From: Leptospiria bacterium
GTDB lineage: Bacteria; Spirochaetota; Leptospiria; Turneriellales; CBDBES01
Direction: 5' to 3'
Length of the DNA stretch: 64,000 bases
Assembly (NCBI GenBank): GCA_965262015.1
Contig: OZ253494.1
Coordinates: 1,018,720-1,082,719 of the forward strand
In this document: positions 1 through 64,000 of the stretch, one piece after another
How positions within the stretch are numbered: position 1 is the stretch's first letter
Layout: the number at the start of each line of letters is the position of its first letter
Notes under the pieces: model-generated
Told to the model about the DNA's origin: nothing
The model's database searches: none
What the model saw: the letters and a program-made list of their open reading frames with translations, nothing else
Position numbers and translations under genes: made by a program

Positions 1-1
1 T

Positions 2-661
2 TTAAACCACAAAGTTAATGATAATTTTAGTGCCTGCGGTTTATCTATCATTATTCATCCTTGTAGCCCTAGAATACCAACAGTTCACCTGAATATCCGC
101 TACATAGAGACTGGAGGTGGGCGATCTTGGTTTGGTGGAGGCATCGATCTCACGCCCTACTACCCTCATGAAGAAGACTTTAGCCATTTTCACAATACCT
201 TATTTAAAGCAGTAGAAGCAATTCAACCTAATCATTATAATATCTACAAGGAGCAATGCGATCAATATTTTCATATTAAACATCGTAATGAAATGCGTGG
301 CATTGGCGGGATCTTTTTTGACTATCTTGAAGATAATCATAAGGTATCTTTTTCTTTAATACAGTCCATAGGAGACCATTTTCTACGAGCATATGAACCC
401 ATTGTACTTAGAAGAGTGCATGAAATATATACGGAACAAGATAAGAAATTTCAACTCATCCGTAGAGGGAGATATATTGAATTTAATTTAGTGTATGATC
501 GAGGAACTCTTTTTGGCTTAGAAACGAATGGAAGAATAGAATCTATTCTAGTGTCACTCCCTCCACAAGCATCCCATCTTTATAATTTTAAACCGTCCTA
601 TTGGTCTCCACATAAAAAGATGTTGAAATATTATCAACCTAAAAAATGGACTTCTTTTTAA
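2..661 (+). CDS. hemF: Oxygen-dependent coproporphyrinogen III oxidase, 5'-truncated by window edge
   Basis: Frame 2 is open from the window edge. Its translation contains IIHPCSPRIPTVHLNIRY, WFGGGIDLTPYYP and RGIGGIFFDYLE, which are hallmark HemF blocks. The listed ORF 293..661 is only the part after an internal Met. Confidence 0.85.
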   Translation, partial: LNHKVNDNFSACGLSIIIHPCSPRIPTVHLNIRYIETGGGRSWFGGGIDLTPYYPHEEDFSHFHNTLFKAVEAIQPNHYNIYKEQCDQYFHIKHRNEMRGIGGIFFDYLEDNHKVSFSLIQSIGDHFLRAYEPIVLRRVHEIYTEQDKKFQLIRRGRYIEFNLVYDRGTLFGLETNGRIESILVSLPPQASHLYNFKPSYWSPHKKMLKYYQPKKWTSF

Positions 662-1232
662 AATATAATAATATCATCTCATAATGAGCACGACTATAAG
701 TCAATAGCCCCACACCCAAAACAATAACAAAGATCGCTAAAACATATAGACGGGAGGGATGCTGAAGAATATAAAGTAAACTTAACAGAAAGGCCAAAGT
801 TACCCCAATCTTACCCCATATATTTGGTCTAGCTACCATTCCATGCTCAAATAATAGATATATTCCCACTAATACACTGATTATTTCTCTGATGGCCACC
901 AGTAAAACAAGCCATAATGGCAGGTCTCTGTAAACATATAACACAATAAAAGCAGATATAACAGTACACTTATCCGCCACAGGATCCAAGTAACACCCTA
1001 ACAAGGTTTCCTGATTAAACCGACGTGCGAAAAAACCATCAAAAAAATCAGATACAATAGCAAAGATGATGATGCCCAATAAACCATATAATTGCTTATT
1101 ACTTCCTTCTGGCAACTGGAAGCAATAATACATTCCAGGTCCTAAACCAATTCTACTAATAGAAAGTAGATTAGATAACGTAAATATTTTACTACTAAAA
1201 ATATCACGAAGCGTTATATGTGTTTTGTTCAT
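639..1232 (-). CDS. CDP-alcohol phosphatidyltransferase family protein (PgsA-like)
   Basis: Multi-TM protein with the family motif D-x2-DG-x2-AR...G-x3-D-x3-D, seen as DFFDGFFARRFNQETLLGCYLDPVADK. Confidence 0.8.
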   Translation of the reverse strand: MNKTHITLRDIFSSKIFTLSNLLSISRIGLGPGMYYCFQLPEGSNKQLYGLLGIIIFAIVSDFFDGFFARRFNQETLLGCYLDPVADKCTVISAFIVLYVYRDLPLWLVLLVAIREIISVLVGIYLLFEHGMVARPNIWGKIGVTLAFLLSLLYILQHPSRLYVLAIFVIVLGVGLLTYSRAHYEMILLYFKKKSIF

Positions 1233-1251
1233 AAATAAACATTATACCACA

Positions 1252-2529
1252 CTAACTAACTTCTATAGTCTGATGACGTTCTGGCCCAACTGATATCCAC
1301 TTGATTGGTATTCCACAGTGTTTCTCTATGGTCAATATATAACTTTGTGCATTTGGGGGCAAATCAGAGAATACTCTACACTCTTCTGTTGATGAATTCC
1401 ATCCTGGTAGTTCATGGTAAATAACCTTAACCTGGTTATAAGCATAGGACGGTACATAATCAATTTTCTGACCATATAATTCATATTCAATACCAATTTT
1501 GATGGTAGAATACGAATCAAGAACATCTAGTTTAGTTAGAAACAAGATATTACAACCATTTAATTTAATAACATACTTAAGTGCCTGGATATCTAACCAA
1601 CCACACCGCCTTGGCCTACCAGTAGTAGCACCAAACTCATGTCCAAGTTTGCGTAATCGTTCATTCTCTTCACCATCCAATTCTGTAGGAAAGGGCCCCT
1701 CCCCTACTCGTGTAGTATATGTTTTCACAATACCAATCACATCAGTAATATACCTAAAATTAATACCTGTACCTGTCAATGCACCTCCAATCGAAGGATT
1801 AGAACTAGTAACATAGGGGTATGTACCAAAATCTACATCTAACATGGCACCCTGGGCACCCTCTAATAAGATTCGTTTATCCGAACGAATAGCCATATTC
1901 AAATAATAAGGGGCATTCACTAAAAAAGGCTTAATTAATTCTGTAACATCCTTCAACTGTTCACTCAATTTTTTCACATCATGGGGAGCCGCATCATAAA
2001 TTTTGGTTAGTACTCTATTTTGCTTCTCGACCACATACGGTAAATAGTCTGTATAAAACTCCTTATCCAGTAGATAAGAGAGTCGAATACCTTGACGGGC
2101 AATCTTATCCACATAACAATTACCAATACCTTTTTTTGTGGTTCCAATGCTATGATTAAGCTCAAGTTTCTCTTTCTCAGATAAGACATCCAGTTCTTTA
2201 TGGAATGGTAACAACATGTGAGCGTTGTCGGCCAAACGTATACGATCCCTGATTTGTATACCTCTTTCTTCTAATAAATTTACTTCTTGAATAAAAGCGA
2301 AGAGATCAATTACCATCCCTCCCCCTAATACACAGACCACATGAGGTAATAGAATACCTGAAGGAACTAGATGAAAGACATATTTATTACCGTCGACAAT
2401 CACGGTATGTCCTGCATTATTACCTCCCTGGTACCTTACAACAAAATCAGTATCCTTAGCAAAATAATCTATTGCTTTGGCTTTGCCTTCATCACCCCAT
2501 TGGATACCCATGACCACTAATACAGGCAT
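1252..2529 (-). CDS. purA: Adenylosuccinate synthetase
   Basis: Contains GIQWGDEGKAKAID, GGNNAGHTV, TTKKGIGNCY and FGATTGRPRRCGWLD. The start is placed at MPVLVVMG; the ORF-track start at 2547 adds 6 residues. Confidence 0.93.
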   Translation of the reverse strand: MPVLVVMGIQWGDEGKAKAIDYFAKDTDFVVRYQGGNNAGHTVIVDGNKYVFHLVPSGILLPHVVCVLGGGMVIDLFAFIQEVNLLEERGIQIRDRIRLADNAHMLLPFHKELDVLSEKEKLELNHSIGTTKKGIGNCYVDKIARQGIRLSYLLDKEFYTDYLPYVVEKQNRVLTKIYDAAPHDVKKLSEQLKDVTELIKPFLVNAPYYLNMAIRSDKRILLEGAQGAMLDVDFGTYPYVTSSNPSIGGALTGTGINFRYITDVIGIVKTYTTRVGEGPFPTELDGEENERLRKLGHEFGATTGRPRRCGWLDIQALKYVIKLNGCNILFLTKLDVLDSYSTIKIGIEYELYGQKIDYVPSYAYNQVKVIYHELPGWNSSTEECRVFSDLPPNAQSYILTIEKHCGIPIKWISVGPERHQTIEVS

Positions 2530-2661
2530 TAGGCAAACTACAATCATCCTAGTTCTAGTAAATCTTTTTTTAATTGATCTATTTTACAAATATACTCTAA
2601 AATTAGGGATGGCTAACTATGGGCAGTAAATAAGTGGTATTTCGAGTGACTAAATAAGCAA

Positions 2662-2734
2662 AGCCCACAACCAGAATCGAACTGGTGACCTTTTCCTTAC
2701 CATGGAAACGCTCTACCGACTGAGCTATGTGGGC
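2662..2734 (-). tRNA. tRNA-Thr (anticodon GGU)
   Basis: The reverse complement reads GCCCACATAGCTCAGTCGGTAGAGCGTTTCCATGGTAAGGAAAAGGTCACCAGTTCGATTCTGGTTGTGGGCT. It has a 7-bp acceptor stem (GCCCACA/TGTGGGC), anticodon stem TTTCC/GGAAA with loop ATGGTAA, and a GTTCGATTC T-loop. Confidence 0.85.
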
Positions 2735-2849
2735 AATATATGTTTTTTATAGCAGGTTTTCAACATAAAATGAAGACACCTTCATATATGGACACTGCCA
2801 TCCCTAACGGTAGGAGACAAATAAATGAACAGAAAAACGTAAAGTCATT

Positions 2850-2965
2850 TTTCGTTGTAGAACTCTTAATTTAGAAAGTCAATCTTGGTTTTGGACAATT
2901 TAAAGTGTTCATAAGCTGTTCTTCTTAAAAGTATTAAAAGTAAGGAGAACAACCAATGAAAATTT
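2850..2965 (+). repeat. Solo copy of an IS 5'-leader-like sequence next to tRNA-Thr
   Basis: By eye about 75% identical over ~115 nt to the reverse complement of 39421-39540. The shared blocks are GTTCATAAGC..., TAAAA.TAA.GAGA.CAACCAATG.AAA. Here the ATG (2957) opens only a 6-codon ORF. Confidence 0.35.
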
Positions 2966-3268
2966 ATTACGAATAACGGATACTTATACTGAAATATCTA
3001 TCAAAAAATAAATAGATCAAAGTCTGCTGTCTTTTATGAAATAAAATCAATCAATGGTATATATGAGGCAGAGTATGCTGAATATCCTACTGAAAAGAAA
3101 AGACTATACTTTGTTGTTACTTTGTAATACCAATAAAAAGTTTGATAAAGTAAGGTAAAGAGCGTATATTTATGGGTTGAACAACTTATGTTATAAAAAT
3201 ACTTGCTATGCACATTATACTGCATCTTTAATCACTTTTATGTGAGTTGGAACGATCTAAATCTTATC

Positions 3269-3751
3269 TTGCGTATAGGTCATGGGTATGATATTCATGC
3301 TATTATCCCTGGAGATGGAATATACCTAGGTGGAGCATATATTCAATGTGGATTTAGTTTAAAAGGACATTCTGATGCAGACGTAGTTATGCATTCATTA
3401 ACTGATGCTATTTTGGGTGCTATTAGTGAATATGACATTGGCCACTTTTTTTCAGATAAAAAACAAGAGAATAAAGATCGAGATAGTAACGACTTTCTAC
3501 AATTTGCACTTAGAAAGATGAAAGATAAAGGCTATATCATCAATAATATTGATTGCACAATCTTATGTGAAATACCTTCTATATCCCTTTACAGACAAAA
3601 TATTCGTTCTCTATTAACCCAATACATGCATATTAATATAGACCAAATTAGTATTAAAGGAAAAACACATGAGAAGTTAGACTCTATAGGTCGTGGTGAA
3701 GCCATTGCTGCACATACAATTGTATTGCTCTCTAAATCCCTAACAGGTTAG
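3269..3751 (+). CDS. ispF: 2-C-methyl-D-erythritol 2,4-cyclodiphosphate synthase
   Basis: Contains RIGHGYDIH, GHSDADVVMHSLTDAILGA and KGKTHEKLDSIGRGEAIAAH. The start is placed at the TTG giving (M)RIGHG; the upstream ATG at 3203 would add 22 atypical residues. Confidence 0.85.
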   Translation: MRIGHGYDIHAIIPGDGIYLGGAYIQCGFSLKGHSDADVVMHSLTDAILGAISEYDIGHFFSDKKQENKDRDSNDFLQFALRKMKDKGYIINNIDCTILCEIPSISLYRQNIRSLLTQYMHINIDQISIKGKTHEKLDSIGRGEAIAAHTIVLLSKSLTG

Positions 3752-3911
3752 ACATACCTCTAAAGATCTAAACTCCAAAAAATAGTACTTATTTTGGGAT
3801 ATCGTCCATACCTGTATATAGTATGGCTATGGCATCGATGAATAGATATAACACTTGTGATATGTTTGTTGACAGAATCATGTTAAAGTTCATTTTGATC
3901 ATGTCAATCTT

Positions 3912-4199
3912 ATGGCAAGCAAAAAGGGTACCAACCAAATACAAGATAGTATTACCTTTGAAGAGGCATTCAGAGAGCTAGAGACTGTTGTGCATAAATT
4001 AGAAGAGGGTAAGGATAGCCTATCAAATAGCATGAAATTATATGAAAGAGGAATACTACTTAAACAATACTGTGAGGAACAACTTAAAGAGGCACAAGGG
4101 AAGTGGGAAATATTAAAACAGAAGAAAGATAGTCCTGGAACAGTAGAGATAGAACCCCTGCCAAGAGATATTGTACAGCAATCTATTTTACCCGAATAA
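3912..4199 (+). CDS. xseB: Exodeoxyribonuclease VII small subunit
   Basis: 95-aa helical protein. FEEAFRELETVVHKLEEGKDSLSNSMKLYERGILLKQYCEEQL matches the XseB pattern. Confidence 0.8.
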   Translation: MASKKGTNQIQDSITFEEAFRELETVVHKLEEGKDSLSNSMKLYERGILLKQYCEEQLKEAQGKWEILKQKKDSPGTVEIEPLPRDIVQQSILPE

Positions 4200-4227
4200 A
4201 ACTTAAAAACAAATGAGTGATGACTGC

Positions 4228-5256
4228 CTAAATGGGTACTCTTTCTTTTAGTCTCAAAGCTACACGTGGGTTTATACTACTTTTTTTATGTTTTATTTCA
4301 AAGTGTAAATGGCTCCCTGTACTTCTACCAGTATTACCCACTCTCGCAATCCTAGTCCCTTTTTGAACAACAGTACCCTTACGTACTCGAATAGACGAAC
4401 AATGGGCATAAACACTAATATACTTATTTTTATGTCGGACAATTACTGTTTTACCGTACGCACCAAAAGAACCCGCATGTATAATAATCCCTTTGGCTAC
4501 AGCCTTTATGGATGTCCCCCATTTTGCAGAGATATCCATCCCTGTATGAAAATGCCTTTTACCCAGTATCGGATGTCGCCTCCAACCATAGGAACTTGTA
4601 AGTTTACCTCGTAGAGGCCAGATAAATCTTGAAATATACCGATATCTTGTAGTAGGTAAGGGCTTAGCACCACGCAAAAAAATACGTTCACCCCTTTTCA
4701 GTTTAGGCGATATATATTTGCTTACATTACTTAGAGAAAGTCGATAGGTTTTAGCAATTTTACCCAGTGTGTCACCATTGCGAACTTTATAATAGAGTCC
4801 TATTTGTGATGGGATATGTAATACATCACCAGGATGAATTATATTTTTTTCTACTTTGGGATTAGCTGATGTGATCGTATATACCGGTATATTAAATTTA
4901 TTTGCAATATTCCATAAAGACTCTCCAGGGCGAACAGTGTAATTAGTTGATTTTTTAACTTTGGATATGCCAACAATTTTTTTCTTTGAATTTTGTGCAT
5001 CCTTTTTAGTCCCATCTACTAATCGTTTAGTTTCCTCTTCTTCAGCAGGGTTAGCCCGTATACTCTCGAAGTATTGGCTAATCGCATTGTCAATTTCTTC
5101 ACCATAAACAATTACCTGAGGGTCAGAGGGAGGCTCAGAACTTTTAGGAATAACACTGGCATATTTGGGAGAAATATAACTAGTTAGAAAAATAATTAAA
5201 ATGAATGAAATGCAACAACTAACCAAAAATAGCAGAATTTTATCAAAAAGTTTCAT
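4228..5256 (-). CDS. LysM-domain M23 family murein endopeptidase
   Basis: N-terminal TM or signal segment. Two LysM repeats (YTVRPGESLWNIANKFNIP and YKVRNGDTLGKIAKTY). M23 metal motifs HTGMDI and GSHLHFEI. Confidence 0.85.
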   Translation of the reverse strand: MKLFDKILLFLVSCCISFILIIFLTSYISPKYASVIPKSSEPPSDPQVIVYGEEIDNAISQYFESIRANPAEEEETKRLVDGTKKDAQNSKKKIVGISKVKKSTNYTVRPGESLWNIANKFNIPVYTITSANPKVEKNIIHPGDVLHIPSQIGLYYKVRNGDTLGKIAKTYRLSLSNVSKYISPKLKRGERIFLRGAKPLPTTRYRYISRFIWPLRGKLTSSYGWRRHPILGKRHFHTGMDISAKWGTSIKAVAKGIIIHAGSFGAYGKTVIVRHKNKYISVYAHCSSIRVRKGTVVQKGTRIARVGNTGRSTGSHLHFEIKHKKSSINPRVALRLKERVPI

Positions 5257-5344
5257 ATATCTAAGAGAGACTTACCATATAACCCTCTATAGTATCGTCA
5301 TAATGATAATAAGATTTAAGTAAAATTGTTACATGGACATAAGC

Positions 5345-6202
5345 TTATTTTGAAAAACTACCAACAATCATATCACCCGTGTGAAAATATTTTGCTGACC
5401 AGTCCGCTAACCTTTTCTTGGTTTTATAAATTTGTGAGCCATATTCCAATGTAGTATATCCCGACCCATAGGTAAAAGAATGTTCTAGGTTAAGATGGTA
5501 TTTACGGAGCCATATTTTAAGAGCATGGCGACTAAAATACCAAAGATGTTCTGGCACATTTAGGTACCGCCACCCTATCCCGTATCGTTTTGCCCATAAA
5601 CCTATGTGACAGGTAGACAGATATAGTTTGCCATTAGGAGTTAATACTCGACTAATTTTTTGTAGAATAAGGTCTATATTAGGTAGATGCTCTATAGTAG
5701 CCCATAAAGTAATTAAACCATATGTTTGATCTGCTATATTCATATCAAGAAAATCAACTTTCTGCAACGAGATGGCTTGTTTAAGACCTTCGTCAATCAT
5801 GCTCTCTGCAATATCAATGCCTAAGGCATCCCATCCCCTTTTAGAAAAAAATTCTGTACAATGACCAGCGGCACAACCAATGTCTAGTGTTTTTTTCTCT
5901 CCAACCTCAAGTGTGTTTTCCCAAGCATAAAAAGATAATCCTTTTAAATTTTTTTTTAGAGTGCTTAGTATACTTTTTTTAACAATAAGAGAATGGTAGT
6001 TATTATAGCCTCTTTCTGTTCTTTGCGTAAAATATTCATCCTGGTAGAGTTTATTTAACTCTTGACCATCTGGTAGAGGGTATATCTGCCATAGATTACA
6101 TTTATGGCAGTCATAAATAGAATATATCTTATTAACTCGAGATTTCTTGTGGTATTTAATAGATAAAGCAGATGAACAATGATAACAAATTGGTTGTAAC
6201 AT
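5345..6202 (-). CDS. Class I SAM-dependent methyltransferase with N-terminal Cys-rich zinc-ribbon-like segment
   Basis: Motif I is LDIGCAAGHCTEFF. The N-terminus has CYHC...CHKC. Confidence 0.7.
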   Translation of the reverse strand: MLQPICYHCSSALSIKYHKKSRVNKIYSIYDCHKCNLWQIYPLPDGQELNKLYQDEYFTQRTERGYNNYHSLIVKKSILSTLKKNLKGLSFYAWENTLEVGEKKTLDIGCAAGHCTEFFSKRGWDALGIDIAESMIDEGLKQAISLQKVDFLDMNIADQTYGLITLWATIEHLPNIDLILQKISRVLTPNGKLYLSTCHIGLWAKRYGIGWRYLNVPEHLWYFSRHALKIWLRKYHLNLEHSFTYGSGYTTLEYGSQIYKTKKRLADWSAKYFHTGDMIVGSFSK

Positions 6203-6224
6203 CTACTACATTAGAAAATCGCCA

Positions 6225-7472
6225 CTAAGCATCTTTACCAATCACATGTACTACGTTAGTAGTAGCGGAGCCTCCAATATTCAAGGTAGCTACCCGCTTG
6301 GCATTTTCTACTTGATAACCTCCTGCTTGAGTAGATACTTGCTTGTAAGCATCAAGAATTTGTCTTGCTCCAGTACCGCCCACTGGATGACCTGCTCCAA
6401 TTAAACCACCTGAAGGATTGACAGGTAAGCTACCGTCAAAATCAATAACACCTTCTTCGATAGATTTCCATGCTTCACCAGGTTTGGCCAGGCCAAAGTG
6501 TTCAATTGCCGCATATTCTGAAGTTGTAAAACAATCATGTGTCTCAATAACAGATAAATCTTCAGGACCTTGTATATTAGCCCTTTGATAGGCGTCCGTA
6601 ATAGCTTTTCTTGTATGAGGTAAAGGATACTCACTATGTTGTGCCTCTTCTACTTTATCATCAAATAAAATAGGAGCAGTAGCATGTCCCCATCCCTGGA
6701 TATAAGGTATATCGTCTAAATTCAATCCTCTTTTTTGTGCATAATCCTTTGCTTTGGTAGCCGAAGCTAGAAAAATAACAATACCTCCATCAGTTACCTG
6801 AGAACAGTCTGTAAGATGTATCATACCACCAACCTGCATATTATAATTATCATGTTTATTTGCATGTGCTTTGCTCATATACCAATCCCGGGTTTGTGCC
6901 CGTGGATTACGTTTTGCATTTTTATAATTAATATCAGAAATAGCGGCCAGATGTTCATACTTCAGGCCATATTTATCACGATATAAATCCCCTAAGCGAC
7001 CAAAGAGCTTAGGGAATGGAAATAGTACTCCTTTGGCCTCTTTGTCATACCAGGCGGCAGTACCTAAAAAATCCCCGCCTGTCTTAGAGTCCACCTGTTT
7101 CATAAACTCAATACCCAATACCATACTACAATCATAAATACCTGCTTCAATTTCTGTACGAGCAGCCAAGGTAGCTACAGCACTAGAAGCACAGGCTGCC
7201 TCGTGTCTTGATGTTGGTAGTCCACGAAAATTTTTATCATAATTAACTGCCATAGCACCCAGATGCCCTTGACGATTATATAAACTTCCCGCAAAATTAC
7301 CTACATGAATGACATTAATATCTTTAACATCCAGTTGGGTCTCGAGAAGGCCTCCTTCAATAGTCTCATTCATCATGGCCTGCAGACTTTTATTTTCTTT
7401 GGACCAGTTACGGGCAAAATCTGTTTGATAGCCACCTAGAATATAAACTTTTTTTTGAGAATTTTTTGACAT
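6225..7472 (-). CDS. Thiolase-family acetyl-CoA C-acyltransferase
   Basis: Active-site blocks HEAACASSAVATLA, ETHDCFT and GHPVGGTGA. The start is placed at MSKNSQKK, which is preceded by AGGAGG (plus strand 7478-7490). Confidence 0.8.
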   Translation of the reverse strand: MSKNSQKKVYILGGYQTDFARNWSKENKSLQAMMNETIEGGLLETQLDVKDINVIHVGNFAGSLYNRQGHLGAMAVNYDKNFRGLPTSRHEAACASSAVATLAARTEIEAGIYDCSMVLGIEFMKQVDSKTGGDFLGTAAWYDKEAKGVLFPFPKLFGRLGDLYRDKYGLKYEHLAAISDINYKNAKRNPRAQTRDWYMSKAHANKHDNYNMQVGGMIHLTDCSQVTDGGIVIFLASATKAKDYAQKRGLNLDDIPYIQGWGHATAPILFDDKVEEAQHSEYPLPHTRKAITDAYQRANIQGPEDLSVIETHDCFTTSEYAAIEHFGLAKPGEAWKSIEEGVIDFDGSLPVNPSGGLIGAGHPVGGTGARQILDAYKQVSTQAGGYQVENAKRVATLNIGGSATTNVVHVIGKDA

Positions 7473-7507
7473 ATTTCCTCCTAAGCTAGTACAGCTCTTA
7501 TAGAACA

Positions 7508-8800
7508 CTACCTAGCAATCAAAAATCTAGATATTTCGGGTATGGTACATAAACTACCTTTTATATCTTTAGCTTCTAACAATGTAGTAGGTACAACAAT
7601 TTCATGTTCTTCCATTAAAATGGCCACTTCTCTAGGACCCCCCAACAGATCTACCCAACCCGAAGGAGGTAGCCAAGAAAAACCATATGACATAACGGTG
7701 TCGATACCATGTATAAAACTTTCTTTAGGAGTAGCCTCACCTATCCTGTAAAAACTATAAGCGATGTAGCCCAATAGTATTGTCTTGATAATATAAGATT
7801 CTGATGATCTCTCTTCCAATAAAAGTGAAATAGCTTTCTTATACTGCCCATCACACAGATATTGTTTTATATTTTCGATAAATGCAATTTTATTACGTTT
7901 AACTAGTTTATGAGACATAGTTTGTGGATCTAAAGCAAATTTATTTTTCTCCGCATCTCGTTTAAAAAAACCGCCTTTGTCTTGTGCTTTGAGACCTAAC
8001 ATACCCTTATCTACCATGGCTTGCATATAAGCGGGCATCTTATGTGTATCATGTGCTTCATCCTGTGTCTGGTTAAAAATATTATCTACAATAGCTTTAT
8101 GCACATCTAAACCTACTAGATCGATAGTGGCAAGAGGTGGCAGTGCCCGACCTGTATAACATCCCATCAAGTAATCCATTTCTTCAATACCAATCTTTTC
8201 TGCATAGATGGCAACATGATTCAATAGTTGAAAACCAATCCGATTCCCTGCAAAGGCAGCTGTATTAGACGTAACAATATTTTTTCTATATAGAACACGT
8301 TCACAAAATTCGTAAACAAATTTCTTAAATTCATCTGTATTTTTAGAGTGATAAATTAATTCATTAGCAATTAATTTGGATGGTGGATTATAAAAATGCG
8401 TACCTAAGAAGTGTTGTTGAAGAGATTCGCTACAATTAGATACCATTTCTTCAATGGATAAGCCTGAGGAAACAGTAGAAACAATGCTATCCGCTTTTCG
8501 TATTGATTCAAGTCTAGCAAAATATTGTTTTTTCAAATCAATATTCTCAGCAAGGGCCTCAAATATCCAGTCACATTGTGGTATAATCTTTTCTAGATCC
8601 TCATAACTATGAGGTTGAATATGTTCTATTAGTACACTACTTCTGGCCTGATTGACTGCATTCTCTATGCCCTTAGAAGCCTTTTCTTGAGTATTTGCAA
8701 AGAAATGACATTTTATGCCTGCCTGAGCAAAAATACCACCAGAAGTAGAACCCATATTCCCATTGGCACCCAGAATAGCAACTTTTTTGATCTCTCTCAC
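7508..8800 (-). CDS. 3-hydroxyacyl-CoA dehydrogenase family protein
   Basis: N-terminal Rossmann motif VAILGANGNMGSTSGG (GTG start). It lies directly upstream of the thiolase, forming a beta-oxidation pair. Confidence 0.8.
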   Translation of the reverse strand: MREIKKVAILGANGNMGSTSGGIFAQAGIKCHFFANTQEKASKGIENAVNQARSSVLIEHIQPHSYEDLEKIIPQCDWIFEALAENIDLKKQYFARLESIRKADSIVSTVSSGLSIEEMVSNCSESLQQHFLGTHFYNPPSKLIANELIYHSKNTDEFKKFVYEFCERVLYRKNIVTSNTAAFAGNRIGFQLLNHVAIYAEKIGIEEMDYLMGCYTGRALPPLATIDLVGLDVHKAIVDNIFNQTQDEAHDTHKMPAYMQAMVDKGMLGLKAQDKGGFFKRDAEKNKFALDPQTMSHKLVKRNKIAFIENIKQYLCDGQYKKAISLLLEERSSESYIIKTILLGYIAYSFYRIGEATPKESFIHGIDTVMSYGFSWLPPSGWVDLLGGPREVAILMEEHEIVVPTTLLEAKDIKGSLCTIPEISRFLIAR

Positions 8801-8950
8801 AAGCAGGATAAATCTGTATACCAGGATGATTTGACAAACATTTTATTTTTGAATAGCAGAGTTTATAAACTAAAGGGAAGTTATGTTTATACGTGCTTTA
8901 TCTTATGGTATATTTATGAAGACAAGTATAAATACCAAATAATTATTAAA

Positions 8951-10177
8951 TTAAGGCTTATAGTTTCTAGGGAAACGTATAGTAAAGCGGGTATAATGCC
9001 CCTTAGAATGTACTTGTATATAGCTATTATGTTCTTCAATCACTTTATTAACAAAAAACAAGCCCATGCCTGCATTATTACCTTGATTTTTAGTGGAAAA
9101 GAAGGGATCAAATATCTTCTTAAGTAGCTCATCAGAAATTCCGCCCGCACTATCAATAATATTAATAAGGATAAACTCATGATGCTTGATAGTACTTAAC
9201 TCTCTCTGCCCTTGCGAGAAATACTTGGTTTTATGCTTAGCATTCGTATCACTAATATATTCTGCAGTAATCCATAAATAAAGCTTATTCCGTTCTTCTC
9301 GTTGTTCTAGTGCCTGGAAGGTATTAGTGAATAAATTTTGGAATACTAGTTTTAATCTTTGTGCATCTCCATATACTGGAGATTTTCGATCTATTTTCCA
9401 TAACCAATGTACTTTCAAAACTATTTTATTCTGATAAAGTTTCTTAGTAATCGTGAGGGCTTCACCAATAACCTTTCTAATATTAACTGGATACAAAGGA
9501 TAGATATCTCTATTAACTGATCGTTGGATATTCATAATAATATCTAAGGCTGTTTTCAAACCATCTTTAACAAGACGGATATCAGGGTTGCTAGAAGGTT
9601 TTATATCTTTTAATTGATCTACTGTTAACCGTATCCCCAGTAAAATATTTTTTATTTCATGGATGATACTTTGTACGGTAGTCCCAATTGTTTGTAATTT
9701 AGCATTCCTATAATTAAGCTTTTCTTGTTCTTTCTGTAAAGTAACATCCACTAACGAATCAACTAACAAATAAGATGAGGTACTATCCTGAAGAAAATAT
9801 TGCTTAAGCCAGAAAACAGATGTCTTAAAGGAAAAATGTTCTTGCTGATTATCAATTTTGATTTCTTGATCGACTCTAAAATTATCACGTGCTAATTTTT
9901 GGAACGAATCGTGCTTATTTTTATAAAAACAAAAAGTACATGGCGAATCAAAGCCAAACAAAACTTGGTAGCATTTTTTCCCCAGTGCTTCCGTATAAGT
10001 CTTATGATTACTTAATTCTAGTGCAGAACGATTCAATCTAGTAATCGTAAAATTTTTATCAATGAGAATAATAGAGGCATCCAGAGTATCGATAAGACTC
10101 TGCAATTGCCCACTTTTAAAGCTAGCCTGCGAATAAGGGAAATTTACTTGCTCTGTGTGATTAGTTTCTAAGGACAT
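8951..10177 (-). CDS. PAS-domain sensor histidine kinase (orphan, no TM)
   Basis: H-box IIHEIKNILLGI. HATPase_c N, G1 and G2 boxes in FQNLFTNTFQA, DSAGGISDELLKKIFDPFFSTK and GMGLFFV. Confidence 0.8.
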   Translation of the reverse strand: MSLETNHTEQVNFPYSQASFKSGQLQSLIDTLDASIILIDKNFTITRLNRSALELSNHKTYTEALGKKCYQVLFGFDSPCTFCFYKNKHDSFQKLARDNFRVDQEIKIDNQQEHFSFKTSVFWLKQYFLQDSTSSYLLVDSLVDVTLQKEQEKLNYRNAKLQTIGTTVQSIIHEIKNILLGIRLTVDQLKDIKPSSNPDIRLVKDGLKTALDIIMNIQRSVNRDIYPLYPVNIRKVIGEALTITKKLYQNKIVLKVHWLWKIDRKSPVYGDAQRLKLVFQNLFTNTFQALEQREERNKLYLWITAEYISDTNAKHKTKYFSQGQRELSTIKHHEFILINIIDSAGGISDELLKKIFDPFFSTKNQGNNAGMGLFFVNKVIEEHNSYIQVHSKGHYTRFTIRFPRNYKP

Positions 10178-10239
10178 TTAAGATGAGGGGGTAGTTGTTT
10201 CTAAACCTACAACTACCCAAGTAAACTTTTAGGAGAATA

Positions 10240-10962
10240 CTAATATTGTAAAGAACGATAAAAATGCTTTGATGTTTCAGCATCTTGACCTGTGCCATGC
10301 TGTCTTTGAAATTCTTGGGTAAAACGAAAAAGTTTCTCAAAGTAAACAAGATGTTTTTCATAATATTTTCTTTTAAAATCTAGACGAACTGGGCGTGACA
10401 CGATATTTTCAAAAGCCCCCAGACGAGATGTATATGTCTTATCACCATTCACCTGGTGAGTCACTGATACATCACCATTTTCTTTAGTTAGAGGTTTAAT
10501 GTCGACAACAGTGCTTATCTCAGAAATATCTTGTTCATGATCATAATCAGTCACGGTAGTCTGGACTTTACTTAAATTATTACCCTGAAAATATAAACGC
10601 ATAGTCTTCGTGCGCAACCCTGATAATTCTGGAAGAAAATGTACTACTGGAATAAATGAGTAACTTTCTAATTCAATATATCCCTTACTAACATCCTTTG
10701 TAAATTTAGTTCGTTGGGGAGTATAACGAACATCTACATTCATCAGGCCTCGATACTCTTGCAGGCGTTTGTAAAGAACAAGGATCTTTTCATCCAAAGC
10801 AATCTCTGCTGACTTCATACTTGCAGAACTTTGTAAACTTGGATCAATAACCTTCTGTAAATTCTTGTCAATTGAAGTAAGTGAAGAAACACACAATAAC
10901 AACAATCCTGTAAAAAGAATAGCTTGACCCATGCCATTCCATTGATTTTTTTTTCGCAACAT
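10240..10962 (-). CDS. Exported hypothetical protein
   Basis: Positively charged N-terminus followed by a hydrophobic segment, GQAILFTGLLLLCVSSLTS. I recognise no other motif. Confidence 0.5.
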   Translation of the reverse strand: MLRKKNQWNGMGQAILFTGLLLLCVSSLTSIDKNLQKVIDPSLQSSASMKSAEIALDEKILVLYKRLQEYRGLMNVDVRYTPQRTKFTKDVSKGYIELESYSFIPVVHFLPELSGLRTKTMRLYFQGNNLSKVQTTVTDYDHEQDISEISTVVDIKPLTKENGDVSVTHQVNGDKTYTSRLGAFENIVSRPVRLDFKRKYYEKHLVYFEKLFRFTQEFQRQHGTGQDAETSKHFYRSLQY

Positions 10963-11049
10963 ATCTAATAATCTCCTTGCATGATAAACATCATTGGTAC
11001 TATTTCGACTGGCTAGAAATCAAACTTAAATTACGGAGACTAATAAAAT

Positions 11050-11886
11050 TTAACGTCTCAAAAAATCAATAACATCAGCCTGTAACATTTTCCCAAGTAT
11101 CCGTGGGAAAAAACGCCTCATATAATATAACAACCATGATTCAAATGAAACAGGTAATACCCCAATATTACGTTTTACCGCTTTAACAATCTTATTCGCT
11201 ACTTGATCTGGAGTATACCCCCTTAACTTATACAACTTGACTAGATTATCTTGCAACTTCATATCTGCCTTCATAGAACCTTCATAAATGGTGTTTCTTA
11301 TAATAGGAGTATTAATAATACCTGGACATATGGCAGATACTCCTATATCATAACGAGCTAACGTTTGCCTCAAAGCTTCTGAAAAACCTAAGACAGCAAA
11401 TTTAGTAGTCGTATAGATAGGAGTATCTTTTAAAGGCACATACCCCGCTAAAGAAGAGATATTTACAATGTGGGCAGGTTGTTTAGCCTGAATCATGTCA
11501 TGAACAAAGGTATGACACATGTGAACAGTAGATTTGAGGTTGACATCTATTAACTTATCCCACGTAGCTAATTCAGTATCCATAAATAAACCAGCAGCTC
11601 CAATACCAGCACAATTAACTAATAAAGAAATACAGCTATACTGCTTTGAAACATTATGATAAAGCTTTTGAATATTATCTATGCTACTAATATCACATAT
11701 ATAAGATTGTACTGGATACTTGCAACCTTCCTCTTGAGCCATACGAACAGTATCTTCCAGGGCCTTCTCTTGTATATCAGTAGCAATGACAACGCAATTC
11801 AACTTTGCAAGAGCGATCACCAACGATCTACCAATGCCACTTGCGGCACCTGTAACTAAGGCAACTTGAGCATCTTTAATTTTCAT
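11050..11886 (-). CDS. Short-chain dehydrogenase/reductase (SDR)
   Basis: TGAASGIGRS cofactor motif, NCAG, and the Y-x3-K catalytic motif (YTTTKFAV). Confidence 0.85.
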   Translation of the reverse strand: MKIKDAQVALVTGAASGIGRSLVIALAKLNCVVIATDIQEKALEDTVRMAQEEGCKYPVQSYICDISSIDNIQKLYHNVSKQYSCISLLVNCAGIGAAGLFMDTELATWDKLIDVNLKSTVHMCHTFVHDMIQAKQPAHIVNISSLAGYVPLKDTPIYTTTKFAVLGFSEALRQTLARYDIGVSAICPGIINTPIIRNTIYEGSMKADMKLQDNLVKLYKLRGYTPDQVANKIVKAVKRNIGVLPVSFESWLLYYMRRFFPRILGKMLQADVIDFLRR

Positions 11887-11895
11887 AAGTAAATT

Positions 11896-12786
11896 CTATT
11901 CTTCATGTGATTCCACAAAATCAGCGATATACTTTGTTACCTTATCTTTTTGTGAAAGATGTACCCAATGGCCTGCTTTTACCCTGTGAATAGAAACACT
12001 AGTTATATGATTATGATATACATTAAACTGCTCAGGTTTAATGAAGGGGTCATCTAATCCAAGTATAATTTGTGTGGGTACATTTATGCTATTACGAGGA
12101 GGGATCTTTTTGAACATCATTGGAATAACATTTTTCCGGTATAGACTTAACATATTCACAATACCATGCATAGATTCAGGGTCCATTGTAGGCAATCCTT
12201 TGGCATCATTAGGCAGACTCTCTTTTCGTGTCATAATTTTGTACAACCAATTTCTTTGGTATTTTAGTAAAAACTCAAATAACCACGGTATATGTATCGC
12301 ATAAATATACCAGCTGGATAGAAACTGTTTGAAGGCAGAAAATACATCTAGAGAGAAAAAAGTCTTGGATATATACCGTGCCATCAAGGTGGGATGTGGC
12401 CCAGAAATTGCTGTATAAGAAAGAACATGTTTACGATGACTCTCATCAAAAACAAAACACCATCCTAAAGCTGCCCCCCAGTCATGCCCCACAAGATGCA
12501 CTTTTTTATTAGGACACAATTCCTGTATTACATAATCAATATCTACTAAAATTCTAGCAATCTTATAAGCAATAGGGGTCCGTGGTAGATCGCTCTTGCC
12601 AACCCCAACAAGATCAAAAGCTACTACATGAAAATCTTTAGATAAACCCTCTAATTGGTGAACCCACGAGTGATGGCTATCTGGAAAACCATGTAAAAAA
12701 ATGATCGATGGCTTCTTAGGATTACCACCAGTCACAGCATGTAATTCTACACCAGGGTATTGGGTAGGTATTCTTTGTACTTTCAC
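11896..12786 (-). CDS. Alpha/beta hydrolase (epoxide hydrolase/haloalkane dehalogenase-like)
   Basis: LHGFPDSHHSW oxyanion region and the nucleophile elbow VGHDWGA. Confidence 0.8.
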   Translation of the reverse strand: MKVQRIPTQYPGVELHAVTGGNPKKPSIIFLHGFPDSHHSWVHQLEGLSKDFHVVAFDLVGVGKSDLPRTPIAYKIARILVDIDYVIQELCPNKKVHLVGHDWGAALGWCFVFDESHRKHVLSYTAISGPHPTLMARYISKTFFSLDVFSAFKQFLSSWYIYAIHIPWLFEFLLKYQRNWLYKIMTRKESLPNDAKGLPTMDPESMHGIVNMLSLYRKNVIPMMFKKIPPRNSINVPTQIILGLDDPFIKPEQFNVYHNHITSVSIHRVKAGHWVHLSQKDKVTKYIADFVESHEE

Positions 12787-12798
12787 TCTATCCCCCTC

Positions 12799-13662
12799 TT
12801 ACCATTTTTTCCGCTTTGCTTCACGCATATGTGGCAAATTATCATCCAGCCAATAAGCACCTGAATCATCTATCACAAGTAGTTCTTCCCATTTAACACC
12901 ATAACCTTTGTAACCAATATGTGGCTCAACTGCCCACAAACCTTCGTAGGGAACATGGTCAGACTCGTACCAGTCATTCCAAAGATGTGATTTAACGACA
13001 TGAGGCAATAAAGCAGATAAAAGAGAATGCGGAACAAGCCACTTGAATTGATCCAGACCAAATCGTAATAAATGTCGTTTACTTACTTGTTCGGGATCAC
13101 GTACTTTCATAACCCGGTGGGCTAGAACACGTCTAGGATATTTTTTATGAATATTAACATAGCCATCTTCATGAAAGAGCTTATTTAATTTTTTATAAAT
13201 TAAACTAAAATTAGATTTAAGATTGACTTGTTCATGTATGAACTTGCGATATTTGATCAAATCTTTACGCATCTTGGCATGAATGGTATCATCTTCTTCA
13301 CCAAACATAATAGAATAACCAATATCGGCGGCATAACCATCTACAATTGGAGCGATATCTAGAATAACAGGCATACCTTTGGACAGCTTGCGCTTTGTAG
13401 GAAAAAATTGGATAGGAATAATAAAATACTTGAAGCGGGTTCTATCCCCAAACCAAGCGAAAGGCTTGTGGAAGAAAGTTGTTACGCCCTTAGCAGACAT
13501 CCAATCTGTCATTAAACGTACAGCTTCTTTTTCGGTCATACCTTCTGTTAGCTGTTTACCCACTGACTCTACACATTCATAGGAAAGTTTTTGTACTGCA
13601 GAAAACTTGTCCAGATCTTTTTGTGAAAATTTATCTAATTGATATAAACTACTCATACACAC
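12799..13662 (-). CDS. M24-family (pita-bread fold) metallopeptidase-like protein
   Basis: ILDIAPIVDGYAADIGYS and WAVEPHIGYKGYGVKWEELLVIDDSG resemble M24 metal-ligand blocks. Confidence 0.55.
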   Translation of the reverse strand: MCMSSLYQLDKFSQKDLDKFSAVQKLSYECVESVGKQLTEGMTEKEAVRLMTDWMSAKGVTTFFHKPFAWFGDRTRFKYFIIPIQFFPTKRKLSKGMPVILDIAPIVDGYAADIGYSIMFGEEDDTIHAKMRKDLIKYRKFIHEQVNLKSNFSLIYKKLNKLFHEDGYVNIHKKYPRRVLAHRVMKVRDPEQVSKRHLLRFGLDQFKWLVPHSLLSALLPHVVKSHLWNDWYESDHVPYEGLWAVEPHIGYKGYGVKWEELLVIDDSGAYWLDDNLPHMREAKRKKW

Positions 13663-13848
13663 CTTAGATAATTTTATTCTCTATGGAATCAAGCATTTTT
13701 TAGCATAAACCTACAAAACTCAATTGACAGTTTGTATCTTTCATTTTTACGCATAAAACCTTATTTGATTGAAACAATAAATTATTATTGTTTCGACTAT
13801 CTTCTTAATTGGTTTCTTAGTAATCGAGAGAATTTTAATGCAATTTTG

Positions 13849-15060
13849 TTAATCTTCACTACCATGTGTACCAGCCTCTTTATCAGCTGCACGATGAGCA
13901 TTATTAGCGGCATCTTCACCTGTAGCTTCAGCTACTTTTCTGGCAGCTGTACTCACAGTATGGCTGGCTATTCCCGTTTGGCTTTCACTCAGAGCAAAGG
14001 CCTTATTATATGCTGCATCTCCAGCTGTTATACCTTTTTGGATGCGGTCCAGTCTATCACCAACACTATAGTCTATGGCCCAAGGGAATCTGACAGATAC
14101 ACTGCTGCGTCTAGGCAGAAATGTAGAAGCCAATGCAAATTTTCCGAATTTAACTTTGAGTTTCTTAGATCGAGCATCCTTATCAAAACTAAGGCCTTCT
14201 TTGATACTCATGATCTCAATAGATACTGTACTTGAGTTGTCAGAAGGAACAAAATAATCGCTGTTTGTGGTGCTGTCTGGACACCTATGTGGATCTAATC
14301 TGAATGTGATGGCTTCACTATTTGCTGGAATAGTAACCGTTATTGTGCTTTTTGTATTCCTAAGGGACTCTTCATTATCTCCCCCTATGAACTTAAAGGA
14401 ATAAAAATTAGCTGATAACGGGAAGCCGATACCAGGGTGGCCGATACCCCCTTGCACATTACAACTACCTCTATCATCTTCTATTATTGTCACACATTGG
14501 GTATTAACCCTAACCATAATAGGGCCTGTTCCAAGGCTCCCTGTTGTGAGAGTATCTGGACAGGGAGCCCCTGTCCCTGTAGTCGGTGCAGTACTGGGAA
14601 CAATCTTAGTATGGCGTGGCATAATCTTTGGGGCTCTATGATATGCTGTTGTCGTCCCACTACCTTCACTGTTTTCTATCGCCCACATTAAAGTAACTGT
14701 TACAGGCTTGTCTGTTGGAGTCATTCTTCTCACTGTATAAACAGGCAAACGATTGGTTTTGATTGTATTCTTTATTGTTGCTATTCCATCTTCCAAGCAA
14801 TCCGAGTATTCGCCTGAACAATCTAAACTTAGTGTGACATCCACCTCTGGCACCTCTGGCACCTCTGGCACCTCTGTACCAACCATATCGTCTGGATCGC
14901 TATCAATTACCGGAACGCTACCAGCCTTGCAATATGCAAAAAAACAAACAATTATTAGTAAGCCGTAAAGTAAATGGTAAAAGTATCTATGTGTGCTGTG
15001 CTGTGCTGTGCTGTGCTGTGCTGTGCTGTGCTGTGCTGTGCTGTGCTGTGTGGTTTTCAT
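13849..15060 (-). CDS. Surface/lipoprotein family A, paralog 1 (phase-variable leader, in frame = ON)
   Basis: MKTT(QHSTA)n-HRYFYHLLYGLLIIVCFFAYC signal-peptide-like N-terminus. It shares the blocks LDCS...IATI.NTIKT..LP.YT, FYSFKF, TF.LDPHRCPD and LKVKF with 26402-27608 and 27781-28992. Confidence 0.7.
   Translation of the reverse strand: MKTTQHSTAQHSTAQHSTAQHSTHRYFYHLLYGLLIIVCFFAYCKAGSVPVIDSDPDDMVGTEVPEVPEVPEVDVTLSLDCSGEYSDCLEDGIATIKNTIKTNRLPVYTVRRMTPTDKPVTVTLMWAIENSEGSGTTTAYHRAPKIMPRHTKIVPSTAPTTGTGAPCPDTLTTGSLGTGPIMVRVNTQCVTIIEDDRGSCNVQGGIGHPGIGFPLSANFYSFKFIGGDNEESLRNTKSTITVTIPANSEAITFRLDPHRCPDSTTNSDYFVPSDNSSTVSIEIMSIKEGLSFDKDARSKKLKVKFGKFALASTFLPRRSSVSVRFPWAIDYSVGDRLDRIQKGITAGDAAYNKAFALSESQTGIASHTVSTAARKVAEATGEDAANNAHRAADKEAGTHGSED
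14996..15050 (-). repeat. Pentanucleotide microsatellite (CACAG)11 on the coding strand
   Basis: 11 perfect CTGTG units on the plus strand, starting 10 nt after the ATG at 15060. They encode (HSTAQ)n. Confidence 0.95.
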
Positions 15061-15531
15061 AGGGGAAACGTGTTACACATGCCTAAAAAATCAACACTTT
15101 TTTATATAAAATTGTAAAATAGAGTGGAAAGTTGCTACCTGCTATGGACTGGAGGGCCTATCCAGGAGCTGGACAGAATAAACCTGGGTATACATACATA
15201 TGCAGAAGCCTCTAATACTCTTTAGAGTTTTTGAAATTTTGTATTTTCTGTTCGGCTGTTGTAGATAATAGATCCTGGATATTATCTGCCTGAGAAAATA
15301 ACTGTTTCTATTATCTTCTTGTTTGGTTTTAAGGGGAACAGCAAAGTTTATAGTAAATTAGATTGTCCAGGTTCATAATGGAATTTCCAATAGAAAGCCA
15401 TGACTTAATTATTAAGATATTTACAAGATATCTCATAATTATAGTGATAGATCATGTTTAGGAGGATTGTTTGATATTATGAGTCAACACCTCTTTTTAT
15501 TAGTCTATTAGATTCGTCAGTCCAGTAAATC

Positions 15532-17508
15532 ATGCTTGCAGAAGAATTGTCTAAGCTTAGTCATTACCATTTACGTAATATGGTGAATGTATGGGGCATG
15601 CCTGTTAGAGCAAACTGTACAAAACCAACATTAATCTCTAAGATCATGCATTATTACATGGATGATTATTATCTTAAAGGGGTATTAGAAAATTTAACGC
15701 CATTACAAGTTACTATTTTATGCGTAATACTGGAAAGTAAGACAGTTTTAACTCTAGGCGAAATTTCTCGGTCTATTCGAGTACAACCAATTAATGTTGA
15801 AAAAGAGTTATCTGTTTTAAAGCATTTTCTATTAATTTATCAAAAAAAAAATCGAGCCCGCATTACAAGTAATCTAGATAAATATCCTCCTTATGATGAA
15901 GTCAAAAATCGTATACTTACAGATAAGAATATCAAGGGAAATAAACTACGCATCACCATCGAAAAGATGGTATCTACAAAAGATATTGATACTTTTTCTA
16001 AGGAATATTTACATTTACTGGGGAAAAATATTTCTAAAGATAATTTGGTTACACAAGCCACAAGTACTAGTTTTCTGGAGAAGGTCTTAACAAAATTAAG
16101 TAACGAAGAAGCAATATTAATTGATGAAATTTTCCAAAATGGTGGTATCCTTGAAATTAATCATGCTCGACTTATTCTTGAAGAAAATAAGTTAAATCAA
16201 GAAGTAGCTATTCGTAGATTGGATAACTTACAAATCGTAAAAGATTTATATTTTGTTGAGCATCGCTTTATTCGTATGCTCATTATGCCTGTTGAGTTTT
16301 TTGAATATCTGAAAGAGAATCCTCTTGTTATTAGAGAAGTAGGCATTACTGCCATGGAAGAGAAAATTCTTTCTAATGAATTTGACTTCATCATTAATCT
16401 TAAAAAATTATTATTATTTATCTCTAATAAAGGTTTCACATTAACACAGTCTCAATCTATTAAACAAGTTGATCTTAAAAAAACAGAAGAACATATGATT
16501 GATATTGATGTTAGTCTTTTTAGAAAAAAAAGCCATATATACCAAGTGGAAATTGCCCTACCTATTCTAAAATTATTTAATTTAGTTTCACTTAAAACAG
16601 ATCATCTGATTTTAGAAAATAATTTTGAAGAATTTATTAAAGAAGATATACTTGTTTTATTACAAGATATTCTAGCAAAAATTAAAGAAACCGAAAATAA
16701 ATACACCAAAGGTGAAGGCTTTTTTCTTCCTACATCACTATCTTTTTATGATCAGGCTACTTTTCATGAATGTATTGAGATGATTGGAACTACAGGCCAC
16801 ATATCAACTAAAACCATTATTGCACAGATGATAAGAGAAAAAGTTGTCTTATCGCCTACCTTCAGCATACAAGAATTTCGAACCTCGTATATGGCAGAAT
16901 ATAAACGATTAGTTTCAGCTCTGCTTTATATGCAATTATTTGGTATTATTACGGTTTATTATCCAGAGCGTACTATTGAGTTATCAGAAATAGGGAAATA
17001 TCTTTTCTTCCAAGAGCCTCTCACGATGGAAAGCACAAAGGGATGTCTATATGTTAATCCTGATGGTTCTATCTTAGCAATGAAAGATGAAATGTCTTTA
17101 TTTGATATTGCAATATTAAAAGCCTTTTGTGTTCTTCAAGAAAAAAGTTATGTTTATAATTTTATACTAAATCGAGATTCCGTACAACAAGGTATTTTAT
17201 TAGGCTATAGTATTGACAAGTTACATACTTTGCTAGTAGAAAAGTCTAAAACAAAATTACCCCAAAATCTATCTTTCTGGGTAGAAGATTGGACTAAAGA
17301 ACTACCTATTATTGTTATCGAAGAAGGAGTAGTATTATTAGAAACATCCAACCCGCAACTTAAACAGTTGCTTGTGGGACAACTAAGAAACTCTAGAATT
17401 GTACTGAAAGATATATCCCCAACTACAATGATAATTGACAAAACAAAAATTAAAGACGTAATGTTACTTGCTGAAAAATTTGATATGATTGTTAAACTTA
17501 TTCGTTAG
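15532..17508 (+). CDS. Hypothetical 658-aa cytoplasmic protein
   Basis: Long uninterrupted ORF with no TM or signal peptide. I cannot recognise a catalytic motif. The N-terminus is helical (LSKLSHYHLRNMVNVWGM...). Confidence 0.6.
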   Translation: MLAEELSKLSHYHLRNMVNVWGMPVRANCTKPTLISKIMHYYMDDYYLKGVLENLTPLQVTILCVILESKTVLTLGEISRSIRVQPINVEKELSVLKHFLLIYQKKNRARITSNLDKYPPYDEVKNRILTDKNIKGNKLRITIEKMVSTKDIDTFSKEYLHLLGKNISKDNLVTQATSTSFLEKVLTKLSNEEAILIDEIFQNGGILEINHARLILEENKLNQEVAIRRLDNLQIVKDLYFVEHRFIRMLIMPVEFFEYLKENPLVIREVGITAMEEKILSNEFDFIINLKKLLLFISNKGFTLTQSQSIKQVDLKKTEEHMIDIDVSLFRKKSHIYQVEIALPILKLFNLVSLKTDHLILENNFEEFIKEDILVLLQDILAKIKETENKYTKGEGFFLPTSLSFYDQATFHECIEMIGTTGHISTKTIIAQMIREKVVLSPTFSIQEFRTSYMAEYKRLVSALLYMQLFGIITVYYPERTIELSEIGKYLFFQEPLTMESTKGCLYVNPDGSILAMKDEMSLFDIAILKAFCVLQEKSYVYNFILNRDSVQQGILLGYSIDKLHTLLVEKSKTKLPQNLSFWVEDWTKELPIIVIEEGVVLLETSNPQLKQLLVGQLRNSRIVLKDISPTTMIIDKTKIKDVMLLAEKFDMIVKLIR

Positions 17509-17535
17509 ATTTTTGTTATCTTATAGTAATTACAA

Positions 17536-18369
17536 CTATAAGATATATGGGCGAATATAGGTAATGCGTTTGATTTGTTGATAGAAAGGGTGTAAATTAA
17601 CTTTTAGCCCTTCTGCTTCCAATCCTTGCAAACTCTCTGTAAAATCAGAAACGAAAATTTTCAGATAGCCCGGAGTATTATTTGTATTATGGCTGTTTTG
17701 TTCATAGATGCTTTTTTTTAGCGATAGTGCTACTTCAACAGATGGATCAATTACTTGGAGTTGAGGATAAAGAGCTTGTATTCTACCCTTAATTAAAGGG
17801 TAATGTGTACACCCTAAAAGGACATGGGTTACTTGTTTTGTAATGAGATTATTCATATAGTTTTGAATAACCAGCTTAAACACTTTATCATCATCATAAG
17901 CTTCTTCGATGAGGGGCACAAATAAAGGACAGGCCTGTGTATGCAATATAATAGATGGATTATATTGATTGAGTAGAATATCATAGGCTTTACTAAGAAT
18001 TGTAGAGCGTGTACCAATTACAGAAGCAATAGTAGTGGGTGTGACTATTTTTAATAATGCAGAAATACCAGGCTCAATAACTCCCATAATGGATACGTTA
18101 ATGGATTTTTGTAATGTTGATAATGCAAAGGAAGATGCTGTGTTACAGGCAATCACTATCGTTTTTACTTGGTGTGCAAGTAAAAAATCTACAATCTCTC
18201 TAGAATAACGAATAATAGTTTCTTGGGATTTATTACCATAAGGAACTCGTGCCGTATCTCCAAAATAAATAATGTTTTCATTTGGTAGTAAATTTTGTAC
18301 AGCAGCAACTATACTAAAACCACCAAGACCACTATCAAAAATACCGATTGGTGCTTGTGACATATTCAA
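17536..18369 (-). CDS. murI: Glutamate racemase
   Basis: IGIFDSGLGG, IACNTASS and LGCTHYPL contain the two catalytic Cys motifs. Confidence 0.9.
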   Translation of the reverse strand: MNMSQAPIGIFDSGLGGFSIVAAVQNLLPNENIIYFGDTARVPYGNKSQETIIRYSREIVDFLLAHQVKTIVIACNTASSFALSTLQKSINVSIMGVIEPGISALLKIVTPTTIASVIGTRSTILSKAYDILLNQYNPSIILHTQACPLFVPLIEEAYDDDKVFKLVIQNYMNNLITKQVTHVLLGCTHYPLIKGRIQALYPQLQVIDPSVEVALSLKKSIYEQNSHNTNNTPGYLKIFVSDFTESLQGLEAEGLKVNLHPFYQQIKRITYIRPYIL

Positions 18370-18460
18370 GTAACTCTTTTACAATAACTACTTTGTAGTA
18401 TCCTAACTTAGTACCAAAGATATTTGTTTCTATTATTTTGCATGTACCGTATTTATAGTT

Positions 18461-19681
18461 TTATTCAATAAAGGCTTTGTGAACCACATTTAACGCCCTG
18501 TGGGCCTGCTCTTTATCTATTACACATGAGATTTTAATTTCACTGGTAGATACCATCAAAATATTAATTTTCTCTTGAGATAAAACTAGAAAAGTCTTTG
18601 CTGCTACCCCTGAATGAGACTTCATCCCAATCCCAATAACAGATAAAATAGCAATTTCTTCTTTTACCTCTAATTCTCCTTGTTTCCATAATTGTATACA
18701 TTCTTTTACAATGTCCTGGGCTTCTCTAAGATTATTCTGGGTCACGGTAAAAGAGATTGTGTTCATCTGATTTTTACCAATAGACTGTACAATCATATCC
18801 ACCACAATATTCTTTTCTGCTAACATCGTGAATAATTGTGCAGCTATTCCTGGTTTATCTGGTATATCAATAACAGATATCTGAGCCTCATCATCTTTAA
18901 GGGTCACTCCTGTCACCCATATCTCTTCCATATTTTTATCCCCCTTATTTACCAAGGTACCTTCTCTAATATTATAACTAGAACGTACATGTAGTATAAC
19001 ACTATATTTTTTAGCAAACTCAACGCAACGAGAATGCAACACACCTGCTCCTAAAGAAGCAAACTCTAGCATCTCATCATAAGAAATGTGTTCTAATTTT
19101 TTTGCACTAGAAACTACCGCAGGATTGGCAGTATATACTCCATCTACATCCGTATAAATTTCACATTCTTTTGCCGAGAGCTCAGCTGCCAAAGCAACCG
19201 CAGTAATATCTGAACCACCCCGACCTAGAGTAGTAACATTTTGATTACTACCTATCCCTTGAAACCCCGCTACAAGACATACTTGATGTGTTTTAAACGC
19301 CTGTTTAATTTGTTGGGTATCTATTTTTTTAATCCTGGCATTACTATAATTGTCATCTGTCACAATATTAACCTGAAAAGCTAAAAAACTAATGGCCGAA
19401 ATCCCTTCAGTATGCAATGCCATGGCTAAAAGTGATATTGATATTTGTTCACCCGTTGAAAGCAACATATCCATTTCTCGTTTTGCAGGGTTTGGTGTGA
19501 TCTCGTATGCTAGTTTAGTAAGATTGTCTGTAGTTTTACCCATGGCTGATACAACAACTACCAATCGATCATTTGGCTTAAGTTTCTGTTTTATACGTTT
19601 AGCAATTTTTTTCAAACGGTCTACATCACTAACTGATGTACCGCCATATTTCTGAACATATATGGGATTCGAAATTTTCAA
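18461..19681 (-). CDS. lysC: Aspartate kinase
   Basis: VQKYGGTSV, VVVSAMGKTTD, RGGSDITA and two C-terminal ACT-like repeats. Confidence 0.9.
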   Translation of the reverse strand: MKISNPIYVQKYGGTSVSDVDRLKKIAKRIKQKLKPNDRLVVVVSAMGKTTDNLTKLAYEITPNPAKREMDMLLSTGEQISISLLAMALHTEGISAISFLAFQVNIVTDDNYSNARIKKIDTQQIKQAFKTHQVCLVAGFQGIGSNQNVTTLGRGGSDITAVALAAELSAKECEIYTDVDGVYTANPAVVSSAKKLEHISYDEMLEFASLGAGVLHSRCVEFAKKYSVILHVRSSYNIREGTLVNKGDKNMEEIWVTGVTLKDDEAQISVIDIPDKPGIAAQLFTMLAEKNIVVDMIVQSIGKNQMNTISFTVTQNNLREAQDIVKECIQLWKQGELEVKEEIAILSVIGIGMKSHSGVAAKTFLVLSQEKINILMVSTSEIKISCVIDKEQAHRALNVVHKAFIE

Positions 19682-19709
19682 GTTAGTCTTTTAATATAGG
19701 TATAGTATT

Positions 19710-20477
19710 CTATCGCAATGTATGTAAAAATGCTCTAATTTCATCTGGAGTAACTTCTTGATTAATTTTAATAACATAAGTAGAGAATAATATATCATGT
19801 AATAGACATGGTTTTTGAGCTATCTCGAATATAACAACCTGTATTAAAGCAAGTGGGTAAAAACGAAAAAAACCTCTAAAAAAAGCATGTGCAAAGTCTA
19901 AGGGCCTACCATTCTTATCTACAACCATAATGCCAAGCTTTTTCCTTAGAGGAGACATACCTGGATGTTTTATATTTAACATTGATTCATGATAGGCGAT
20001 ATAGGCATGCCATAAAATAATAATAACAAAGAAACCCAATATATATATTAACGAACCTAAAGGTACAGCCATACCATTCATGACTAGTAAATTGTTTTTA
20101 ATAAGATCTGGCCATAGCATATATTTTAGAGTACCCGGCAAAGGGATTGCATAGGTAAAAAGAATCTGTAGACCATTAAGCGTAAGAGCCCATGCGATTA
20201 AACCCAACCGCAGAAAATTTTTTTCGTAGAAATAGCTCCATATTCTGTAACCTATTGATGGTATTTCAATAGCAGGTATTTTCATTTTTATATAAAGGTC
20301 TTTAAAATATTCTGCTTTTTTGTGTTCTCCTATATCTAAAAAGGTATAGTAAGCAAATTTAATTTCTTCACTACTAAGATTATCAAACTTAGTCATATCT
20401 ATACCGTCTAGCTTAGTATGTTCAACAACTTTCGCAGATTCATTTTGTTCGTTTTGTTCGTTTTCCTTTGGGGGCAT
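19710..20477 (-). CDS. Membrane protein, RDD-family-like
   Basis: Three or four TM segments. The C-terminal block KLGIMVVDKNGRPLDFAHAFFRGFFRF resembles the RDD signature. Confidence 0.45.
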   Translation of the reverse strand: MPPKENEQNEQNESAKVVEHTKLDGIDMTKFDNLSSEEIKFAYYTFLDIGEHKKAEYFKDLYIKMKIPAIEIPSIGYRIWSYFYEKNFLRLGLIAWALTLNGLQILFTYAIPLPGTLKYMLWPDLIKNNLLVMNGMAVPLGSLIYILGFFVIIILWHAYIAYHESMLNIKHPGMSPLRKKLGIMVVDKNGRPLDFAHAFFRGFFRFYPLALIQVVIFEIAQKPCLLHDILFSTYVIKINQEVTPDEIRAFLHTLR

Positions 20478-20484
20478 CTTTATT

Positions 20485-23400
20485 TTATTTCCTATGATAT
20501 TCTCGTCTTTCTTTTTCTAAGTCTACTAATTGGCTACCCGTAAAAGGTAGGCTTCCTTTAATATGGTGAAAGATATAGCCCCTTTCTTCCCAAATTGCAT
20601 AATAGGCTGGAACAACAAATAAAGTTACCATGGAAGCAAAAGCAAGCCCCCATCCAATAGCCAATGCCATAGGTTTAAGAAAAGGGTCATCTCCACCAAT
20701 TCCATATGCCGTGGGTAATATTCCAAAAACGGTAGTTAGAGTTGTAAGAATGACAGGCCTTAATCGAAGCAAACAGCCTTGTACAATGGCATCATATTGC
20801 TTATGGCCTTCAGATTTTCTTTGTCTAATAAAGTCTACCATTACAATAGAATCGTTCACTACAACACCCGCTAAAGCGATCATGCCAAACATAGCCAAAA
20901 AGCTAAAAACGAGATTTGGTAGAAAAAACAGTTTGTGCATACCAAATGCGAAAGTAACGCCCGTTAAACTTAACGGCACAGCAATAAGGATTACCCTAAG
21001 ATACCTTAAATTATTATACAAGAGAATAAGAATAATAGCAATACCTAAAAGAGCGATAACAGCTGCTCGTTTTAAACTATCCATGGATTCTTGTGTATCT
21101 TCGTACTCTCCACCCGCTACTACTCGTACACCTGGAAATTTTTTTAGAGTGGGTTGTAATTTATCTAATATAGTTTTATTGACTTGCACAGCAGTTGTCT
21201 GACTTTCATTGATTTGGGCATTAACATATACAACCCTCTCAAAGTTTTTGTGTTGTATCTCGGATAAACTACCTTGTTCCCTAAATTTAACAAATTTATC
21301 AATGGCAACCATATTGCCGTATCGATTGCGTATTTTTACTTTCTTAAGAGAACCAAGTGTATTACGTAATTGTTTTGGGAAAATAACACGTATATCAATA
21401 TCTTCATCAATATTTTTGATTGTGCTTGCAACGGTGCCACTGAAAGCCGTACGCACACTATTTGCAATCTGTGCTACTGTGACGCCCGCAAAAGCAGATT
21501 TTTTTTCATCTATGTCTACATTAAATTCTTTCTTATCAGATTCCCAACTATCTTTGATGCTATATACCCCAGGAACAGAATATAGAACTTGTTTCACTTT
21601 TTGAACAAATGTAAGAGTACTTTCAAAATTACTGCCCTGTATTTCTAATTGTATTGGTGCACCAACAGGAGGTCCTGGTGCCACTAGGCTACTAGCAAGC
21701 CGTATAAACTTTTTTGGTTCTTGTTTCACTATAGCAATTTTATATAAGGGTGATGAGTTGCCCTGTTGTGTTGCCTTATAAATAAAGCCATGCTTAGCAT
21801 AAAAATAAATTTTTCTCTTTGAGGGTACATAAACAGAGCGATATATTCCATTTGAAGTAGGAAACGTAATCACTTCTTTTAAGGTTTTTAAATTAATTAA
21901 AGCAAGGGTATCATGAGTATTTACCCAAATGTGGTGTTTATGAATCGGATCCGTCTTGAGCCAGGAGATAGGGCGATTATAGATATGAGCATGCTGAACT
22001 TGACGGAAAGTTTTAAGGTCAAGCATATGTATATGACCTTGTTCAGAGCCCATTATAATTTGTTGATTAGCTTCATCCAGAGTGATGGCATTAATTTTAC
22101 CCATAGGTACCTGTATATCTGGAATAAATCGCTTTTCTGCCAATTGATAAAGTGGTATACTGTCAATACGTTTACGAAGATTCATCTCATCTTCTTTATA
22201 CTCCCATATATCTAGGTTACTATCTCCATACGAAATGGCACAAATATGATATTTTTCTATACATTTAATAAAATTAATGGTCTTTTTGTATTGATGCACC
22301 GAGTCCTTGTCCATTGTAGTAGGGTCAATCTGGTATACATATCCCAATTGTGAAGTAAAGATGTCAAAAGGAGCGTTAGAGATTGGATAAAATCCATTGA
22401 CAAGATCAAAAACACCTAGATCAATAGTTTTTTGGGCAAGAACTTTATTGCTCTTTATGTCAAGAGATACATAGATGTTATCCATTGTTATAGCATTAAG
22501 CTGTTTACCCTTATTGACAACAATACCCCCTAATAGGGCCTCTATGTTCAATTTATACTGTTTTATCTGGTCGGTACGGGTATTCAACAAATGAAGATAG
22601 TTATCATTACGAATGTGATATAAAGTATCTTGGGCACCCTCCATAACAGCTACATGATGCACTGGTTTTTTAATGTCTAGTTTTCCTTGTAAGTAAGCAT
22701 GAATTTGCCCAGCTGTTCTTCCTCTAGCTGCCTCTGGAGCCAGAAAGATTGAGATTTGTGCATAATTGGATCCTCGTTTCGTAAACGGATCATTTATATC
22801 AGTTTGCTGTATGCCTACCCTGGTAGTATAACTATCAAGTTCACTTTTAGGTAAAGAACCTATAGTTTTTTCCATAGATTTTAGTCTTGAACGTGTCTCT
22901 CCCAAAACAATACCTTTTTCTGTTTCCACAGAAAAGCTTATTATTCTAATCCCTTCTTTGGGGAAGAGAATAAAACCAATCTTGCCAATAAGATATATAC
23001 TAAAGAGAAAGGTTGCAAATGTTATGAACAATGTAGTGTATTTATAAGTGATAGCACGTTCTAAAAGAGGACGGTAAACCTTGAGTAAGACTGCCATCAA
23101 TTTTACCTGTGCTCTGTGTGCCCAATTTTTCCAACTCGCTGGCTCATTTTTACGTGCATCAGTTGTCTCTTTGCTTTCTGCAAGATCAAGCACATGAGCG
23201 GGTAGCACAAAAAAACTTTCTATCAATGAACCAACCAAGGCTATAACAACCACGGCACCCATAATCCATATAAATTTTCCCATTAAACCACTCATGAAAA
23301 TAAGAGGACTGAAGGCAAAACACGTGGTACTAATGGATGCAACAACAGGCTTAACCATTTCTTGGGTGCCGTGAATGGCAGCCTGTGTAATAGGCATCCC

Positions 23401-24645
23401 TTCTTGGATATATCGATATATATTTTCTGAAATAATAATAGCGTCATCTACTACCAAACCGATCGCCATCACAAAACCAAACATAGACAATAAATTGATG
23501 CTTATACCAAAATACTGCATTAAAATTAGGGTAATGGCAAAGGCAAATGGCATACCCATACTCACAGCTATGGAGATACGCCATCCTAAAAAGAAAAATA
23601 GAACTCCAAATACTAGGAACAGACCAATAATAACATTACTGGCTAGCACGTTTAGTCTACGTCTTGTATACATTGACAGGTCATTGTAAGTTGTATAGCT
23701 GATACCTGCCTCTGGGTTTTTCTCTAGTATATTTTTTACATCACGAACTAGATGAAGAACATCGCCTTTGTTCCTTTTCAGGATAGCAGCAATAATAGCA
23801 GGCCGACCATTCGCATTTTCCAACATACTTAAGGCTTCAAATGTATCTTTGACGTTAGCGATATCGATTAACTTAACAGAGGCTCCATAGTCATTTGTGC
23901 GAATAGCAAGATTGCGTATTTCATCTAAATGATTAAACTCTTTATCAATCCTTACGTTATAGTCCCTACCAGAGTGGGATACGGTACCACCAGAGAGATT
24001 AAGATTTCTGTTAGCTAAAGATGAAATAATATCATCATGAGATATATTGTAACGTGCTAACTTGGCAGGGTTAATTTCAATATGGATTTCTCTACTGGGT
24101 TTACCTCTCACATCTACACGACCTATGTCAGGAAGTAACTCAATCTCATCGACTATATTACTTATGTGCTTACGAAATGCAAGCTCAGATATTTTGGGAT
24201 CATCTTTGTAAAAAGCTACTTCAATAATACCCTGAAGATCAGTCTTGATCTCAATGACAGTTGGTTCTTCTGCATCGTCTGGGAAACCTACCTTAGCGAT
24301 GTCAACAGCATCTTTGATTTCTTGCAGGGTCTTACTTTGGTCTGGTATACCCTCTTCTAACTGCATTGTGATCGTAGATCGATTTTCTAGTGATTTAGAA
24401 GTTATACTTTTTACGTATTCAATACCTTTTAGCTGTTTTTCGATTGGTATTGTTAATAATGATTCTACTTCTTGTGCTGCTGCCCCAGGATATATTGTGA
24501 CGATGTTGACAAAGCCCAAATTCACTGGCGTAAAAACTTCACGTCTGGCTTCTATAACAGCAAATAAACCTGCCACAAGCAGTGCGACGGATATTATGTT
24601 TGTGATTAGACTATTTCGTACTAAAAAAGCAATTAACTTATTCAC
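20485..24645 (-). CDS. RND (AcrB/AcrD/AcrF-type) efflux transporter with an oversized second periplasmic loop
   Basis: 12-TM RND layout. Conserved TM4 and TM10 blocks are GLVVDDAIIISENI and AGVVVNDSIVMVDFI. Length is 1386 aa against roughly 1000-1100 aa typical for the family. Confidence 0.85.
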   Translation of the reverse strand: MNKLIAFLVRNSLITNIISVALLVAGLFAVIEARREVFTPVNLGFVNIVTIYPGAAAQEVESLLTIPIEKQLKGIEYVKSITSKSLENRSTITMQLEEGIPDQSKTLQEIKDAVDIAKVGFPDDAEEPTVIEIKTDLQGIIEVAFYKDDPKISELAFRKHISNIVDEIELLPDIGRVDVRGKPSREIHIEINPAKLARYNISHDDIISSLANRNLNLSGGTVSHSGRDYNVRIDKEFNHLDEIRNLAIRTNDYGASVKLIDIANVKDTFEALSMLENANGRPAIIAAILKRNKGDVLHLVRDVKNILEKNPEAGISYTTYNDLSMYTRRRLNVLASNVIIGLFLVFGVLFFFLGWRISIAVSMGMPFAFAITLILMQYFGISINLLSMFGFVMAIGLVVDDAIIISENIYRYIQEGMPITQAAIHGTQEMVKPVVASISTTCFAFSPLIFMSGLMGKFIWIMGAVVVIALVGSLIESFFVLPAHVLDLAESKETTDARKNEPASWKNWAHRAQVKLMAVLLKVYRPLLERAITYKYTTLFITFATFLFSIYLIGKIGFILFPKEGIRIISFSVETEKGIVLGETRSRLKSMEKTIGSLPKSELDSYTTRVGIQQTDINDPFTKRGSNYAQISIFLAPEAARGRTAGQIHAYLQGKLDIKKPVHHVAVMEGAQDTLYHIRNDNYLHLLNTRTDQIKQYKLNIEALLGGIVVNKGKQLNAITMDNIYVSLDIKSNKVLAQKTIDLGVFDLVNGFYPISNAPFDIFTSQLGYVYQIDPTTMDKDSVHQYKKTINFIKCIEKYHICAISYGDSNLDIWEYKEDEMNLRKRIDSIPLYQLAEKRFIPDIQVPMGKINAITLDEANQQIIMGSEQGHIHMLDLKTFRQVQHAHIYNRPISWLKTDPIHKHHIWVNTHDTLALINLKTLKEVITFPTSNGIYRSVYVPSKRKIYFYAKHGFIYKATQQGNSSPLYKIAIVKQEPKKFIRLASSLVAPGPPVGAPIQLEIQGSNFESTLTFVQKVKQVLYSVPGVYSIKDSWESDKKEFNVDIDEKKSAFAGVTVAQIANSVRTAFSGTVASTIKNIDEDIDIRVIFPKQLRNTLGSLKKVKIRNRYGNMVAIDKFVKFREQGSLSEIQHKNFERVVYVNAQINESQTTAVQVNKTILDKLQPTLKKFPGVRVVAGGEYEDTQESMDSLKRAAVIALLGIAIILILLYNNLRYLRVILIAVPLSLTGVTFAFGMHKLFFLPNLVFSFLAMFGMIALAGVVVNDSIVMVDFIRQRKSEGHKQYDAIVQGCLLRLRPVILTTLTTVFGILPTAYGIGGDDPFLKPMALAIGWGLAFASMVTLFVVPAYYAIWEERGYIFHHIKGSLPFTGSQLVDLEKERREYHRK
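21690..22670 (-). other. ~320-aa insertion (aa ~660-985) in RND periplasmic loop 2
   Basis: Extra non-TM, beta-strand-like sequence lies between ...YLQGKLDIKK and the conserved GPPVGAPIQLEIQGSNFE block. Confidence 0.6.
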
Positions 24646-24651
24646 GATATA

Positions 24652-25491
24652 TTATTTTATGGAAGGCAGTAATCCCTGGACCATTTTTCTCAAATTCCTT
24701 CTCAGACGGGTTCTTATGTAAGGTTTGATTAGACAACCTTTTATATGATAGTGATTAATTTTTTGCATAAACGTTAATATGTTTTCGTGTAGAGCGGAAC
24801 CAACAATAAAACCATCAGCTATTTTTAATAGCTGTTCTGTTTTACTCCGTGAGTCTACACCAAACCCCACTAGAACAGGTAGACTGCTGTGGCATTTAAT
24901 GGTTCTGACGATCTTATGGATCTTTACAATGTTATGTTGTGACTGTCCCGTAACACCTTTAGTAGCCACCAAATAAATAAATCCACGTGCATGAGAGGCA
25001 ATTTGTTGTATTCTCTCTTTTGGTGTTGTTAAGGCAATAAATTGTATGATAGGTATATTATCATTATATTTTTTGGCTTCGGCAAATGGCAGATCAGGTA
25101 TGATTACTCCTTTGACTCCCATACTACCTAACTTTGTAAGTAATTTATCCATGCCATACTGCCAGAATACATTAGCATATCCCATGAATAAAATAGCTCT
25201 ATCAGGGAAGGCCTCGTATAGACGTATAACAAAATGGAATATATGCTCCCATTGAAATATGTAGGTAGCTAGGATTTCTTGGAAAACAGTTTGCAAGACT
25301 ACACCATCCGCCACTGGGTCAGTAAATGGTATCCCAATTTCAATGGCATCAGCCCCTTCTTCGAATAGGGTTTTAGCTAGTACCAAGCTAGTATCCCAAT
25401 CAGGGAAAGGGACGGCAAGATAGGGTATAAATAGGTAACCCTTCAGGGAATATCTATATTCTAGGTATTCCTCTAGTGCCAAATCAGACAT
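24652..25491 (-). CDS. trpA: Tryptophan synthase alpha chain (no trpB in window)
   Basis: EIGIPFTDPVADGVVLQ (catalytic Glu/Asp region), KGVIIPDLP and VGFGV...GFIVGSAL. Confidence 0.8.
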   Translation of the reverse strand: MSDLALEEYLEYRYSLKGYLFIPYLAVPFPDWDTSLVLAKTLFEEGADAIEIGIPFTDPVADGVVLQTVFQEILATYIFQWEHIFHFVIRLYEAFPDRAILFMGYANVFWQYGMDKLLTKLGSMGVKGVIIPDLPFAEAKKYNDNIPIIQFIALTTPKERIQQIASHARGFIYLVATKGVTGQSQHNIVKIHKIVRTIKCHSSLPVLVGFGVDSRSKTEQLLKIADGFIVGSALHENILTFMQKINHYHIKGCLIKPYIRTRLRRNLRKMVQGLLPSIK

Positions 25492-25523
25492 ATCGTCATA
25501 GAAAGTTTCATTTAAACAAATAC

Positions 25524-26228
25524 CTATTGATTTAATTTGATAAAGAGTTTCTCTAGATCCGTTTTTTCTTCTTTAATCTCTTGGCATGTTTTTTGCGCTA
25601 TTATCTTGCCCTCTCGAATGAATAGACATTGATCAGCAGTATGTGAAACCTCGCTTAGAATATGAGAAGATAATAAGATAGTATGCTCTTTTTTGAGAGA
25701 TAAAATGAGGTTGCGTACTTCTATAATTTGTATGGGATCTAAATCACTAATGGGCTCGTCTAGAATAAGCACGGGTGGTTGATGTACTATAGCTTGAGCC
25801 AGGCCAAGCCTTTTGTGGTAGCCTGCAGATAATTGACCAATTAGATGATTTTTCTTATCTACTAATTGTGTTTTCTCTATACTATTTTTTATTGCTTCTT
25901 CTTCCCCTTCTATCGTACCTTTGCGAAGTCGGTAAAAAAAACTGAGTAACTTAACTACAGTCATGTTTGGATAAAAAGAACAGCGCTCGGGTAAATATCC
26001 GATTTGTTGTTTAAATTGCATGGGTTGTTCAAAAAGATTGATACTGTTAATGTAGATCTGCCCGCTAGTAGCGGATAAAACCCCAGTCAGCATACGTAAG
26101 GTGGTAGTTTTCCCTGCTCCATTTAAACCCAATAGAGCAGTTACCTCGTTAGGCTGGATACTAAAACTAACACCATCAACAGCTAAAAAGTCCCGGTATT
26201 TTTTTGTTATGTTGTTTGCCTCTACCAC
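25524..26228 (-). CDS. ABC transporter ATP-binding protein (ABC-2 type)
   Basis: Walker A GLNGAGKTT, signature LSAGYHKRL, Walker B LILDEP and H-loop SSHIL. Confidence 0.85.
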   Translation of the reverse strand: MVEANNITKKYRDFLAVDGVSFSIQPNEVTALLGLNGAGKTTTLRMLTGVLSATSGQIYINSINLFEQPMQFKQQIGYLPERCSFYPNMTVVKLLSFFYRLRKGTIEGEEEAIKNSIEKTQLVDKKNHLIGQLSAGYHKRLGLAQAIVHQPPVLILDEPISDLDPIQIIEVRNLILSLKKEHTILLSSHILSEVSHTADQCLFIREGKIIAQKTCQEIKEEKTDLEKLFIKLNQ

Positions 26229-26401
26229 AATGAAGTATCCGTAACTTACGGCTGGACGTTTTATTTAATGATATTTAATGACAAGCTTATTTTTAAAGCA
26301 CCCTTCATTTTTCAAGAGTATTATGTATCTTCTAAATTAAAGTGCAAAATTTATATACAAAAAATTTCAATGTAATGTTAGTTTATATTCTTTCTTTTTC
26401 A

Positions 26402-27608
26402 TTACTCAGCACTACCATACTGGCCAGCAACTTTATCAACTATATCATAAATATCATTGTTAAATAATACATCGTTTTCTGTTTGTAGATCACTTAGTGT
26501 TTTCTTAGTTTTTTCCACAAGTGCATTCTTAATTGCTTGCTTAAAAACTGCGTCAGTTACACCCAATCCTCCATTAGAAAATTTAACTTTTAGGCTTTTG
26601 CTTGTCGTATCGTGAGCGAAGTCTGCAACTCGTTCGGCAACGGGGACAGCTGTTTGATCGAGACTCTTAATACCAACAGATATTGTTGATGAAGATTTAG
26701 TAGGAACTTCATAATCATCACTTGTACTGTTGTCTGGACATCTATGTGGATCTAAATGAAATGTAGTGCTTCGGCTACCTTCTGGAATCTCTACGCTTAT
26801 AAGATGTATTGCCCGCCCAGTTCCGGGAACTGTCCCATCCTCTGGATCTTCTATAGCTCTACCATCTGACTTTATGAACTTAAAGGAATAAAAAGTAGCT
26901 GACCATTTATGATCTACATTGTTAGTCTGCAATTTACAAGAATGCCTTGCTATCGTAGGATTATAGGACATATCATCATATTTGAAGTTAACAAGAGGAG
27001 GACTAACCTTTGGATGCAGATCGTATGCCTTATGTCTACTAAGACCCACGTTTCTCATAGTGCCAGTCGCATAAGTCTTGCTGCCCCTAACACTTCCTAT
27101 GCCACGACCAAAACCACTACCATCAGCGGCAGCCACGTCCCATCCTATCTTAACTGTTAAATCATATTCTGTAGAACCTTTTCTGCATAACGTATACATA
27201 GGTAAATTATCTGTTTTTATTGTATTGGTTATTGTTGCTATTTTGTTGCCTTCGGTCCCCTTCTTGCAATTCTTGTGACCTTTGCTTGAACAATCTAAAC
27301 GCAGGAAGACATCTTCTTCTGGTGGATCAACATCACATGTATGAACATCCTTAATTGGTGGGTCGTTACTATTCGGTGGGTCGTTGGGGTTGGGGCTATT
27401 CGTCGGATCGCTAGCATCCACTGGACTGCTATCTCCTCCTGGACTGCAATACGTAAAAAAACAAATAGTTATTAGCAGGCCATAAAGTAACTGGTAAAAG
27501 TATCTATGTGTTGTGCTGTTGTGCTGTTGTGCTGTTGTGCTGTTGTGCTGTTGTGCTGTTGTGCTGTTGTGCTGTTGTGCTGTTGTGCTGTTGTGCTGTT
27601 GTGCTCAT
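26402..27608 (-). pseudogene. Surface/lipoprotein family A, paralog 2: reversibly frameshifted (phase OFF)
   Basis: The ATG at 27608 reads MSTTAQQHN... and stops at TAG 27506-27504. The body frame (339 codons, 26402-27421) is open upward through the repeat but has no start and is closed by TGA 27607-27605. The ATG-to-CAT(HRYFY, 27508) distance is 100 nt. Confidence 0.8.
27511..27605 (-). repeat. Octanucleotide microsatellite (CAGCACAA) x 11 + 7 nt on the coding strand
   Basis: Perfect TTGTGCTG units counted on the plus strand from 27511. The tract abuts the ATG (27606-27608). Confidence 0.95.
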
Positions 27609-27640
27609 GAGTGAAACGTAGTTTTATATACTTACAAAAG

Positions 27641-27665
27641 CAATACTTTTTTTAAAAAAGTATTG
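27641..27665. promoter_or_regulatory. 25-bp palindrome CAATACTTTTTT-T-AAAAAAGTATTG, 33-57 nt upstream of the family A ATG
   Basis: Perfect 12-nt arms. An identical copy lies at 29025-29049 at the same distance from the paralog's ATG. Confidence 0.4.
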
Positions 27666-27780
27666 AAAATTGTAGAAAGTTAAATTTGTATCAAGAGTAT
27701 TATGTATCTTCTAAATTAAAGTGCAAAATTTATATACAAAAAATTTCAATGTAATGTTAGTTTATATTCTTTCTTTTTCA

Positions 27781-28992
27781 TTACTCAGCACTACCATACT
27801 CTCCAGCAACTTTATCAACTACATCATAAATTTCATTGTTAAATAATACATTCCTTATTTTTTCTAGCTGATTTAGTACACCAGACGCCATCTCCGTACC
27901 ACCCGTCTCCACCACATTACCATTCATATTCAAACTTACTTCACCACTACTCACCGTTACACTACCCACCTCTTTACCATCTGCAAATGTGGTCTCAAGT
28001 GCAGTCTCAATTGCAGTCTTAAACGTTATCCCCCCTATAGAAGTATCCAATTCCTCATTAGAAAATTTAACTTTTAGGCCTTTGCTTGTGTCATCGGAAG
28101 TAAGAGCTACACTCTGTTCGGCGGTATCGAGACTCTTAATACCAACAGATATTTTTGATGAAGATGCAGGAGGAGCGTCATAATCATCACTTGTACTGTC
28201 GTCTGGACATCTATGTGGATCTAAACGAAATGTAGTGCTTTGGCTACCTGCTGGAATCTCTACGGTTATACGATTTATTGCCTCCCCAGTTTGGGGAGGC
28301 AATAAATCTATAGCTCTACCATCTGAATCTAGGAACTTAAAGGAATAAAAAGTAGCTGAAAGATCATCAGACCGCACTATACAAGAATGCCTCTTTGGAG
28401 ATGTATTACCAGAGTTGTAACGAGCATTAAAGTATCGGAAGTTAACAAGAGGGGGACTAACCTTTGGATGCAGATCATACGCAGAAGTCGACCCACTACT
28501 TCCTAAGCCACGACCAAAACCACTACCCTCACTGCCAGTCACGTCCCATTTTAACTCAACTGTTAAATCATATTCTGTAGAACCTTTTCTGCATAACGTA
28601 TACATAGGTAAATTATCTGTTTTTATTGTATTGGTTATTGTTGCTATTTCGTTGCCTTCGGTCCCCTTGCAACCCCTATAACCGCTTGAACAATCTAAAC
28701 GCAGGAAGACATCTTTGTCTGGTGGATCAACATCACATATATGAACATCTTCGTCTGGTGGAGGAGGGCTACTACTTACCGGATCGTTACCAGCCTTGCA
28801 ATATGTAAAAAAACAAATAGTTATTAGCAGGCCATAAAGTAACTGATAAAAGTATCTATGTGTTGTGCTGTTGTGCTGTTGTGCTGTTGTGCTGTTGTGC
28901 TGTTGTGCTGTTGTGCTGTTGTGCTGTTGTGCTGTTGTGCTGTTGTGCTGTTGTGCTGTTGTGCTGTTGTGCTGTTGTGCTGTTGTGCTCAT
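27781..28992 (-). CDS. Surface/lipoprotein family A, paralog 3 (in frame = ON)
   Basis: M(STTAQQHN)5STT-HRYFYQLLYGLLITICFFTYC, then the family blocks LRLDCSS, IATITNTIKTDNLPMYTLCRKGSTEYDLTV, ATFYSFKF, TTFRLDPHRCPD and LKVKF. The C-terminus VLFNNEIYDVVDKVAGEYGSAE is shared with paralog 2. Confidence 0.75.
   Translation of the reverse strand: MSTTAQQHNSTTAQQHNSTTAQQHNSTTAQQHNSTTAQQHNSTTHRYFYQLLYGLLITICFFTYCKAGNDPVSSSPPPPDEDVHICDVDPPDKDVFLRLDCSSGYRGCKGTEGNEIATITNTIKTDNLPMYTLCRKGSTEYDLTVELKWDVTGSEGSGFGRGLGSSGSTSAYDLHPKVSPPLVNFRYFNARYNSGNTSPKRHSCIVRSDDLSATFYSFKFLDSDGRAIDLLPPQTGEAINRITVEIPAGSQSTTFRLDPHRCPDDSTSDDYDAPPASSSKISVGIKSLDTAEQSVALTSDDTSKGLKVKFSNEELDTSIGGITFKTAIETALETTFADGKEVGSVTVSSGEVSLNMNGNVVETGGTEMASGVLNQLEKIRNVLFNNEIYDVVDKVAGEYGSAE
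28863..28989 (-). repeat. Octanucleotide microsatellite (CAGCACAA) x 15 + 7 nt
   Basis: Perfect TTGTGCTG units on the plus strand from 28863, abutting the ATG (28990-28992). The ATG-to-CAT(28860) distance is 132 nt, which is in frame. Confidence 0.95.
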
Positions 28993-29024
28993 GAGTGGAA
29001 CGTAGTTTTATATACTTGCAAAAG

Positions 29025-29049
29025 CAATACTTTTTTTAAAAAAGTATTG
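29025..29049. promoter_or_regulatory. Second copy of the 25-bp palindrome upstream of family A paralog 3
   Basis: CAATAC-T7-A6-GTATTG, identical to 27641-27665. Confidence 0.4.
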
Positions 29050-29346
29050 AAAATTGTAGAAAGTTAAATTTGTATATGGACATATTTAGAATATCACATA
29101 CATATATAGTAGTTAAAAATAAAAAAAGGTATCAAGGGGCTATTATAGAGCTATAAATACCTACTTTGATCTATTCATAAGCATGAAAAAGGCTTTTGGG
29201 GGGTATGAAATATAGATACAATGTATATTTAAGAACGGCTAACTACGTCTATTTCTGTCCAGAACTGATATTAACTCTCTAACCTAATTCAAATCTTTGT
29301 ATAAAAAACGCTTGTCATAGCAATAGCATCATATACCCGGTACCGC

Positions 29347-29631
29347 ATGGATTTGCGTAAATATGAAGCAGTTATTGTGATAAAAGATTCGGAATCATCT
29401 GTCGCAGGGTTGGCTAATCTTACACAAATTTTTGAAACGAATCAAGCCAAGAGTCTTGTTATGAGCAAACAAGAAGTAAAACCACTCTTTCACGCAAAGA
29501 AAAAACAGAAGAAAGGTATGTTTTGTTTTCTTAATTTTTATCTTAAGCCGTCAGCCGTCCATACCTTAAATACAACTCTCAAACGACATGCGGATGTTTT
29601 AAGTACGTTTATTATACTGTCCCCCAAATAA
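29347..29631 (+). CDS. rpsF: 30S ribosomal protein S6 (divergent)
   Basis: MDLRKYEAVIVIK... and ...FCFLNFYLKPSAVHTLNTTLKRHADVLSTFI follow the S6 pattern. Its position immediately upstream of ssb supports the call. Confidence 0.7.
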   Translation: MDLRKYEAVIVIKDSESSVAGLANLTQIFETNQAKSLVMSKQEVKPLFHAKKKQKKGMFCFLNFYLKPSAVHTLNTTLKRHADVLSTFIILSPK

Positions 29632-29637
29632 ACAATT

Positions 29638-30099
29638 ATGGCTAATGATTTAAACCGAGTACTACTCATAGGTAGATTAACACGAGATCCAGAACTAAAA
29701 TCCACCTCTTCTGGTGCATATTTTTGCAAATTTTCCATAGCTAGTAATCGCAGTTACTATAAAAAAGAGACTGGCGAGACCCGTGATGAAGTAGGTTTTT
29801 TTGACTGTATAGCATGGAATAAACTAGCTGAAATTTTAGGTAAATACTTGCAAAAAGGTAAGCGTGTAGCCATTGATGGTAATTTACGTTGGTCACAATG
29901 GGAGAATCAAGAAGGAAAGAAACAGTCAAAGGTAGAAATATATGTTGATACGTTTCAGTTTCTTGATAATAAGTCTGATACGATAAACTCTAATGCAGTG
30001 CCTTCGTCAGGGCAAAATGCAACAAATTATGATTCTCCTCCTGCACAACCATCCACTAATCAAGATAATTTTATTAGCGACGATGATATGCCTTTCTAA
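29638..30099 (+). CDS. ssb: Single-stranded DNA-binding protein
   Basis: OB-fold N-terminus NRVLLIGRLTRDPELK and an acidic tip ending DDDMPF. Confidence 0.9.
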   Translation: MANDLNRVLLIGRLTRDPELKSTSSGAYFCKFSIASNRSYYKKETGETRDEVGFFDCIAWNKLAEILGKYLQKGKRVAIDGNLRWSQWENQEGKKQSKVEIYVDTFQFLDNKSDTINSNAVPSSGQNATNYDSPPAQPSTNQDNFISDDDMPF

Positions 30100-30113
30100 T
30101 TCGTTAGTAAAAA

Positions 30114-31187
30114 ATGCTATTGTCACAATTATTCACTCTTTTTTTCTCTCTTCCGTTCAATTTAATCACAATTGCATTTGTGTTCTGGTGTTTGCCTAGT
30201 GCCGTACCAAGGCGCTACATCTTAACTACAATACTCATTATATTGGCTTCTTCGATACTATTACCACAACAAGCATTACTTACTTTCTGGCTACCAGGCG
30301 GTAGTTCAATAATCTTATGTATTATAGGCATCACAATCTTTTTTCTAGATAACAAACAGTATCATAGCACTATGAAAAAAAGCTATAAACTCAACCGCAA
30401 TAAGACAAAACAAGAGTTAATGAAGATAGATGATATTTTTGAAAGACATAAAGCATATTTAGAACGTGTTAAGAAAATGAGTCAAGACCTACTCAAGAGA
30501 GATAAAGAGATCGGGAAGCAGGTTACGCTCTATTTTGTCGTCGCTATTTTAGCCACTTTCTTTCTAACAGCTATATACTGGATATGTGCCTACCACTACA
30601 ATTGGGAGGTACTGAACCTTTTTAAAGAAGACTTCATGAAAAAATTGGATACTCTTTTGACAACCCTACAACATGATAAAAAATCTATTAGCACCAACCT
30701 AATGGATTACAAATCATATTTTTTTGTAGCTATTTTAATCACAAATGTATTATGTATATTTCTAAGTATTGCTGTATTACGTCTAATGAATATCCGGAAA
30801 AAAGTTATATCCTTTTACCCTCCTGAAATTACCTTTTTTCACATGCCTGATCATACAATTATAGTTTTTCTTGTTTTATTAAGCTTATTTACTTATGCTT
30901 TAGGAAGACATCCCACAACTTCATCTTTCTTTGAATGGACAATGACACTTCTGTCTATTAATGCCTTGTTATATATAGTACAAGGTATTGCTACTATAAC
31001 TATCCACTTAAGAATTCGACTGTTGCCACCACGTGCTATTTTAGGCCTCTATTTTGTTCTAAGCTATTTTTCTATCCATATTTTTGTATTTATAAGTTTT
31101 TGCTTTCTTTTGATTGGTTTGTTAGATTTTGTTTTTGAATTTAGAAAAAAGGCTTTACAACCCAAGTTACTCACTTCCCACTCTTGA
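30114..31187 (+). CDS. Polytopic membrane protein, DUF2232/YybS-like
   Basis: About 8 TM segments. It occupies the same position (between ssb and rplI) as yybS in Firmicutes. The assignment rests on topology and context only. Confidence 0.45.
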   Translation: MLLSQLFTLFFSLPFNLITIAFVFWCLPSAVPRRYILTTILIILASSILLPQQALLTFWLPGGSSIILCIIGITIFFLDNKQYHSTMKKSYKLNRNKTKQELMKIDDIFERHKAYLERVKKMSQDLLKRDKEIGKQVTLYFVVAILATFFLTAIYWICAYHYNWEVLNLFKEDFMKKLDTLLTTLQHDKKSISTNLMDYKSYFFVAILITNVLCIFLSIAVLRLMNIRKKVISFYPPEITFFHMPDHTIIVFLVLLSLFTYALGRHPTTSSFFEWTMTLLSINALLYIVQGIATITIHLRIRLLPPRAILGLYFVLSYFSIHIFVFISFCFLLIGLLDFVFEFRKKALQPKLLTSHS

Positions 31188-31198
31188 CGAGTCTATTC

Positions 31199-31825
31199 AT
31201 GAAAGTTTTATTAACAAAAGATGTCCCTAATCTAGGGAAAAGTGGCAATATCAGAATAGTCAAGGATGGTTACGCCAGAAACTATTTATTGCCTAATTCA
31301 CTAGTAATTCCATTTAACGCAAACTCTAGTAAACACAAACAATTTTTAGAGGAAATGTCTTTGAAAAAAATCGCAAAAAGACGTCGTGAGGCCGAAGAAT
31401 ATCAGGGCAAGGTTGAAGGTGTAACGGTTACTTTTCAGGTTAAGGTAGGGGAAGGCGGTAAACTATTTGGTAGCATTACAAGTCTTCATATTCATAGAGA
31501 GCTTAAAAATCAAGGTATCGCAATTGACCGACGTGACATTAACCTTGATAGCCCTATTCGCAGTTTAGGTATATTTTCTGTATCTACTAAGTTATTTGAT
31601 GATATTGCAGCAAGTATCAAGGTAGTTGTGCAAGATGAGCACGGTAATACATCCTTTGTTCCTCCCAAACCAGAAACGGAGAATGATGATTCGCTTGATG
31701 AATACAGAACTGAAAACGTTCAAGAAAATACATCTTCGTCTCAACATGATGAGAAATCTTCAGACGAACATGATGAGCAATCTTCAGACGAACATGATGA
31801 ATCGTCCGAACATATAGACACTTGA
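31199..31825 (+). CDS. rplI: 50S ribosomal protein L9 with an acidic repeat tail
   Basis: MKVLLTKDVPNLGKSGNIRIVKDGYARNYLLP. The C-terminal ~60 aa are acidic, HDEKSSDEHDEQSSDEHDESSEH, encoded by 24-nt repeats at 31741-31815. Confidence 0.88.
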   Translation: MKVLLTKDVPNLGKSGNIRIVKDGYARNYLLPNSLVIPFNANSSKHKQFLEEMSLKKIAKRRREAEEYQGKVEGVTVTFQVKVGEGGKLFGSITSLHIHRELKNQGIAIDRRDINLDSPIRSLGIFSVSTKLFDDIAASIKVVVQDEHGNTSFVPPKPETENDDSLDEYRTENVQENTSSSQHDEKSSDEHDEQSSDEHDESSEHIDT

Positions 31826-31880
31826 ACCCAAAATACCAATATGATGTCTTCACCTCCGTTGATGTCTATCCCCTCTACCC

Positions 31881-33212
31881 GTGAATATCTATGATGAAGA
31901 GGCCGAAAGTGTTGTATTAGGCACATTGTTCCAGAATGCAGATACTTTTAGTGATATTGGCGAATATGTTAGAGAAGATGACTTCTACACCGAATCACAT
32001 CGACTAATCTTTCGTAGCTTTGCCCAAATGATTGACCAGGGTACCAAGCCTGATATAGTCTTAATCGCTTCAGACCTAAGAGAAAAAAAAGTATTAGAAA
32101 AAGTTGGTGGAAACACTTATCTAACACAATTAGCAAGTAGTGGTAGTCTGTTAAGTGCAGAATCCTGTGCTAAAAAAATCAAAGAGTTATCGTTACGTCG
32201 TTCTTTATTCTATCACCTTAAAGACTTAGAAAAACAAGTTTTTGATTCAGATGTTAGTATAGAGGCATTATTTTCAAAAGCTGAAGAATCTATATCTTCC
32301 ACAGCTGATCGATATAGTGCACATGATGTTAGGCATATTAAGATGTTGGATCAGGACTTTCAGGAATATATTAAACATATAAAAGCTGCTGAAGGCGGTA
32401 TCACTGGCTTACCTACTCATTTCAAAAAATTAGATGAGTTAACCACAGGCTTTAAAGCAGGACAGTTCATCGTTTTGGCTGCTCGACCTGGTGTTGGTAA
32501 AACTACACTAGCCCTCAATATCGCATCTCAGATGGCATTAAAATCTAATCTTACTGTTTTAATATTTTCACTTGAAATGAGTAGTATTGAGCTTTTATTA
32601 AAAATGGTATGTGCGAATGCTTTTCTTGACTCAAGCAGGGTTCAAAAAGGCTATATCACGGATAAAGAAATTCATAAAATTTACCAAGCATGTGCACAAA
32701 TTTATGCTAAACAGATTTACATAGATGATAGCCCTCATTTGACCAGCTGGGAATTAAAACAAAGAAGTAGGCGATTAGCTCACCAATTAAATACCCAAGG
32801 TAATAAACTTGATTTTATTATTGTTGATTATTTACAACTTATAGCTGAAAAAACACGAGCTGAAAATCGTCAGGTAGAAGTGGCTCACTTATCCCGAACT
32901 ATGAAATTAATCGCAAAAGAATTACATGTACCTATCTTAGTTGTTTCTCAGATGAACAGAGCAATAGAACAGAGGGGCAAGGACCATAAACCACAGTTAT
33001 CTGATTTACGAGAATCGGGAGCTATTGAACAAGATGCTGACACCGTAATATTTATTCATCGAGAAGAACTATATAATCCTGAAATAGCCGAAAGTGAAAA
33101 AGGCACTGCCGAACTTATTCTTGCAAAACACCGTGCTGGCCCAACTGGCTCTGTTAAGTTAGCTTTTAAAAAAGAAACAAACAGCTTCTATGATTTTATG
33201 CGTGACGGATAG
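31881..33212 (+). CDS. dnaB: Replicative DNA helicase
   Basis: GTG start. EAESVVLGTLF, Walker A AARPGVGKTT, IIVDYLQL and SQMNRAIEQR. Confidence 0.93.
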   Translation: MNIYDEEAESVVLGTLFQNADTFSDIGEYVREDDFYTESHRLIFRSFAQMIDQGTKPDIVLIASDLREKKVLEKVGGNTYLTQLASSGSLLSAESCAKKIKELSLRRSLFYHLKDLEKQVFDSDVSIEALFSKAEESISSTADRYSAHDVRHIKMLDQDFQEYIKHIKAAEGGITGLPTHFKKLDELTTGFKAGQFIVLAARPGVGKTTLALNIASQMALKSNLTVLIFSLEMSSIELLLKMVCANAFLDSSRVQKGYITDKEIHKIYQACAQIYAKQIYIDDSPHLTSWELKQRSRRLAHQLNTQGNKLDFIIVDYLQLIAEKTRAENRQVEVAHLSRTMKLIAKELHVPILVVSQMNRAIEQRGKDHKPQLSDLRESGAIEQDADTVIFIHREELYNPEIAESEKGTAELILAKHRAGPTGSVKLAFKKETNSFYDFMRDG

Positions 33213-33214
33213 CT

Positions 33215-33712
33215 CTATTCTTTTAAACTAATTTTTGAGCCAGGTATAATATTATTATTTTTAAACCAACCTTGATTTGTTTCAATCACATATTGCACTA
33301 GCCCGTTAGACGGTACTAATTTTTTGCTTAAAGGTTGCATGGTTTTGATAGAAGTAACTACGCCGTTGGTATTAATAAAAGCAATACTCAGTGGAATATA
33401 AGTTGATTTCATCCAGAAGTTCACTATCTGTGGATATGACCATTCAAAAAGCATACCTGTACCTTTCTTTAAAGAAGAACGGAACATTAAGCCTTTTCGT
33501 TTTTCAGCGTTAGTTTTAGCAACCTCGCATAATAACTCCACAGGACTATTATGAACATCCCTAAAAATTACCGTCAAATAGGTAGTAGATTTGGTATTCT
33601 TTATGGAATCTTGTACAGCATCTTTCTCAAGTACTTTACTAACACATTGCAACGAGAAAAGTATACCCCCAAAACAGATAAAAATAGATATAATAGTAAT
33701 TCTCAACTTCAT
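33215..33712 (-). CDS. DUF192-domain exported protein
   Basis: RKGLMFRSSLKKGTGMLFEW...NFWMKSTYIPLSIAFIN. The start is placed at MKLRITIISIF (signal peptide). The longer ORF to 33907 would overlap the divergent zapB-like gene. Confidence 0.65.
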   Translation of the reverse strand: MKLRITIISIFICFGGILFSLQCVSKVLEKDAVQDSIKNTKSTTYLTVIFRDVHNSPVELLCEVAKTNAEKRKGLMFRSSLKKGTGMLFEWSYPQIVNFWMKSTYIPLSIAFINTNGVVTSIKTMQPLSKKLVPSNGLVQYVIETNQGWFKNNNIIPGSKISLKE

Positions 33713-33807
33713 TGCTAAACTGATCTGAGAATAGACCGATATGTCTGGCAAGTATATTTCATAATATACTTGCCATTTTATGTGCATTTTAGGAGGTATT
33801 TTATAAT

Positions 33808-34629
33808 ATGATGACAATGGAACAATTAGAACAACTAGAACATAGAATTGTAAAAGCTCTAGACTTAATATCAGATTTAAGATTAGAAAATACACAATTA
33901 GAATCACAAATCGAAGAACACAAAATTGATGAACAAGAAAAAAATGAAGAGATTAAACATTTAAAATTAGAATTACAAGAAGCCACTGAGGCATTACAAG
34001 AGATTAAAACTAAGGAAGCAGAGCTTGAATCCAAGGTAGTAAGTATATTATCCCGCCTAGAAAATATGAAAAATAAGACTACTAATATTGATATGAGCGA
34101 TAACTCGACGCCTATCATGGAACGAGCTAAGTCAATGTCAGACAATTCTCATCAGACTGATCTTGATAATACTCCAACTCTACCACAAAGTGATTTTGAA
34201 GAAAAAGCCTTGGATGAAAAAACAGAGGTGCCACACGTTGTCCCTATACTGGATGAAATAGGCAATATTGAAGAAGATACACTAGAATCTCTTGAAGATA
34301 CCAACATTGATATTTCAGAAATAGATTTAGATATTACTGGTACTTCTAGTACGGACGAATCTAAAGATGACAATGATATGCTTCTTCTTGACGATCAAAT
34401 AGATACACCCTTACCTGACGCATCTACACAAAAACATAGTAAACAAGATGAAGAGAAAGTAGAACACCATGAAAAAAATAATCTAGATAGCGATTTAGCG
34501 GATCAAGACAATAGTCATGAAATTTTAAATGTCTTTCATGATGATGATGATTTCCTTATAGTTGATGACGAAGCGGATGAAGATAATCCCACTACTGCGA
34601 ATACCCTTCATGGTCACTCTAAGGTATAA
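33808..34629 (+). CDS. ZapB-like coiled-coil protein with a long acidic tail
   Basis: The N-terminus MEQLEQLEHRIVKALDLISDLRLENTQLESQIEE resembles the ZapB leucine-zipper pattern. It lies directly upstream of zapA (2-nt gap). Confidence 0.5.
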   Translation: MMTMEQLEQLEHRIVKALDLISDLRLENTQLESQIEEHKIDEQEKNEEIKHLKLELQEATEALQEIKTKEAELESKVVSILSRLENMKNKTTNIDMSDNSTPIMERAKSMSDNSHQTDLDNTPTLPQSDFEEKALDEKTEVPHVVPILDEIGNIEEDTLESLEDTNIDISEIDLDITGTSSTDESKDDNDMLLLDDQIDTPLPDASTQKHSKQDEEKVEHHEKNNLDSDLADQDNSHEILNVFHDDDDFLIVDDEADEDNPTTANTLHGHSKV

Positions 34630-34631
34630 AA

Positions 34632-34964
34632 ATGTCTTTGGTTGCAGAAGTTAACACATCCACCTTCTCTAAGGTAAAAGTAAAAATCTTGGACAAAGAA
34701 TACGTACTCAAAGGGGAGGTAGATCCCTCTTACATGCAAGAGGTAGCTCTATTTGTTGATAAGCGTATTCGTGATTTACAACGTAGTCTGAACAGTATGA
34801 GCATGGATAAAGTTATATTATTAGCTTTTCTTAATTTAGCTGATGACCATTTACAACTACGGGTGGCTTCTAATGATAATACTCATGAAGGTGAAGCAGA
34901 TCTGATATCACAAAAAACTGCTTATTTAATTAATCTACTTGAAGAAAACATCATCGGTAAATAA
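34632..34964 (+). CDS. zapA: Cell division protein ZapA
   Basis: VKVKILDKEYVLKGEVDPSYMQEVALFVDKRIRDL is a typical ZapA N-terminal domain followed by a coiled coil. Confidence 0.75.
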   Translation: MSLVAEVNTSTFSKVKVKILDKEYVLKGEVDPSYMQEVALFVDKRIRDLQRSLNSMSMDKVILLAFLNLADDHLQLRVASNDNTHEGEADLISQKTAYLINLLEENIIGK

Positions 34965-34972
34965 TACAATAA

Positions 34973-36358
34973 CTATCCGAGACGTGCACGTAGCTTGAGA
35001 TAAGGTCCTCCATCTGTCACCTTTACCCACTCCTTGTGACCCTTACCACACATCCCTAGACCATTGATTTCAAACTCTTGAGACATCATGCTAATAGACT
35101 TAAGTACATCAGGTACATAACCTGTAATGATCACAGGTGAATAAACTTCACCTGTTAATTTGCCATTTGTAATTTTTTCAGCATATAAACCCTCTAACTG
35201 GATACCCCATCCTTTTGGATCTTCCATACCATTCGTAGCCCTCTTAATAAAATAACCACTCTTTACAGAAGCAATCATATCTTCTATGGTATCATGACCA
35301 GGTAAAAAGTATGTATTTGTCATTCTAGAATAGACTTTTTTCTTATAGGACTCACGGCGACCATTTGGTGTCCGTTTTATACCAAGGACACTGGCACTTC
35401 GGTGATCTGTGATAGGCTGTTTAAGTATTCCTTTATCAACAATATGTGTTTCACTTGCTTCTTGACCTTCATGATCAAAAAAATAACTACCAGCAACCCC
35501 TTTCAAGGCAGGCGAATCTACCAAGGTCACTAGTGGAGATGCAACTTGCTTATTAATATATTCTTTGGCTTTTGCTCTATTTTTCAAAAGAGTATCCGCT
35601 TCAGTGCCATGTCCAAAAGCTTCATGTGCTAGCATCCCAGACATACTAGGTGCAAAAATACAGGTATAAAAACCAGGTTGGATCCGTTTAGCTGTTAAAA
35701 TTTTATTACCATCCTGCAACATCATATCTAAAAGATTTGGAGACGGAGAGATATTATCCCAGGAACCTTGGTAACCATACCCGTCATAAATATGAGTTGT
35801 ATATTGCTTATACTTTAAAACTGCAGAAAATATAGCCTCTACATAAGAAATTTTTTGTTCAAGTTGTTTATGACGGCTAATATAATACTCATGATTAATT
35901 GTTCTTTTGAACATAGCTTGGCTCATTACCACAAGTTTATCCCGTTGCTGTATTTGATGTACAATATTTTGTGCTTTTTGTACAAGTTCACTTAATTCGG
36001 TTCTATCCGTATCATATGAAGCATCAAACTTTTTACAGGAATTCTCTTCTTCTCTCATATTAGCCAAAACACCACTACTATTATGTTTTTCTAATTCAAT
36101 TTGAAAATTTTTTACTATGTTATTCAGCTGTTTATGAGAAATAAGAGAACTTGATGATTCATACACCACGCCATTTTTTACAACAGAAATTACGATACCT
36201 TGTTTGTATTCAAGCCCTTCAGCTAAGGTCTGATTTAGATTAGCATGAATTTTGGTACCATAAGACTTTTGGTATAGCCCTCTAACAAACTGATAATCTT
36301 TAAATAGAGGATTTAAAGCAGATTTAATATCATCTGGTGAAATGTGTTTATCTTGCAT
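34973..36358 (-). CDS. tldD: TldD/PmbA-family metalloprotease
   Basis: HEAFGHGTEAD zinc motif and the C-terminal GMCGKGHKEWV...GGPYL block. Confidence 0.85.
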   Translation of the reverse strand: MQDKHISPDDIKSALNPLFKDYQFVRGLYQKSYGTKIHANLNQTLAEGLEYKQGIVISVVKNGVVYESSSSLISHKQLNNIVKNFQIELEKHNSSGVLANMREEENSCKKFDASYDTDRTELSELVQKAQNIVHQIQQRDKLVVMSQAMFKRTINHEYYISRHKQLEQKISYVEAIFSAVLKYKQYTTHIYDGYGYQGSWDNISPSPNLLDMMLQDGNKILTAKRIQPGFYTCIFAPSMSGMLAHEAFGHGTEADTLLKNRAKAKEYINKQVASPLVTLVDSPALKGVAGSYFFDHEGQEASETHIVDKGILKQPITDHRSASVLGIKRTPNGRRESYKKKVYSRMTNTYFLPGHDTIEDMIASVKSGYFIKRATNGMEDPKGWGIQLEGLYAEKITNGKLTGEVYSPVIITGYVPDVLKSISMMSQEFEINGLGMCGKGHKEWVKVTDGGPYLKLRARLG

Positions 36359-36461
36359 ACAGTATAGATCGAAGATGTTAATGATAAGAGTTTTTGTGTC
36401 AAGAATAATAAAGTTGACAGTTTTTAGTTAAATTCTCTATTAAAACAGGCAGGAGTCATCT

Positions 36462-37676
36462 ATGTTTCGAATAGTAAAGTTTCAACCTAATGCGGCCATT
36501 GTTGTGGAAGGCAAGATGGCAGATCAGTTTTATATTGTGAAAGAAGGGCAAGTACAATTAACACCCGAAATACCTATACCTGGAGAGGAGGTAGCACAAC
36601 TATTAAAAACGGGTGATTTCTTTGGAGTCGTATCATCAATGAGTGGTCATCCGTATATTGAGACTGCACAGGCCATTTCACAGGCCTCTACCATCGCAGT
36701 ACACAGGGACCAATTTGCTTGGTTAATCCAGAAAAATACCCCAATAGCGATGAAAATCATACGATATTTTTCACAACGTTTACGAGTTATTGACCAAGCT
36801 ATTACTAAGTTGTCCTTCCATGACGACGTGCAAGATGAAGATATTCACTTAATGTTTAATGTTGGTGAATACTATGATCAAAATAATTTAGATCAACAAG
36901 CTATTACCGCATATCAGAAATACCTGTATTATTGTCCACAAGGTCCGCATGCCTCTAAATCTAAAAGTCGTCTACTGAGCTTGGGAGCTAGTGATATCTC
37001 GGAAGAACCCTCAAAAACCAGCCTAACTACATCGTTTAAAGATGGAGTTATGATTTTTATTGAGCATGAGCCGGGTGCAGAATTATATATTATCCAGCAG
37101 GGCAATGTGAAAATCACAAAAATTGTTGATAAGAATGAGGTATTGCTCGCAGTTCTACGACCTGGCGACATCTTTGGTGAAATGGCATTACTGGATAATA
37201 AGCCTAGATCGGCATCAGCTTGTGCCTATGGTGACGTAATAGTATTTGCCGTCAATAAAGCAAACTTTGAAACTATGGTACAGATGCAACCCCAACTAGC
37301 TGTAAAATTGATCACTATTTTAAGTGAAAGAATTTGGGCTGCCTATCGTCAGCTAGCTAATCTATTAATTATTGATCCACTAGGTAGAGTGTATGACATG
37401 CTGCTAATTCTAGTACAGAAGAAACAGATAGCAATACAACCTAAGACTTCTTATACATTTGATATTGGAGTACAAGAACTGAGTGACATGATTGGTTTCC
37501 CTAAAGAAGAAGGTGAAAAACACGTCATTGAACTATTAAAAAACAAAGACTTCAGATTAGATGGTGGAAAAATAATATGTAGTGATTTGGTGGAATTAGA
37601 GAAACAAGTCCTTTTCTACCGTAAAAAGACAGCCATTGAAAGAAAGCGTGATGCAACTATTTCTTCACGCTACTAA
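36462..37676 (+). CDS. Protein with two cyclic-nucleotide-binding domains
   Basis: Two cNMP-like beta-barrels, GDFFGVVSSMSGHPYIETA and GDIFGEMALLDNKPRSASA, separated by a helical linker. A good RBS (AGGAG) lies upstream. Confidence 0.75.
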   Translation: MFRIVKFQPNAAIVVEGKMADQFYIVKEGQVQLTPEIPIPGEEVAQLLKTGDFFGVVSSMSGHPYIETAQAISQASTIAVHRDQFAWLIQKNTPIAMKIIRYFSQRLRVIDQAITKLSFHDDVQDEDIHLMFNVGEYYDQNNLDQQAITAYQKYLYYCPQGPHASKSKSRLLSLGASDISEEPSKTSLTTSFKDGVMIFIEHEPGAELYIIQQGNVKITKIVDKNEVLLAVLRPGDIFGEMALLDNKPRSASACAYGDVIVFAVNKANFETMVQMQPQLAVKLITILSERIWAAYRQLANLLIIDPLGRVYDMLLILVQKKQIAIQPKTSYTFDIGVQELSDMIGFPKEEGEKHVIELLKNKDFRLDGGKIICSDLVELEKQVLFYRKKTAIERKRDATISSRY

Positions 37677-37691
37677 TCTCATCCCCCTGCT

Positions 37692-38018
37692 TTAACTATT
37701 ATATTTATATAATATATAGATGGATATTGCAAAAGAGGCAAGAGATGATATGCAACTTACCCATATTAGTGATTTATAGAAACCAAGTTTTTTACTAGTC
37801 CTTTGTAGCCATTTATCTGTTTCTTTAATTTCTGCTTCTAACCCCAGAATAGTTTGTTCAAACCTAACTATACTATCGACAGTATGGCGATTACCCACAT
37901 GCTCATCTACCAATGGTGCTATTTTTTTTAATAAGCCAGAAATAATGGGATAATATTTAATAACACTATCAATAGTAAGTTTTTTTAAAAATAAAGACAT
38001 AAAGTTAATAGACCTCAA
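37692..38018 (-). CDS. Small hypothetical protein with a C-terminal TM anchor
   Basis: 108-aa ORF whose start overlaps the stop of the upstream reductase gene by 14 nt. C-terminal TM segment LIWVSCISSLASFAISIYILY. Confidence 0.45.
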   Translation of the reverse strand: MRSINFMSLFLKKLTIDSVIKYYPIISGLLKKIAPLVDEHVGNRHTVDSIVRFEQTILGLEAEIKETDKWLQRTSKKLGFYKSLIWVSCISSLASFAISIYILYKYNS

Positions 38019-38889
38019 TGATTAATTGTCTATCTATCAACTGTTTATATTCTAGAGAATCGATCTTTAAAGAAAGCACACTTACTATTCTATTGATAAT
38101 ACTATTCTTCATAGACTTAAGCCCACATAAATAGATTAAAGTTTTAGGGTTAGATAAAATTTCTTTCATCTCTGTATGATATTTTTCAATTAAATGATCT
38201 ACATACATCTTTTCACTTTGTGTACTTGATGTTTCTCTACTTAAGGCAGTATCATAGCTTACCCATTCATTATATTTCTGCCATTCTTCATGATATAACA
38301 ACTCGGACTGATACTTTACTCCTAGAAATAAATAAATAGGATGCTTAATTGGATGTCCCATTCGTTTTAACTTTTGTAACATACCACGAAAAGGAGCAAT
38401 ACCTGTTCCTGTCCCAAAAAATATATATGGTCTATCTATATATTCTGCCGTAGGTAATAGAAAATGCTTACCTGCTGGCCCAGTCAAAGAGACACTGTCG
38501 CCCACTTTTAAATCACATAAATAATTTGAGACAATACCATACTTTTTGGTATTTGTTTCAGGGTCTAAATATACTACACGTTTTACACAGATTTCTACTT
38601 GATTGGGGGAAGAAGAACCTCCATGAGCAGATGCAATGGAATACAATCGTAAAACTGGTTTTGTAACATTAGCAGTTTCGGGTGTAACAAGGACCCCAAC
38701 ACTTTGCCCTTCCGCAAAATTAAGATCTTGTTTTGTTTCAAAAACAATGTGTTTTACTTGATTTTCTGGATCATCATGTGAAAATAGATCACGCATTTCT
38801 ACAACACGTGCTTCTAATGGACCTGATTTTCTATACGTATTTACTGGAACAACCGGGAAGATAGAATTTAAGGCACTACTCATTATCAA
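38005..38889 (-). CDS. Plant-type ferredoxin-NADP+ reductase
   Basis: FAD motif RLYSIAS, NADP motif GTGTGIAPFRG, and a C-terminus ending ...IIEVY (terminal aromatic residue). Confidence 0.85.
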   Translation of the reverse strand: MIMSSALNSIFPVVPVNTYRKSGPLEARVVEMRDLFSHDDPENQVKHIVFETKQDLNFAEGQSVGVLVTPETANVTKPVLRLYSIASAHGGSSSPNQVEICVKRVVYLDPETNTKKYGIVSNYLCDLKVGDSVSLTGPAGKHFLLPTAEYIDRPYIFFGTGTGIAPFRGMLQKLKRMGHPIKHPIYLFLGVKYQSELLYHEEWQKYNEWVSYDTALSRETSSTQSEKMYVDHLIEKYHTEMKEILSNPKTLIYLCGLKSMKNSIINRIVSVLSLKIDSLEYKQLIDRQLIIEVY

Positions 38890-38928
38890 CTCCTATATTA
38901 GGTTGGGGGAAAGACCAGAATATACCGC

Positions 38929-39219
38929 TTAACTAGACTCTTTATCACTGGATTTTACTGCTGAAGATTCATTATCTTTACTTTGAGTTTTATCCTGAAT
39001 TTTTTTATTTTCGTTAGATTCTGTTGTATCTTTCTTATTCTTGTAGTCAGTAACGTAAAACCCACTTCCTTTGAAGTGGATACCAGCACCGCCTGATATC
39101 TTTCTTTTAATCTCTTTACTGCCACATTCCCCACAAGATAATTCTGGTGATTGTGACATACCATGAAAAACTTCAAAACCGAAATCACATTGGTTACAAT
39201 AATACTCGTAAGTAGGCAT
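38929..39219 (-). CDS. FmdB-family zinc-ribbon protein
   Basis: MPTYEYYCNQCDFGFEVFHGMSQSPELSCGECGS is the canonical FmdB CxxC...CxxC N-terminus. Confidence 0.85.
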   Translation of the reverse strand: MPTYEYYCNQCDFGFEVFHGMSQSPELSCGECGSKEIKRKISGGAGIHFKGSGFYVTDYKNKKDTTESNENKKIQDKTQSKDNESSAVKSSDKESS

Positions 39220-39295
39220 AGGTTATACTCACTTCAGATCATGAAAAAATGATGGAGCTGTCAATGCATTAATTGGTTACTATTGTAGAATCCAT

Positions 39296-39560
39296 GGACA
39301 TATGTTACAGTTATTGCCTAGGCCACTTTCATAGATTCGTAAAATCTCTTTGTGGTGTTAAAAAATCTTCTTAGTTGTTTGATTGTGTTCTTGATCTGTT
39401 TTTTAGCAATGCTAAAAGGAGTTTCCATTGGTTGCTCTCTTTATTTTTAGTATCTTAAAGAAAAACGGCTTATGAACGCCTTAAACTGTCTAAAAATGGA
39501 ACCTACGCTTTCAAATTTTCTAAGACTTCATAGAAAAAATGGTGGTAAGAGATTAATCGC
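39296..39560 (-). mobile_element. Internally deleted IS remnant (5' leader/start fused to the 3' end of an rve-type transposase gene)
   Basis: The minus strand encodes METPFSIAKKQIKNTIKQLRRFFNTTKRFYESMKVA*. The last ~70 bp (39300-39366) are essentially identical to 45010-45077, and the 5' part is homologous to 2850-2965. Confidence 0.45.
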
Positions 39561-39701
39561 CTCGTATAAAAAGTCTATAACTGTAATATAAAATTAGAAA
39601 AACTAATTTTATATGAAACATGGTGATAATCAAAAAACAGCTAAAAAAACTAAATACCCCACCCCAACGTGGGATGGGTAAAATAATATACGAGATTACA
39701 A

Positions 39702-41299
39702 TTATTGTGTTATGGTTATCTTTCGGATACGATGGTTGCCCGTATCTGCCACATATACATTGCCTAACTTATCAACCGCTACATCTTCAGGCCTTTTAAA
39801 TTGTACTGAAGTACCTGTGCCATCAGAACTACCACTACCGCCACCCGCCAATGTTGTAACCACACCATCAGGCGTTATTTTGCGGATACGATCGTTATCA
39901 CGATCTGCCACGTATACAAACCCTTTACTATCAACCGCTACTCCACTAGGCTTATTAAATTTTGCTGAAGTACCCACACCATCAGAATTACCACTACCGC
40001 CACCCGCCAATGTCGTAACCACACCACCAGGTGTTATTTTTTGGATACGATCGTTATCACGATCTGCCACGTATACAAACCCTTTACTATCAACTGCTAC
40101 ACTAACAGGAGTATTAAATTGTGCTGGACTCCCACCACCTGCAAATGTTGTAACCGTACCTGTGGACGTTATTTTGCGGATACGATCGTTCACAGTATCT
40201 GCCACGTATAATACATTGCCTGAACCATCAACCGCTACTCCATAAGGATTACTAAATCGCGCATCGGTACCCATGCCCTTCGTACAGCCGGAGGAGGGGG
40301 GAGTACATGGCATGCCTCCTACCCCACTTACGTTACCACCTGCCAAGGTTATAACCGTACCCGTACCCGTACCACTAGAAGGAGGTGTTATTTTTCGGAT
40401 AAGACTTCTAACCGAATCTGCCACATATACAAACCCATCACTATCAACCGCTACACCTTCAGGCTGATAGAATTGTGCTACACCAGGCATCCCAGGCATG
40501 TCATCCATACCGCCCACAGCACCAGTACCTGCGAATAAACTAACCGTACCTGTGGACGTTATTTTGCGGATACGATGATTCTGACGATCTGCTACATATA
40601 TTATATTGCCTAAACTATTAACCGCTACTCCAGCAGGCTCACTAAATTTTGCATCTGTACCCATGCCATCTTTGCAGGACTCTCCTATTGTTGCGAGGAT
40701 AATGCGAGTAGTAGTGCCACATTTAGTAGCAGTACCCATAGTACCCCCCTCGTTACCACCTGCTAACGTTGTAACCGTAACCTCGGCACAGGTTTTATCA
40801 CTTTTTAAGGCATAATAGTCATCGCAGGAAGTACATTTTTCTATACCCTTCCCAGGAGCTTTACCTGTTAATGGCACACCATTGGGGCAAATAAAATTGA
40901 ATGGTCTGCAAAGTTCACCATTTAGATCAAAACTAGGATCGCAAGAAACACATTTTTCTGTGTTAGCGGTTGAAACCTTTTCTGTTGATTCAACACCATT
41001 CGTACAAATAGGATCAAACTGTCCAGAACCACCACCAGAAGGGGTAGTAGCGTCGGCAGAGGCACCACCACCACATTGGACAGCAGCACTTACCACCAAT
41101 ACGGCAAATACGCTGATCGAGAAGTATCTTTTGGATACATGGAAAGAATGTTGACCTTGATCAACAATTCGTTCTAAAAATTTAGGAAAAGACTTATAGG
41201 TTGCTTGTTGCTTGTTGCTTGTTGCTTGTTGCTTGTTGCTTGTTGCTTGTTGCTTGTTGCTTGTTGCTTGTTGCTTGTTGCTTGTTGCTTGTTTATCAT
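39702..41299 (-). pseudogene. NHL-repeat lipoprotein, paralog 1: reversibly frameshifted (phase OFF)
   Basis: The body ORF 39702-41099 has Cys-rich modules plus NHL blades (GVAVDSKGFVYVADRDNDRIRKITP...). The SD-preceded ATG at 41299 reads MINK(QQATSNK)4QPISLFLNF and stops at 41176-41174. The body frame continues upstream as ...YKSFPKFLERIVDQGQHSFHVSKRYFSISVFAVLVVSAAVQCGGG (lipobox) with no start codon. ATG-to-body offset is 200 nt. Confidence 0.75.
41201..41291 (-). repeat. Heptanucleotide microsatellite (CAAGCAA)13 on the coding strand
   Basis: 13 perfect TTGCTTG units on the plus strand, beginning 8 nt after the ATG (41299). Confidence 0.95.
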
Positions 41300-41362
41300 T
41301 TTAGTACCTCTCTTTACTGCACCAATGTATGATGCATTGAGACACGAAGTTCTCGTTAGCAT

Positions 41363-41392
41363 AGGATATCTTCTTAATGAATAAAATGTCAA
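41363..41392 (-). promoter_or_regulatory. Candidate sigma70-type promoter of NHL paralog 1
   Basis: The minus strand reads TTGACA (41392-41387), an 18-nt spacer, then TATCCT (41368-41363). An AAGAGAGG RBS lies 7 nt before the ATG. Confidence 0.4.
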
Positions 41393-41476
41393 TTGTTTTT
41401 TATTTATTATCTTTCCAGGTTCTTTTTTTTCAGTAATTAAATATTCGTTTTGCTAACAATCTGTCAGAAAAATGTT

Positions 41477-41625
41477 ATGTATTTGGAAGGTCTATTTTCT
41501 CTAGCGGGCGGAGTTGCAGGTCTACTTCTTAGTAGGGTTACCCTTTTAGTATTCTGGTATTAGCTGGATTTATTGCCCTTTCTGGCGTTGCTGTTTTAGT
41601 TAGCATTGTTTTGGTTGGCTCGTGA
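41477..41625 (+). pseudogene. Degenerate fragment of an HME-RND (CzcA/CusA-like) transporter gene
   Basis: Across frameshifts it reads ...LAGGVAGLLLS..PF.YSGIS..AGFIALSGVAVLVSIVLVGS*, which resembles the TM11-12 block GTPFSISAGVGFIALFGVAVLNG. Confidence 0.4.
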
Positions 41626-41669
41626 GAAACGGCTTATCACAGCCACAACGCAACACAGAGGAATTGTGA

Positions 41670-41819
41670 AATCTTGGTACCGCCAGCATTATCTATGGAC
41701 AGTATCATCATATATCACCTGGATATAAGCCACTCTACTTGTCGGAGTTTACTTGGCGTTTTAATAATAGAAAAAATAAGAATGTGTTCAGGGAATTTAT
41801 GAAAAGGACTATTTTGTAG
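41670..41819 (+). mobile_element. C-terminal remnant of an IS1595-family (ISXO2-like DDE) transposase
   Basis: Translation is NLGTASIIYGQYHHISPGYKPLYLSEFTWRFNNRKNKNVFREFMKRTIL*. The Y-H-H-[IV]-S...YL.EF.[WF]R.N.R tail is typical of this family. It is truncated 5' by TGA at 41667. Confidence 0.6.
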
Positions 41820-41829
41820 TTAGTTTAAC

Positions 41830-42246
41830 TTAGTTAGCACGATTCATATTTCTCGCAATACCATTTCCGCCCAACAAACCTATTGCAAGCGTTACAAAAT
41901 GACTTAGTATAAGATAACCTTCTTGTTGCCCGTCTACAAATACTATCAAATAAACTGATAATCCTAAGATAAATGCACACACACAACAAGCAAATAATAA
42001 AAGATGATTACGGATCTTTCTGTTAGCCGTTATATTTTCCTGTTGGTTGTCGATCTGTTTACTACTTAGTTCAAAATTTCTCTGGTTATTTTTATCATTT
42101 ACCTCAAGTAAAGAACTATCATTACGGGCTTGCTTTATCCTAAGCTATAGATACTTGTTCTCATTGTCCAAAAATTTCCCAATGGCTTTCTCTTGAGAAA
42201 AATTATTTTGAGTGTGATCATTCTTAGACGTATCTTTCCTATTCAT
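41830..42246 (-). pseudogene. Small membrane protein gene interrupted by one in-frame TAG
   Basis: 139 codons in one frame: MNRKDTSKNDHTQNNFSQEKAIGKFLDNENKYL-TAG(42147-42145)-LRIKQARND...two TM segments...ARNMNRAN*. Its ATG overlaps the stop of the upstream ORF (ATGAATAG). Confidence 0.5.
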
Positions 42247-42517
42247 TTATATTTCTAATAGGGATCTCATTATTCATACTTAAAAGAGAATGCCGTATTT
42301 TTCTAAGATAATGTCTTTTTTCTTCAGATGAAATTACGATCTTACCTACATGAGACAAAGAAGCAGTAGCTTTATGTAACATTTCTGGACAAGTCTTTTG
42401 TCTATATTCTATTTCCTGACAAGCATCAGCAATACTAAGAACAGAGACATCATTAAATACTCCCATACCATAACCCTCCAACATCACACGTTTCGACATA
42501 TCAGCATACACAATCAA
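42239..42517 (-). CDS. Hypothetical 92-aa protein
   Basis: Intact ORF, translationally coupled to the interrupted membrane-protein gene downstream. I recognise no motif. Confidence 0.4.
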   Translation of the reverse strand: MIVYADMSKRVMLEGYGMGVFNDVSVLSIADACQEIEYRQKTCPEMLHKATASLSHVGKIVISSEEKRHYLRKIRHSLLSMNNEIPIRNINE

Positions 42518-42879
42518 GTAATTTTTGTAAAATGCCCATTTTCCGATCTATCACACGAATCTTTGATTTTAATGTAGATTTTTTCAGCTGTCAATTCGCT
42601 AACATTGCATATCAGCGAATTATACTCATGTGTGTCATCGTCTGACATGCCATAATGAATAAAATCATCAGTTGGGTCACATAACCTATGTGTGCCAATT
42701 GTCTTTTACCAATGCTACAATAAAATCATATGCCTCAGTAGAAATTCTTTCTACAAATAAAAATTCATCCGTAGTCAATTCGAAAAGATCAGCTTGTCGC
42801 ATGCGGATTTCTATACTTTGTTGGCAATATATATTGTCAATAAAGTATAGATGTCTATTGTAAAGATTCTTGATGTTGG

Positions 42880-42994
42880 GAAAGGCCATCAGAAGGGTTA
42901 GTAGCGTCGGCAGAGGGGAGAGGGGGCACCTCCACATTGGACGGTGCTTACCACCAATACGGCAAACACGCTGATCGAGAAGTATCTTTTGAAT
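42880..42994 (-). pseudogene. 5' fragment of a third NHL-family gene (signal-peptide region only)
   Basis: The reverse complement reads FKRYFSISVFAVLVVSTVQCGGAPS... It matches 44380-44465 apart from a 7-nt insertion. Promoter, ATG, heptamer tract and body are all missing. Confidence 0.6.
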
Positions 42995-43134
42995 AAAAGG
43001 TTTATAACCGCAATATAAAATTAGAAAAACTAATTTTATATGAAACATGGTGATAATCAAAAAACAGCTAAAAAAAGAAAACTAAATACCCCACCCCCAA
43101 CGTGGGATGGGTATAATAAGATACGAGATTACAA

Positions 43135-44588
43135 TTATTGTGGTATGGTTATTTTGCGGATACGATCGTTACCCGTATCTGCCACATATACATTGCCTAA
43201 CTTATCAACCGCTACATCTTCAGGCCTATTAAATTGTACTGAAGTACCTGTGCCATCAGAACTACCACTACCGCCACCCGCCAATGTTGTAACCACACCA
43301 TCAGGTGTTATTTTGCGGATACGATGATTATTAAGATCTGCCACATATACAAACCCTTTACTATCAACTGCCACTCCATAAGGCTTATTAAATTTTGCTG
43401 AAGTACCCACACCATCAGAACTACCACTACCGCCACCCGCCAATGTTGTAACCACACCATTAGGTGTTATTTTTTGGATACGATAATTATCACGATCTGC
43501 CACATATACATTGTTTGAACCATCAACTGCTACACTAACAGGCCTATTAAATTGTGCTGGACTCCCACCACCTGCAAATAAGCTAACCGTACCCATACCA
43601 CTAGAATCAAGCGTTATTTTATGGATATGATTGTTCCCAGTATCTGCCACGTATACAATCCCTGAACTATCAACCGCTACTCCAAAAGGTTCGCTAAGAC
43701 TAGTACCCGTCAAGGTATCAACCACACCTGCAGACGTTATCTTACGGATACTATTGTTGAATCTATCTGCCACATATACAAACCCATCACTATCAACCGC
43801 TACACCTTCAGGCTGCCGGAATTGTGCTACATTACCCGGACCATTCATAAAACCTCCTCCTTCTATCATCCCTCCCATACCATCCGCAGTCATACCAGTA
43901 CCTGCGAATGAGCTAACCACACGACCAGGCGTTATTTTGCGGATACGATTGTTCTGACGATCTACTACATATATATTGTCTAAACTATCAACCGCTATTC
44001 CAGCAGGATTATTAAATTCTGCTGAAGTACCTATGCCATCCATACAGCTGGAGGAGGGTGGAGTACATGGCATGCCTCCACCCTTGTTACCACCCGCCAA
44101 CGTTGTAACCGTAACCTCGGCACAGGTTTTATCACTTTTTAAGGCATAATAACTATTGCAAGAAGTACATTTTTCTATACCCTTCCCAGGAGCTTTACCT
44201 GTTGATTCAACACCATTCGTACAAATAAAATTGAATGGTCTGCAAAGTTCACCATTTTTCTCAAAACCAGTATTGCAAGAAACACATTTTTCTGTGTTAG
44301 CGGTTGAAACCTTTTCTGTTGAGGGAACACCATTCGTACAAATAGGATCAAACTGTCCAGACCCACCACCAGAAGGGATAGTAGCGTCGGCAGAGGGGGC
44401 ACCTCCACATTGGATGGTGCTTACCACCAATACGGCAAATACGCCGATCGAGAAGTATCTTTTGAATACATGGAAAGAATGTTGACCTTGATCAACAATT
44501 CGTTCTAAAAATTTAGGAAAAGACTTATAGGTTGCTTGTTGCTTGTTGCTTGTTGCTTGTTGCTTGTTGCTTGTTGCTTGTTTATCAT
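43135..44588 (-). pseudogene. NHL-repeat lipoprotein, paralog 2: reversibly frameshifted (phase OFF)
   Basis: Body ORF 43135-44430 (431 codons, NHL blades). The ATG at 44588 is followed by 7 heptamer units. ATG-to-body offset is 158 nt, the same wrong frame as paralog 1. Upstream in the body frame is ...HSFHVFKRYFSIGVFAVLVVSTIQCGGA. Confidence 0.75.
44532..44580 (-). repeat. Heptanucleotide microsatellite (CAAGCAA)7
   Basis: 7 perfect TTGCTTG units on the plus strand, 8 nt after the ATG (44588). Confidence 0.95.
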
Positions 44589-44650
44589 TTTAGTACCTCT
44601 CTTTACTGCACCAATTATGATGCATCGAGACATGAAGTTCTCGTTGGCAT

Positions 44651-44680
44651 AGAATATCTTCTTAATGAATAAAATGTCAA
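44651..44680 (-). promoter_or_regulatory. Candidate sigma70-type promoter of NHL paralog 2
   Basis: The minus strand reads TTGACA (44680-44675), an 18-nt spacer, then TATTCT (44656-44651). The geometry is the same as at 41363-41392. Confidence 0.4.
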
Positions 44681-44765
44681 TTGTTTTTTCATTTTTTATC
44701 TTTTCATGTTCTTTTTCTTTAGTAATTAAATATTTAATTTGCTAACAAATTGTCAGAAGAATATT

Positions 44766-44898
44766 ATGTATTTGGAAAGTCTATTTGCTTTAGCGGGCGA
44801 AGTTGCAGGTCTACTTCTTAGTAGGGTTACCTTTTAGTATTCTGGTATTAGCTGGATGTATTACTCTTTCTGGTGTTGCTGTTTTGGTTGGCTCGTGA
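44766..44898 (+). pseudogene. Second copy of the HME-RND gene fragment
   Basis: Co-duplicated with the NHL unit. It matches 41477-41625 but carries a short internal deletion. Confidence 0.35.
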
Positions 44899-45009
44899 GA
44901 AACGGCTTATCACAGCCACAACGCAACACAGAGGAATTGCGTGAATACATACTCTAAAGAGTACAAGTATCAAGTATTTGTAAGTGATTGGCTGTGGAAT
45001 CCCATAGAT

Positions 45010-45600
45010 ATATGTTACAGTTATTGCCTAGGCCACTTTCATAGATTCGTAAAATCTCTTATGTGGTGTTAAAAAATTAAAAGAAGAATGTGGGCTTTTT
45101 GTATTATACCACGTGAGATATTCATCCATCTTTTTTTGTATTTCTTATATGGATAAATTTGACTAAGAATCCATATCTGCTTCTTTTCCTAAATTTCAAC
45201 GAAATCTTTCTATCTTGCTGTTTAATTGAGGTGTACAAGGTTTAATCAAATGATGATGGATATATTATGTTCTTGTAATATCTGTTCAAAACCACATAGC
45301 CTATCTTTCTCTTTTCGAGTACTATTTAGAAAAGAAATATATCTGTAGGTAAATTCCACACTATTGTCAGTTTGTATAACTTTAGGTTTACCATAAGCTC
45401 CATAAAAAGCTATTGACAGATTTAGTATAAAATGGTTGGTGTAGCCATCTAACGCTCATCTTACTCACTTTAAGTAGCTGTATCCCTACCTTTATGGCGA
45501 CTCAGACCCCAAACGAATAAATATTCACTAATATCATTCATATCGTGTCTGCTCGCTAGCAGATAAAGTCTCCTATTGTATACTTACCTGAATCCCTTAT
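45010..45600 (-). mobile_element. Degenerate rve (DDE integrase-core) transposase pseudogene
   Basis: Minus-strand translations give AFYGAYGKPKVIQTDNSVEFT (the TDNG.EF core) and MDEYLTWYNTKSPHSSFNFLTPHKRFYESMKVA* (C-terminus). Several stops and frameshifts lie between them. Confidence 0.55.
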
Positions 45601-45654
45601 ACCTATACCTTGTTGTCAATACTAATCTGTGAACTACATGCAGATAGATTATAT

Positions 45655-48600
45655 ATGAAACATAATATGAGATTACTATTAATTATACTAGGAATATTTG
45701 GTATACATAGTTTATATTCAATACAAACACCTGAAAAAATCCAATTTCAGAAAATAGATGTTCAAGATCATACCATAGTCAATCAAATAACAGGTAGTGT
45801 ATTTACTCAAGATCACCATCCGCTATCTAATATTCATCTTTGTTTGATAAAATTAGATAAAATTTCACAAAAGCAACAGAATAATAGATTGCATTGCTAT
45901 AAAACAACTATTTCAGATAAACAGGGATATTTTAAAAGCACAATCATAGATCAAGGTACTTATCAAATTAAATATGAAGATAAACAACATAAGTATAAAA
46001 CATATATAAGCCCCTCTATTGTAGTTCGTGAGAATCATCTCATACAAGGTCAACAGTGGAATATGAAACCTGCATATTTAAAAATAACTGAACAATATTT
46101 TAAACTAAAAAAGGAAGTACGTATTTACATAAAAAATAAATTAAATAATCAACTTGTTAAACAGAAAATGTGGATACAGTTACAACTTGACCTTGATAAT
46201 ACACCTGTAAAATGTACATTATATGAGGAAGAGTTTTATAGTTGTCCTTTATACAAAGAAATAGAAATTACTAAACATGAATCTACAGAACTTAAACTAT
46301 GGCTAAAAGTAACATACCAAGATAATACTTTTGACATACAAAATCAAATTATTATTAAAAATCCAGTCAATCAACCAGTTAAAGATAGGTTGGTAATATC
46401 AAAACAATCTAATAACTATAAGTTAGTCGAAGAGAATAAACAGTATTTATACACACTTTTATGTGATACTCAGTTAGCCCAAGATAGTGTAACATTAGAA
46501 TTTCAAACTTATTTTCCTCGTATAGATCAAGAGAGTGATTTTTTTGATTCTCATAAGATTATAGCTAATTTCATGGGAGATATTACAAAATCAATTGCCT
46601 TATCTTTTACTATAAATAAGCAAAATTTTAGACAGGTAATTTCTCTAAAAAATTTTGATCACAAGTTGGCAACTATAGAACATAATTATTCACATCGTAA
46701 CTTTAACATCCAAATGTATATCTATAAGAAAAAGAAAAATGGTAGTTGGGAACTAAATAATAACTACCAGAATCCCCTTAAACAAAGTTATGCAATAGAA
46801 GCCTCGTCCATTAATTACATCACTATTAATCTAAAGAATGTAACTACAACAAAGAAGCAAACAAATATACAAGTATCTGGAAATATTTGCCTAGACATAC
46901 CCGATGAAAAAAATTGCAGTAAAGAAGATATCCCTAATAGAGCTGAGATAATACTTAAACTTCCAAATAAAAATTTATTCTTTTTTACAAATTCTAGTAA
47001 ACAGAATGTATTTAGTGAAATCATCATAGAATCTTTAAAAGCATCTCAAATCAAAGAAATTAGTATATCATATAGACCCTCTACGTACCAGACCGTAAAT
47101 CTAATTAAATGCTCCCCTGAATCCACAATGCCTGATTGTTTTGTATGGGATGACGAAAACAAACACTTACAATTACCTTACATTAATTTAATCCATAAAA
47201 AGAATTATATCCAAGAATTATATTTAGAACTTACTAGTATTAATAGTCAAAGTAAACGTCTGCCTTTCTCATTACCTATTAAATTAGAAATAGAAGGGAA
47301 TTCTTTTTTTGTAGAAACAAGTCAAAATTCTAGTACAACTGTAAGGGTGGAACTTAATCAAGGATGCTATATCGGCGAAAAAATAAATATTACCATCACA
47401 CCAACCATCCCTCTAGCACTTAAACAAATTTTATCTACTATACGTCCAAAATCAGACATACCATACCAAACAAGTATTACTTGCACACCCACTAATCATT
47501 ATCACCTAAATGTCATGTACAAGCATGGTATTTATATTAAAGGTTCTGTATTTAATACATCTCACCAGGGAGCTCAGGACTTATCTCTTATGATAAAATA
47601 TCATGGAAATATCTTGCATGAAATACGTACTAATGCAGAAGGTCAGTTTTTATTCCACCTAACAGATACATTTTTAAAACTACCGAGTAAGGAAGTATTA
47701 CATATCTATACTAAGGATGTCTCTAAACCTCTTAAGGAGATCTCGCTCTATAATTATAAAATAGGTGATACAATAAATACAGAAATTATTATTCAAGATA
47801 GTGATACTGGAATAGAACTATGGTCTCTTGTAGGACACGTATACGATGAAAACAACCTGTCTGGTATTGAGAAAGTTAAGGTACAATTACATAAAACCCA
47901 TCTTGATCAAAAAATAGATATTGGGCAAGCCTATACCCAAAATAATTGTCAAGATAAGTCATCCTGTATCTTTCAAATATCTCATCTCTCTATTCCTAAA
48001 CGATATGACATTACTAGTGTACTAAAATCATACTCGATTAGTATGGAACATCCTTATTATCAGGCCAGAGACTCTATCAGTGTAGCAGATATGATAACAA
48101 ATATTAGTATCCTAAAAGAGAAGAAACAAATCATTATTCATGCACAAAAAGATAATTTATTTTTAAGACCAATAAAAACGATATCTCTGCTAATAAAATC
48201 TAGTATGAGTTTTACATCCCAAAACATTACACCCTCTAGCGTATTTATAAAATATATCCAAAACAATATACTGGTTCAGATCCAAGATTCTACAAAAAAT
48301 ATTTTATATAAGGGTAAATTAGAGTCACCTATTGTACTTACATGGGAACAGGGTATTATGCAAGCATTACAAAATGAAAAAACAAATAATATAAAATTTC
48401 AATATTTTTTAAAGGAGCCCCATGAGATTCATATGGTGATGGAAGAAGTGCAAAGCTTAAAAGAATTATGCTCCGTTAATATAACAGAAATTCATTTAAA
48501 ACCTCATTTAGTATTCAAAGCACAAATTCATAAACAGCAATTTGATATTGTAGCTTTACAAATGAATTTTTCTCAAGCCTTGTTACAAAGAACTAAATTA

Positions 48601-50073
48601 CCAGCTTCTTTCCATCTTAATGATATGGTATTAAATAAAAAAAATTGGGAGATCGCATTTTTAGACATGACATGGCAACCAAGTACAATGCGCTACCTTC
48701 CCCATAAAAACAAGATTGAAATTGGATATTTGACTTGGTCATCTATTCAGCCTACGATACAAATTCGTCAGACAAAATCTTTTTTGAAACAGATGTTTCA
48801 TTTTTACTTTGTTGGCTGTAAAAATAAGAGATGCTTAATAATAAATGAAAAATTAGCTTCATATACTTTTTTATTTCAAGCATCCTATAAAAATTGGCTG
48901 GGCTGGAATGACATAATCGAATATGAAGATCTCAAAGAACAAATAAGTTTTACTTTATCCATAGATAATATTACCATTACACAGCCAATTGAGGTAACTA
49001 CTAAACTAAAATATGATAGTGATTCAGAAGGTCCTTTTAAAATACAAATAGCACCTAGTTTAAAAATCAAGAATCTTTCCACAGATATCATTAACCATTG
49101 GTATAAAAATGGCATCCCTAATACTAAAGATATGAAATTGAATTTACTGGATTATAATACCCTAACAACACATAAAGAGCCTGATAAAGAAATTTGGATA
49201 TTTAGAATGCAAATTGTACACAATAAACTGCCTGCAAATTTAACCCAGTATCCTTTGCATAAAAATATTCCTAAGGATGTATTAAAACAAATGTCTTTTG
49301 TGGAACAAAATAAAAATGCGTATGTACGAGGCTGCTATGCTTCTTTTTTTTACCCTCGTTACAAAAACTATGTAAGATGGGATAAATTATCATGGGTTGA
49401 TGCTAAAGGTAAAAAAGTAAAAACAAATAAGGGTAAGGGTTCGCATGTATATATTGGTTGTCAGAATACAAATCGATTTAGTCGTGCCTGTCCTAGTAGA
49501 AAATATCACTGGCAAGAAGTAGAGCAACATGACATCCAAGGTTATAAGGAGTATACTCGACGTAAGCGAAATAATAACGAGAGAGGTAACCCTTATGGAT
49601 GCAATACATTTTGTACGTTAGCTGTCAGTGCCATGGCATATGATTATCTGGGTTTTGATCTACAAGCCCCACCAAAATCCATAAAAATTGGTAACCAAAC
49701 TTTTACAGATTTAAATGGAAATAATATATCATATGTTCTAGAAAATGACTTATTAAATTTAAACTCTACTACATATACTTTGAAACAATGGTATTTAGCA
49801 GAACAAAAAGCTAAGGAGGGTCAATTAGTTTTTATTACACTAGATAACTGCACCTCGAAATTAAATAGGCAATGTAGAACAGGTCATATTGCAGTCCTCA
49901 CTGGAGGAAGAAAAACTAATCAGAAAACAAAGAAGAATGCGGTAAATAATTTGTACATATACCAGGCAGGAGCTTCTTTTGGATTTATGACTTTAGAACA
50001 AGGTTTTGGATATTATATTTATGGTAGACCATCAAAAATTAAATTTGTGGTAGTACCACGCCCTACTTCATGA
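45655..50073 (+). CDS. Giant secreted protein: multiple CarboxypepD_reg/Ig-like modules plus a C-terminal papain-like (NlpC/P60-CHAP-Tae4-like) Cys-His domain
   Basis: Signal peptide MKHNMRLLLIILGIFGIHSLYS. Modules include ITGSVFTQDHHPLSNIHL...DKQGYFKSTIIDQGTYQIKY and IKGSVFNTSHQGAQDLSL...NAEGQFLFHL. In the C-terminus NPYGCNTFCTLAVSAMAYDYLG (Cys codon 49612-49614) is followed 91 aa later by TGHIAVLTGG (His codon 49885-49887). Confidence 0.7.
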   Translation: MKHNMRLLLIILGIFGIHSLYSIQTPEKIQFQKIDVQDHTIVNQITGSVFTQDHHPLSNIHLCLIKLDKISQKQQNNRLHCYKTTISDKQGYFKSTIIDQGTYQIKYEDKQHKYKTYISPSIVVRENHLIQGQQWNMKPAYLKITEQYFKLKKEVRIYIKNKLNNQLVKQKMWIQLQLDLDNTPVKCTLYEEEFYSCPLYKEIEITKHESTELKLWLKVTYQDNTFDIQNQIIIKNPVNQPVKDRLVISKQSNNYKLVEENKQYLYTLLCDTQLAQDSVTLEFQTYFPRIDQESDFFDSHKIIANFMGDITKSIALSFTINKQNFRQVISLKNFDHKLATIEHNYSHRNFNIQMYIYKKKKNGSWELNNNYQNPLKQSYAIEASSINYITINLKNVTTTKKQTNIQVSGNICLDIPDEKNCSKEDIPNRAEIILKLPNKNLFFFTNSSKQNVFSEIIIESLKASQIKEISISYRPSTYQTVNLIKCSPESTMPDCFVWDDENKHLQLPYINLIHKKNYIQELYLELTSINSQSKRLPFSLPIKLEIEGNSFFVETSQNSSTTVRVELNQGCYIGEKINITITPTIPLALKQILSTIRPKSDIPYQTSITCTPTNHYHLNVMYKHGIYIKGSVFNTSHQGAQDLSLMIKYHGNILHEIRTNAEGQFLFHLTDTFLKLPSKEVLHIYTKDVSKPLKEISLYNYKIGDTINTEIIIQDSDTGIELWSLVGHVYDENNLSGIEKVKVQLHKTHLDQKIDIGQAYTQNNCQDKSSCIFQISHLSIPKRYDITSVLKSYSISMEHPYYQARDSISVADMITNISILKEKKQIIIHAQKDNLFLRPIKTISLLIKSSMSFTSQNITPSSVFIKYIQNNILVQIQDSTKNILYKGKLESPIVLTWEQGIMQALQNEKTNNIKFQYFLKEPHEIHMVMEEVQSLKELCSVNITEIHLKPHLVFKAQIHKQQFDIVALQMNFSQALLQRTKLPASFHLNDMVLNKKNWEIAFLDMTWQPSTMRYLPHKNKIEIGYLTWSSIQPTIQIRQTKSFLKQMFHFYFVGCKNKRCLIINEKLASYTFLFQASYKNWLGWNDIIEYEDLKEQISFTLSIDNITITQPIEVTTKLKYDSDSEGPFKIQIAPSLKIKNLSTDIINHWYKNGIPNTKDMKLNLLDYNTLTTHKEPDKEIWIFRMQIVHNKLPANLTQYPLHKNIPKDVLKQMSFVEQNKNAYVRGCYASFFYPRYKNYVRWDKLSWVDAKGKKVKTNKGKGSHVYIGCQNTNRFSRACPSRKYHWQEVEQHDIQGYKEYTRRKRNNNERGNPYGCNTFCTLAVSAMAYDYLGFDLQAPPKSIKIGNQTFTDLNGNNISYVLENDLLNLNSTTYTLKQWYLAEQKAKEGQLVFITLDNCTSKLNRQCRTGHIAVLTGGRKTNQKTKKNAVNNLYIYQAGASFGFMTLEQGFGYYIYGRPSKIKFVVVPRPTS

Positions 50074-50573
50074 TTATGATACAAAGAGCTACCCTGGTAT
50101 ATATTACTGTAATCTATCTAATATCCTTACCTATTAGTGCCACTGATACTTCTGTAAAACAGATTAATCACTTTTGTCTAAATAATCAAACAAATATGGT
50201 AAAGAAATATCTGGAAAATAAAATATATCGTATTCTAGCTGCGAGTAATAATGAAGATTGGTATTTTCAACCTAAAGGTATTGTAACATGGTGTGAATCC
50301 TATTCAACAGCTTGCTTACTTGAACCTACTATACAAAAACACAAAGGGCAATGGATTATCAAAAACTATAAATATGGCGTAGAATTATTAGTCTATGACG
50401 AAAAACACTCCCTCGTGATACAGATGCCTATTTATTTTTTTGTAGATAAGCCCAAGTATCATGGATTATGTATAGGACTAATCAAAGGACAGAATGTAAA
50501 TAAGCTAACATGCCAGGAACATCAGAAATTTTATGTTCCTGAAATTTATTTAAAAAAGAAATTATTACCTTGA
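50070..50573 (+). CDS. Small exported Cys-containing protein, translationally coupled to the giant protein
   Basis: ATGA start/stop overlap at 50070-50073. Signal peptide MIMIQRATLVYITVIYLISLPISA|TD. Confidence 0.6.
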   Translation: MIMIQRATLVYITVIYLISLPISATDTSVKQINHFCLNNQTNMVKKYLENKIYRILAASNNEDWYFQPKGIVTWCESYSTACLLEPTIQKHKGQWIIKNYKYGVELLVYDEKHSLVIQMPIYFFVDKPKYHGLCIGLIKGQNVNKLTCQEHQKFYVPEIYLKKKLLP

Positions 50574-50579
50574 TAGGGT

Positions 50580-52634
50580 TTACTTTTTTTCTTTTAATGA
50601 AGCTAAAAAAGGAGCTATTTGTTTATTGGCAGAATCAATACTTTGTAATTTTAGTGCATACTCTGTAGCTTTATCATATAAACCTTGTATTTTATAGAGC
50701 TTCATGGCTAATATAAAAACCTCTGCTTTTTTCTTCTTGGTAACTACCTTATCAATATAATAACAAGCTTCCTTATACTGTTTTTTAGCTGTATATAACT
50801 TTGCTAAAGCGAATAAGACATTGGGTATGTTTTTTATTAGTTTATTAGCTTCTAGTAAATAAGATAAACTTTGGTCTATATCCGTTTTTAATGCTTGTTG
50901 AGCTTGTTTATATAGTACAGTAAGTTCATGCCATTTTACATCCAATTGTAGTGAAAATAAAGTTATATCATCCTGAGGGGAAAACGAGGAAGAAAACATT
51001 GTTAACTCTTCTTTAACTTTTGTATGTATTTCTTCTAACGTATTATTTTTCATTTCACTAATAATATGTAAAAGTCGCTGCTCACCAAAAGGTTCATTAC
51101 TTTGATTCGTATATTCTGTAATACCATCTGTATAAATAAAAATCTTATCTCCACTATGCAATAATAATGATTTTGATTCATAATCTTGAATGGGCTTGGG
51201 GAATACGCCAATTAAAGAACCATTTGTTTGTAAGGATATAATTTCATCATTTTTGTAAGAATAATACAGGGCATGGGCATGGGCGGCATTACAATAAGAA
51301 ACTTGATTAAGCGAGTCAATTTTTATACCAAAACAAGTTAGATAATCATCCGTCTTGATAATACCAGATAGCTTAGCATTCATATCAAAAAATATTTCAT
51401 CTACTGTGCTATCAGCGGTAGAAGTATTATAGAGAAACTGCTTAGCAGTCATAGTAAGCAAGGCAGCTGGAATACCATGACCAGATACATCGCCAACAAA
51501 AATATAAAGATGATCATGCGCTTTAATTACTTCATAAAAATCTCCAGAAATCATTTGTAATGGTAAATACGTTGTAGAAAAAGATATAGCATTCCAAGGA
51601 TAAATCTCCTTAGGCATCATTCCTTGTTGTATGGCAGCACCTGTTTTAAGGCCCATTTCTACTTCTTTATTCTGTAATTTAAGCTCTTGGTGAAGAACAT
51701 TCAATTCAGAAGTAAATTTAGCTGTTTGAATCTCATATTCACGATGTACTCTATTAATAGCACGATCAAGTTTTGTGTCTTTGGCTAATTTACGCCTATG
51801 TCTATATTGACTGATACGGCTTATAAAATTATCTTCTTGAAAATAATCAGCCCAATAGGAGACATGTCCACGTAAATAAAAGATATTATTAATATTATAT
51901 TTAGGATTAGAATCAGTTATATTATTTCCATTTTGGTCAAGTATTGAATTTTTTGGTCCTGCATAATATTTGATATTATCAATTTCATTAAAATCAAGAG
52001 GAGAAAGGGGTGTACTTCTTTCCAAAAATGTATAACGTTCCGGATGATTTCTAAATTTGGTCTGTAACATTGTCTTTACTATACCATTTAGCATATACAC
52101 ACTGGATAAATGGGGCCTCTTAAATTCACTAGGTAAACGCTTATAAGTCCATGATAAACAGGTTCTTTGTGTTCTATTCTTCTTATTTCTCATTGTGCGA
52201 CTACGGGCTATACTAACGATACTCATGATATTACTAGACTGTTTGACTCTCTTCAATAACATCCGTAACGGCATAGTACGTACTATTGATGAGATAAGGG
52301 CATTCCTATTCCCCATAAACGCACCTAGTTTAGTATATACCGTTGGATCATTATCAAACCATTTTAGCCATTCTATCATAAAAGCTACTTCAAGCAGATA
52401 AGAATTCCAACTTTTATTACCCATTAAGTGTCGATGAATACTACTACCCGACTTGATACCAAGATTAGCAAATACGGAATCACATGCATCTTGTCCTTTA
52501 TGAGTTTTTAAGAATAATGTGGCCTGTTGTATATAGCTTGAACTACGCTCTTTTTTTGTAATAGCAACATATAGATCAATAGGTTGCTTGATTATCTGGA
52601 CATTATGAAAACAATCTAATGGTAAAGGTTTCAC
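50580..52634 (-). CDS. PP2C/SpoIIE-family serine phosphatase with a novel N-terminal domain and C-terminal TPR
   Basis: PP2C blocks SGDFYEV, FVGDVSGHGIPAALL, IFIYTDGITE and QDDITLF. The C-terminal helical repeats are TPR-like. Confidence 0.8.
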   Translation of the reverse strand: MKPLPLDCFHNVQIIKQPIDLYVAITKKERSSSYIQQATLFLKTHKGQDACDSVFANLGIKSGSSIHRHLMGNKSWNSYLLEVAFMIEWLKWFDNDPTVYTKLGAFMGNRNALISSIVRTMPLRMLLKRVKQSSNIMSIVSIARSRTMRNKKNRTQRTCLSWTYKRLPSEFKRPHLSSVYMLNGIVKTMLQTKFRNHPERYTFLERSTPLSPLDFNEIDNIKYYAGPKNSILDQNGNNITDSNPKYNINNIFYLRGHVSYWADYFQEDNFISRISQYRHRRKLAKDTKLDRAINRVHREYEIQTAKFTSELNVLHQELKLQNKEVEMGLKTGAAIQQGMMPKEIYPWNAISFSTTYLPLQMISGDFYEVIKAHDHLYIFVGDVSGHGIPAALLTMTAKQFLYNTSTADSTVDEIFFDMNAKLSGIIKTDDYLTCFGIKIDSLNQVSYCNAAHAHALYYSYKNDEIISLQTNGSLIGVFPKPIQDYESKSLLLHSGDKIFIYTDGITEYTNQSNEPFGEQRLLHIISEMKNNTLEEIHTKVKEELTMFSSSFSPQDDITLFSLQLDVKWHELTVLYKQAQQALKTDIDQSLSYLLEANKLIKNIPNVLFALAKLYTAKKQYKEACYYIDKVVTKKKKAEVFILAMKLYKIQGLYDKATEYALKLQSIDSANKQIAPFLASLKEKK

Positions 52635-52703
52635 TTATCTTACCCAAACACAATCCAATTTGGAATTTACTATCATATATATTACCCTCTTTGCATTTAT
52701 TAA

Positions 52704-53900
52704 TTAGTGCCTTATATACTCCGTCCAAGATAGCCAAGAAAATATTGGTACAAATAGAGATTTAAAATTAGTCCTAGTTAATGAAGTACTAATATTTAAA
52801 TCTCTTTGGTTAGTAGCTTGTTCGAAGCTACTAGTTGCCTCTGCACTTCCAGTAAAAGCAGACTTATGACAATTATTATACTTACCTCTCTCAAATAATG
52901 CTACTCCACTAGTTTGTTGAACCAAAACACATACTGCAAAATTAAATACATTAAGATTTTCAAAACGTACCTTTGTTCCATGCACTAGTGACAGACCTGC
53001 TCGATTATGTGGAGTATCCTTTGGCACAACCACATAACCATTGTTTAATGTTGGATTGGAAATAGGTTCACGCAAAGGAATAACACGATTATTTGTTCCT
53101 TCAATGCCATTATCACCATCCAATGGAAATAATATATAATCTTCTATACTCCCTACCCAACCATTACTCCAATTAATTTGATCACCTAAATTTTCTGTAG
53201 CGATCAAAAATTTTACATTTACACCACCACCAATAATGGATAAACCATCACCTGCATTTTTATGCAAATGTATATGGCTTACAGATATATGCGAACCTAC
53301 AGCACGCAATGTTAATCCAGCTAATACTTGTTCTCTAACAAACTCTTTACCAGCAAACTCTATCCGTACATAGCTCATCTTACCTGCATTACCCCCCTTA
53401 TTACCACCAAACAAGCCAGTTCCAGCTAAACCAGTTCCTACATTAGAGCCATCTGCTTGTTGACCAGCATTATATCGTCCATTACCATTAATAATAATCC
53501 CACCCCAATCACCCTTATTACGATGTCCAACCGATTTTCCACTAGTGAAAATAATGGGACCATCGGAGCGTCCATCTAATGATATGTGTGAGCCTCTTTC
53601 GAAAATAAGTACTGTAGGCTCAGATACTGCTGCTAGAACCGTTGTACCCGATGCAATTATTAACATTGCACCACTCTTAACACGCACATAGCCCTGCATA
53701 CGCACACAAGATTTACCTCCTAATCCCCCCCAAAGCGTTTTCTTACCTATTACACCAGTTTTAATCTCACCATCTGAATTATTCTCGTAGTTACATGCCG
53801 TAGTGGTTGCTGGAGCAAAATTAACTGCATTCTGTGTTTCTTGAACAATGTTCGAACAAGATAATATAAATAATATACTTATTAATAAAATTTTTACCAT
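52704..53900 (-). CDS. Lipoprotein, beta-helix-like Gly/Asn-rich
   Basis: Lipobox LFILSC|S. The Gly-rich turns GDWGGIIINGNGRYNAG...GTGLAGTGLFGGNKGGNAG are suggestive of a parallel beta-helix. It is the last gene of the TBDR operon. Confidence 0.6.
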   Translation of the reverse strand: MVKILLISILFILSCSNIVQETQNAVNFAPATTTACNYENNSDGEIKTGVIGKKTLWGGLGGKSCVRMQGYVRVKSGAMLIIASGTTVLAAVSEPTVLIFERGSHISLDGRSDGPIIFTSGKSVGHRNKGDWGGIIINGNGRYNAGQQADGSNVGTGLAGTGLFGGNKGGNAGKMSYVRIEFAGKEFVREQVLAGLTLRAVGSHISVSHIHLHKNAGDGLSIIGGGVNVKFLIATENLGDQINWSNGWVGSIEDYILFPLDGDNGIEGTNNRVIPLREPISNPTLNNGYVVVPKDTPHNRAGLSLVHGTKVRFENLNVFNFAVCVLVQQTSGVALFERGKYNNCHKSAFTGSAEATSSFEQATNQRDLNISTSLTRTNFKSLFVPIFSWLSWTEYIRH

Positions 53901-53908
53901 AATAAAAG

Positions 53909-56152
53909 TTACTCCGACAACCTAAATTGTACTAATTGGTATGTTTTACTCATAATTGGATTGTTAAGCTTATCATAACTTGGTTTGTAACGTTTCCTTT
54001 TGTAAGCTTTTACAGCTGCTCGATCGAGACCAAAACCTAACTTTCTACCAATGATTTTAGCATTCAGCACCTTACCAGTCTTAGATATCACTAACTCCAA
54101 CATAATATTTCCTTGAATAGCATTTCGCCGAGCAGCTATTGGATAATCGATCACAACATTAGACTTGTCTAATGGTACAGGCATGCTGGCACCAATAGAT
54201 AAAGGATTTATAGCCTGGGCTAGAAATTTTTTCCGCTCTAGTGCTTTCTTTTTAGCTTGCTTGGCTTTCTTTTTAGCTTGCTCGGCTTTCTTTTTAGCTT
54301 GCTCGGCTTTCTTTTTAGCTTGCTCGGCTTTCTTTTTAGCTTGCTCGGCTTTCTTTTTAGCTCGCTCGGTGGTCTTTTTAGCTCGCTCGGTGGTCTTCTG
54401 CCCAGCTTTCTCTTTAGCTTGCTTGGCTTCCTCTTCAGCTTGCTTGGCTTTCTCTTTAGCTTGCTTGGCTTTCTCTTTAGCTCGCTTGGCTTCTTCTTTA
54501 GCTCGCTTAGTTTCTTTTTCAGCTTGCCTGGCTTCTTCTTTAGCTCGCTTAGTTTCTTCTTCAGCTTCCTTGGCTTCTTCTTCAGCTTCTTTAATTCTAT
54601 CTAATCTTTTAGAACGAAGCTTTTCAATGGGTATAGGAGTACCTGGTATTGTTAATTGCGTTTGTATCTTAGCTTGTTCTTGAATAATCTCTTCAGGCTG
54701 TTTATCAAATGGTACAAGTATTTTCTCAGGAACTTTGTCTAACTTTACTTGTTCTGGTATAATTTTTTCTTCTTCTGGTATTTCTTTCTGTACTTCTTCC
54801 TGTACTTCTTTTTTGCTCTTAGACGTAGAGACTATATTAAAAGCATAAATAATCTTCTTATCCTTCTTAGATAGCTGGGCAGTATAGGCTGCCTGCTCTG
54901 AGGCATACTCCACTTCTATCTGCCAATAATAACGCCCAACATCTAGATCATTAACAATAAAGCTTCTACCGGACACTAGTTTATTAATAATTATATTGCG
55001 CATCTCTTTGTCTTTGGCAACAAGAAGTCGTACAGGCACTGAACGTTCTAAATCCCAACGAAATCGAATAGCTTCACCCAACTTTGATATAGAATTATAA
55101 GCAGGAGACTGTAATAAGAGCCCTACCGAGCCTTCAATACGGAAATCATGGGGCACAGAAGCGGTTAATTGCCCATCACGCTGTCCAGTGACCTGCCAAT
55201 ACCATGTACCAGCTGACAAGGCAACCTTCTTTTGGAATCCATTGGTCTTATATATAGCTTTTTTATCAAAAGTTTTTGTAGAAGAAATATACAACTCATA
55301 CGAATCTAGATCCACTAATGCATTCCATCTAAAAAGAATATCATACTTAGATTTACGACTGTCTAAAACAAACAGACCGGCTGGCTCAGGATGAATACTT
55401 AAAATATCAATTTGATGAAGTGCTTTTTTTACTCTTCCACTCTCTTTATCCTCGACAATAGATAAAACCTCACCTGCTATGATAATGTCTTCACTTAGAT
55501 CTTCCTCTACCTGCCCTGGTTTATCCTTTTGTCTCTTTGCACTCTTCTTTTTTTGCCCATCTTTTGGTGCACCAAGCTCATTCTGAGAGACTGCAGCAAC
55601 TTTCTCTGTGGGCGGGGGCTTTGCCTTATTTAAACGTACTGAACCACTCTCCACATATACATTAGTTTGTTGATTAATTCTTTGTAAAGTAACTTCGGCA
55701 TCACCAATATTAATGATAGAATCACCCAAACGTATTTTAGTAGTATCTGTTTCTGAAGCCCCAGTGGCTCGTAAAATACCACTGTTAAAGACTAAACCAA
55801 GATCTTGACCATGAACCTGTATTTGCAACAAAGAGTTAGATTCTATTTCAATAATACTACCTGTTCTAAGAACAATCATTGCACTCGAATTCTCTTGTGT
55901 AAGGATATAGTCGTTATAATATACATCTGAATCTATGGCAATTACTTCCCAAATAAAACGGCCTGATAGCTTCCGTAATACAACGTTAGATGTATGCACT
56001 ACTTTACCTAGAACTTGTGCACCTGATTCATGAGAAAGCGAACGGGTAAAATGTAAATAGACAAGAACAGACCAAATAATAGAATTTAGTAACAAAAATA
56101 ATATAACTTTTGTACCGCCCTGACTTTTATTAAATGAAGGATTTTGTAACAT
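53909..56152 (-). CDS. Membrane-anchored FecR-like / K-E-A-repeat / TonB C-terminal domain fusion protein
   Basis: TM segment VILFLLLNSIIWSVLVYLHF. FecR-like block ILTQENSSAMIVLRTGSIIEIESNSLLQI. About 110 aa are almost pure K/E/A/Q. The TonB_C-like end is YPIAARRNAIQGNIMLELVISKTGKVLNAKII...AVKAYKRKRYKP. Confidence 0.7.
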   Translation of the reverse strand: MLQNPSFNKSQGGTKVILFLLLNSIIWSVLVYLHFTRSLSHESGAQVLGKVVHTSNVVLRKLSGRFIWEVIAIDSDVYYNDYILTQENSSAMIVLRTGSIIEIESNSLLQIQVHGQDLGLVFNSGILRATGASETDTTKIRLGDSIINIGDAEVTLQRINQQTNVYVESGSVRLNKAKPPPTEKVAAVSQNELGAPKDGQKKKSAKRQKDKPGQVEEDLSEDIIIAGEVLSIVEDKESGRVKKALHQIDILSIHPEPAGLFVLDSRKSKYDILFRWNALVDLDSYELYISSTKTFDKKAIYKTNGFQKKVALSAGTWYWQVTGQRDGQLTASVPHDFRIEGSVGLLLQSPAYNSISKLGEAIRFRWDLERSVPVRLLVAKDKEMRNIIINKLVSGRSFIVNDLDVGRYYWQIEVEYASEQAAYTAQLSKKDKKIIYAFNIVSTSKSKKEVQEEVQKEIPEEEKIIPEQVKLDKVPEKILVPFDKQPEEIIQEQAKIQTQLTIPGTPIPIEKLRSKRLDRIKEAEEEAKEAEEETKRAKEEARQAEKETKRAKEEAKRAKEKAKQAKEKAKQAEEEAKQAKEKAGQKTTERAKKTTERAKKKAEQAKKKAEQAKKKAEQAKKKAEQAKKKAKQAKKKALERKKFLAQAINPLSIGASMPVPLDKSNVVIDYPIAARRNAIQGNIMLELVISKTGKVLNAKIIGRKLGFGLDRAAVKAYKRKRYKPSYDKLNNPIMSKTYQLVQFRLSE
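54242..54600 (-). repeat. In-frame 21-nt tandem repeats encoding (AEQAKKK)n and related K/E/A heptads
   Basis: Seven consecutive 21-nt units at 54242-54388 (GGCTTTCTTTTTAGCTTGCTC and variants), followed by degenerate copies to ~54600. Confidence 0.9.
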
Positions 56153-56155
56153 ATT

Positions 56156-59044
56156 TTAAAATACGTAATCCAGTACAATATGAAAATTACGTCCTTGTTT
56201 ATACTCATACACTACTTGCCTTGTTGTACTTCCTGGTAAAATAGTTGTTTGTGCGATTGCAGGATCAAGTAAATTGGATAATATGAAGCGCATACGTAAA
56301 GTATCGTAAAGACGCTGAGTTATTGATACACCCAAGCGATAAGCTCTTTCTTGTTCAATCTGGTTACGGAAACCTTGAACTCCTACTCTCGTAATGTACC
56401 GACCTGTTGTATGAAAGATCATAGAAAATAGAGTACCATACTTCTGATGAGCATAATTTATACTAGCATTAACGATATAAGACGGTTGGCCTTGTAAACG
56501 TCTCTTTGTGTCCAATAAGGAAGAGGCGATTGTAGCAAAAATATCAGGATTATTAATCTCTTTATACGATATAGTGTTGGGGAAGTCGATTCTAGAACTA
56601 CCCAATGTGAGATTACCTGTAAGATAGATATCACCCCAAGTTAATGGAAGCAACTGATCAAAACGATATCTTCCTTCTAGTTCAACACCATAAACATGAG
56701 CCCGATCAGCATTAAAAAACGTATAGGTATTGCTTGTAGAAATGATGGGCAACTCCTCAATTGGCTTCCTAATATCTTTGTAATACCCACTAATGGATAT
56801 AAAATCCTTTAAACCAAAATACCATTCAAAACGTATATCTACATTATCAATGTTAGATTTTACAAGTTGAGAGTTTCCAAAGATAGTATCACCAGTAACA
56901 GCACTGGTGGTCACGTATGATCCAAACTCTCTATAATCTGGACGGGCCATACTATGAGAGTATGACGTTTTTAATTTTACATTTTCTATAACAGTATATG
57001 ACAAAATAATAGAAGGTAAAATATCATAGTCAATAAACTCTGTTTTATTTGCACTGTTAGTCAAACTTAAAGTCTGTGAGCCAGTTACTAACTGAGAATA
57101 TTCAAGCCTAGCTCCAGTAGAGAGATGAATCTCACGTGTAAGGGGCATCACTAATTGAAAAAAATAGGCATAAATACTTTGGCTAGATTGGGTACGATTC
57201 CCTGTATCATTATTTTCAGTAAAGCGAACGCCATCTATAAGCTTGTCGTCTAATATAGACTGAAAGACACTTTCAGCATCATTTGCTAATACATTGGAGG
57301 AGAATTGCGAGCTATCACTAATCTCCCAAAGAAAACTACGTAATAAATTATCTCGATTACGATATAAATAATTAACACCAGTCTTAAAATGGGATTTGAA
57401 TTGGTCCCACTGTCTAAAATCAAACTTCCAGTATATTGAGCCATTATAAGTAGAATCAACATGTAGGTTATAATCTCTATGAAATTGTTGCACTAAGTAA
57501 TTGTCTGCTACAGCACCTTTATGGTAGTTTGACTCTCGTTTATCAGGTTCGTCTCTTGTAGAAAGAGAATAACCAAAATCCCACCCTAATTTATGAGATT
57601 TATCAATGGAGTGAATTCCATCTATACCAAGAAATAAAAAACCTTGACCAACATAATGTAATAAATCTTCACGAGTAGCACCATCTAAATCACTTTCCAC
57701 AAAAGTACGTACGGCATTGTTACTAGAGTTATGGCTATAATAAGCTACAAAATTCAGCTTATTCTGTTTATTTATCCAATAATGAGATGATAAAGCCAGA
57801 CCATACGTAGTTTGGTAAGCAGAGAGGTTACTAGTTTCAGTTGATAGTAGTGCACCTGACGTATTATAAGCATCTTTTTTCTCCACACGATTTTGTGAAA
57901 GTTCTCTAAACAATAAAGAGAAAAAATAACTAAGGTTAGAGGTTGGGCTAAAAACATGCTGGTTGGTATACTGCACGATCCCATTTATCTGTGGAAGTGC
58001 TCTTTTGCTCCGGATATTCCAAATATTATTATTTGCAAACAATTGTGTAGTTTGGAATTTAGCATCATTATCTGAAGGCTGTACGATTTGTTTAGATAAA
58101 TCACTTGGGAGCCGTCTATTCGAATCAAATGAACTCAAGCCCAAGCCATCTAATCCGCTACCATCATAAGTCTGAAAAGATCTAAAACTAGCCCGTGTAT
58201 TAAAACCCATAACAAATATTAGATTAAGTCTTTTTTTATCTATATATTCACTGAGATGTATATTCGTAGTACCACCCGAAAATTCACCTATTCTACTGGG
58301 AGAGTAGATCTTATCAATAATCACATTGTCAATGAGATAAATTGGGAATATACTTGAGATTACTCCTTTAGTATCAGGGTCTACTGAACCAATCAAGAAA
58401 TTATTAAGATACAAGGAACTGTAACGACGACCAAGACCACGCACATGAATAAAATCTCCGTTGATCGTATGCACACCTGGGATACGTACTACCGTGTTGG
58501 CAACATTATCATCTATGAACTGTGCACTTAACTCAAAGCTAATCCCATCTTCAAATCCATCATGACGCTTTCTTCCTCCAGTCAAAGCAGATTCACTATT
58601 ATTAATCACTGTTACTGGCCCAGCACTTGAACTTGTAATGGTACTGGGCAGTGCATCATAAGCAATTTTTAAATGATAATTTCTTACTACAGGCGAAACC
58701 TCTACCTCATCAATATCAGTAGTAGTATCATCTTTTTGATCACTACTAACACTTTGTGTTGCAATCTTATCTTTTAAGGAAATATAACCAGGAAGCACTA
58801 ACTTCATCTTGTATATCTTCCCAGATAATAGCCCAGGGAAGGAATAAAAACCATCTTTATTTGTAATTTCAACTAACGTTGCGGGGCCTTCTAATAGCAC
58901 AGTAACCCCAACGACAGGTAAGTTCGTTTCATAATCCCGCACTGTGCCTTGTAAAGTTACTCCAAAGAGAACAGAAGGCATACAAACCAGGAAGTAAGAT
59001 ATCCAATATTTTAAATACATGTGAACTATAAACAAAGCCACCAC
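56156..59044 (-). CDS. TonB-dependent outer-membrane receptor with an N-terminal CarboxypepD_reg domain
   Basis: GTVRDYETNLPVVGVTVLLEG...NKDGFYSFPGL (CarboxypepD_reg), then a plug (VRGLGRRYSSLYLNN) and a large barrel ending ...FHIVLDYVF with terminal Phe. The true start may be the internal MYLKYW. Confidence 0.85.
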   Translation of the reverse strand: MVALFIVHMYLKYWISYFLVCMPSVLFGVTLQGTVRDYETNLPVVGVTVLLEGPATLVEITNKDGFYSFPGLLSGKIYKMKLVLPGYISLKDKIATQSVSSDQKDDTTTDIDEVEVSPVVRNYHLKIAYDALPSTITSSSAGPVTVINNSESALTGGRKRHDGFEDGISFELSAQFIDDNVANTVVRIPGVHTINGDFIHVRGLGRRYSSLYLNNFLIGSVDPDTKGVISSIFPIYLIDNVIIDKIYSPSRIGEFSGGTTNIHLSEYIDKKRLNLIFVMGFNTRASFRSFQTYDGSGLDGLGLSSFDSNRRLPSDLSKQIVQPSDNDAKFQTTQLFANNNIWNIRSKRALPQINGIVQYTNQHVFSPTSNLSYFFSLLFRELSQNRVEKKDAYNTSGALLSTETSNLSAYQTTYGLALSSHYWINKQNKLNFVAYYSHNSSNNAVRTFVESDLDGATREDLLHYVGQGFLFLGIDGIHSIDKSHKLGWDFGYSLSTRDEPDKRESNYHKGAVADNYLVQQFHRDYNLHVDSTYNGSIYWKFDFRQWDQFKSHFKTGVNYLYRNRDNLLRSFLWEISDSSQFSSNVLANDAESVFQSILDDKLIDGVRFTENNDTGNRTQSSQSIYAYFFQLVMPLTREIHLSTGARLEYSQLVTGSQTLSLTNSANKTEFIDYDILPSIILSYTVIENVKLKTSYSHSMARPDYREFGSYVTTSAVTGDTIFGNSQLVKSNIDNVDIRFEWYFGLKDFISISGYYKDIRKPIEELPIISTSNTYTFFNADRAHVYGVELEGRYRFDQLLPLTWGDIYLTGNLTLGSSRIDFPNTISYKEINNPDIFATIASSLLDTKRRLQGQPSYIVNASINYAHQKYGTLFSMIFHTTGRYITRVGVQGFRNQIEQERAYRLGVSITQRLYDTLRMRFILSNLLDPAIAQTTILPGSTTRQVVYEYKQGRNFHIVLDYVF

Positions 59045-59267
59045 ACATGGCCTTGTCGCAATAACGAGCCAATAAGATGAAATGTCAACACACTATTTAC
59101 GACATGGTACTGCATTAAATTCATTAATTTTAGTTAAAAGATGCTCAAGATTACCATCTATAACAAAGATAATAAATATAAAATACTTTTTCTACTTTAG
59201 TTTTTCACTAGACTGTCGCTAACTTAGTATGTGGGAGAGGATATCCTCGTAGGGGGAGGGAATTATT

Positions 59268-59933
59268 ATGAAAAGGCTGTTATTAATATTCTTTTGTATT
59301 TCTCTTGGGCTACTTGCTGGTCCCAAAGATAATATTAGCAATCCATGGGATACTACTAATATTGAAAAGGAAATTAAAGTGCTCCATGCTAATCTTGCCA
59401 AAATATTTAGTAGTAATGATATAGATGGAATTAAAAATAATCAGTACAGTACAGATATCAATATGGGCTATCATAACTTTTTTAGTGATCGTGAGAAATA
59501 TGTTTATCGTCAGAGAGCTGTATGTTATTTTTCAGGTTTAAAATTACAAAAAATTGTATTCCTATACCAGCAAAGTGATACAACAAGATATTTCACAGAA
59601 GTAAGGCGTATAGAAGTAAATAACATAGGTGGTAAAACCATGGGTTCCATGCAGATTATATATGTTAGTTGGACATTGGATGAAGATCTGACAAATAAGG
59701 CAGTAAATAGGCAACTATTACCTCTCGATCCTAAACAGGCATTCCCTCCCGCGGCAGAAATTAAGATATATCATTTAGAATCTTTGAAACCTAGACAGAG
59801 ATATTCCACATTAAGAGAGTACAGAAAAATGTTAAATAAGTTAGGTCGTATGATTGAATACCGGATGCAACACAAAGAATACCAAAAAAATATTCAAGTG
59901 AACCATTCACTTAAAATTGGTAAGAACAACTAG
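59268..59933 (+). CDS. Exported hypothetical protein
   Basis: Strong RBS (GGGGGAGGG) and signal peptide MKRLLLIFFCISLGLLAG. No recognisable motif. Confidence 0.55.
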   Translation: MKRLLLIFFCISLGLLAGPKDNISNPWDTTNIEKEIKVLHANLAKIFSSNDIDGIKNNQYSTDINMGYHNFFSDREKYVYRQRAVCYFSGLKLQKIVFLYQQSDTTRYFTEVRRIEVNNIGGKTMGSMQIIYVSWTLDEDLTNKAVNRQLLPLDPKQAFPPAAEIKIYHLESLKPRQRYSTLREYRKMLNKLGRMIEYRMQHKEYQKNIQVNHSLKIGKNN

Positions 59934-59993
59934 AATAGTGGTTGATAAAAATAGTATAGTACATATCCTTATAACAATGCTCAGACATGTTCG

Positions 59994-60461
59994 TTAGCTT
60001 ATAAAGGCAAAAAAATAAAAAGCAAGACCAAGTAAAACAGTTAACCATAGACAAATAAACGCTACACGCCCTAGTCGCTTATGCATGAGGCTACTTTGGT
60101 TTGGAGATATAGAAGTTCGAAAAGCATACATAGCATGAGAAAAAGTAATTGTCCACATAATGACAGTAGATATGGCAAAACATAAGTGTATCCATAAAAT
60201 AGGCCAAACTAAGGTTACATAGTATTTTGAATTCTTAGCACTATCTATCCAACCGTAATAACGTACTTCAATTTCAAATAAAATAATAGTGAAAATTAAT
60301 AATCCAGTTAAAAATAATTGTAATTTTCTATGTAATAGATAATTCCGTTGAAAACGTACAGTATAAATACTATATGTCAGAACCATTAAGGCAAGAAGGA
60401 AAATAACAATAATAACGTCCATTCGCCATGAAGCACGTGAAATATTGATAAATAATACCAT
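59994..60461 (-). CDS. DUF420-family membrane protein
   Basis: 4-5 TM segments with the conserved His-containing blocks HRKLQLFL, ILWIHLCFAI and MHKRLGRVAFICLWLTV. It lies next to respiratory genes. Confidence 0.55.
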   Translation of the reverse strand: MVLFINISRASWRMDVIIVIFLLALMVLTYSIYTVRFQRNYLLHRKLQLFLTGLLIFTIILFEIEVRYYGWIDSAKNSKYYVTLVWPILWIHLCFAISTVIMWTITFSHAMYAFRTSISPNQSSLMHKRLGRVAFICLWLTVLLGLAFYFFAFIS

Positions 60462-60523
60462 ACTTCTCTGAAATTCTAATTAAGATACTCAACAACTAAA
60501 AACAATCTTTAGCTATAAAAAAA

Positions 60524-60594
60524 AGCGGGCGATGGGACTCGAACCCACGCTAAAAGCTTGGAAGGCTTTTGTGCTACCGTTACACCACGCCCGC
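60524..60594 (-). tRNA. tRNA-Gly (anticodon UCC)
   Basis: The reverse complement reads GCGGGCGTGGTGTAACGGTAGCACAAAAGCCTTCCAAGCTTTTAGCGTGGGTTCGAGTCCCATCGCCCGCT. Acceptor stem GCGGGCG/CGCCCGC, anticodon stem AAAGC/GCTTT with loop CTTCCAA. Confidence 0.85.
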
Positions 60595-60604
60595 ATCAGT
60601 ATTG

Positions 60605-61825
60605 TTAATGTGGCTGGTGAAAATGGAGTGATGTTTGTAAATCTACATCTCCAACAGGTAATTCATTAGATTTGGCAAAATAATGAAAAAATACATAACC
60701 AAATAAGCCTACCGAACCCATAAATGCTCCTATCTCATTCCAAGATACAGGGAATCTATTTTTTATATTAAATCCACCGTATACACTCCAAATAATATCC
60801 ATAAACCCCATAAATAAACACCAACAAGCTATGCCACACAAAACTTTTGGTTTTCTTTTAACCTGTCTAGAAAGTAATACAATAAACGGTACAATAAAAT
60901 GCCCTACCCAGAATAAGATAGTAAACAGGCCAAAGAAATTTTTATGAGTAAAACGTAGACGTCTTTCTAAGTAGATAGTTTCTTCTGGTAAATTAGTATA
61001 CCATATTAACATGAACTGTGAAAATGCAATATATGCCCAAAAAATAGTAAACATAAGTAAGAACTTACCTAAATCATGATAGTGCTCAACTGTAACTTGT
61101 TTTAGTCCATTATTATATTGAATAACATACAAGAGAATAATCCAAGCTGAAATACCTGAATATGCTGCACCTGAAAATACATAAATAGGGAACATCGAAG
61201 AATACCAATGTGGTTCTAAGGACATGACAACATCAATTGAAAAAAAGGCTAATAGATATGCCATCCCAACCATATAGCCTGCTCCCATTCTTACTAATTT
61301 GTCTTTTATGGCAACTCTTTCTGTGGGATTACAATCATCCTGCACTAAAGATTTTTTATGCATCATACGCCCTAACATATACAGCATAACAAAATATAAG
61401 ACCACACGGGAGATGAAGAATGGAGTATTTAGATACCAGGCTTTAGCATCCAATAGTGTATCCTGTTTAATCAGACCAGTGCAATCATGATTAATAGTAC
61501 AATGTTCATAATGGGCCCATTCATATATGTGAGATAGACTAAAAAATAAAGCGATCATAAATAAAAAAGTAATAGGAAGTATATATACCATGGTCTCTGG
61601 GATACGGCGAATAGCAACTGACCATTTAGCACCTGCAATAAATTGTAAGGCTGTAAAAAAGCCCCCACTCACGGAGACTGTGAACAGAAAACATATCACT
61701 GCAAGCAACAATAACCAACCTTGATCAGGCGAAATATAGAATGTCATCATTAAGGTTACAAGCCCCAAACCTACCATGCCCAATAAGATAGAACGCACAT
61801 CTGAAGATAGTATAAATTTTTGCAT
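60605..61825 (-). CDS. actF: Alternative complex III subunit ActF-like (NrfD-related polytopic membrane protein)
   Basis: About 10-TM protein that follows the actC-actD-actE genes in the canonical order. Confidence 0.65.
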   Translation of the reverse strand: MQKFILSSDVRSILLGMVGLGLVTLMMTFYISPDQGWLLLLAVICFLFTVSVSGGFFTALQFIAGAKWSVAIRRIPETMVYILPITFLFMIALFFSLSHIYEWAHYEHCTINHDCTGLIKQDTLLDAKAWYLNTPFFISRVVLYFVMLYMLGRMMHKKSLVQDDCNPTERVAIKDKLVRMGAGYMVGMAYLLAFFSIDVVMSLEPHWYSSMFPIYVFSGAAYSGISAWIILLYVIQYNNGLKQVTVEHYHDLGKFLLMFTIFWAYIAFSQFMLIWYTNLPEETIYLERRLRFTHKNFFGLFTILFWVGHFIVPFIVLLSRQVKRKPKVLCGIACWCLFMGFMDIIWSVYGGFNIKNRFPVSWNEIGAFMGSVGLFGYVFFHYFAKSNELPVGDVDLQTSLHFHQPH

Positions 61826-61853
61826 ATTATATCACCCTAATAAATTGTATTTG

Positions 61854-62420
61854 TTACCATATAACAGCGGATTTTTTTTGTAAATACTTTACGTAGTGTG
61901 CAATAGCCCATTTATCTTTTTCTAATATATGCGTTGAATAGCTTTGCATAGAACGTATACCCACTTGAATTACATGATATATCCGCTTAGCAGGCCAGGT
62001 AACAGGAGGCACTTCTCGATTAGGCACCTGCACAAGAGGTCTCACTCCAACCCATTTTTTCTTAATTGGACCATCACCTTTACCACTAATACCATGACAA
62101 GGAGCACAATAGATAGCATATTGTTTTTTTCCTCTTCGTAAAACAATGTTACTGATATGATTAAAAGGACTTTTTAATTCAGAAGCTATTTGATCATAAT
62201 TCTGTAAATACTCTTTCATAGTATATACAGAAGATCCATAAGGTATAGTATTCTCAGGAGGTAACATTGCCCCCTGTCGCTTACCAATAAAATCATACTC
62301 TTGTGAATCTACAGCAGGTGAATAATGCATATCCGGGAAGTAATCATAGCCAACACATCCTACCTGCAAGAATATGAACAAAAAACAACTACAACGTTTC
62401 ATAGGTATTTGTCTAATCAC
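61854..62420 (-). CDS. actE: Alternative complex III monoheme cytochrome c subunit (lipoprotein)
   Basis: Single CAPCHG heme motif and an N-terminal lipobox-like LQVGC. Confidence 0.7.
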   Translation of the reverse strand: MIRQIPMKRCSCFLFIFLQVGCVGYDYFPDMHYSPAVDSQEYDFIGKRQGAMLPPENTIPYGSSVYTMKEYLQNYDQIASELKSPFNHISNIVLRRGKKQYAIYCAPCHGISGKGDGPIKKKWVGVRPLVQVPNREVPPVTWPAKRIYHVIQVGIRSMQSYSTHILEKDKWAIAHYVKYLQKKSAVIW

Positions 62421-62964
62421 TTAAAACCACCTTGGTAATATGGTGAGGCAAATCACCTAGTATGGTTTTTATTTTTTTTTCATCTATCTCATCACCAATC
62501 CAAATACATAAACGATCTTGGGTTGTTCCTGGTGCAAATAATGGCCTACTTGGCTTATATGAGCGAGATAAAAACAAGAAAGCAACCAAGGTAAAAATAC
62601 CACTGAATAAAATTGTTAATTCGAAAGTAATAGGAATATAAGCAGGCCAAGCGAAGAATGGCTTACCTCCAATATTCATAGGCCAGTCTATCACATCTAC
62701 ATAGAACATAAAAGAGAATGAAAAAGAACAGCCCAAGATACCACCCAATAACGTAAATAAGGTTAACCATGAGCGTTGTAAACCCATTGCCTTATCTAAA
62801 CCATGTACAGGAAATGGAGTAAAGCAATCTATTTTTTCTATATGGGAAGCAACTAACTTCTTCGTGGCCAAAAGTAATGTAGATTCATCTTTAACATACA
62901 CCAACCATCCAGAATTAACTTCTTGGTAGCGAAACAGACCTTTGCGAATATCACTAAACTTCAT
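62413..62964 (-). CDS. actD: Alternative complex III subunit ActD (DUF3341)
   Basis: A soluble N-terminal half plus two TM segments, overlapping actE by 8 nt. The call rests on position and size. Confidence 0.6.
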   Translation of the reverse strand: MKFSDIRKGLFRYQEVNSGWLVYVKDESTLLLATKKLVASHIEKIDCFTPFPVHGLDKAMGLQRSWLTLFTLLGGILGCSFSFSFMFYVDVIDWPMNIGGKPFFAWPAYIPITFELTILFSGIFTLVAFLFLSRSYKPSRPLFAPGTTQDRLCIWIGDEIDEKKIKTILGDLPHHITKVVLSD

Positions 62965-62976
62965 ACTGTCTTCTCA

Positions 62977-64000
62977 TTATATTTTTTTATGCTCTAACTC
63001 TAAACGTTCGTTAGCTTCATCAGCCTTAACTTCGCTAAATGCAATTACGGGTAGTACTCTAACAAAAATAAGATAGAGGGTAAAAAAGAAACCAAACGAA
63101 CCTAATAAAATACCATAATCCACCCAGGTGGGTATGTAGAGGTCCCAACTAGAGGTCAAAAAATCCCTGTGAAGAGAAGTAATAATGATAACAAAACGCT
63201 CAAACCACATGCCAATATTCACCACAATGGACACTGCGAAGAGTACATATATATTTGTACGCAATTTTTTGAACCACATAAAATGTGGTGAAACCACGTT
63301 ACAGGTAAACATTGTCCAGAATGCAAATGCATATGGACCTTTAAGTCGATTTAAAAATACATACTGTTCAGGTTCATATCCACTATAGGCTGCCATAAGA
63401 AATTCCATGGTATAAGAAAAAGAAACGATCATTCCTGTTACCAGGATAATAATACCCATATTTTCTAAATGCTTCATGGTAATATATGCTTTGAGTTTAA
63501 AAACTTCACGAGTTATAATGAGCAAAGTAAGTACCATTGCAAAACCCGAATAAATAGCACCTGTCACAAAATAAGGTGGAAATAAAGTTGAATGCCAACC
63601 AGGAACAACGGCAGTAGCAAAATCAAATGAAACAATTGTATGTACCGAAAGGACGAGGGGTGTTGACAAAGCCGCAAACATCAGTACCATTTTTTCATAA
63701 TGAGACCATGCTCTGGCAGAACCAACCCAACCCAGTGCCATGGCTCTAATGGATATCTTTTTTACTTTAAGTAAAAAAGAGGAAATAGGCCCTGTAGCTT
63801 GTAATTTTTCTTGGCGGTCCCTAATATTGGCTAGATCAGGTACCAATCCCATGTACCAAAAAATAATAGAGATAAGAGCGTACGTAGTAATGGCAAATGG
63901 ATCCCAAACAAGAGGTGATTTAAAGTTTACCCATAAAGGGCCTCTTTCGTTTGGATAAGGTACGGCCCAAAAAATAAACCAGGGCCTACCAACGTGTATA
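62977..64000 (-). CDS. actC: Alternative complex III quinol-oxidising subunit ActC (NrfD/PsrC family), 5'-truncated by window edge
   Basis: The frame stays open upstream of the listed Met to the window end: ...IHVGRPWFIFWAVPYPNERGPLWVNFKSPLVWDPFAITTYALISIIFWYMGLVPDLA... Confidence 0.75.
   Translation of the reverse strand, partial: IHVGRPWFIFWAVPYPNERGPLWVNFKSPLVWDPFAITTYALISIIFWYMGLVPDLANIRDRQEKLQATGPISSFLLKVKKISIRAMALGWVGSARAWSHYEKMVLMFAALSTPLVLSVHTIVSFDFATAVVPGWHSTLFPPYFVTGAIYSGFAMVLTLLIITREVFKLKAYITMKHLENMGIIILVTGMIVSFSYTMEFLMAAYSGYEPEQYVFLNRLKGPYAFAFWTMFTCNVVSPHFMWFKKLRTNIYVLFAVSIVVNIGMWFERFVIIITSLHRDFLTSSWDLYIPTWVDYGILLGSFGFFFTLYLIFVRVLPVIAFSEVKADEANERLELEHKKI

What the first reader, a model, noticed from the sequence alone, without database searches (positions are those of the whole stretch)
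14989..15060. Same protein family, different microsatellite: (CACAG)11 in the identical leader position
The third family A paralog (13849-15060) sits 11 kb away from the tandem pair. It has the homologous HRYFY-hydrophobic-Cys leader. Between ATG and leader it carries a 5-nt unit (11 perfect CTGTG on the plus strand, 14996-15050) instead of the 8-nt unit. ATG(15060) to CAT(14991) is 69 nt, so this copy is ON. A change of one or two units would frameshift it. Two paralogs having different non-triplet repeats at the same site argues that the repeat is selected for as such, not inherited as coding sequence.
Basis: partly seen in the sequence, partly recalled or inferred. Interest (0 to 1): 0.65.

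Follow-up and report, generated by a model that had tools for sequence, protein, structure and literature searches.

The report
Frame-shifting microsatellite switch in lipoprotein leader
A perfect run of eleven 5-base repeats sits between the start codon and the export signal of a surface-type lipoprotein gene, so gaining or losing one repeat should switch the gene on or off; this is the well-known "contingency locus" trick, seen here in an uncultured relative of Leptospira.

Summary
(CACAG)11.8, 100% pure, lies on the minus strand at 14992-15050, between ATG 15060 and the HRYFY-hydrophobic-Cys leader of a 403-aa ORF (13849-15060) that is in frame (ON).

It is one of only five long non-triplet microsatellites in the 64-kb window. 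All five sit directly after the start codon of a putative lipoprotein gene:
- three copies of an orphan family A, with 5-nt or 8-nt units
- two NHL-repeat genes (family B), with a 7-nt unit

Two are in frame. Three are out of frame but otherwise intact. Both wrong frames meet stop codons 0-11 codons after the tract. Paralogues elsewhere in the same 1.92-Mb genome carry a third unit (ACACC) or other copy numbers. All units lack T on the coding strand. The 5-mer AGCAC is the 8-mer AGCACAAC minus AAC, so the tract is inherited and its unit has turned over.

The best reading is slipped-strand, translational phase variation of lipoprotein families. This is mechanistically the same as Neisseria opa, in a deep Leptospirales-like lineage.

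Switching itself was not shown, because no second strain or read data could be reached. Distant homologues in three related metagenome contigs lack long repeats.

This is a new member of a known kind, of moderate interest.

The parts
14992..15050 (-). (CACAG)11.8 perfect microsatellite, the proposed switch element of paralogue A3
   Evidence: TRF; sequence; shuffle control
15058..15060 (-). ATG start codon of A3. It is the only canonical start upstream of the signal peptide. No Shine-Dalgarno-like motif precedes it.
   Evidence: The codons between the tract and Cys44 contain no ATG, GTG or TTG (read).
14929..14991 (-). Signal-peptide coding segment HRYFYHLLYGLLIIVCFFAYC (His24 to Cys44). It contains TAG and TAATAA in the two alternative frames.
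   Evidence: It is 89-91% nt identical among A paralogues, against 59-69% for the mature part. The Cys aligns with canonical lipobox Cys residues of distant homologues.
13849..15060 (-). Family A paralogue A3, 403 aa, in frame (ON)
14842..14876 (-). In-frame 9-nt repeat x3.9 (PEV PEV PEV) just after the lipobox. It can vary in length without changing the frame.
15061..15140 (-). Upstream region partly homologous to that of A1/A2 (blocks AACTTTC.AC, AAAAAAGTrTTGmTTTT and ACGTTyCmCT before the ATG). The presumed promoter was not resolved.
   Evidence: alignment; 66% identity over 80 nt; promoter scan no better than shuffles
28861..28989 (-). (AGCACAAC)16.1 tract of paralogue A2 (gene 27781-28992, 403 aa, ON)
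27509..27605 (-). (AGCACAAC)12.1 tract of paralogue A1 (ATG 27608, stop 26402). It is OFF. Adding 1 or removing 2 units restores a full ORF with an intact leader.
41200..41293 (-). (CAAGCAA)13.4 tract of NHL-repeat lipoprotein B1 (ATG 41299, stop 39702), out of frame with the SD-proximal ATG
44531..44582 (-). (CAAGCAA)7.4 tract of NHL-repeat lipoprotein B2 (ATG 44588, stop 43135), out of frame with the SD-proximal ATG

Best explanation
The tract is the mutable element of a translational phase-variation (contingency) switch. A perfect, T-free, non-triplet microsatellite lies between the only start codon and the signal peptide of a putative lipoprotein.

Inferred from the known behaviour of such tracts: slipped-strand mispairing during replication adds or removes 5-nt units.

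Shown by computation: with 11 units (or 8, 14 ...) the ATG is in frame with the HRYFY-hydrophobic-Cys leader, and a full 403-aa precursor is made. With any other number, translation ends either at a TAG directly after the tract or at TAATAA 11 codons later, and no exportable protein is made.

The same cassette controls at least 7 visible family A leaders in this genome, with units AGCACAAC, AGCAC and ACACC. It also controls 3 NHL-repeat lipoprotein genes, with unit CAAGCAA. A clonal population can therefore display many combinations of these proteins.

Inferred: the products are exported and lipidated at the Cys and face the outside or the periplasm, and the variation serves to evade host, phage or predator.
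For: 1. Position and frame.
2. Only five perfect repeats with unit >=4 nt and >=7 copies exist in 64 kb, and all five begin 3-10 nt after an ATG of a leader-bearing gene.
3. The OFF copies are otherwise intact. A1, B1 and B2 each need only +1 or -2 units.
4. Both wrong frames stop 0 and 11 codons (family A) or 1 and 7 codons (family B) after the tract.
5. Copy number differs between recent duplicates while the flanks stay about 90% identical: A1 has 12 units and A2 has 16; B1 has 13 and B2 has 7, with about 10 in P0126.
6. All tracts are 100% pure although paralogue flanks differ by 10-40%.
7. A third unit, ACACC, is deduced unambiguously from the (TPHHT)n leader of P0002. Paralogues P0004, P0005/6 and P0011 have about 16, about 4 and 2 or fewer units of the 8-mer.
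8. P0008 and P0009 were called from starts just after the Cys, exactly like the OFF copy A1 (= P0007).
9. All units lack T on the coding strand (read). The chance is about 1e-3 for 20 independent positions at 28% T. Without T there can be no stop, no start and no hydrophobic NTN codon in any frame.
10. The mechanism is established for Neisseria opa, which has CTCTT repeats in the leader-peptide coding sequence and switches at about 1e-3 per cell per generation (PMC3745409).
Against: - No direct evidence of switching was obtained. The source genome and its reads could not be reached, and no second strain was found.
- Seven of the eight family A leaders whose frame can be read are ON. This is not the mixture expected of free-running switches, though it could reflect selection or an assembly consensus.
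- Three paralogues have tracts too short (4 or fewer units) to switch often.
- The residue before the Cys (Tyr in family A, Gln in family B) does not fit the classical [AGS]-C lipobox, so lipoprotein status is inferred rather than shown.
- All three family B copies are in the same wrong frame, which may mean I have their start codon wrong.
Confidence: 0.78

Rival explanations
1. The tract is a stable, translated low-complexity N-terminal extension of the signal peptide. It is hitch-hiking repetitive coding sequence with no meaningful switching, and the out-of-frame paralogues are ordinary decaying pseudogenes.
For: No polymorphism data are available. Most family A leaders are in frame. Fragmentary family members exist (P0011, P0012, P0014, P0017, P0018). 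These show that some copies do decay.
Against: The unit lengths of 5, 7 and 8 nt are not multiples of 3. The tracts are 100% pure while the flanks have diverged. Copy numbers differ between near-identical duplicates. The OFF copies have no other lesion over 339-465 codons. Long non-triplet repeats occur nowhere else in the window.
Confidence: 0.08
2. The CA-rich tract acts mainly, or additionally, as a downstream translation enhancer or tuner of export. Its length grades how much protein is made or secreted rather than only switching it on and off.
For: CA repeats just downstream of a start codon strongly enhance translation of leadered and leaderless mRNAs in E. coli (PMC9031893, citing Martin-Farmer & Janssen 1999). 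The family A genes have no Shine-Dalgarno motif before the ATG. All units are C/A-rich. In-frame tract lengths range from 2 or fewer to about 16 units, which gives N-terminal extensions of 5-43 residues.
Against: An enhancer does not need a non-triplet period or perfect tandem structure. The family B genes do have a Shine-Dalgarno motif (GAGAGG) yet carry the same kind of tract. The frame consequences are unavoidable whenever the length changes. This reading adds to the switch and does not replace it.
Confidence: 0.12
3. The tract length or frame is an assembly or sequencing artefact.
For: The genome looks like a long-read metagenome assembly. Related contigs carry names such as ctg138343_13x_l. 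A consensus cannot represent a mixed population.
Against: Five independent tracts of 52-129 nt are all perfect. Further paralogues on the same contig have the same architecture. Errors at 5-8-nt units are not a known systematic error mode (my own knowledge).
Confidence: 0.02

Closest known systems
Neisseria opa genes: (CTCTT)n in the leader-peptide coding sequence
   Same: A multicopy family (about 11 genes) of envelope proteins. A pentanucleotide repeat lies inside the 5' coding region before the mature protein. The frame is restored or disrupted by unit gain or loss, and each copy switches independently (PMC3745409).
   Different: Opa proteins are beta-barrel outer-membrane proteins, and family A has no Pfam or NCBIfam hit at all. 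CTCTT encodes the hydrophobic core of the signal peptide, whereas here a T-free tract encodes a polar extension upstream of the hydrophobic core. All opa genes share one unit, whereas here the unit differs between paralogues. The host here is a Leptospirales-like bacterium, not a beta-proteobacterium.
Haemophilus influenzae tetranucleotide contingency loci (for example lic1A and lic2A with CAAT, hgp genes with CCAA) (my own knowledge)
   Same: Non-triplet repeats lie a few codons after the start of surface-related genes. The switch is translational ON/OFF. Many loci per small genome combine to give many phenotypes.
   Different: The units there are 4 nt and contain T. Some of those loci use several start codons in different frames to give graded levels. 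For family A only one frame has a start.
Mycoplasma variable surface lipoprotein families (Vlp, Vsa, Vpma, vlhA)
   Same: Multigene lipoprotein families with a highly conserved 5' region and signal peptide joined to divergent mature parts, and stochastic expression of subsets (PMC5634654 and PMC9386052, as listed; mechanistic details are my own knowledge).
   Different: Those switches act through promoter poly-A or GAA tracts, or through site-specific inversion, and not through a frame-shifting repeat inside the leader coding sequence.
Treponema pallidum homopolymeric G tracts near tpr and other genes (my own knowledge; papers listed were not read)
   Same: Repeat-length-dependent variable expression of envelope proteins in a spirochaete.
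   Different: Those are homopolymers, mostly upstream, that act on transcription. Here perfect 5-8-nt units lie inside the ORF.

Membership tests
SSR-mediated translational phase-variation (contingency) locus | A perfect simple sequence repeat whose unit is not a multiple of 3, inside the ORF near its 5' end | tested here: met
   5-nt unit, 11.8 copies, 100% pure, starting 10 nt after the ATG
SSR-mediated translational phase-variation (contingency) locus | Unit gain or loss moves the downstream ORF out of frame and leads to early termination | tested here: met
   +/-1 or 2 units break the frame. Stops lie 0 and 11 codons after the tract in the two wrong frames.
SSR-mediated translational phase-variation (contingency) locus | No alternative start codon that would bypass the repeat | tested here: met
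   No ATG, GTG or TTG in frame between the tract and Cys44. In the OFF copy A1 the first in-frame start, GTG 27421, lies after the Cys.
SSR-mediated translational phase-variation (contingency) locus | Observed length polymorphism of the tract within or between populations, with reversible ON/OFF | not testable with these tools
Only indirect evidence exists: 12 versus 16 units and 13 versus 7 (about 10 in P0126) between duplicates with about 90% identical flanks.
SSR-mediated translational phase-variation (contingency) locus | The gene product is exposed to selection at the cell surface | tested here: inconclusive
   The signal peptide is recognised by inspection. The AF2 model shows a beta-sandwich core, but no structural or sequence relative of known function was found.
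Bacterial lipoprotein (signal peptidase II substrate) | A positively charged n-region, a hydrophobic h-region, and a lipobox ending in Cys with a small residue at -1 | tested here: inconclusive
   HR + LLYGLLIIVCFFA + Y-C is present, but Tyr at -1 (Gln in family B) violates the classical [AGS]-C rule. The Cys aligns within 0-2 columns of the canonical lipoboxes LLLC-GG and TFAC-GN of distant homologues. Spirochaetal lipoboxes are looser (my own knowledge).
Neisseria Opa / opacity protein family | Sequence homology to the eight-stranded Opa beta-barrel | tested here: not met
   No Pfam or NCBIfam family at E<=0.01, and only chance-level hits at E<=1. It works like opa but is not a member.
NHL-repeat beta-propeller proteins (family B neighbours only) | Multiple NHL repeats | tested here: met
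   PF01436 matches with E=1e-50 and 8e-52, six repeats each

The most novel reading that the evidence does not exclude
A reduced-genome, uncultured Leptospirales-like lineage has evolved a portable switch cassette after splitting from repeat-less relatives. The cassette is a start codon, then a T-free non-triplet microsatellite, then a conserved lipoprotein signal peptide with built-in stops in both wrong frames. It has spread over at least two unrelated gene families. The unit sequence turns over (AGCACAAC, AGCAC, ACACC, CAAGCAA) while position, T-free composition and non-triplet period are maintained. That would be a clean natural case of second-order selection on mutability. To my knowledge it would also be the first extensive multi-nucleotide-repeat phasome in Spirochaetota.
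Probability: 0.4. Interest if true: 0.6.

Novelty: new member of a known kind. Interest (0 to 1): 0.42.

Why it matters
- It predicts that an uncultured Leptospirales-like bacterium with a 1.9-Mb genome bet-hedges its envelope lipoproteins. That points to strong, fluctuating pressure from a host, phages or predators.
- It explains why gene callers truncate several family members. P0007 is called from a start just after the lipobox Cys, and P0008 and P0009 show the same pattern.
- The several unit types at one homologous site give a compact system for asking how mutable tracts are kept while their sequence changes.
- The mechanism itself is textbook, so the value lies in the lineage and in the unit turnover, not in a new principle.

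Tried and rejected
- **Other strains or orthologues.** None of these searches found any:
  - family A profile against GTDB representative genomes
  - family A profile against JGI metagenomes
  - the conserved leader DNA pattern against JGI metagenomes
  - exact-protein look-ups of P0002, P0004, P0011, P0012, P0017 and P0018, none of which is on record
- **Synteny.** Aspartate kinase (18461-19681) retrieved 80 loci. The best are 61% identical, from Leptospiraceae, Turneriella and Spirochaetota MAGs. The aspartate kinase-murI pair is conserved, but no family A gene, and none of the three other A3-flanking genes tested (15532-17508, 12799-13662, 11896-12786), is nearby.
- **Function of family A.**
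  - Pfam, NCBIfam and PDB sequence searches were empty.
  - The first AF2 model was poor (pLDDT 45).
  - A deeper alignment gave pLDDT 62 and pTM 0.64, with a beta-sandwich core plus C-terminal helices.
  - Foldseek against the PDB gave nothing below E=2.5e-3 and TM<=0.25. I draw no functional assignment from it.
- **Promoter.** The consensus scan upstream of A3 was no better than shuffles.
- **Repeat peptide search.** Searching the A2 leader peptide (the (STTAQQHN)n repeat plus the HRYFY signal peptide) returned only short low-complexity ORFs from unrelated metagenome contigs. This was uninformative.
- **Literature.** I found no report of multi-nucleotide SSR phase variation in Leptospira or its relatives. 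Absence from this library is weak evidence.
- **Rejected ideas.**
  - A promoter-spacing switch, because the tract lies downstream of the ATG.
  - A mobile-element context, because the neighbours are ordinary chromosomal genes (purA, thiolase, aspartate kinase, murI, acrB, trpA, dnaB, tonB).

Full report
**Observation**

On the minus strand the sequence reads ATG AAA ACC A, then eleven perfect CACAG units (14996-15050), then CACA, then C ATA GAT ACT TTT.
- Tandem Repeats Finder gives 14992-15050, period 5, 11.8 copies, 100% matches.
- The ORF 13849..15060 (-) is 403 aa and starts at that ATG.
- From ATG 15060 to the His codon of HRYFY at 14991 is 69 nt, so the gene is in frame. One or two units more or fewer break the frame, and three restore it.
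- A 20-nt piece of the tract is expected 0 times in 100 shuffles of the window.

**Anatomy**

After the tract comes HRYFYHLLYGLLIIVCFFAYC|KAG: one Arg, a hydrophobic stretch, then Cys44.
- There is no ATG, GTG or TTG in frame between the tract and the Cys, so the tract cannot be bypassed.
- In the two wrong frames, translation stops at a TAG that begins one base after the tract (inside CATAGAT) or at TAATAA 11 codons later.
- The 70 nt after the tract are 89-91% identical among the three window paralogues, while the mature parts are 59-69% identical and the upstream 150 nt are 60-77% identical.
- The 3' junction CACATAGATACTTTTA is identical in all three copies, so the tracts occupy the same homologous site.
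- No Shine-Dalgarno-like motif precedes the family A start codons.

**The wider pattern in the window**

A scan for perfect repeats finds only five with a unit of 4 nt or more and at least 7 copies. All five are on the minus strand directly after an ATG.

| Gene | Unit | Copies | Tract | Gene span | State |
|---|---|---|---|---|---|
| A3 | CACAG | 11.8 | 14992-15050 | 13849-15060 | ON |
| A2 | AGCACAAC | 16.1 | 28861-28989 | 27781-28992 | ON |
| A1 | AGCACAAC | 12.1 | 27509-27605 | 26402-27608 | OFF |
| B1 | CAAGCAA | 13.4 | 41200-41293 | 39702-41299 | OFF |
| B2 | CAAGCAA | 7.4 | 44531-44582 | 43135-44588 | OFF |

- Each OFF copy needs only +1 or -2 units and has an otherwise open frame of 339-465 codons.
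- B1 and B2 are NHL-repeat beta-propeller proteins (PF01436, E about 1e-50). They have a KRYFS-hydrophobic-VQC leader, a TTGACA-type promoter-like box and a GAGAGG ribosome-binding motif.
- They are unrelated to family A, so the same device serves two families.

**The rest of the family**

A search of 5.8 billion proteins with A3 found ten proteins, all on one 1,922,353-bp contig. A full HMMER profile search of 1.84 billion representatives added fragments and a few distant relatives.

The leaders of the out-of-window paralogues are informative.
- P0002 starts MQ(TPHHT)5T-HRYFY. Five residues per period with these amino acids fit only the 5-nt unit ACACC (ACA CCA CAC CAC ACC). This is a third unit type, with about 15-16 copies.
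- P0004 has about 16 units of the 8-mer, P0005 and P0006 about 4, and P0011 2 or fewer.
- P0008 and P0009 were called from starts that align just after the Cys, exactly as the OFF copy A1 (= P0007) was. They are probably OFF copies too; this is inference.
- A third family B gene, P0126, has about 10 units.

**Unit turnover**

- The 5-mer, written AGCAC, is the first five bases of the 8-mer AGCACAAC. The A3 tract is therefore best seen as a descendant of the same ancestral tract in which a unit lost AAC and the new unit then spread by slippage. It is not an independent invention.
- All four units lack T on the coding strand. At the 28% T of these genes, 20 independent positions would all be T-free with probability about 1e-3. 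This is a rough figure, because the family A units are related to each other.
- T-free units cannot form a stop codon, a start codon or an NTN (hydrophobic) codon in any frame. Every in-frame length therefore just adds a polar stretch (T, A, Q, H, S, N, K, P) ahead of the signal peptide.
- That constraint, the non-triplet periods, the 100% purity and the built-in stops after the tract are what one expects if the mutable tract itself is maintained.

**Mechanism proposed**

- Shown: the architecture, the frames, the stops and the differences between paralogues.
- Inferred: replication slippage changes the unit number at a high rate. Only one frame in three yields an exportable precursor. The product is lipidated at the Cys. 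Independent switching of more than ten loci creates combinatorial surface diversity.

This is the mechanism established for Neisseria opa genes, where CTCTT repeats in the leader-peptide coding sequence restore or disrupt the frame at about 1e-3 per cell per generation (PMC3745409). A non-exclusive addition is that the CA-rich tracts may also enhance translation, as CA repeats downstream of start codons do in E. coli (PMC9031893). That would suit the family A starts, which lack a Shine-Dalgarno motif.

**Organism and relatives**

The neighbours are ordinary chromosomal genes: purA, thiolase and 3-hydroxyacyl-CoA dehydrogenase, aspartate kinase, murI, an AcrB-type pump, trpA, dnaB, tldD, tonB and a TonB-dependent receptor.
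- Aspartate kinase is at most 61% identical to anything in GTDB representatives. The best hits are Leptospiraceae, Turneriella and Spirochaetota MAGs, followed by Leptospira species at 56-58%.
- Those loci keep the aspartate kinase-murI pair but have no family A gene nearby.
- The source is therefore a deep Leptospirales-like lineage with a small genome and about 35% GC.

Distant family A homologues occur on three contigs of one ENA metagenome assembly (ERZ26693861).

| Locus | Contig length |
|---|---|
| L081 | 8.7 kb |
| L082 and L084 | 1.54 Mb |
| L083 | 2.13 Mb |

- They have canonical lipoboxes (LLLC-GGD, TFAC-GNS) that align with the family A Cys.
- They have no long microsatellite.
- Two copies on the 1.54-Mb contig have ATG ACA ACA AAA CAA AAC AAG, that is (AACAA)3, in the equivalent position. 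This may be a seed-sized, T-free proto-repeat.
- In L081, four of the six tandem copies have ATC or ATA where the other two have ATG.

The long switch tracts therefore look like an innovation of the window's lineage.

**What could not be done**

The decisive test is length polymorphism within or between populations, and it was out of reach.
- The source genome is not in the searchable DNA collections.
- No other strain was found in genomes or metagenomes.

The function of family A also stays unknown.
- There is no Pfam, NCBIfam or PDB sequence match.
- The AF2 model has a beta-sandwich core and C-terminal helices (pLDDT 62).
- There is no significant structural neighbour.

**Verdict**

This is a new member of a well-known kind, the SSR contingency locus of opa type. 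It is made more interesting by several unit types at one homologous site, a second family using the same device, and an unusual host lineage. Interest is moderate (0.42).

Noticed in passing
window 39702-41299 and 43135-44588; P0126 (elsewhere in the same genome): All three NHL-repeat (family B) copies have unit numbers of 13.4, 7.4 and about 10.4. All are therefore in the same frame, which is out of frame with the ATG that follows the GAGAGG ribosome-binding motif. P0126 was annotated from a start further upstream because a TAA in B1 and B2 is CAA there. Either all three are OFF in the same frame (chance 1/9 to 1/4) or the real start or frame logic of this family differs from what I assumed.
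   Followed up: partly
window 42916-43000 (-): A third, truncated copy of the family B signal-peptide segment, 93% identical to B2's. It lies just downstream of B2, has no ATG or repeat, and looks like a recombination remnant.
   Followed up: no
window 40900-41030 (-); L081 2755-3000: A Cys-rich module (C.NGV..T.......KC..C...F.L....C) follows the lipobox both in the window's family B proteins and in the distant family A homologues of L081 and L083. The window's own family A proteins lack it. This suggests domain shuffling between the two lipoprotein families.
   Followed up: no
L081 2660-8235: The locus is a run of six genes that share one leader: an 822-aa gene followed by five tandem family A homologues. 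Only two of the six have ATG at the conserved start position. The others have ATC or ATA there. This may be silencing by start-codon mutation instead of by a repeat.
   Followed up: partly
L082 3567-3590 and L084 1332-1346: (AACAA)3 lies directly after the ATG of a distant family A homologue. It is conserved in two copies on a 1.54-Mb contig. It is a short T-free repeat at the same position as the long tracts of the window.
   Followed up: partly
window 15057-15080 (-): A 7-codon upstream ORF (ATG TGT AAC ACG TTT CCC CTA TGA) whose stop overlaps the A3 start codon as ATGA. It is present only upstream of A3, not of A1 or A2.
   Followed up: no
window about 29027-29047 and 27643-27663 (-): A perfect palindrome, ATACTTTTTTAAAAAAAGTAT, about 35-55 nt upstream of the A1 and A2 start codons. 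It is only partly kept upstream of A3. It could be an operator or part of the promoter.
   Followed up: no
window 54243-54588 (-): A long in-frame 21-nt repeat array (about 16 copies, 77-96% matches) inside a 747-aa protein with a TonB C-terminal domain. It looks like a Lys/Ala/Glu-rich spacer of variable length.
   Followed up: no
window 20485-24645 (-): An AcrB-type RND pump of 1386 aa with a beta-propeller-like insertion (weak WD40-type Pfam hits at residues about 785-964). This is unusually long for the family.
   Followed up: no
window 14842-14876 (-): An in-frame 9-nt repeat (CCAGAGGTG x3.9, giving PEV repeats) right after the A3 lipobox. It is a second, frame-neutral length-variable element in the same gene.
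   Followed up: no

Follow-up and report, generated by a model that had tools for sequence, protein, structure and literature searches.

Five genes in a 64-kb window of spirochaete DNA (the window being the whole stretch that was analysed) carry long tandem repeats shortly behind the start codon and ahead of a predicted lipoprotein signal peptide. The question raised by this locus is whether the repeats serve as frame switches for surface proteins, or whether they mark decaying genes, tune translation, or owe their lengths to errors of assembly. The loci are best explained as slipped-strand phase variation (contingency loci) of two multicopy lipoprotein families, a reading to which we assign a probability of about 80%. 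An earlier note on this DNA had proposed a frameshift contingency system; that proposal stands as the best reading, but the T-free design rule across five tracts and the unrelatedness of the two families, which were part of it, do not hold as put.

Repeat tracts and the genes that carry them

Exactly five long perfect microsatellites were detected in the window, both by Tandem Repeats Finder and by a separate exact scan, and no further repeat with a unit of at least 4 nt exceeds 3.9 copies there. The tracts are 52–129 nt long, compared with a maximum of at most 16 nt in 20 shuffles of the window. Their unit lengths are 5, 7 and 8 nt, none a multiple of 3. The genes, tracts and associated features are as follows.

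13849..15060, minus strand: gene A (P0004), 403-aa predicted lipoprotein, ON
14992..15050, minus strand: gene A tract, (CACAG)11.8 (plus strand TGTGC), starting 7 nt after the ATG at 15060
26402..27608, minus strand: gene B, paralogue of gene C, OFF; in the public annotation only as truncated P0002
27509..27605, minus strand: gene B tract, (CAGCACAA)12.1 (plus strand TGTTGTGC), starting 0 nt after the ATG at 27608
27781..28992, minus strand: gene C (P0001), 403-aa predicted lipoprotein of the gene A family, ON
28861..28989, minus strand: gene C tract, (CAGCACAA)16.1 (plus strand TGTTGTGC), starting 0 nt after the ATG at 28992
39702..41299, minus strand: gene D, predicted lipoprotein, OFF; 534 aa with one more unit
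41200..41293, minus strand: gene D tract, (CAAGCAA)13.4 (plus strand GTTGCTT), starting 3 nt after the ATG at 41299
41392-41363, minus strand: gene D promoter-like site, TTGACA-18-TATCCT
39678-39658, minus strand: gene D terminator-like hairpin
43135..44588, minus strand: gene E, tandem duplicate of gene D, OFF; 486 aa with one more unit
44531..44582, minus strand: gene E tract, (CAAGCAA)7.4 (plus strand GTTGCTT), starting 3 nt after the ATG at 44588
43111-43090, minus strand: gene E terminator-like hairpin
42916..43000, minus strand: orphan copy of the D/E signal-peptide segment, lacking ATG, tract and promoter

The claim that five repeats occupy one functional position is borne out, the five perfect tracts beginning 0–7 nt after their ATGs. 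All five are also followed by a hydrophobic segment that ends in Cys and so precede the signal peptide, as had been stated, although those of D and E do not directly adjoin it: about 25 residues (YKSFPKFLERIVDQGQHSFHV) separate tract and signal peptide in these two genes. The other exported proteins of the window have ordinary short leaders that are free of repeats. Other repeats in the window had been described as triplet-compatible; they are present, with units of 9 nt (14842-14876), 24 nt (31743-31800) and 21 nt (54243-54588).

The gene A tract encodes permutations of HSTAQ, the gene C tract permutations of STTAQQHN, and the D and E tracts KQQATSN. These peptides are polar, neutral or basic, and contain no hydrophobic, aromatic, Cys or acidic residues. 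It is unusual for a signal peptide to be preceded by a polar extension of 23–60 residues; export is presumed to be possible despite it. The leaders read HRYFYHLLYGLLIIVCFFAYC/KAG and SKRYFSISVFAVLVVSAAVQC/GGG, in which a hydrophobic segment is followed by Cys, and resemble the leader LFLVTLCLTSVFLLLC/GGD of relatives. The residues before the Cys are non-canonical (lipoboxes FAYC, VQC and IQC). The products are predicted to be lipidated and exposed on the surface.

Genes A, B and C form an orphan family with a conserved LDPHRCPD motif and no match in Pfam or NCBIfam. An AlphaFold model of this family has a mean pLDDT of 60.5 and a pTM of 0.62. A Foldseek search of the PDB with the model gave only weak beta-sandwich matches (TM 0.2–0.4) to collagen-binding adhesin domains, pilins and the p53 core, and we claim no fold assignment. 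No recognisable sigma-70 promoter or Shine-Dalgarno sequence precedes A, B or C; Shine-Dalgarno sequences are sparse throughout the window.

Genes D and E, in turn, each have their own promoter-like site, Shine-Dalgarno-like sequence (AAAGAGAGG ahead of the ATG in gene D) and terminator-like hairpin. Gene D encodes two Cys-rich modules and an NHL-repeat beta-propeller. Matches of D and E in Pfam and NCBIfam are to NHL only (PF01436, E = 1e-50 and 8e-52, respectively, six repeats each). A protein search with the NHL protein was swamped by generic NHL propellers and was uninformative on the leader. The two families had been called unrelated. They are indeed separate, yet some relation exists: D/E have a Cys-rich N-terminal module whose homologue occurs on distant relatives of A/B/C (E = 9e-8).

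Reading frames and the condition of the OFF genes

Translation from each ATG agrees with the states assigned previously: A ON, B OFF, C ON, D OFF and E OFF. When the number of units is changed in silico, every third value is ON, and each of the OFF genes B, D and E is turned ON by the gain of a single unit. The wrong frames do terminate early, with stop codons 1, 8 or 12 codons past the tract, so the range of 2–10 codons given before was approximate. The ATG frame of gene B, for example, stops 1 codon past the tract, with a body ORF of 369 codons intact in another frame. No in-frame ATG, GTG or TTG occurs from the tract to the hydrophobic segment in any of the five genes, so the signal peptide can be reached only through the tract. 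This absence of a start codon ahead of the hydrophobic core also rules out that the tract is a 5' UTR with a later start. Transcriptional slippage and programmed ribosomal frameshifting were rejected on general grounds, since the units are heteropolymeric and neither a slippery sequence nor a stimulatory element stands out. That slippage is driven by a hairpin or some further DNA structure was likewise rejected because the tracts are nearly structure-free.

In the proposed switch, a microsatellite separates the single usable start codon from the hydrophobic core with its lipidation Cys. Slipped-strand mispairing in replication, presumably at a useful rate, would add or remove one unit and so move the signal peptide and the mature protein into or out of the frame of the ATG. 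One third of the copy-number classes would give the full-length exported lipoprotein, and the other two thirds would end 1–12 codons past the tract. The tract peptide lies upstream of the predicted cleavage site and would be lost with the signal peptide; the mature protein would therefore be identical at any ON copy number. Operating in two multicopy surface-protein families, such a switch would generate combinatorial surface variation.

With three of the five genes out of frame, the OFF genes might instead be dead pseudogenes of a decaying family in a shrinking genome, their tracts being neutral, slippage-prone microsatellites without a selected switching role. The host genome is small for its order (PMC12236494). 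Truncated fragments of the family are present in it (P0249, P0251 and P0254), and the segment at 42916-43000 is a remnant of a third D/E family member. The dN/dS values between paralogues, 0.7–1.1 and hence near 1, fit diversifying selection on antigens and equally relaxed constraint. The OFF bodies, however, are intact, with ORFs of 369 (B), 499 (D) and 465 (E) codons. Gap lengths are multiples of 3 in all 12 cases in the B/C DNA alignment and in 8 of 10 in the D/E alignment, where the remaining two, of 25 and 11 nt, sum to 36, leaving the net length differences between paralogues in frame. When the observed number of differences was placed at random in simulations, the ORF stayed free of stops in only 0.1–6% of cases. 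A single added unit would turn any of the OFF genes ON, and five of five tracts sit at one functional position with none elsewhere in the 64 kb. The tracts are perfectly pure, which argues for ongoing turnover rather than decay. Decay thus seems very unlikely, and B, D and E appear to be alleles kept functional.

The comparison of paralogues also bears on whether the copy numbers themselves can be trusted. B and C, and likewise D and E, are recent duplicates with promoter, leader and flanks in common; D and E are 92% identical over the leader and about 300 nt upstream. The flanks of the paralogues are 82–92% identical (8–18% diverged), yet their tracts carry no substitutions and differ only in whole units, by exactly 4 between B and C (12 vs 16) and exactly 6 between D and E (13 vs 7). 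Repeats of 52–129 nt are open to miscounting, and phase variation in the population would by itself make the signal a mixed one, so the tracts could be real and the copy numbers and ON/OFF calls the product of consensus errors or a mixed population. Such an artefact is highly improbable in view of the whole-unit differences and of the lack of imperfections, seen both by Tandem Repeats Finder and in the paralogue alignments, and it would alter the states only, not the nature of the loci. Divergence among the paralogues is mosaic, which points to gene conversion as a possible second layer of variation.

Composition of the repeat units

The coding-strand units CACAG, CAGCACAA and CAAGCAA all lack T, and the earlier note had made of this a design rule that keeps stop codons out of every frame. 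The absence of T from all units is correct, but as a rule it carries less weight than the note gave it. The lack of stop codons is not a design feature, being forced on any translated non-triplet repeat: within three units such a repeat passes through all three phases, and a translatable one must therefore be stop-free. Nor are the five tracts independent. The CACAG and CAGCACAA units belong to homologous leaders and can be aligned to one another; together with the shared ancestry of B/C and of D/E, this leaves about two independent T-free origins, not five. Given freedom from stops, the probability of a T-free unit is 0.24, 0.14 and 0.11 for 5-, 7- and 8-mers, respectively, and the joint chance over about two origins is roughly 0.015–0.03, a value that is suggestive only. 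T-freeness is also expected from the polar, A/C-rich n-regions of signal peptides.

A U-free, structure-poor and C/A-rich stretch could alternatively keep the initiation region open, its length setting the level of translation or export and the frameshifts being a side effect. As single strands the tracts are almost structure-free (MFE 0 to -4.2 kcal/mol as DNA; as RNA, merely trivial 2-bp G-C hairpins inside the tract). A/B/C have no Shine-Dalgarno sequence, and ON members of the family range from about 1 to 16 units. Downstream CA-rich repeats reportedly raise translation in E. coli (attributed to Martin-Farmer and Janssen, 1999). Triplet-compatible units, however, would serve such tuning equally well and more safely, and none of the four units, found or inferred, is a multiple of three in length (5, 5, 7 and 8 nt). 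Frameshifts are actually present in three of the five genes, and with flanks included the fold energies are not unusual compared with shuffles. Tuning as the main role is consequently quite unlikely.

The A/B/C family holds the units CACAG, CAGCACAA and, inferred from protein, CCACA. A more ambitious version of the phase-variation reading, plausible though short of even odds, would make this the first simple-sequence contingency system in Leptospirales, built on a disposable polar extension ahead of the signal, in which the unit has been replaced at least twice while staying T-free. Replacement within one family with T-freeness retained would then suggest selection on the peptide or on mRNA openness, beyond selection on frame.

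Distribution, precedents and biological meaning

In the 1.92-Mb host genome the A/B/C family has at least 13 representatives, fragments included. One has MQT(PHHTT)5, which fits a fourth T-free unit of 5 nt, CCACA. In another, AQQHNSTT occurs five times (about 15 units); two members have it once (about 3 units) and one further member has about 1 unit. Several members are annotated only from an internal Met, as is the OFF gene B. In another assembly, the leaders of distant A/B/C relatives are ordinary (MKLNQVNQKRKGHLFLVTLCLTSVFLLLC/GGD) and free of long repeats, and the long leader repeat is probably a derived state. The genes were found in one genome only, both among 5.8 billion clustered proteins and among 1.84 billion cluster representatives. 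A family-profile scan of a genome collection found no relatives, and two DNA scans of metagenome contigs with tract-plus-flank patterns gave no match. The nearest matches in a protein search were to Turneriella, Spirochaetia and Leptospiraceae MAGs (57–60%); the host is a divergent Leptospirales lineage. A scan of the genome collection with PurA gave hits of just 48–50% in unrelated phyla and was misleading, since such a scan depends on pattern seeds. We know of no repeat-driven phase variation in this spirochaete order. A literature search found none either, and searches for the unit strings returned unrelated papers only, none of them on repeats.

The Neisseria opa genes had been named as the closest analogue, a fair comparison. 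Unlike the tracts here, which are T-free, lie upstream of the core and encode a polar extension, the repeat of opa has T in its unit and codes for the signal peptide's hydrophobic core. In opa, a coding CTCTT repeat subject to slipped-strand mispairing gives combinatorial expression of a multi-locus surface family (PMC3960869). Both systems have a non-triplet 5' repeat, pentameric in opa, in the region coding for the leader peptide, and the repeat residues are, here by prediction, removed with the leader; tracts A–E likewise lie inside the region encoding the predicted cleaved leader. Opa proteins, however, are beta-barrel outer-membrane proteins rather than lipoproteins, and there is no sequence homology. 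Moreover, one family here uses 5-nt, 8-nt and a second, inferred 5-nt unit, and the other family 7 nt.

Haemophilus influenzae has tetranucleotide loci and, more rarely, penta-, hepta- and octanucleotide ones, with tracts of 5-, 7- and 8-nt units as candidates for phase variation (PMC2651432). Like the present loci, its surface or host-interaction genes carry long and perfect repeats within the 5' coding region, among them the T-free CCAA and AACAACC. Most of its hepta- and octanucleotide tracts, however, are upstream and modulate promoters (hmw1A/hmw2A) rather than lying in leaders (PMC2651432). The organism and the proteins also differ, as does the placement here before a lipoprotein signal peptide. 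In Helicobacter pylori, slippage at a 5' coding CT repeat in the signal-sequence region of outer-membrane protein genes, sabA among others, turns an exported adhesin ON and OFF (PMC2715451). That repeat is a T-containing dinucleotide and belongs to outer-membrane beta-barrel proteins of a different phylum. Mycoplasma variable lipoprotein systems use promoter homopolymer tracts. The Vlp, Vsp and Vpma families of Mycoplasma are multigene families of surface lipoproteins with combinatorial expression and recombinase-driven shuffling (PMC11868660). Neither recombinase shuffling nor promoter homopolymers amount to a leader-coding microsatellite. The present loci look like an established mechanism met in a new lineage and with the repeat in an unusual place.

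Paralogues with a homologous leader and different unit lengths would offer a clean natural test of the constraints on coding microsatellites, in which copies with 1–3 units should be locked ON. If the tracts switch, they would provide combinatorial surface variation, with 32 states from the window alone and more from the rest of the genome, and would mark both families of proteins as probable surface antigens or adhesins. This would suggest that an uncultured lineage whose genome is reduced is under strong fluctuating selection, whether from phages, predators or the immune system of a host.

Leader tracts and frame states

Tandem Repeats Finder and an exact-repeat scan recovered five long perfect microsatellites in the window, located just after the start codons where the earlier note had placed them. 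Genes A, B and C (13849-15060, 26402-27608 and 27781-28992) form one putative lipoprotein family, and genes D and E (39702-41299 and 43135-44588) encode NHL-repeat predicted lipoproteins. All five lie on the - strand, and none of their coding-strand units contains a T.

Leader microsatellites of genes A-E
Gene A (-), 14992-15050: + strand unit TGTGC x11.8, coding CACAG, starting 7 nt after the ATG at 15060
Gene B (-), 27509-27605: + strand unit TGTTGTGC x12.1, coding CAGCACAA, 0 nt after the ATG at 27608
Gene C (-), 28861-28989: + strand unit TGTTGTGC x16.1, coding CAGCACAA, 0 nt after the ATG at 28992
Gene D (-), 41200-41293: + strand unit GTTGCTT x13.4, coding CAAGCAA, 3 nt after the ATG at 41299
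Gene E (-), 44531-44582: + strand unit GTTGCTT x7.4, coding CAAGCAA, 3 nt after the ATG at 44588

No other repeat with a unit of at least 4 nt exceeded 3.9 copies in the exact-repeat scan of the 64 kb, and the longest tract in 20 shuffled windows was never above 16 nt. Leaders of other exported proteins in the window are of the usual short kind and repeat-free.

Translation places the gene body in the frame of the ATG in A and C (ON, 403 aa each) and out of it in B, D and E (OFF), matching the states previously assigned. Wrong frames do terminate early, at 1, 8 or 12 codons past the tract rather than within the 2-10 codons claimed. No in-frame ATG, GTG or TTG is present between the tract and the hydrophobic core in any of the five genes; thus, the signal peptide can be translated solely through the tract. 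When the unit number was varied in silico, a full-length product appeared at every third value, with B, D and E each exactly one added unit away from the ON state.

Repeats with units of 9, 21 and 24 nt, cited in the earlier note as triplet-compatible, are present within ORFs and are indeed so. The 21-nt unit (~16 copies, 77-96% matches, 54243-54588) forms a spacer repeat in a 747-aa TonB_C-domain protein (53909-56152, -). The 24-nt repeat (x2.4, 31743-31800) lies in a C-terminal extension of ribosomal protein L9 (31184-31825, +), which is called at 213 aa, while the L9 domains end near residue 150. The longest homopolymer of the window, A10 at 15842-15851, is a possible further slippage site; it lies inside a 658-aa ORF (15532-17508, +) with a weak sub-threshold Pfam match to Helicase_C_3.

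Paralogue comparison

B and C have the promoter, leader and downstream sequence in common, and exactly four units separate their tracts. D and E are 92% identical from ~300 nt upstream through the leader and the first mature codons, with tracts differing by exactly six units. Neither pair of tracts contains substitutions, while the gene bodies have diverged by 14-18%, the pattern that would be expected of ongoing slippage.

The OFF genes do not appear to be decaying, as judged from three features. They keep ORFs of 369 (B), 499 (D) and 465 (E) codons; the alignment gaps are multiples of three in 12 of 12 cases for B/C and 8 of 10 for D/E, where the other two, of 25 and 11 nt, add up to 36 nt; and random placement of the observed differences left the ORF stop-free in just 0.1-6% of simulations. 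The dN/dS between paralogues is 0.7-1.1, and their divergence (26402-28992; 39702-44588) is mosaic, with 60-codon blocks of dS ~0.03 beside blocks of dS ~0.47. The mosaic blocks suggest that family members undergo gene conversion, as is seen in other antigen families. Together with the dN/dS values, they fit gene conversion and diversifying selection on antigens, and relaxed constraint would fit as well. Sequence logic and paralogue comparison both support the tracts as probable contingency loci for phase variation (probability roughly 0.8). Phase variation of this kind is defined by heterogeneity in tract length.

Two further traces of duplication are seen around D and E. The duplication of the D/E promoter region took in a small divergent ORF for a hydrophobic peptide (MYLEGLFSLAGGVAGLLLS...), present at 41450-41563 (+) and ~44740-44890 (+); a 1-nt indel distinguishes its two copies. 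Within 41600-43130, directly after the terminator of E, an orphan signal-peptide segment (42916-43000, -) is 93% identical to that of E and lacks an ATG, tract or promoter. It appears to be what recombination left of a third NHL lipoprotein gene; the ~1.3 kb between it and D contains no family matches.

Gene products and host lineage

The A/B/C family has no match in Pfam or NCBIfam. After the tract, all three leaders read HRYFY(H/Q)LLYGLLI(I/T)(V/I)CFF(A/T)YC, a basic residue, ~17 hydrophobic residues and a Cys, followed by K-A-G or S-P-G. The mature-domain model is of low to moderate confidence (pLDDT 60.5, pTM 0.62) and weakly matches generic beta-sandwich adhesin and pilin domains, from which no conclusion is drawn. 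In D and E, an NHL-repeat beta-propeller (PF01436, E = 1e-50 and 8e-52) follows the leader ...SKRYFSI(S/G)VFAVLVVS(AAV/TI)QC|GG and two Cys-rich modules. Each of the two genes has a TTGACA-18-TAT(C/T)CT promoter-like site, a AAAGAGAGG Shine-Dalgarno-like sequence and a terminator-like hairpin. Distant A/B/C relatives carry the ordinary lipoprotein leader MKLNQVNQKRKGHLFLVTLCLTSVFLLLC|GGD, which favours the Cys as the lipidation site. Since the residues before the Cys in A-E are non-canonical, we only infer that these proteins are lipidated and surface-exposed. The two families had been called unrelated; their core domains differ, but D/E have in their Cys-rich module a homologue (E = 9e-8) of an N-terminal module of distant A/B/C relatives.

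A-E are interspersed with housekeeping genes: rpsF-ssb-rplI-dnaB, trpA, an aspartokinase-like amino-acid kinase and an RND transporter. The last of these, a 1386-aa AcrB/RND-type protein (20485-24645, -), has a beta-propeller-like insert at ~residues 785-964, between its ACR_tran and MMPL/SecDF-like parts.

In a set of 5.8 billion clustered proteins, the A/B/C family was confined to one genome (a 1,922,353-bp contig), where a profile search of 1.84 billion representatives and cluster look-ups gave at least 13 members or fragments. P0003 starts MQT(PHHTT)5HRYFY, a repeat that, by back-translation, can be encoded by the 5-nt T-free unit CCACA. The AQQHNSTT repeat is present five times in P0007 (~15 units of the 8-mer) and once each in P0005 and P0006 (~3 units), while P0249 has about one unit. 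The annotations of P0008 and P0250, like that of OFF gene B (P0002), begin only at an internal Met shortly after the lipidation site. No second genome or strain carrying these genes was found in the genome collection, and the metagenome contigs gave no match. The distant relatives, all from ENA assembly ERZ26693861 (L084 8568-8590; L085 98-7735), are arranged in tandem and have ordinary leaders and no long microsatellites, which makes the tract a derived feature of the Leptospiria bacterium lineage. Some of these relatives have six-residue repeats (PDMNGN, PDTNGD; 18 nt each) after the lipidation Cys instead.

The host PurA is 57-60% identical to MAGs labelled Turneriella, Spirochaetia, Spirochaetota or Leptospiraceae and ~51% identical to Leptospira. 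A 240-aa exported protein (10240-10962, -) has weak sub-threshold matches to Leptospira-specific LIC_12096, LenA and the flagellar-coiling protein FcpB. These similarities indicate that the host belongs to a divergent lineage of Leptospirales. Among spirochaetes, genomes are generally largest in cultivated Leptospiraceae (PMC12236494); a chromosome consisting of the 1.92-Mb contig alone would mean strong genome reduction in the host.

Unit composition and known contingency loci

The earlier note described the five tracts as built to one design rule, a framing that is overstated. The non-triplet unit (5, 7 or 8 nt) and its placement 0-7 nt after the ATG are genuine and make up the switch itself. 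The lack of stops in any frame is not an added feature: within three units, a translated repeat of non-triplet length has passed through every phase, so it must be stop-free. T-freeness exceeds this requirement: at the window's coding-strand composition, a stop-free unit is T-free with a probability of 0.24 (5-mer), 0.14 (7-mer) or 0.11 (8-mer). The absence of T holds for all five tracts, but these are not five independent events, since B/C and D/E arose by duplication, and the leaders that carry CACAG and CAGCACAA are homologous, with units that align. If the origins number about two, chance would produce this with a probability of ~0.015-0.03, a value no more than suggestive.

T-freeness is compatible with three ordinary explanations. 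T at codon position 2 gives Phe, Leu, Ile, Met or Val, and at position 1 Phe, Leu, Ser, Tyr, Cys, Trp or stop; a T-free unit thus encodes a polar peptide without hydrophobic, aromatic or Cys residues and, as GA is absent from all of the units, without acidic ones, which fits a signal-peptide n-region. Secondly, n-regions are already A/C-rich; the leader of one ERZ26693861 relative begins ATGACAACAAAACAAAACAAG, a T-free (ACAAA)~3 proto-repeat of a type that is a plausible seed for tract expansion. Thirdly, U-free RNA forms G-C pairs only and the tracts are essentially structure-free, which would leave the initiation region open whatever the tract length. Known systems, too, often have T-free units, such as CCAA and AACAACC in Haemophilus (PMC2651432).

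N-terminal repeat enrichment is a documented phase-variation signature across pathogens (PMC3315296), and penta-, hepta- and octanucleotide tracts are known phase-variation candidates in H. influenzae (PMC2651432). The nearest case, as previously proposed, is Neisseria opa, a multi-locus family with CTCTT repeats in the leader-peptide coding region that switches at ~1e-3 per cell per generation (PMC3960869). A limited literature search found no report of repeat-driven phase variation in Leptospirales. The mechanism appears to be that of classical contingency loci. Genes A-E differ from known systems in that the tract precedes the hydrophobic core instead of forming part of it, adding a polar extension of ~20-45 residues, that several unit lengths occur inside one gene family, and that the products are predicted lipoproteins of a Leptospirales lineage.

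Follow-up and report, generated by a model that had tools for sequence, protein, structure and literature searches.

A heptanucleotide repeat between start codon and signal peptide as the probable translational phase-variation switch of an NHL-propeller gene in a Leptospirales-like spirochaete

Contingency loci mark organisms exposed to adaptive immunity, phages or another fluctuating selective agent, and are best known from Neisseria, Haemophilus, Campylobacter, Helicobacter and mycoplasmas. Those of Haemophilus influenzae are built on tetranucleotides, e.g. CAAT in lic1, CCAA in hgp, and AGTC or AGCC in mod. The opa genes of Neisseria carry CTCTT repeats in the region coding for the leader peptide (PMC3960869; bioRxiv 10.1101/2020.09.16.300947), and in pglE of the same genus a heptanucleotide repeat acts as the switch (PMC7157529). 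In Gardnerella nanH3, a poly-C tract near the signal-peptide coding region causes annotation to call a truncated protein without signal peptide (bioRxiv 10.1101/2020.09.16.300947).

Here we describe a gene for an NHL-repeat protein (NHL paralog 1) in a 64-kb stretch of DNA, analysed as a whole and referred to as the window, in which a repeat of CAAGCAA follows the start codon. The locus resembles opa in several respects: the tract lies between start codon and mature protein within the signal-peptide coding region, the unit is not divisible by three and its count determines if the ATG and the body share a frame, and several paralogous loci occur per genome, which in opa encode surface proteins and are switched independently. 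However, the opa repeats encode the hydrophobic core, whereas the heptamer encodes a polar QQATSNK upstream of it; the Opa unit has 5 nt and the product is a beta-barrel, compared to 7 nt and a putative NHL-propeller lipoprotein; and Opa switching has been measured experimentally, while the switch described here is predicted from sequence. An A/C-rich heptanucleotide coding repeat as on/off switch is shared with pglE, whose unit CAAACAA is one base off CAAGCAA, but the pglE product is a cytoplasmic glycosyltransferase with a tract unlinked to a signal peptide, and no homology is implied. Likewise, the annotated proteins P0001 and P0244 are mis-called as truncated in the manner of nanH3, although the nanH3 tract is a homopolymer after the signal peptide and its OFF state still makes the signal peptide. 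With the loci of Haemophilus influenzae, the window has in common a number of candidates that is large for a small genome, putative surface-structure genes with A/C-rich units at their 5' ends, and combinatorial on/off states; the units differ (4 nt in Haemophilus influenzae), as does the organism, a well-studied host-restricted gammaproteobacterium in contrast to an uncultured Leptospirales-like spirochaete.

Table 1. Coordinates of the repeat tracts and associated features within the window.
Feature	Position	Strand	Details
(CAAGCAA)13 simple sequence repeat, NHL paralog 1	41201..41291	(-)	Perfect, T-free; exact regex
Start codon ATG, then ATAAA, then repeat	41297..41299	(-)	Read from sequence, in silico resizing
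Shine-Dalgarno-like AAGAGAGG	41307..41314	(-)	7 nt upstream of ATG; read from sequence; identical in paralog 2
Putative sigma-70-type promoter, TTGACA / 18-nt spacer / TATCCT	41363..41392	(-)	Consensus scan
TAG stop of ATG frame, 13-unit state	41174..41176	(-)	Ends 41-aa leader peptide; preceded by A_AAT_TTT at 41183-41177
Post-repeat leader, body frame	41073..41200	(-)	YKSFPKFLERIVDQGQHSFHVS, KRYF, hydrophobic core SISVFAVLVVSAAVQ, Cys (TGT 41075-41073)
Mature part, NHL paralog 1	39702..41072	(-)	Gly/Ser linker, two ~45-aa Cys-rich modules, predicted six-blade NHL beta-propeller; stop 39702-39704
Intrinsic-terminator-like hairpin and T run	39658..39678	(-)	Downstream of paralog 1; duplicated behind paralog 2 at 43090-43111
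(CAAGCAA)7, NHL paralog 2	44532..44580	(-)	ATG 44588-44586; leader stop 44507-44505; body 43135-44430
403-aa putative lipoprotein gene	13849..15060	(-)	(GCACA)11 at 14992-15046, directly after ATGAAAACCACACA; in frame, predicted ON
403-aa family paralog	26402..27608	(-)	(GCACAACA)12 at 27509-27604, after ATG at 27608; out of frame, predicted OFF
403-aa family paralog	27781..28992	(-)	(GCACAACA)16 at 28861-28988, after ATG at 28992; in frame, predicted ON

The original prediction placed a ribosome binding site and an ATG at 41299 ahead of 13 perfect 7-nt units, and this arrangement was reproduced by reading the sequence, by regex and by Tandem Repeats Finder (41200-41293, period 7, 13.4 copies, matches 100%). 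The tract begins 8 nt past the ATG and is long and perfect (13 x 7 nt), with a unit that is not a multiple of three. It is far beyond chance: a three-unit probe with at most one mismatch matched 16 times in the window, always within the tracts of paralogs 1 and 2, and in 0 of 100 dinucleotide-preserving shuffles. All three frames of (CAAGCAA)13 are cyclic permutations of QQATSNK, and since the three repeat units of the window (5, 7 and 8 nt) are all T-free on the coding strand, the tracts cannot give rise to internal stop or start codons. The predicted TTGACA-18-TATCCT element was located by the consensus scan with 10/12 matches, and its -35 hexamer and spacing are kept in paralog 2; in this AT-rich region, promoter-like matches show no enrichment over shuffles (26 vs 20.1 +/- 5.5), and the element is to be read as a consensus match only.

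The predicted frame logic was borne out as well. Translation from the ATG gives MINK(QQATSNK)4QPISLFLNF, 41 codons in total, up to the TAG at 41176-41174, while the 465-codon NHL frame is uninterrupted between a TAA immediately ahead of the ATG and its own stop at 39702, the repeat included. The tract is thus located inside a reading frame downstream of a start codon, and the body frame offers no alternative start ahead of the hydrophobic core, its earliest ATG, GTG or TTG being the TTG at 41099 within that core. The distance from ATG to body is 200 nt (41299-41099 = 200, remainder 2 on division by 3), and the claim that one additional unit or two fewer would restore the frame is arithmetically exact. 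In silico resizing agrees: a continuous precursor of 513-541 aa is obtained with 5, 8, 11, 14 or 17 units and a peptide of 18-55 aa with every other number, so that the product alternates in silico between full length and truncation as units are added or removed. This also supports the view that the 72-aa open reading frame listed at this position is the detached leader and not a gene.

The second NHL gene repeats this organization and is in the same phase, its ATG and body being 158 nt apart (again remainder 2 on division by 3). Identity between both paralogs is 100% from ATG to tract, 96% in the post-tract leader, 93% in the 370 nt upstream and 86-91% in the body. The cassette of promoter, Shine-Dalgarno sequence, ATG and leader is therefore the best-conserved part of the duplication, and the presence of 13 vs 7 units between flanks that are 93-100% identical indicates that the unit number changed while the flanks stayed fixed. 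A difference in tract length between near-identical copies is thus directly observed, between paralogs only. A 1-nt indel separates the paralogs upstream of the ATG; that region is accordingly not coding, which supports the ATG at 41299 as the start. Upstream starts at TTG 41392 or ATG 41362 were ruled out, as their frame differs between the paralogs. At a dN/dS of 0.72, constraint on the NHL body could be weak, or diversifying selection could be acting instead. The NHL array further contains a truncated third signal-peptide fragment (42886-42995), i.e. the array does lose copies.

The same layout recurs in the window in a second family unrelated to the NHL genes. All three genes of this 403-aa family have the order ATG, repeat and signal peptide, and two of the three are in frame, which indicates that the layout yields continuous precursors in this genome. 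The out-of-frame member, with 12 units of GCACAACA compared to 16 in its neighbour, would give 396 or 404 aa with 10 or 13 units, respectively. Altogether, three of the five loci in the window are predicted to be OFF, a share near the 2/3 that random tract lengths would give.

The predicted product of paralog 1 contains six stretches matching the Pfam NHL domain PF01436 (E = 2e-50, 166.7 bits, cut-off 20), and PDB sequence matches include teneurin-like, Pizza6 and PknD NHL propellers down to E = 1.8e-55. Multiple NHL repeats and a six-blade propeller can be deduced from these matches. As read from the sequence, the precursor has a charged N-terminal region (KRYF) and a hydrophobic core, SISVFAVLVVSAAV, within the 7-22 residues typical of lipoprotein precursors. 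The original prediction had also proposed a lipobox, and here only the Cys stood up: the residue at position -1 is a non-canonical Q in both NHL paralogs (AVQC and TIQC) and in P0244 (SVQC), and a Y in the 403-aa family, while a small residue (G, A or S) is expected there in bacterial lipoproteins and S, N, G and A are the usual residues in leptospiral ones (PMC2063517). Export through the signal peptide is hence the safer claim, and lipidation is what we infer beyond it. The N-terminal region of the ON state would be very long, with ~60 residues ahead of the hydrophobic core. A search with the N-terminal 149 aa turned up one further paralog in this genome and no homologue elsewhere, and matches to the whole reconstituted precursor were mostly generic NHL proteins.

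We consider it likely, with a probability of roughly 0.8, that (CAAGCAA)13 acts as the switch in a Neisseria Opa-type locus with translational phase variation, which was caught in the OFF state. Transcription would initiate upstream of the ATG at 41299, where ribosomes would start and always traverse the T-free tract, and the number of units would fix the frame in which they exit. With n = 2 mod 3 (e.g. 11, 14 or 17 units) they would continue into YKSFPKFLERIVDQGQHSFHVSKRYF, the hydrophobic core, the Cys and the Cys-rich/NHL-propeller body, giving an exported surface protein that is probably lipid-anchored and whose N-terminal region is long and polar. At all other values of n, termination would follow within 2-9 codons of the tract and no exportable protein would be made. 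Slipped-strand mispairing at replication is the mechanism we infer for the gain and loss of 7-nt units, by which the gene would alternate between ON and OFF in a stochastic and reversible manner; both reversibility and rate of switching are extrapolated from the architecture. Judged by their frames, the sequenced states of both NHL paralogs (13 and 7 units) are OFF and in the same phase. The exact post-tract junction had 0 matches in a scan of metagenome contigs, and the closest non-self PurA in the protein database has 60% identity, with no nearer relative; variation of this particular tract was not seen because no close relative, junction match or outside N-terminal homologue was found.

Two OFF copies are also what decay or a miscount in the assembly would be expected to leave behind. 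If the 91-nt low-complexity tract had been miscounted, or a mixed population collapsed, the true tract might be in frame (e.g. 14 units); the assembly is a single 1.92-Mb contig, typical of long-read assembly where repeat-length errors occur, and the out-of-frame loci are in the majority. On the other hand, all five tracts are perfect with clean flanks, the two independent NHL tracts share one phase, and a 7-nt repeat is miscounted by whole units far less often than homopolymers are misread. We therefore regard an artefact as unlikely, and even with a wrong count the architecture would be that of a switch, while a mixed population would in its own right speak for phase variation. It is still less probable that a frameshift in an incidental repeat permanently inactivated both paralogs. 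Such pseudogenes would fit the shared OFF phase, the dN/dS and the loss of copies from the array, but the tract phase is the only defect in either gene. Both bodies are intact (465 and 431 codons) at a dS of ~0.2, and in simulations the chance of a stop-free reading frame after ~97 random substitutions was 0.069 per lineage, which argues against dead genes. Moreover, the cassette from promoter to leader is the part of the duplication that is conserved best, and two other genes have the same layout in frame.

Two further alternatives accept the sequenced tract and let the body be translated nonetheless. Programmed -1 frameshifting might rescue the 13- and 7-unit states and render them low rather than off. 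The leader ends with CTA AAT TTT TAG, so that A_AAU_UUU (41183-41177) forms an X_XXY_YYZ heptamer in the zero frame, as in dnaX-type sites, and abuts the stop; a slip there would read AAA UUU UUA GAA, exactly the NHL body frame. The heptamer is identical in both paralogs, and only 1 of 52 long open reading frames in the window ends in this way. However, folding of the 97-nt stretch that runs downstream from the site is no stronger than in shuffles (-16.8 kcal/mol, z = -0.67), no Shine-Dalgarno-like stimulator (GGAG/AGGA) was found within 20 nt upstream, and nothing comparable is present in the OFF frames of the 403-aa family. XXXYYYN occurs at 0.9% of positions in DNA of 35% GC, corresponding to a ~7% chance of an in-frame occurrence within 8 post-tract codons. 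On account of downstream fold and heptamer frequency, frameshifting was rejected as the main route, and we deem it very improbable that it rescues the sequenced states. The same low odds apply to a three-level switch with full expression at n = 2 mod 3, none at n = 0 mod 3 (TAA directly after the tract) and a low level at n = 1 mod 3, the phase of both NHL paralogs, via the A_AAU_UUU_UAG slip, which, if true, would couple DNA-level to ribosome-level slippage within one leader. Least credible of all is constitutive expression from the internal TTG 41099 or GTG 41096, with the ATG-repeat frame as an unrelated small or regulatory upstream open reading frame. It is the start implied by the public annotation, where P0001 (464 aa) begins MVSAAVQC, but it would remove the charged region and half of the hydrophobic core from an obvious signal peptide ahead of a Cys-rich NHL propeller, has no Shine-Dalgarno sequence, and disregards a body frame that is open for ~200 nt upstream through the repeat, in a region where conservation between the paralogs is 96-100%. 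P0244, the third paralog, also has its annotated start within the signal peptide (MISVFAVLLVSVQC), which suggests that the annotation errs systematically. Re-initiation downstream of the leader stop was ruled out, the body frame having no start codon for 75 nt, as was initiation at ATT 41168-41166, a rare initiator without Shine-Dalgarno sequence.

By PurA similarity, the genome is placed with a deep-branching Leptospirales-like spirochaete. At least five switch layouts with T-free units of 5, 7 and 8 nt between start codon and signal peptide are found in 64 kb of a 1.92-Mb genome. To our knowledge, such switches have not been described in this spirochaete lineage; a literature search on simple-sequence-repeat phase variation in Leptospira returned nothing relevant, and one for reduced-genome Leptospirales symbionts found nothing. 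We lean towards regarding these putative lipoprotein genes as the first repeat-switched genes seen in the Leptospira class, a reading that is more likely but less novel than the three-level switch. The layouts suggest that this uncultured lineage varies its surface stochastically, and it may live in association with a host or be exposed to heavy phage pressure. As a mechanism this is textbook, and the gain lies in taxonomic breadth and annotation rather than in principle: automated pipelines mis-call such genes as N-terminally truncated cytoplasmic proteins, as with P0001 and P0244, and tract lengths at the read level could serve as natural markers of population heterogeneity.

The heptamer is not confined to this lineage. 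A scan of a genome collection for three CAAGCAA units matched at least 118 unrelated genomes and, among the matches listed, there are further cases of the heptamer at the 5' end of a gene, in other phyla. We know of no characterisation of the four tracts described below. In three unrelated bacteria it is positioned between start codon and signal peptide: a Chitinophagales MAG has ATGAA and 10 units followed by an out-of-frame signal peptide of the lipoprotein type (NFKLISFNFSCILLISLFFFSC), a Spirochaetaceae MAG has 6 units ahead of ...LALSLTSCGGGGGG, and a member of the Bacteroidales has 4 units ahead of a signal peptide. In Leuconostoc koreense, 36 units precede a DNA methyltransferase-like protein in frame. 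The downstream genes of these four are unrelated, which indicates that the heptamer is convergent.

The start codon of NHL paralog 1 is followed by a (CAAGCAA)13 tract that places it out of frame with the signal peptide and body (predicted OFF). With a probability of about 80%, we regard this as a putative switch by SSR-driven translational phase variation, in which the number of units would decide whether the ATG is in frame with the mature protein. The 13 perfect units of the original prediction were borne out by Tandem Repeats Finder (41200-41293, period 7, 13.4 copies, 100% matches) and by a regex count of exactly 13; a three-unit probe matched only this and one other tract in the window, with no match in 100 dinucleotide-preserving shuffles. 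Both predicted reading frames were reproduced: the ATG frame reads MINK(QQATSNK)4QPISLFLNF and stops at 41176-41174, and the frame of the 465-codon ORF (39702..41099) is open across the whole repeat back to a TAA just 5' of the ATG, its earliest ATG, GTG or TTG being the TTG at 41099 within the hydrophobic stretch SISVFAVLVVSAAVQC. The claim that gain or loss of units restores a continuous precursor held upon in silico resizing, where 5, 8, 11, 14 or 17 units gave products of 513-541 aa and all other numbers peptides of 18-55 aa. A promoter-like TTGACA-18-TATCCT is present as well, yet this AT-rich region shows no enrichment of such consensus matches. All factual statements of the prediction were confirmed, and its interpretation is supported.

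Repeat tracts and associated features (window positions unless a locus in another genome is named)
Feature	Position	Strand	Basis or remark
Shine-Dalgarno-like AAGAGAGG, paralog 1	7 nt 5' of ATG	minus	sequence
Start ATG, then ATAAA, paralog 1	41299-41297	minus	sequence
(CAAGCAA)13, paralog 1	41291-41201	minus	sequence, regex
CCTATAAGTCTTTTCCTAAATTTTTAG	directly 3' of paralog 1 tract	minus	
NHL paralog 2 duplication	42993-44939		counterpart of 39566-41666; sequence comparison
(CAAGCAA)7, paralog 2	44532-44580		gene 43135-44588; sequence
(GCACA)11, 403-aa family	14992-15046		in frame
(GCACAACA)16, 403-aa family	28861-28988		in frame
(GCACAACA)12, 403-aa family	27509-27604		out of frame; 10 or 13 units give a 396- or 404-aa protein
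(K/H)RYF, paralog 1	41132-41121		
(K/H)RYF, other four switched genes	approx. 44463-44452, 14990-14979, 27507-27496, 28859-28848		
CAAGCAA tract, L086	~3161	minus	other genome
CAAGCAA tract, L027	~992	plus	other genome
CAAGCAA tract, L091	~2350	plus	other genome
CAAGCAA tract, L051	~358	minus	other genome
CAAGCAA tract, L065	~3	minus	other genome

The body of paralog 1 carries six NHL repeats (PF01436, E = 2e-50) and matches solved NHL propellers by sequence (teneurin-like proteins, designed Pizza6 proteins, TRIM71 and the PknD sensor domain), with a Gly/Ser linker and two Cys-rich modules of ~45 aa each between signal peptide and propeller. Among 5.8 billion proteins searched, the only homologue of the N-terminal 149 aa was P0244, encoded outside the window on the same 1.92-Mb contig. 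This short third NHL paralog of 130 aa has one Cys-rich module and one blade. Its annotated start falls inside its own signal peptide (MISVFAVLLVSVQC / MISVFAVLLVSVQCGG), and its gene may likewise carry an out-of-frame tract.

Paralog 2 shares with paralog 1 the promoter-like hexamers, the Shine-Dalgarno sequence, ATGATAAA and the post-tract leader. Its tract has seven units instead of 13, and the ATG-to-body offset of 158 nt gives the same phase, so that both genes are predicted OFF; 5, 8 or 11 units would restore the frame, eight yielding a 486-aa protein in silico. Conservation within the duplication peaks in the switch cassette, with identities of 93% upstream, 100% between ATG and tract and 96% across the post-tract leader; the Cys-rich region reaches 91% and the variable blades 86% with 174 gap columns. 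A 1-nt indel between the paralogs 5' of the ATG indicates that translation starts at this ATG and that the sequence ahead of it is non-coding. A 110-nt fragment (42886-42995) immediately 3' of paralog 2, with 89% identity to the signal-peptide region of that gene (KRYFSISVFAVLVVS..QCGG..) and lacking ATG, repeat and body, is what remains of a third copy; the array thus also undergoes recombination and deletion. The whole 5.7-kb array is flanked by a direct repeat of ~85 nt (94% identity; 39284-39366 and 44993-45077), one copy of which lies upstream of a small zinc-ribbon gene (38929-39219); it could delimit an island that was inserted or duplicated, or represent a regulatory element present in two copies. 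Adjoining the array is a 1487-aa ORF (45610-50073, plus strand, TTG start) with a weak CarboxypepD_reg match, otherwise uncharacterised.

The 403-aa family, three window genes without a Pfam match, has the layout ATG, repeat, HRYFY-LLYGLLI-CFF-YC, homologous among its members, with signal peptides ending in FF(A/T)YC. The tract flanks align while unit (5 vs 8 nt) and count differ; as the 5-mer and 8-mer leaders are homologous, a change of repeat unit has taken place inside this family. Since two of these genes are in frame, an ATG, a long polar repeat-encoded stretch and a signal peptide make up a normal precursor in this genome. The 5-mer-switched gene also contains an in-frame coding repeat, (CACCTCTGG)3.9 at 14842-14876, encoding PEV repeats just 3' of the lipobox. 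All units of the five loci are T-free on the coding strand, as read from the sequence, so the tracts hold no stop and no ATG, GTG or TTG in any frame, and wrong-frame translation terminates 2-9 (NHL) or 2-10 (403-aa family) codons downstream. Three of five tracts are out of frame, the expectation for random lengths being 2/3. (K/H)RYF directly precedes the hydrophobic core in all five genes though the two families are otherwise unrelated; it may represent either a signal-peptide motif peculiar to the lineage or an ancestral leader common to both families.

An assembly miscount or mixed-population consensus is an improbable source of the OFF state and would leave the switch architecture unchanged. 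The public annotation assumes initiation at an internal TTG or GTG, with P0001 (paralog 1) starting MVSAAVQC and P0244 MISVFAVLLVSVQC. However, such a start would cut away the front of the signal peptide ahead of a Cys-rich extracytoplasmic domain, and these calls are therefore almost certainly annotation artefacts. A -1 ribosomal frameshift giving the body-frame product in the current phase is very improbable: the leader does end in CTA AAT TTT TAG, an in-frame X_XXY_YYZ heptamer abutting the stop, and ribosomes slipping by -1 there would continue precisely in the frame of the body, but the RNA 3' of the site is no more stably folded than shuffled sequence (z = -0.67), no Shine-Dalgarno-like element lies upstream, heptamers of this type are found at 0.9% of positions in this DNA, and the 403-aa family has nothing similar.

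A dN/dS of 0.72 between the NHL paralogs (dS = 0.20, dN = 0.145) reflects weak constraint or diversifying selection, the latter being common in variable surface proteins. Both retain uninterrupted ORFs (465 and 431 codons), compared to 6.9% of simulated copies remaining stop-free after ~97 random substitutions, and tract phase is the sole lesion in either, which favours a reversible OFF state rather than decay.

The proposed phase variation resembles that of Opa, where a repeat with a unit length not divisible by 3 lies in the leader-peptide coding region of several paralogous loci (PMC3960869; bioRxiv 10.1101/2020.09.16.300947). Likewise, a leader repeat here is predicted to set the frame between ATG and mature protein in several paralogs. 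A heptanucleotide coding repeat also switches Neisseria pglE (PMC7157529). In contrast to Opa, whose tract encodes the hydrophobic core, the window tract codes for a polar stretch that lengthens the N-terminal region. Further differences from known systems are the T-free units of 5, 7 and 8 nt, the putative lipoprotein products, in which Q or Y is a non-canonical residue at position -1 (usually S, N, G or A in leptospires, PMC2063517), and the new host lineage; a full-text literature search for SSR phase variation in Leptospira yielded no such report. Window proteins (35% GC DNA) are singletons at 90% identity and belong to a single contig of 1,922,353 bp, and the collections searched contained no close relative. 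The best non-self PurA matches (56-60% identity; Turneriella, Leptospiraceae and Spirochaetia MAGs) and a histidine kinase best matching a Leptospira family model (LIC_12097) point to a deep-branching Leptospirales-like spirochaete. Lineage and switch density (five in 64 kb), not mechanism, make the case noteworthy.

Among the matches listed, CAAGCAA tracts of 4-36 units occur in unrelated genomes. MAGs of Chitinophagales, Bacteroidales and Spirochaetaceae have them immediately 3' of a start codon and ahead of a signal peptide, and in Leuconostoc koreense and Brachyspira they lie 5' of DNA methyltransferase-like genes. All of these genes are candidates for phase variation that annotation has missed, and the shared placement of the heptamer indicates that the arrangement is recurrent in nature, though largely unannotated. 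Elsewhere in the window, a long, imperfect in-frame array of 21-nt (7-codon) repeats (54243-54588) within a 747-aa protein (53909-56152, minus strand; TonB C-terminal/TolA-like match) could change protein length but not frame, and 2.4 copies of an in-frame 24-nt coding repeat (31743-31800) lie close to the 3' end of ORF 31184-31825.

Follow-up and report, generated by a model that had tools for sequence, protein, structure and literature searches.

A heptanucleotide tract in the leader of a predicted NHL-repeat lipoprotein gene: a probable translational phase-variation switch in a Leptospira-related spirochaete

Organisation of the paralog 2 locus

The window, that is, the whole stretch of 64,000 nt analysed here, belongs to a Leptospira-related spirochaete whose genome is a single contig of 1.92 Mb with 34.4% G+C and whose DnaB is ~50% identical to the DnaBs of Leptospiraceae MAGs. 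On the minus strand of the window lie two paralogous genes of the NHL-repeat type, paralog 1 and paralog 2, both of which carry an array of the heptamer AAGCAAC just downstream of the start codon (Table 1). In paralog 2 the elements follow each other in the order AAAGAGAGG-N7-ATG ATA AAC, (AAGCAAC)x7 and CTATAAGTCTTTTCCTAAATTTTTAG, and the tract begins 9 nt after the ATG. TRF reported the array at 44531-44582 with a period of 7, 7.4 copies and 100% matches, the partial unit AAC carrying the repeat on to 44582. A previous sequence-only reading had placed the seven units at 44532-44580, which is the same 49 nt read in another phase. A perfect heptamer array of this length is not explicable by chance.

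Table 1. Coordinates of the features of the two NHL loci within the window
Feature	Position	Strand	Remarks
Promoter-like TTGACA-18 nt-TATTCT, paralog 2	44680-44651	-	Consensus scan, 10/12 matches; putative function
Shine-Dalgarno-like AAAGAGAGG, paralog 2	44604-44596	-	7 nt 5' of the ATG; sequence reading
Start codon ATG, paralog 2	44588-44586	-	Direct sequence reading; also opens the in-frame ORFs of tract-less paralogs
(AAGCAAC)x7 tract, paralog 2	44579-44531	-	7.0 units by regex count
Leader and signal peptide in the body frame, ..YKSFPKFLERIVDQGQHSFHVFKRYFSIGVFAVLVVSTIQ-C, paralog 2	44530-44407	-	Frame-2 translation
End of OFF frame, A_AAT_TTT then TAG, paralog 2	44514-44508, then 44507-44505	-	X_XXY_YYZ form; P K F L in the body frame
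Mature part, paralog 2	44406-43135	-	Gly/Ser linker, Cys-rich modules, six NHL repeats; stop 43137-43135
Terminator-like hairpin and T run, 3' of paralog 2	43111-43090	-	Intrinsic-terminator-like
Orphan signal-peptide fragment	43000-42916	-	Direct repeat, 93% to 44389-44473; without gene body
Paralog 1 switch: ATG, (AAGCAAC)x13, OFF-frame stop	41299-41297, 41290-41200, 41176-41174	-	
Paralog 1 leader, signal peptide and NHL body	41199-39702	-	Cys codon 41075-41073
Terminator-like element after paralog 1	39678-39658	-	

Because AAGCAAC contains no T on the coding strand, the tract is free of stop codons in all frames. The frame opened by the ATG of paralog 2 comprises 27 codons (MINKQQATSNKQQATSNKQPISLFLNF) and ends at the TAG. 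The ORF of the body has TTG 44430 as its listed start (431 aa), yet it is open upstream across the whole tract, and the body is uninterrupted over 464 codons. The distance between ATG and body is 158 nt (44588-44430; 158 mod 3 = 2), so that both the start codon and the offset given in the sequence-only reading were reproduced, and the frame is repaired by the gain of one unit (+7 nt, offset 165) or by the loss of two. In the body frame, no ATG, GTG or TTG is met downstream of the tract until TTG 44430, halfway through the hydrophobic core, so that the ATG upstream of the tract is left as the only sensible start. Two other candidates were discarded: TTG 44430 itself lies inside the hydrophobic core and would give a product without signal peptide, and an in-frame ATG further upstream, at 44633, is not conserved among the paralogs.

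Since promoter-like and terminator-like sites bracket paralog 2, the gene appears as a unit of its own, and each of the two genes is bracketed in this way. TTGACA is conserved across all cassette copies found in the genome, and AAAGAGAGG is kept in 9/9 heptamer loci and in the tract-less paralogs described below. An Rfam search of the 5' UTR and leader gave no known RNA element, and the hairpins of the UTR reached only z = -2.1.

Downstream of the tract, the body frame reads YKSFPKFLERIVDQGQHSFHVFKRYFSIGVFAVLVVSTIQ-C-GG, which amounts to an extended hydrophilic leader followed by two basic residues, then a hydrophobic core and lastly a Cys (in paralog 2, codon 44409-44407). Two Cys-rich modules of the form F[DN]PICTNG..TEKC.SC follow the linker. 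Paralog 2 is a member of the NHL-repeat beta-propeller proteins, as the Pfam model PF01436 matched it in six stretches with E = 8.3e-52 and 171 bits against a cut-off of 20; no NCBIfam model scored above its cut-off. Lipoprotein features are represented by KR followed by YFSIGVFAVLVVSTIQ and C, with Gln at position -1. The classical lipobox rule (PROSITE PS51257) requires [AGS]-C, and Gln at -1 falls outside it; when the paralogs were aligned at the presumed lipobox, several showed ISC and others VQC. From these features we predict that the product of paralog 2 is a surface lipoprotein, probably an exported and lipidated protein with a six-bladed NHL propeller.

In paralog 1, the offset between ATG and body is 200 (mod 3 = 2), so that both paralogs are in the same frame state, as the sequence-only reading had noted. 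The coincidence is real and of little weight on its own, as it would arise by chance in one case out of three. It had also been proposed that both genes are out of frame and one unit-gain away from being in frame, and this was borne out by the finding that the sole break lies at the tract and that both bodies are intact. The flanks, described as identical, are so along ~30 nt upstream and ~65 nt downstream of the tract and not throughout; over the 163 nt around and including the tract, the two paralogs are 99% identical. An orphan signal-peptide fragment sits between both genes (Table 1), probably as a relic of recombination or deletion.

Heptamer loci and their relatives in the genome

A repeat census of the whole genome gave nine AAGCAAC tracts, three octamer tracts (TGTTGTGC) and three pentamer tracts, all of them perfect, as well as several poly-C runs of 11-14. 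The nine heptamer loci contain 7, 13, 10, 13, 7, 13, 10, 9 and 15 units, so that unit number differs among paralogous loci from 7 to 15. All nine carry one and the same cassette (TTGACA, Shine-Dalgarno and ATG (A/C)TA AAC), and in all nine the body is intact (435-508 codons), the frame being broken only at the tract. In the assembly, 8/9 loci are OFF and one is ON; the latter (G000 335038) has 7 units and is in frame by virtue of four extra bases 3' of the tract. We refer to the remaining eight as standard loci. Among them, the cassette (209 nt upstream plus leader) is 86-98% identical, vs 70-92% for the mature parts.

The NHL family comprises ~19 paralogs, nine of them with the heptamer switch. 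A tree of the NHL domains was star-like and unresolved except for three pairs or triplets, one of which joins paralog 2 with paralog 1 and the copy at G000 1787630; this tree did not resolve the tract-bearing genes as a single clade. Four further paralogs (G000 1863157, 1113417, 1867571 and 1865351) possess the same promoter, Shine-Dalgarno and ATG without a long tract. They are in frame from the cassette ATG (e.g. MINKQLNKSFPKFLEKIVDQGQHSLKVFKTYLLISLFAVLMVSSVQC), with ORFs of 520-959 codons, and read into PKFLE..VDQ..signal peptide, as do the bodies of the heptamer loci. ATG and body are therefore parts of one ORF, and the ON frame that the sequence-only reading had assumed is also that of the tract-less paralogs, in which this ATG leads straight into the shared leader and signal peptide. 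Judging from these paralogs, the long n-region is a family trait, and the heptamer array may have grown out of a leader like theirs (AAACAAACAAC...), which has the look of a seed sequence.

Other repeats were observed in related positions. Outside the window, two less closely related genes of the NHL family carry poly-C tracts, at G000:C1:736950-736963 (C14) and 1317221-1317232 (C12); in both, the tract immediately follows the codon of the lipobox Cys and would be read as a run of Pro. The copy at 1317221 is out of frame, and poly-C would represent a second type of switch within the family. In the same genome, a second lipoprotein family has tracts of 5- or 8-nt units in the corresponding place, 4 of its copies being ON and 2 OFF. 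Its leader reads ..RYFYHLLYGLLI..CFF.YC, and pentamers (TGTGC/CACAC/ACACC) or octamers (TGTTGTGC) are located 4-14 nt after the ATG. The loci of this second family are at 14992-15050, 27509-27605 and 28861-28989 of the window and at G000 349328, 754093 and 864930.

With respect to the distribution of the switch, the four-unit tract was present in 1/34 genomes of the order, namely the present one, and the protein sequence of leader and signal peptide in 1/21, again this genome alone. BLAST searches found the cassette in 0/40 relatives, apart from two chance-level matches of 27-48 nt, and the exact leader pattern gave 0 matches in genome contigs and 0 in metagenome contigs. An exact-protein look-up for paralog 2 gave no match, and a search of 5.8 billion proteins returned only the window's own protein at 100%, followed by generic NHL proteins at ≤53%.

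Tract length as a switch and the competing readings

Two hallmarks of a contingency locus are found at paralog 2: a perfect tandem repeat, whose unit is not a multiple of 3, lies inside the 5' end of an ORF, and a change in unit number restores an otherwise intact full-length ORF. We consider it probable that paralog 2 is a simple-sequence contingency locus subject to slipped-strand translational phase variation of the opa/neuO type. That the tract changes in length, and that expression follows tract length, we infer from the sequence. According to this model, slipped-strand mispairing during replication would add or remove 7-nt AAGCAAC units, and translation of the monocistronic paralog 2 would depend on how many of them stand between start codon and signal peptide. 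The ATG would be joined to the body only when the unit number n equals 2 mod 3 (5, 8, 11 ...), and at the present 7 units ribosomes would stop after the 27 codons of MINKQQATSNKQQATSNKQPISLFLNF and no lipoprotein would be made. The tract would be placed in the n-region of the signal peptide, with the Cys as residue 63 at 8 units. As the tract lies within the part that would be removed with the signal peptide, the mature protein would be the same at any ON length. As the bodies have diverged behind a control cassette that stays conserved, a clonal population could in this way vary which of the NHL surface proteins it shows.

The distribution of states across the genome is not the one expected of a simple, unbiased switch. 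Among the standard loci, n = 1 mod 3 was found in 6/8, n = 0 mod 3 in 2/8 and ON in 0/8, the last figure having a probability of (2/3)^8 = 0.04 if states are random and independent. When all nine tracts are taken, n = 1 mod 3 occurs in 7/9 (7, 7, 10, 10, 13, 13, 13), for which the probability is ~0.025 for any one class, assuming independent loci. Candidate explanations for the excess of n = 1 and the lack of ON loci are chance among related loci or shared ancestry, a contraction bias (loss of one unit from arrays of 8, 11 and 14), counterselection of expression in the population sampled, or some property of the n = 1 state itself.

One such property would be a leaky third state. In n = 1 alleles the OFF frame ends with C CTA AAT TTT TAG and the body frame is exactly -1 to it, so that a ribosome shifting by -1 at A_AAT_TTT, perhaps while stalled by the adjacent TAG, would yield a low amount of full-length protein; 'OFF' would then mean 'low', a state that might be favoured over n = 0 mod 3. 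The sequence-only reading had considered a ribosomal event of +1/-2, a direction that proved wrong, as the body frame requires -1 (or +2). In paralog 2 an X_XXY_YYZ heptamer is indeed present in the ATG frame with the downstream ORF in the -1 frame, the OFF frame ends exactly on this heptamer plus the stop, the 97 nt 3' of the site fold into a hairpin with z = -2.5, and 6/8 standard loci are in the n = 1 mod 3 state. However, the bases of A_AAT_TTT encode P-K-F-L-E in the in-frame tract-less paralogs, so that no frameshift function has to be invoked for their conservation. The hairpin, rich in AT, is a weak one whose solid part begins ~10 nt from the slip site, a Shine-Dalgarno-like stimulator is lacking upstream, and the 6/8 excess falls short of significance (p ~0.15 when OFF states are considered) and comes from related loci. 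Neither conservation nor a stimulatory structure beyond the needs of coding was found, and paralog 2 was not classed with the -1 frameshift genes. We regard the leaky state as very unlikely, and just as doubtful is the three-state dial to which it would lead, with full expression at n = 2 mod 3, low expression at n = 1 through a -1 slip at A_AAT_TTT and none at n = 0. If such a dial were true, a single leader would bring together slippage of DNA and of ribosomes, and n = 1 mod 3 would be overrepresented because the 'low' state had been selected for.

Still less likely, in our view, is a reading of the eight out-of-frame NHL genes as decaying pseudogenes, with tracts that are no more than frozen relics. 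The fact that 8/9 loci are out of frame would fit with decay, as would dN/dS values near 0.7-0.9 and the existence of real wrecks in the family (a truncated gene copy, G000 1114567, and the orphan fragment between the two paralogs, 42916-43000 of the window). Against this, 8/8 bodies are uninterrupted over their 435-508 codons and the tracts are 100% perfect. Between paralog bodies dN/dS ranged from 0.55 to 1.16, which is not decisive, and we dropped it as a proof of function and used instead a simulation of neutral substitution on the paralog 2 ORF, in which copies free of stops were scored. Stop-free copies amounted to ~2% at 7.5% substitutions per site, which is half of the 14.6% difference between paralogs 1 and 2, and to 0.02% at 15%. 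Given that ORFs seldom survive neutral drift in the simulation and that the bodies of the paralogs diverge by 8-30%, the ORFs must have been kept by selection; it is the lack of stops and frameshifts, and not dN/dS, which is high, that supports purifying selection. Nine intact bodies, nine perfect tracts and a control cassette better conserved than the coding bodies together argue against decay. The least likely of the readings is a consensus artefact, in which the assembly would report a wrong or minority unit count and paralog 2 would really be ON in most cells. Any assembler collapses the repeat tracts of a mixed population to one allele; on the other hand, 15/15 tracts are whole numbers of perfect units with ON and OFF states both present, an error of a whole 7-nt unit is improbable in a single-contig assembly, and a miscounted unit would leave the nature of the switch unchanged.

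Taking slipped-strand phase variation as the preferred reading, two consequences may be drawn. For annotation, the eight OFF NHL genes should not be labelled as pseudogenes, and the true start would be the ATG upstream of the tract. For biology, a 1.9-Mb genome in which two lipoprotein families together have 15 or more repeat switches of non-triplet unit length, with poly-C tracts in addition, would suggest a variable surface and a life exposed to hosts or predators. The mechanism is a textbook one; these loci are of value for the catalogue and for the biology, and add no new concept. Leptospira and its relatives do not figure among the bacteria for which repeat-driven phase variation is known. 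A full-text literature search gave no report of repeat-driven phase variation in relatives of Leptospira, and a 2025 review of the phase-variation field leaves Leptospira and its relatives unmentioned.

Comparison with known systems and neighbouring sequences

The opa genes of Neisseria, which carry (CTCTT)n in the region coding for the leader peptide (PMC3960869), resemble the NHL loci in being a multi-copy family of surface proteins with a non-triplet repeat in the signal-peptide coding region, so placed that the mature protein is constant at any ON length. The opa copies switch independently by slipped-strand mispairing and most of them are OFF at a given time, while switching of the NHL genes is predicted from their sequence. 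The unit is 5 nt long in opa and 7 nt in the NHL loci, where the repeat occupies the hydrophilic n-region before the hydrophobic core; the products differ as well, an 8-stranded beta-barrel in opa and here an NHL beta-propeller with a lipobox-like Cys, and the host is in our case a Leptospira-related spirochaete. Another likeness is offered by neuO of the CUS-3 prophage of E. coli K1, which has (AAGACTC)n in its 5' coding region (PMC13001214). Both systems share a heptanucleotide directly after the start codon, the ON state at one residue class and a wide range of unit counts. In contrast, neuO is a single-copy gene for a cytoplasmic O-acetyltransferase that retains the repeat in the protein, whereas there are nine copies here, with a unit of unrelated sequence and a repeat that would be lost when the signal peptide is cleaved off.

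In Mycoplasma, the variable lipoprotein families of the vlp/vsa type combine a conserved 5' cassette (promoter, start and lipoprotein signal peptide) with diverged mature parts and a repeat-driven ON/OFF switch, and the NHL loci likewise have a conserved 5' cassette before diverged mature parts. Switching is transcriptional in vlp, by way of a promoter poly-A tract, and vsa relies on site-specific inversion; the NHL switch would be translational. Among spirochaetes, tpr and tp0126 of Treponema pallidum have poly-G tracts in their promoters that cause length-dependent phase variation by altering transcription (PMC7864442). Phase variation by repeat length, putative outer-membrane proteins and a spirochaetal host are common to both cases, but the repeat is a homopolymeric G in promoters in T. 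pallidum and a heptamer within the ORF, altering the reading frame, in the NHL loci.

The surroundings of the cassettes were also inspected. About 270 nt upstream of each NHL cassette are co-duplicated with 88-100% identity (41396-41666 and 44685-44939 of the window, + strand). These two stretches resemble broken transmembrane segments, and at other members of the NHL family the matching stretch gave a hit to the AcrB/RND transporter model PF00873 (E = 4e-9) over its final 33 positions. A remnant of a transporter gene seems to travel with the NHL cassette. Both NHL genes are flanked by short minus-strand ORFs ending in ..KRFYESMKVA (39318-39428 and 45028-45129), and the ORF at 45028 (..YNTKSPHSSFNFLTP..) is reminiscent of what we take to be the C-terminal end of a transposase integrase domain. 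Paralog 2 is adjoined by a 1487-aa ORF on the + strand (45610-50073), for which a Pfam search gave no match at E ≤ 1e-5. Imperfect tandem repeats of 21 nt (also 42/63 nt) are located at 54243-54588, inside a 747-aa minus-strand ORF (53909-56152), and constitute an in-frame coding repeat and not a frame switch. Finally, the 24-residue Cys-rich module of the NHL proteins (..PICTNG..ST.KVSTANTEKC) is repeated dozens of times in other, very large ORFs, the longest of 1862 aa; such ORFs occur genome-wide, e.g. at G000 587636-590971 and 1801377-1803875.
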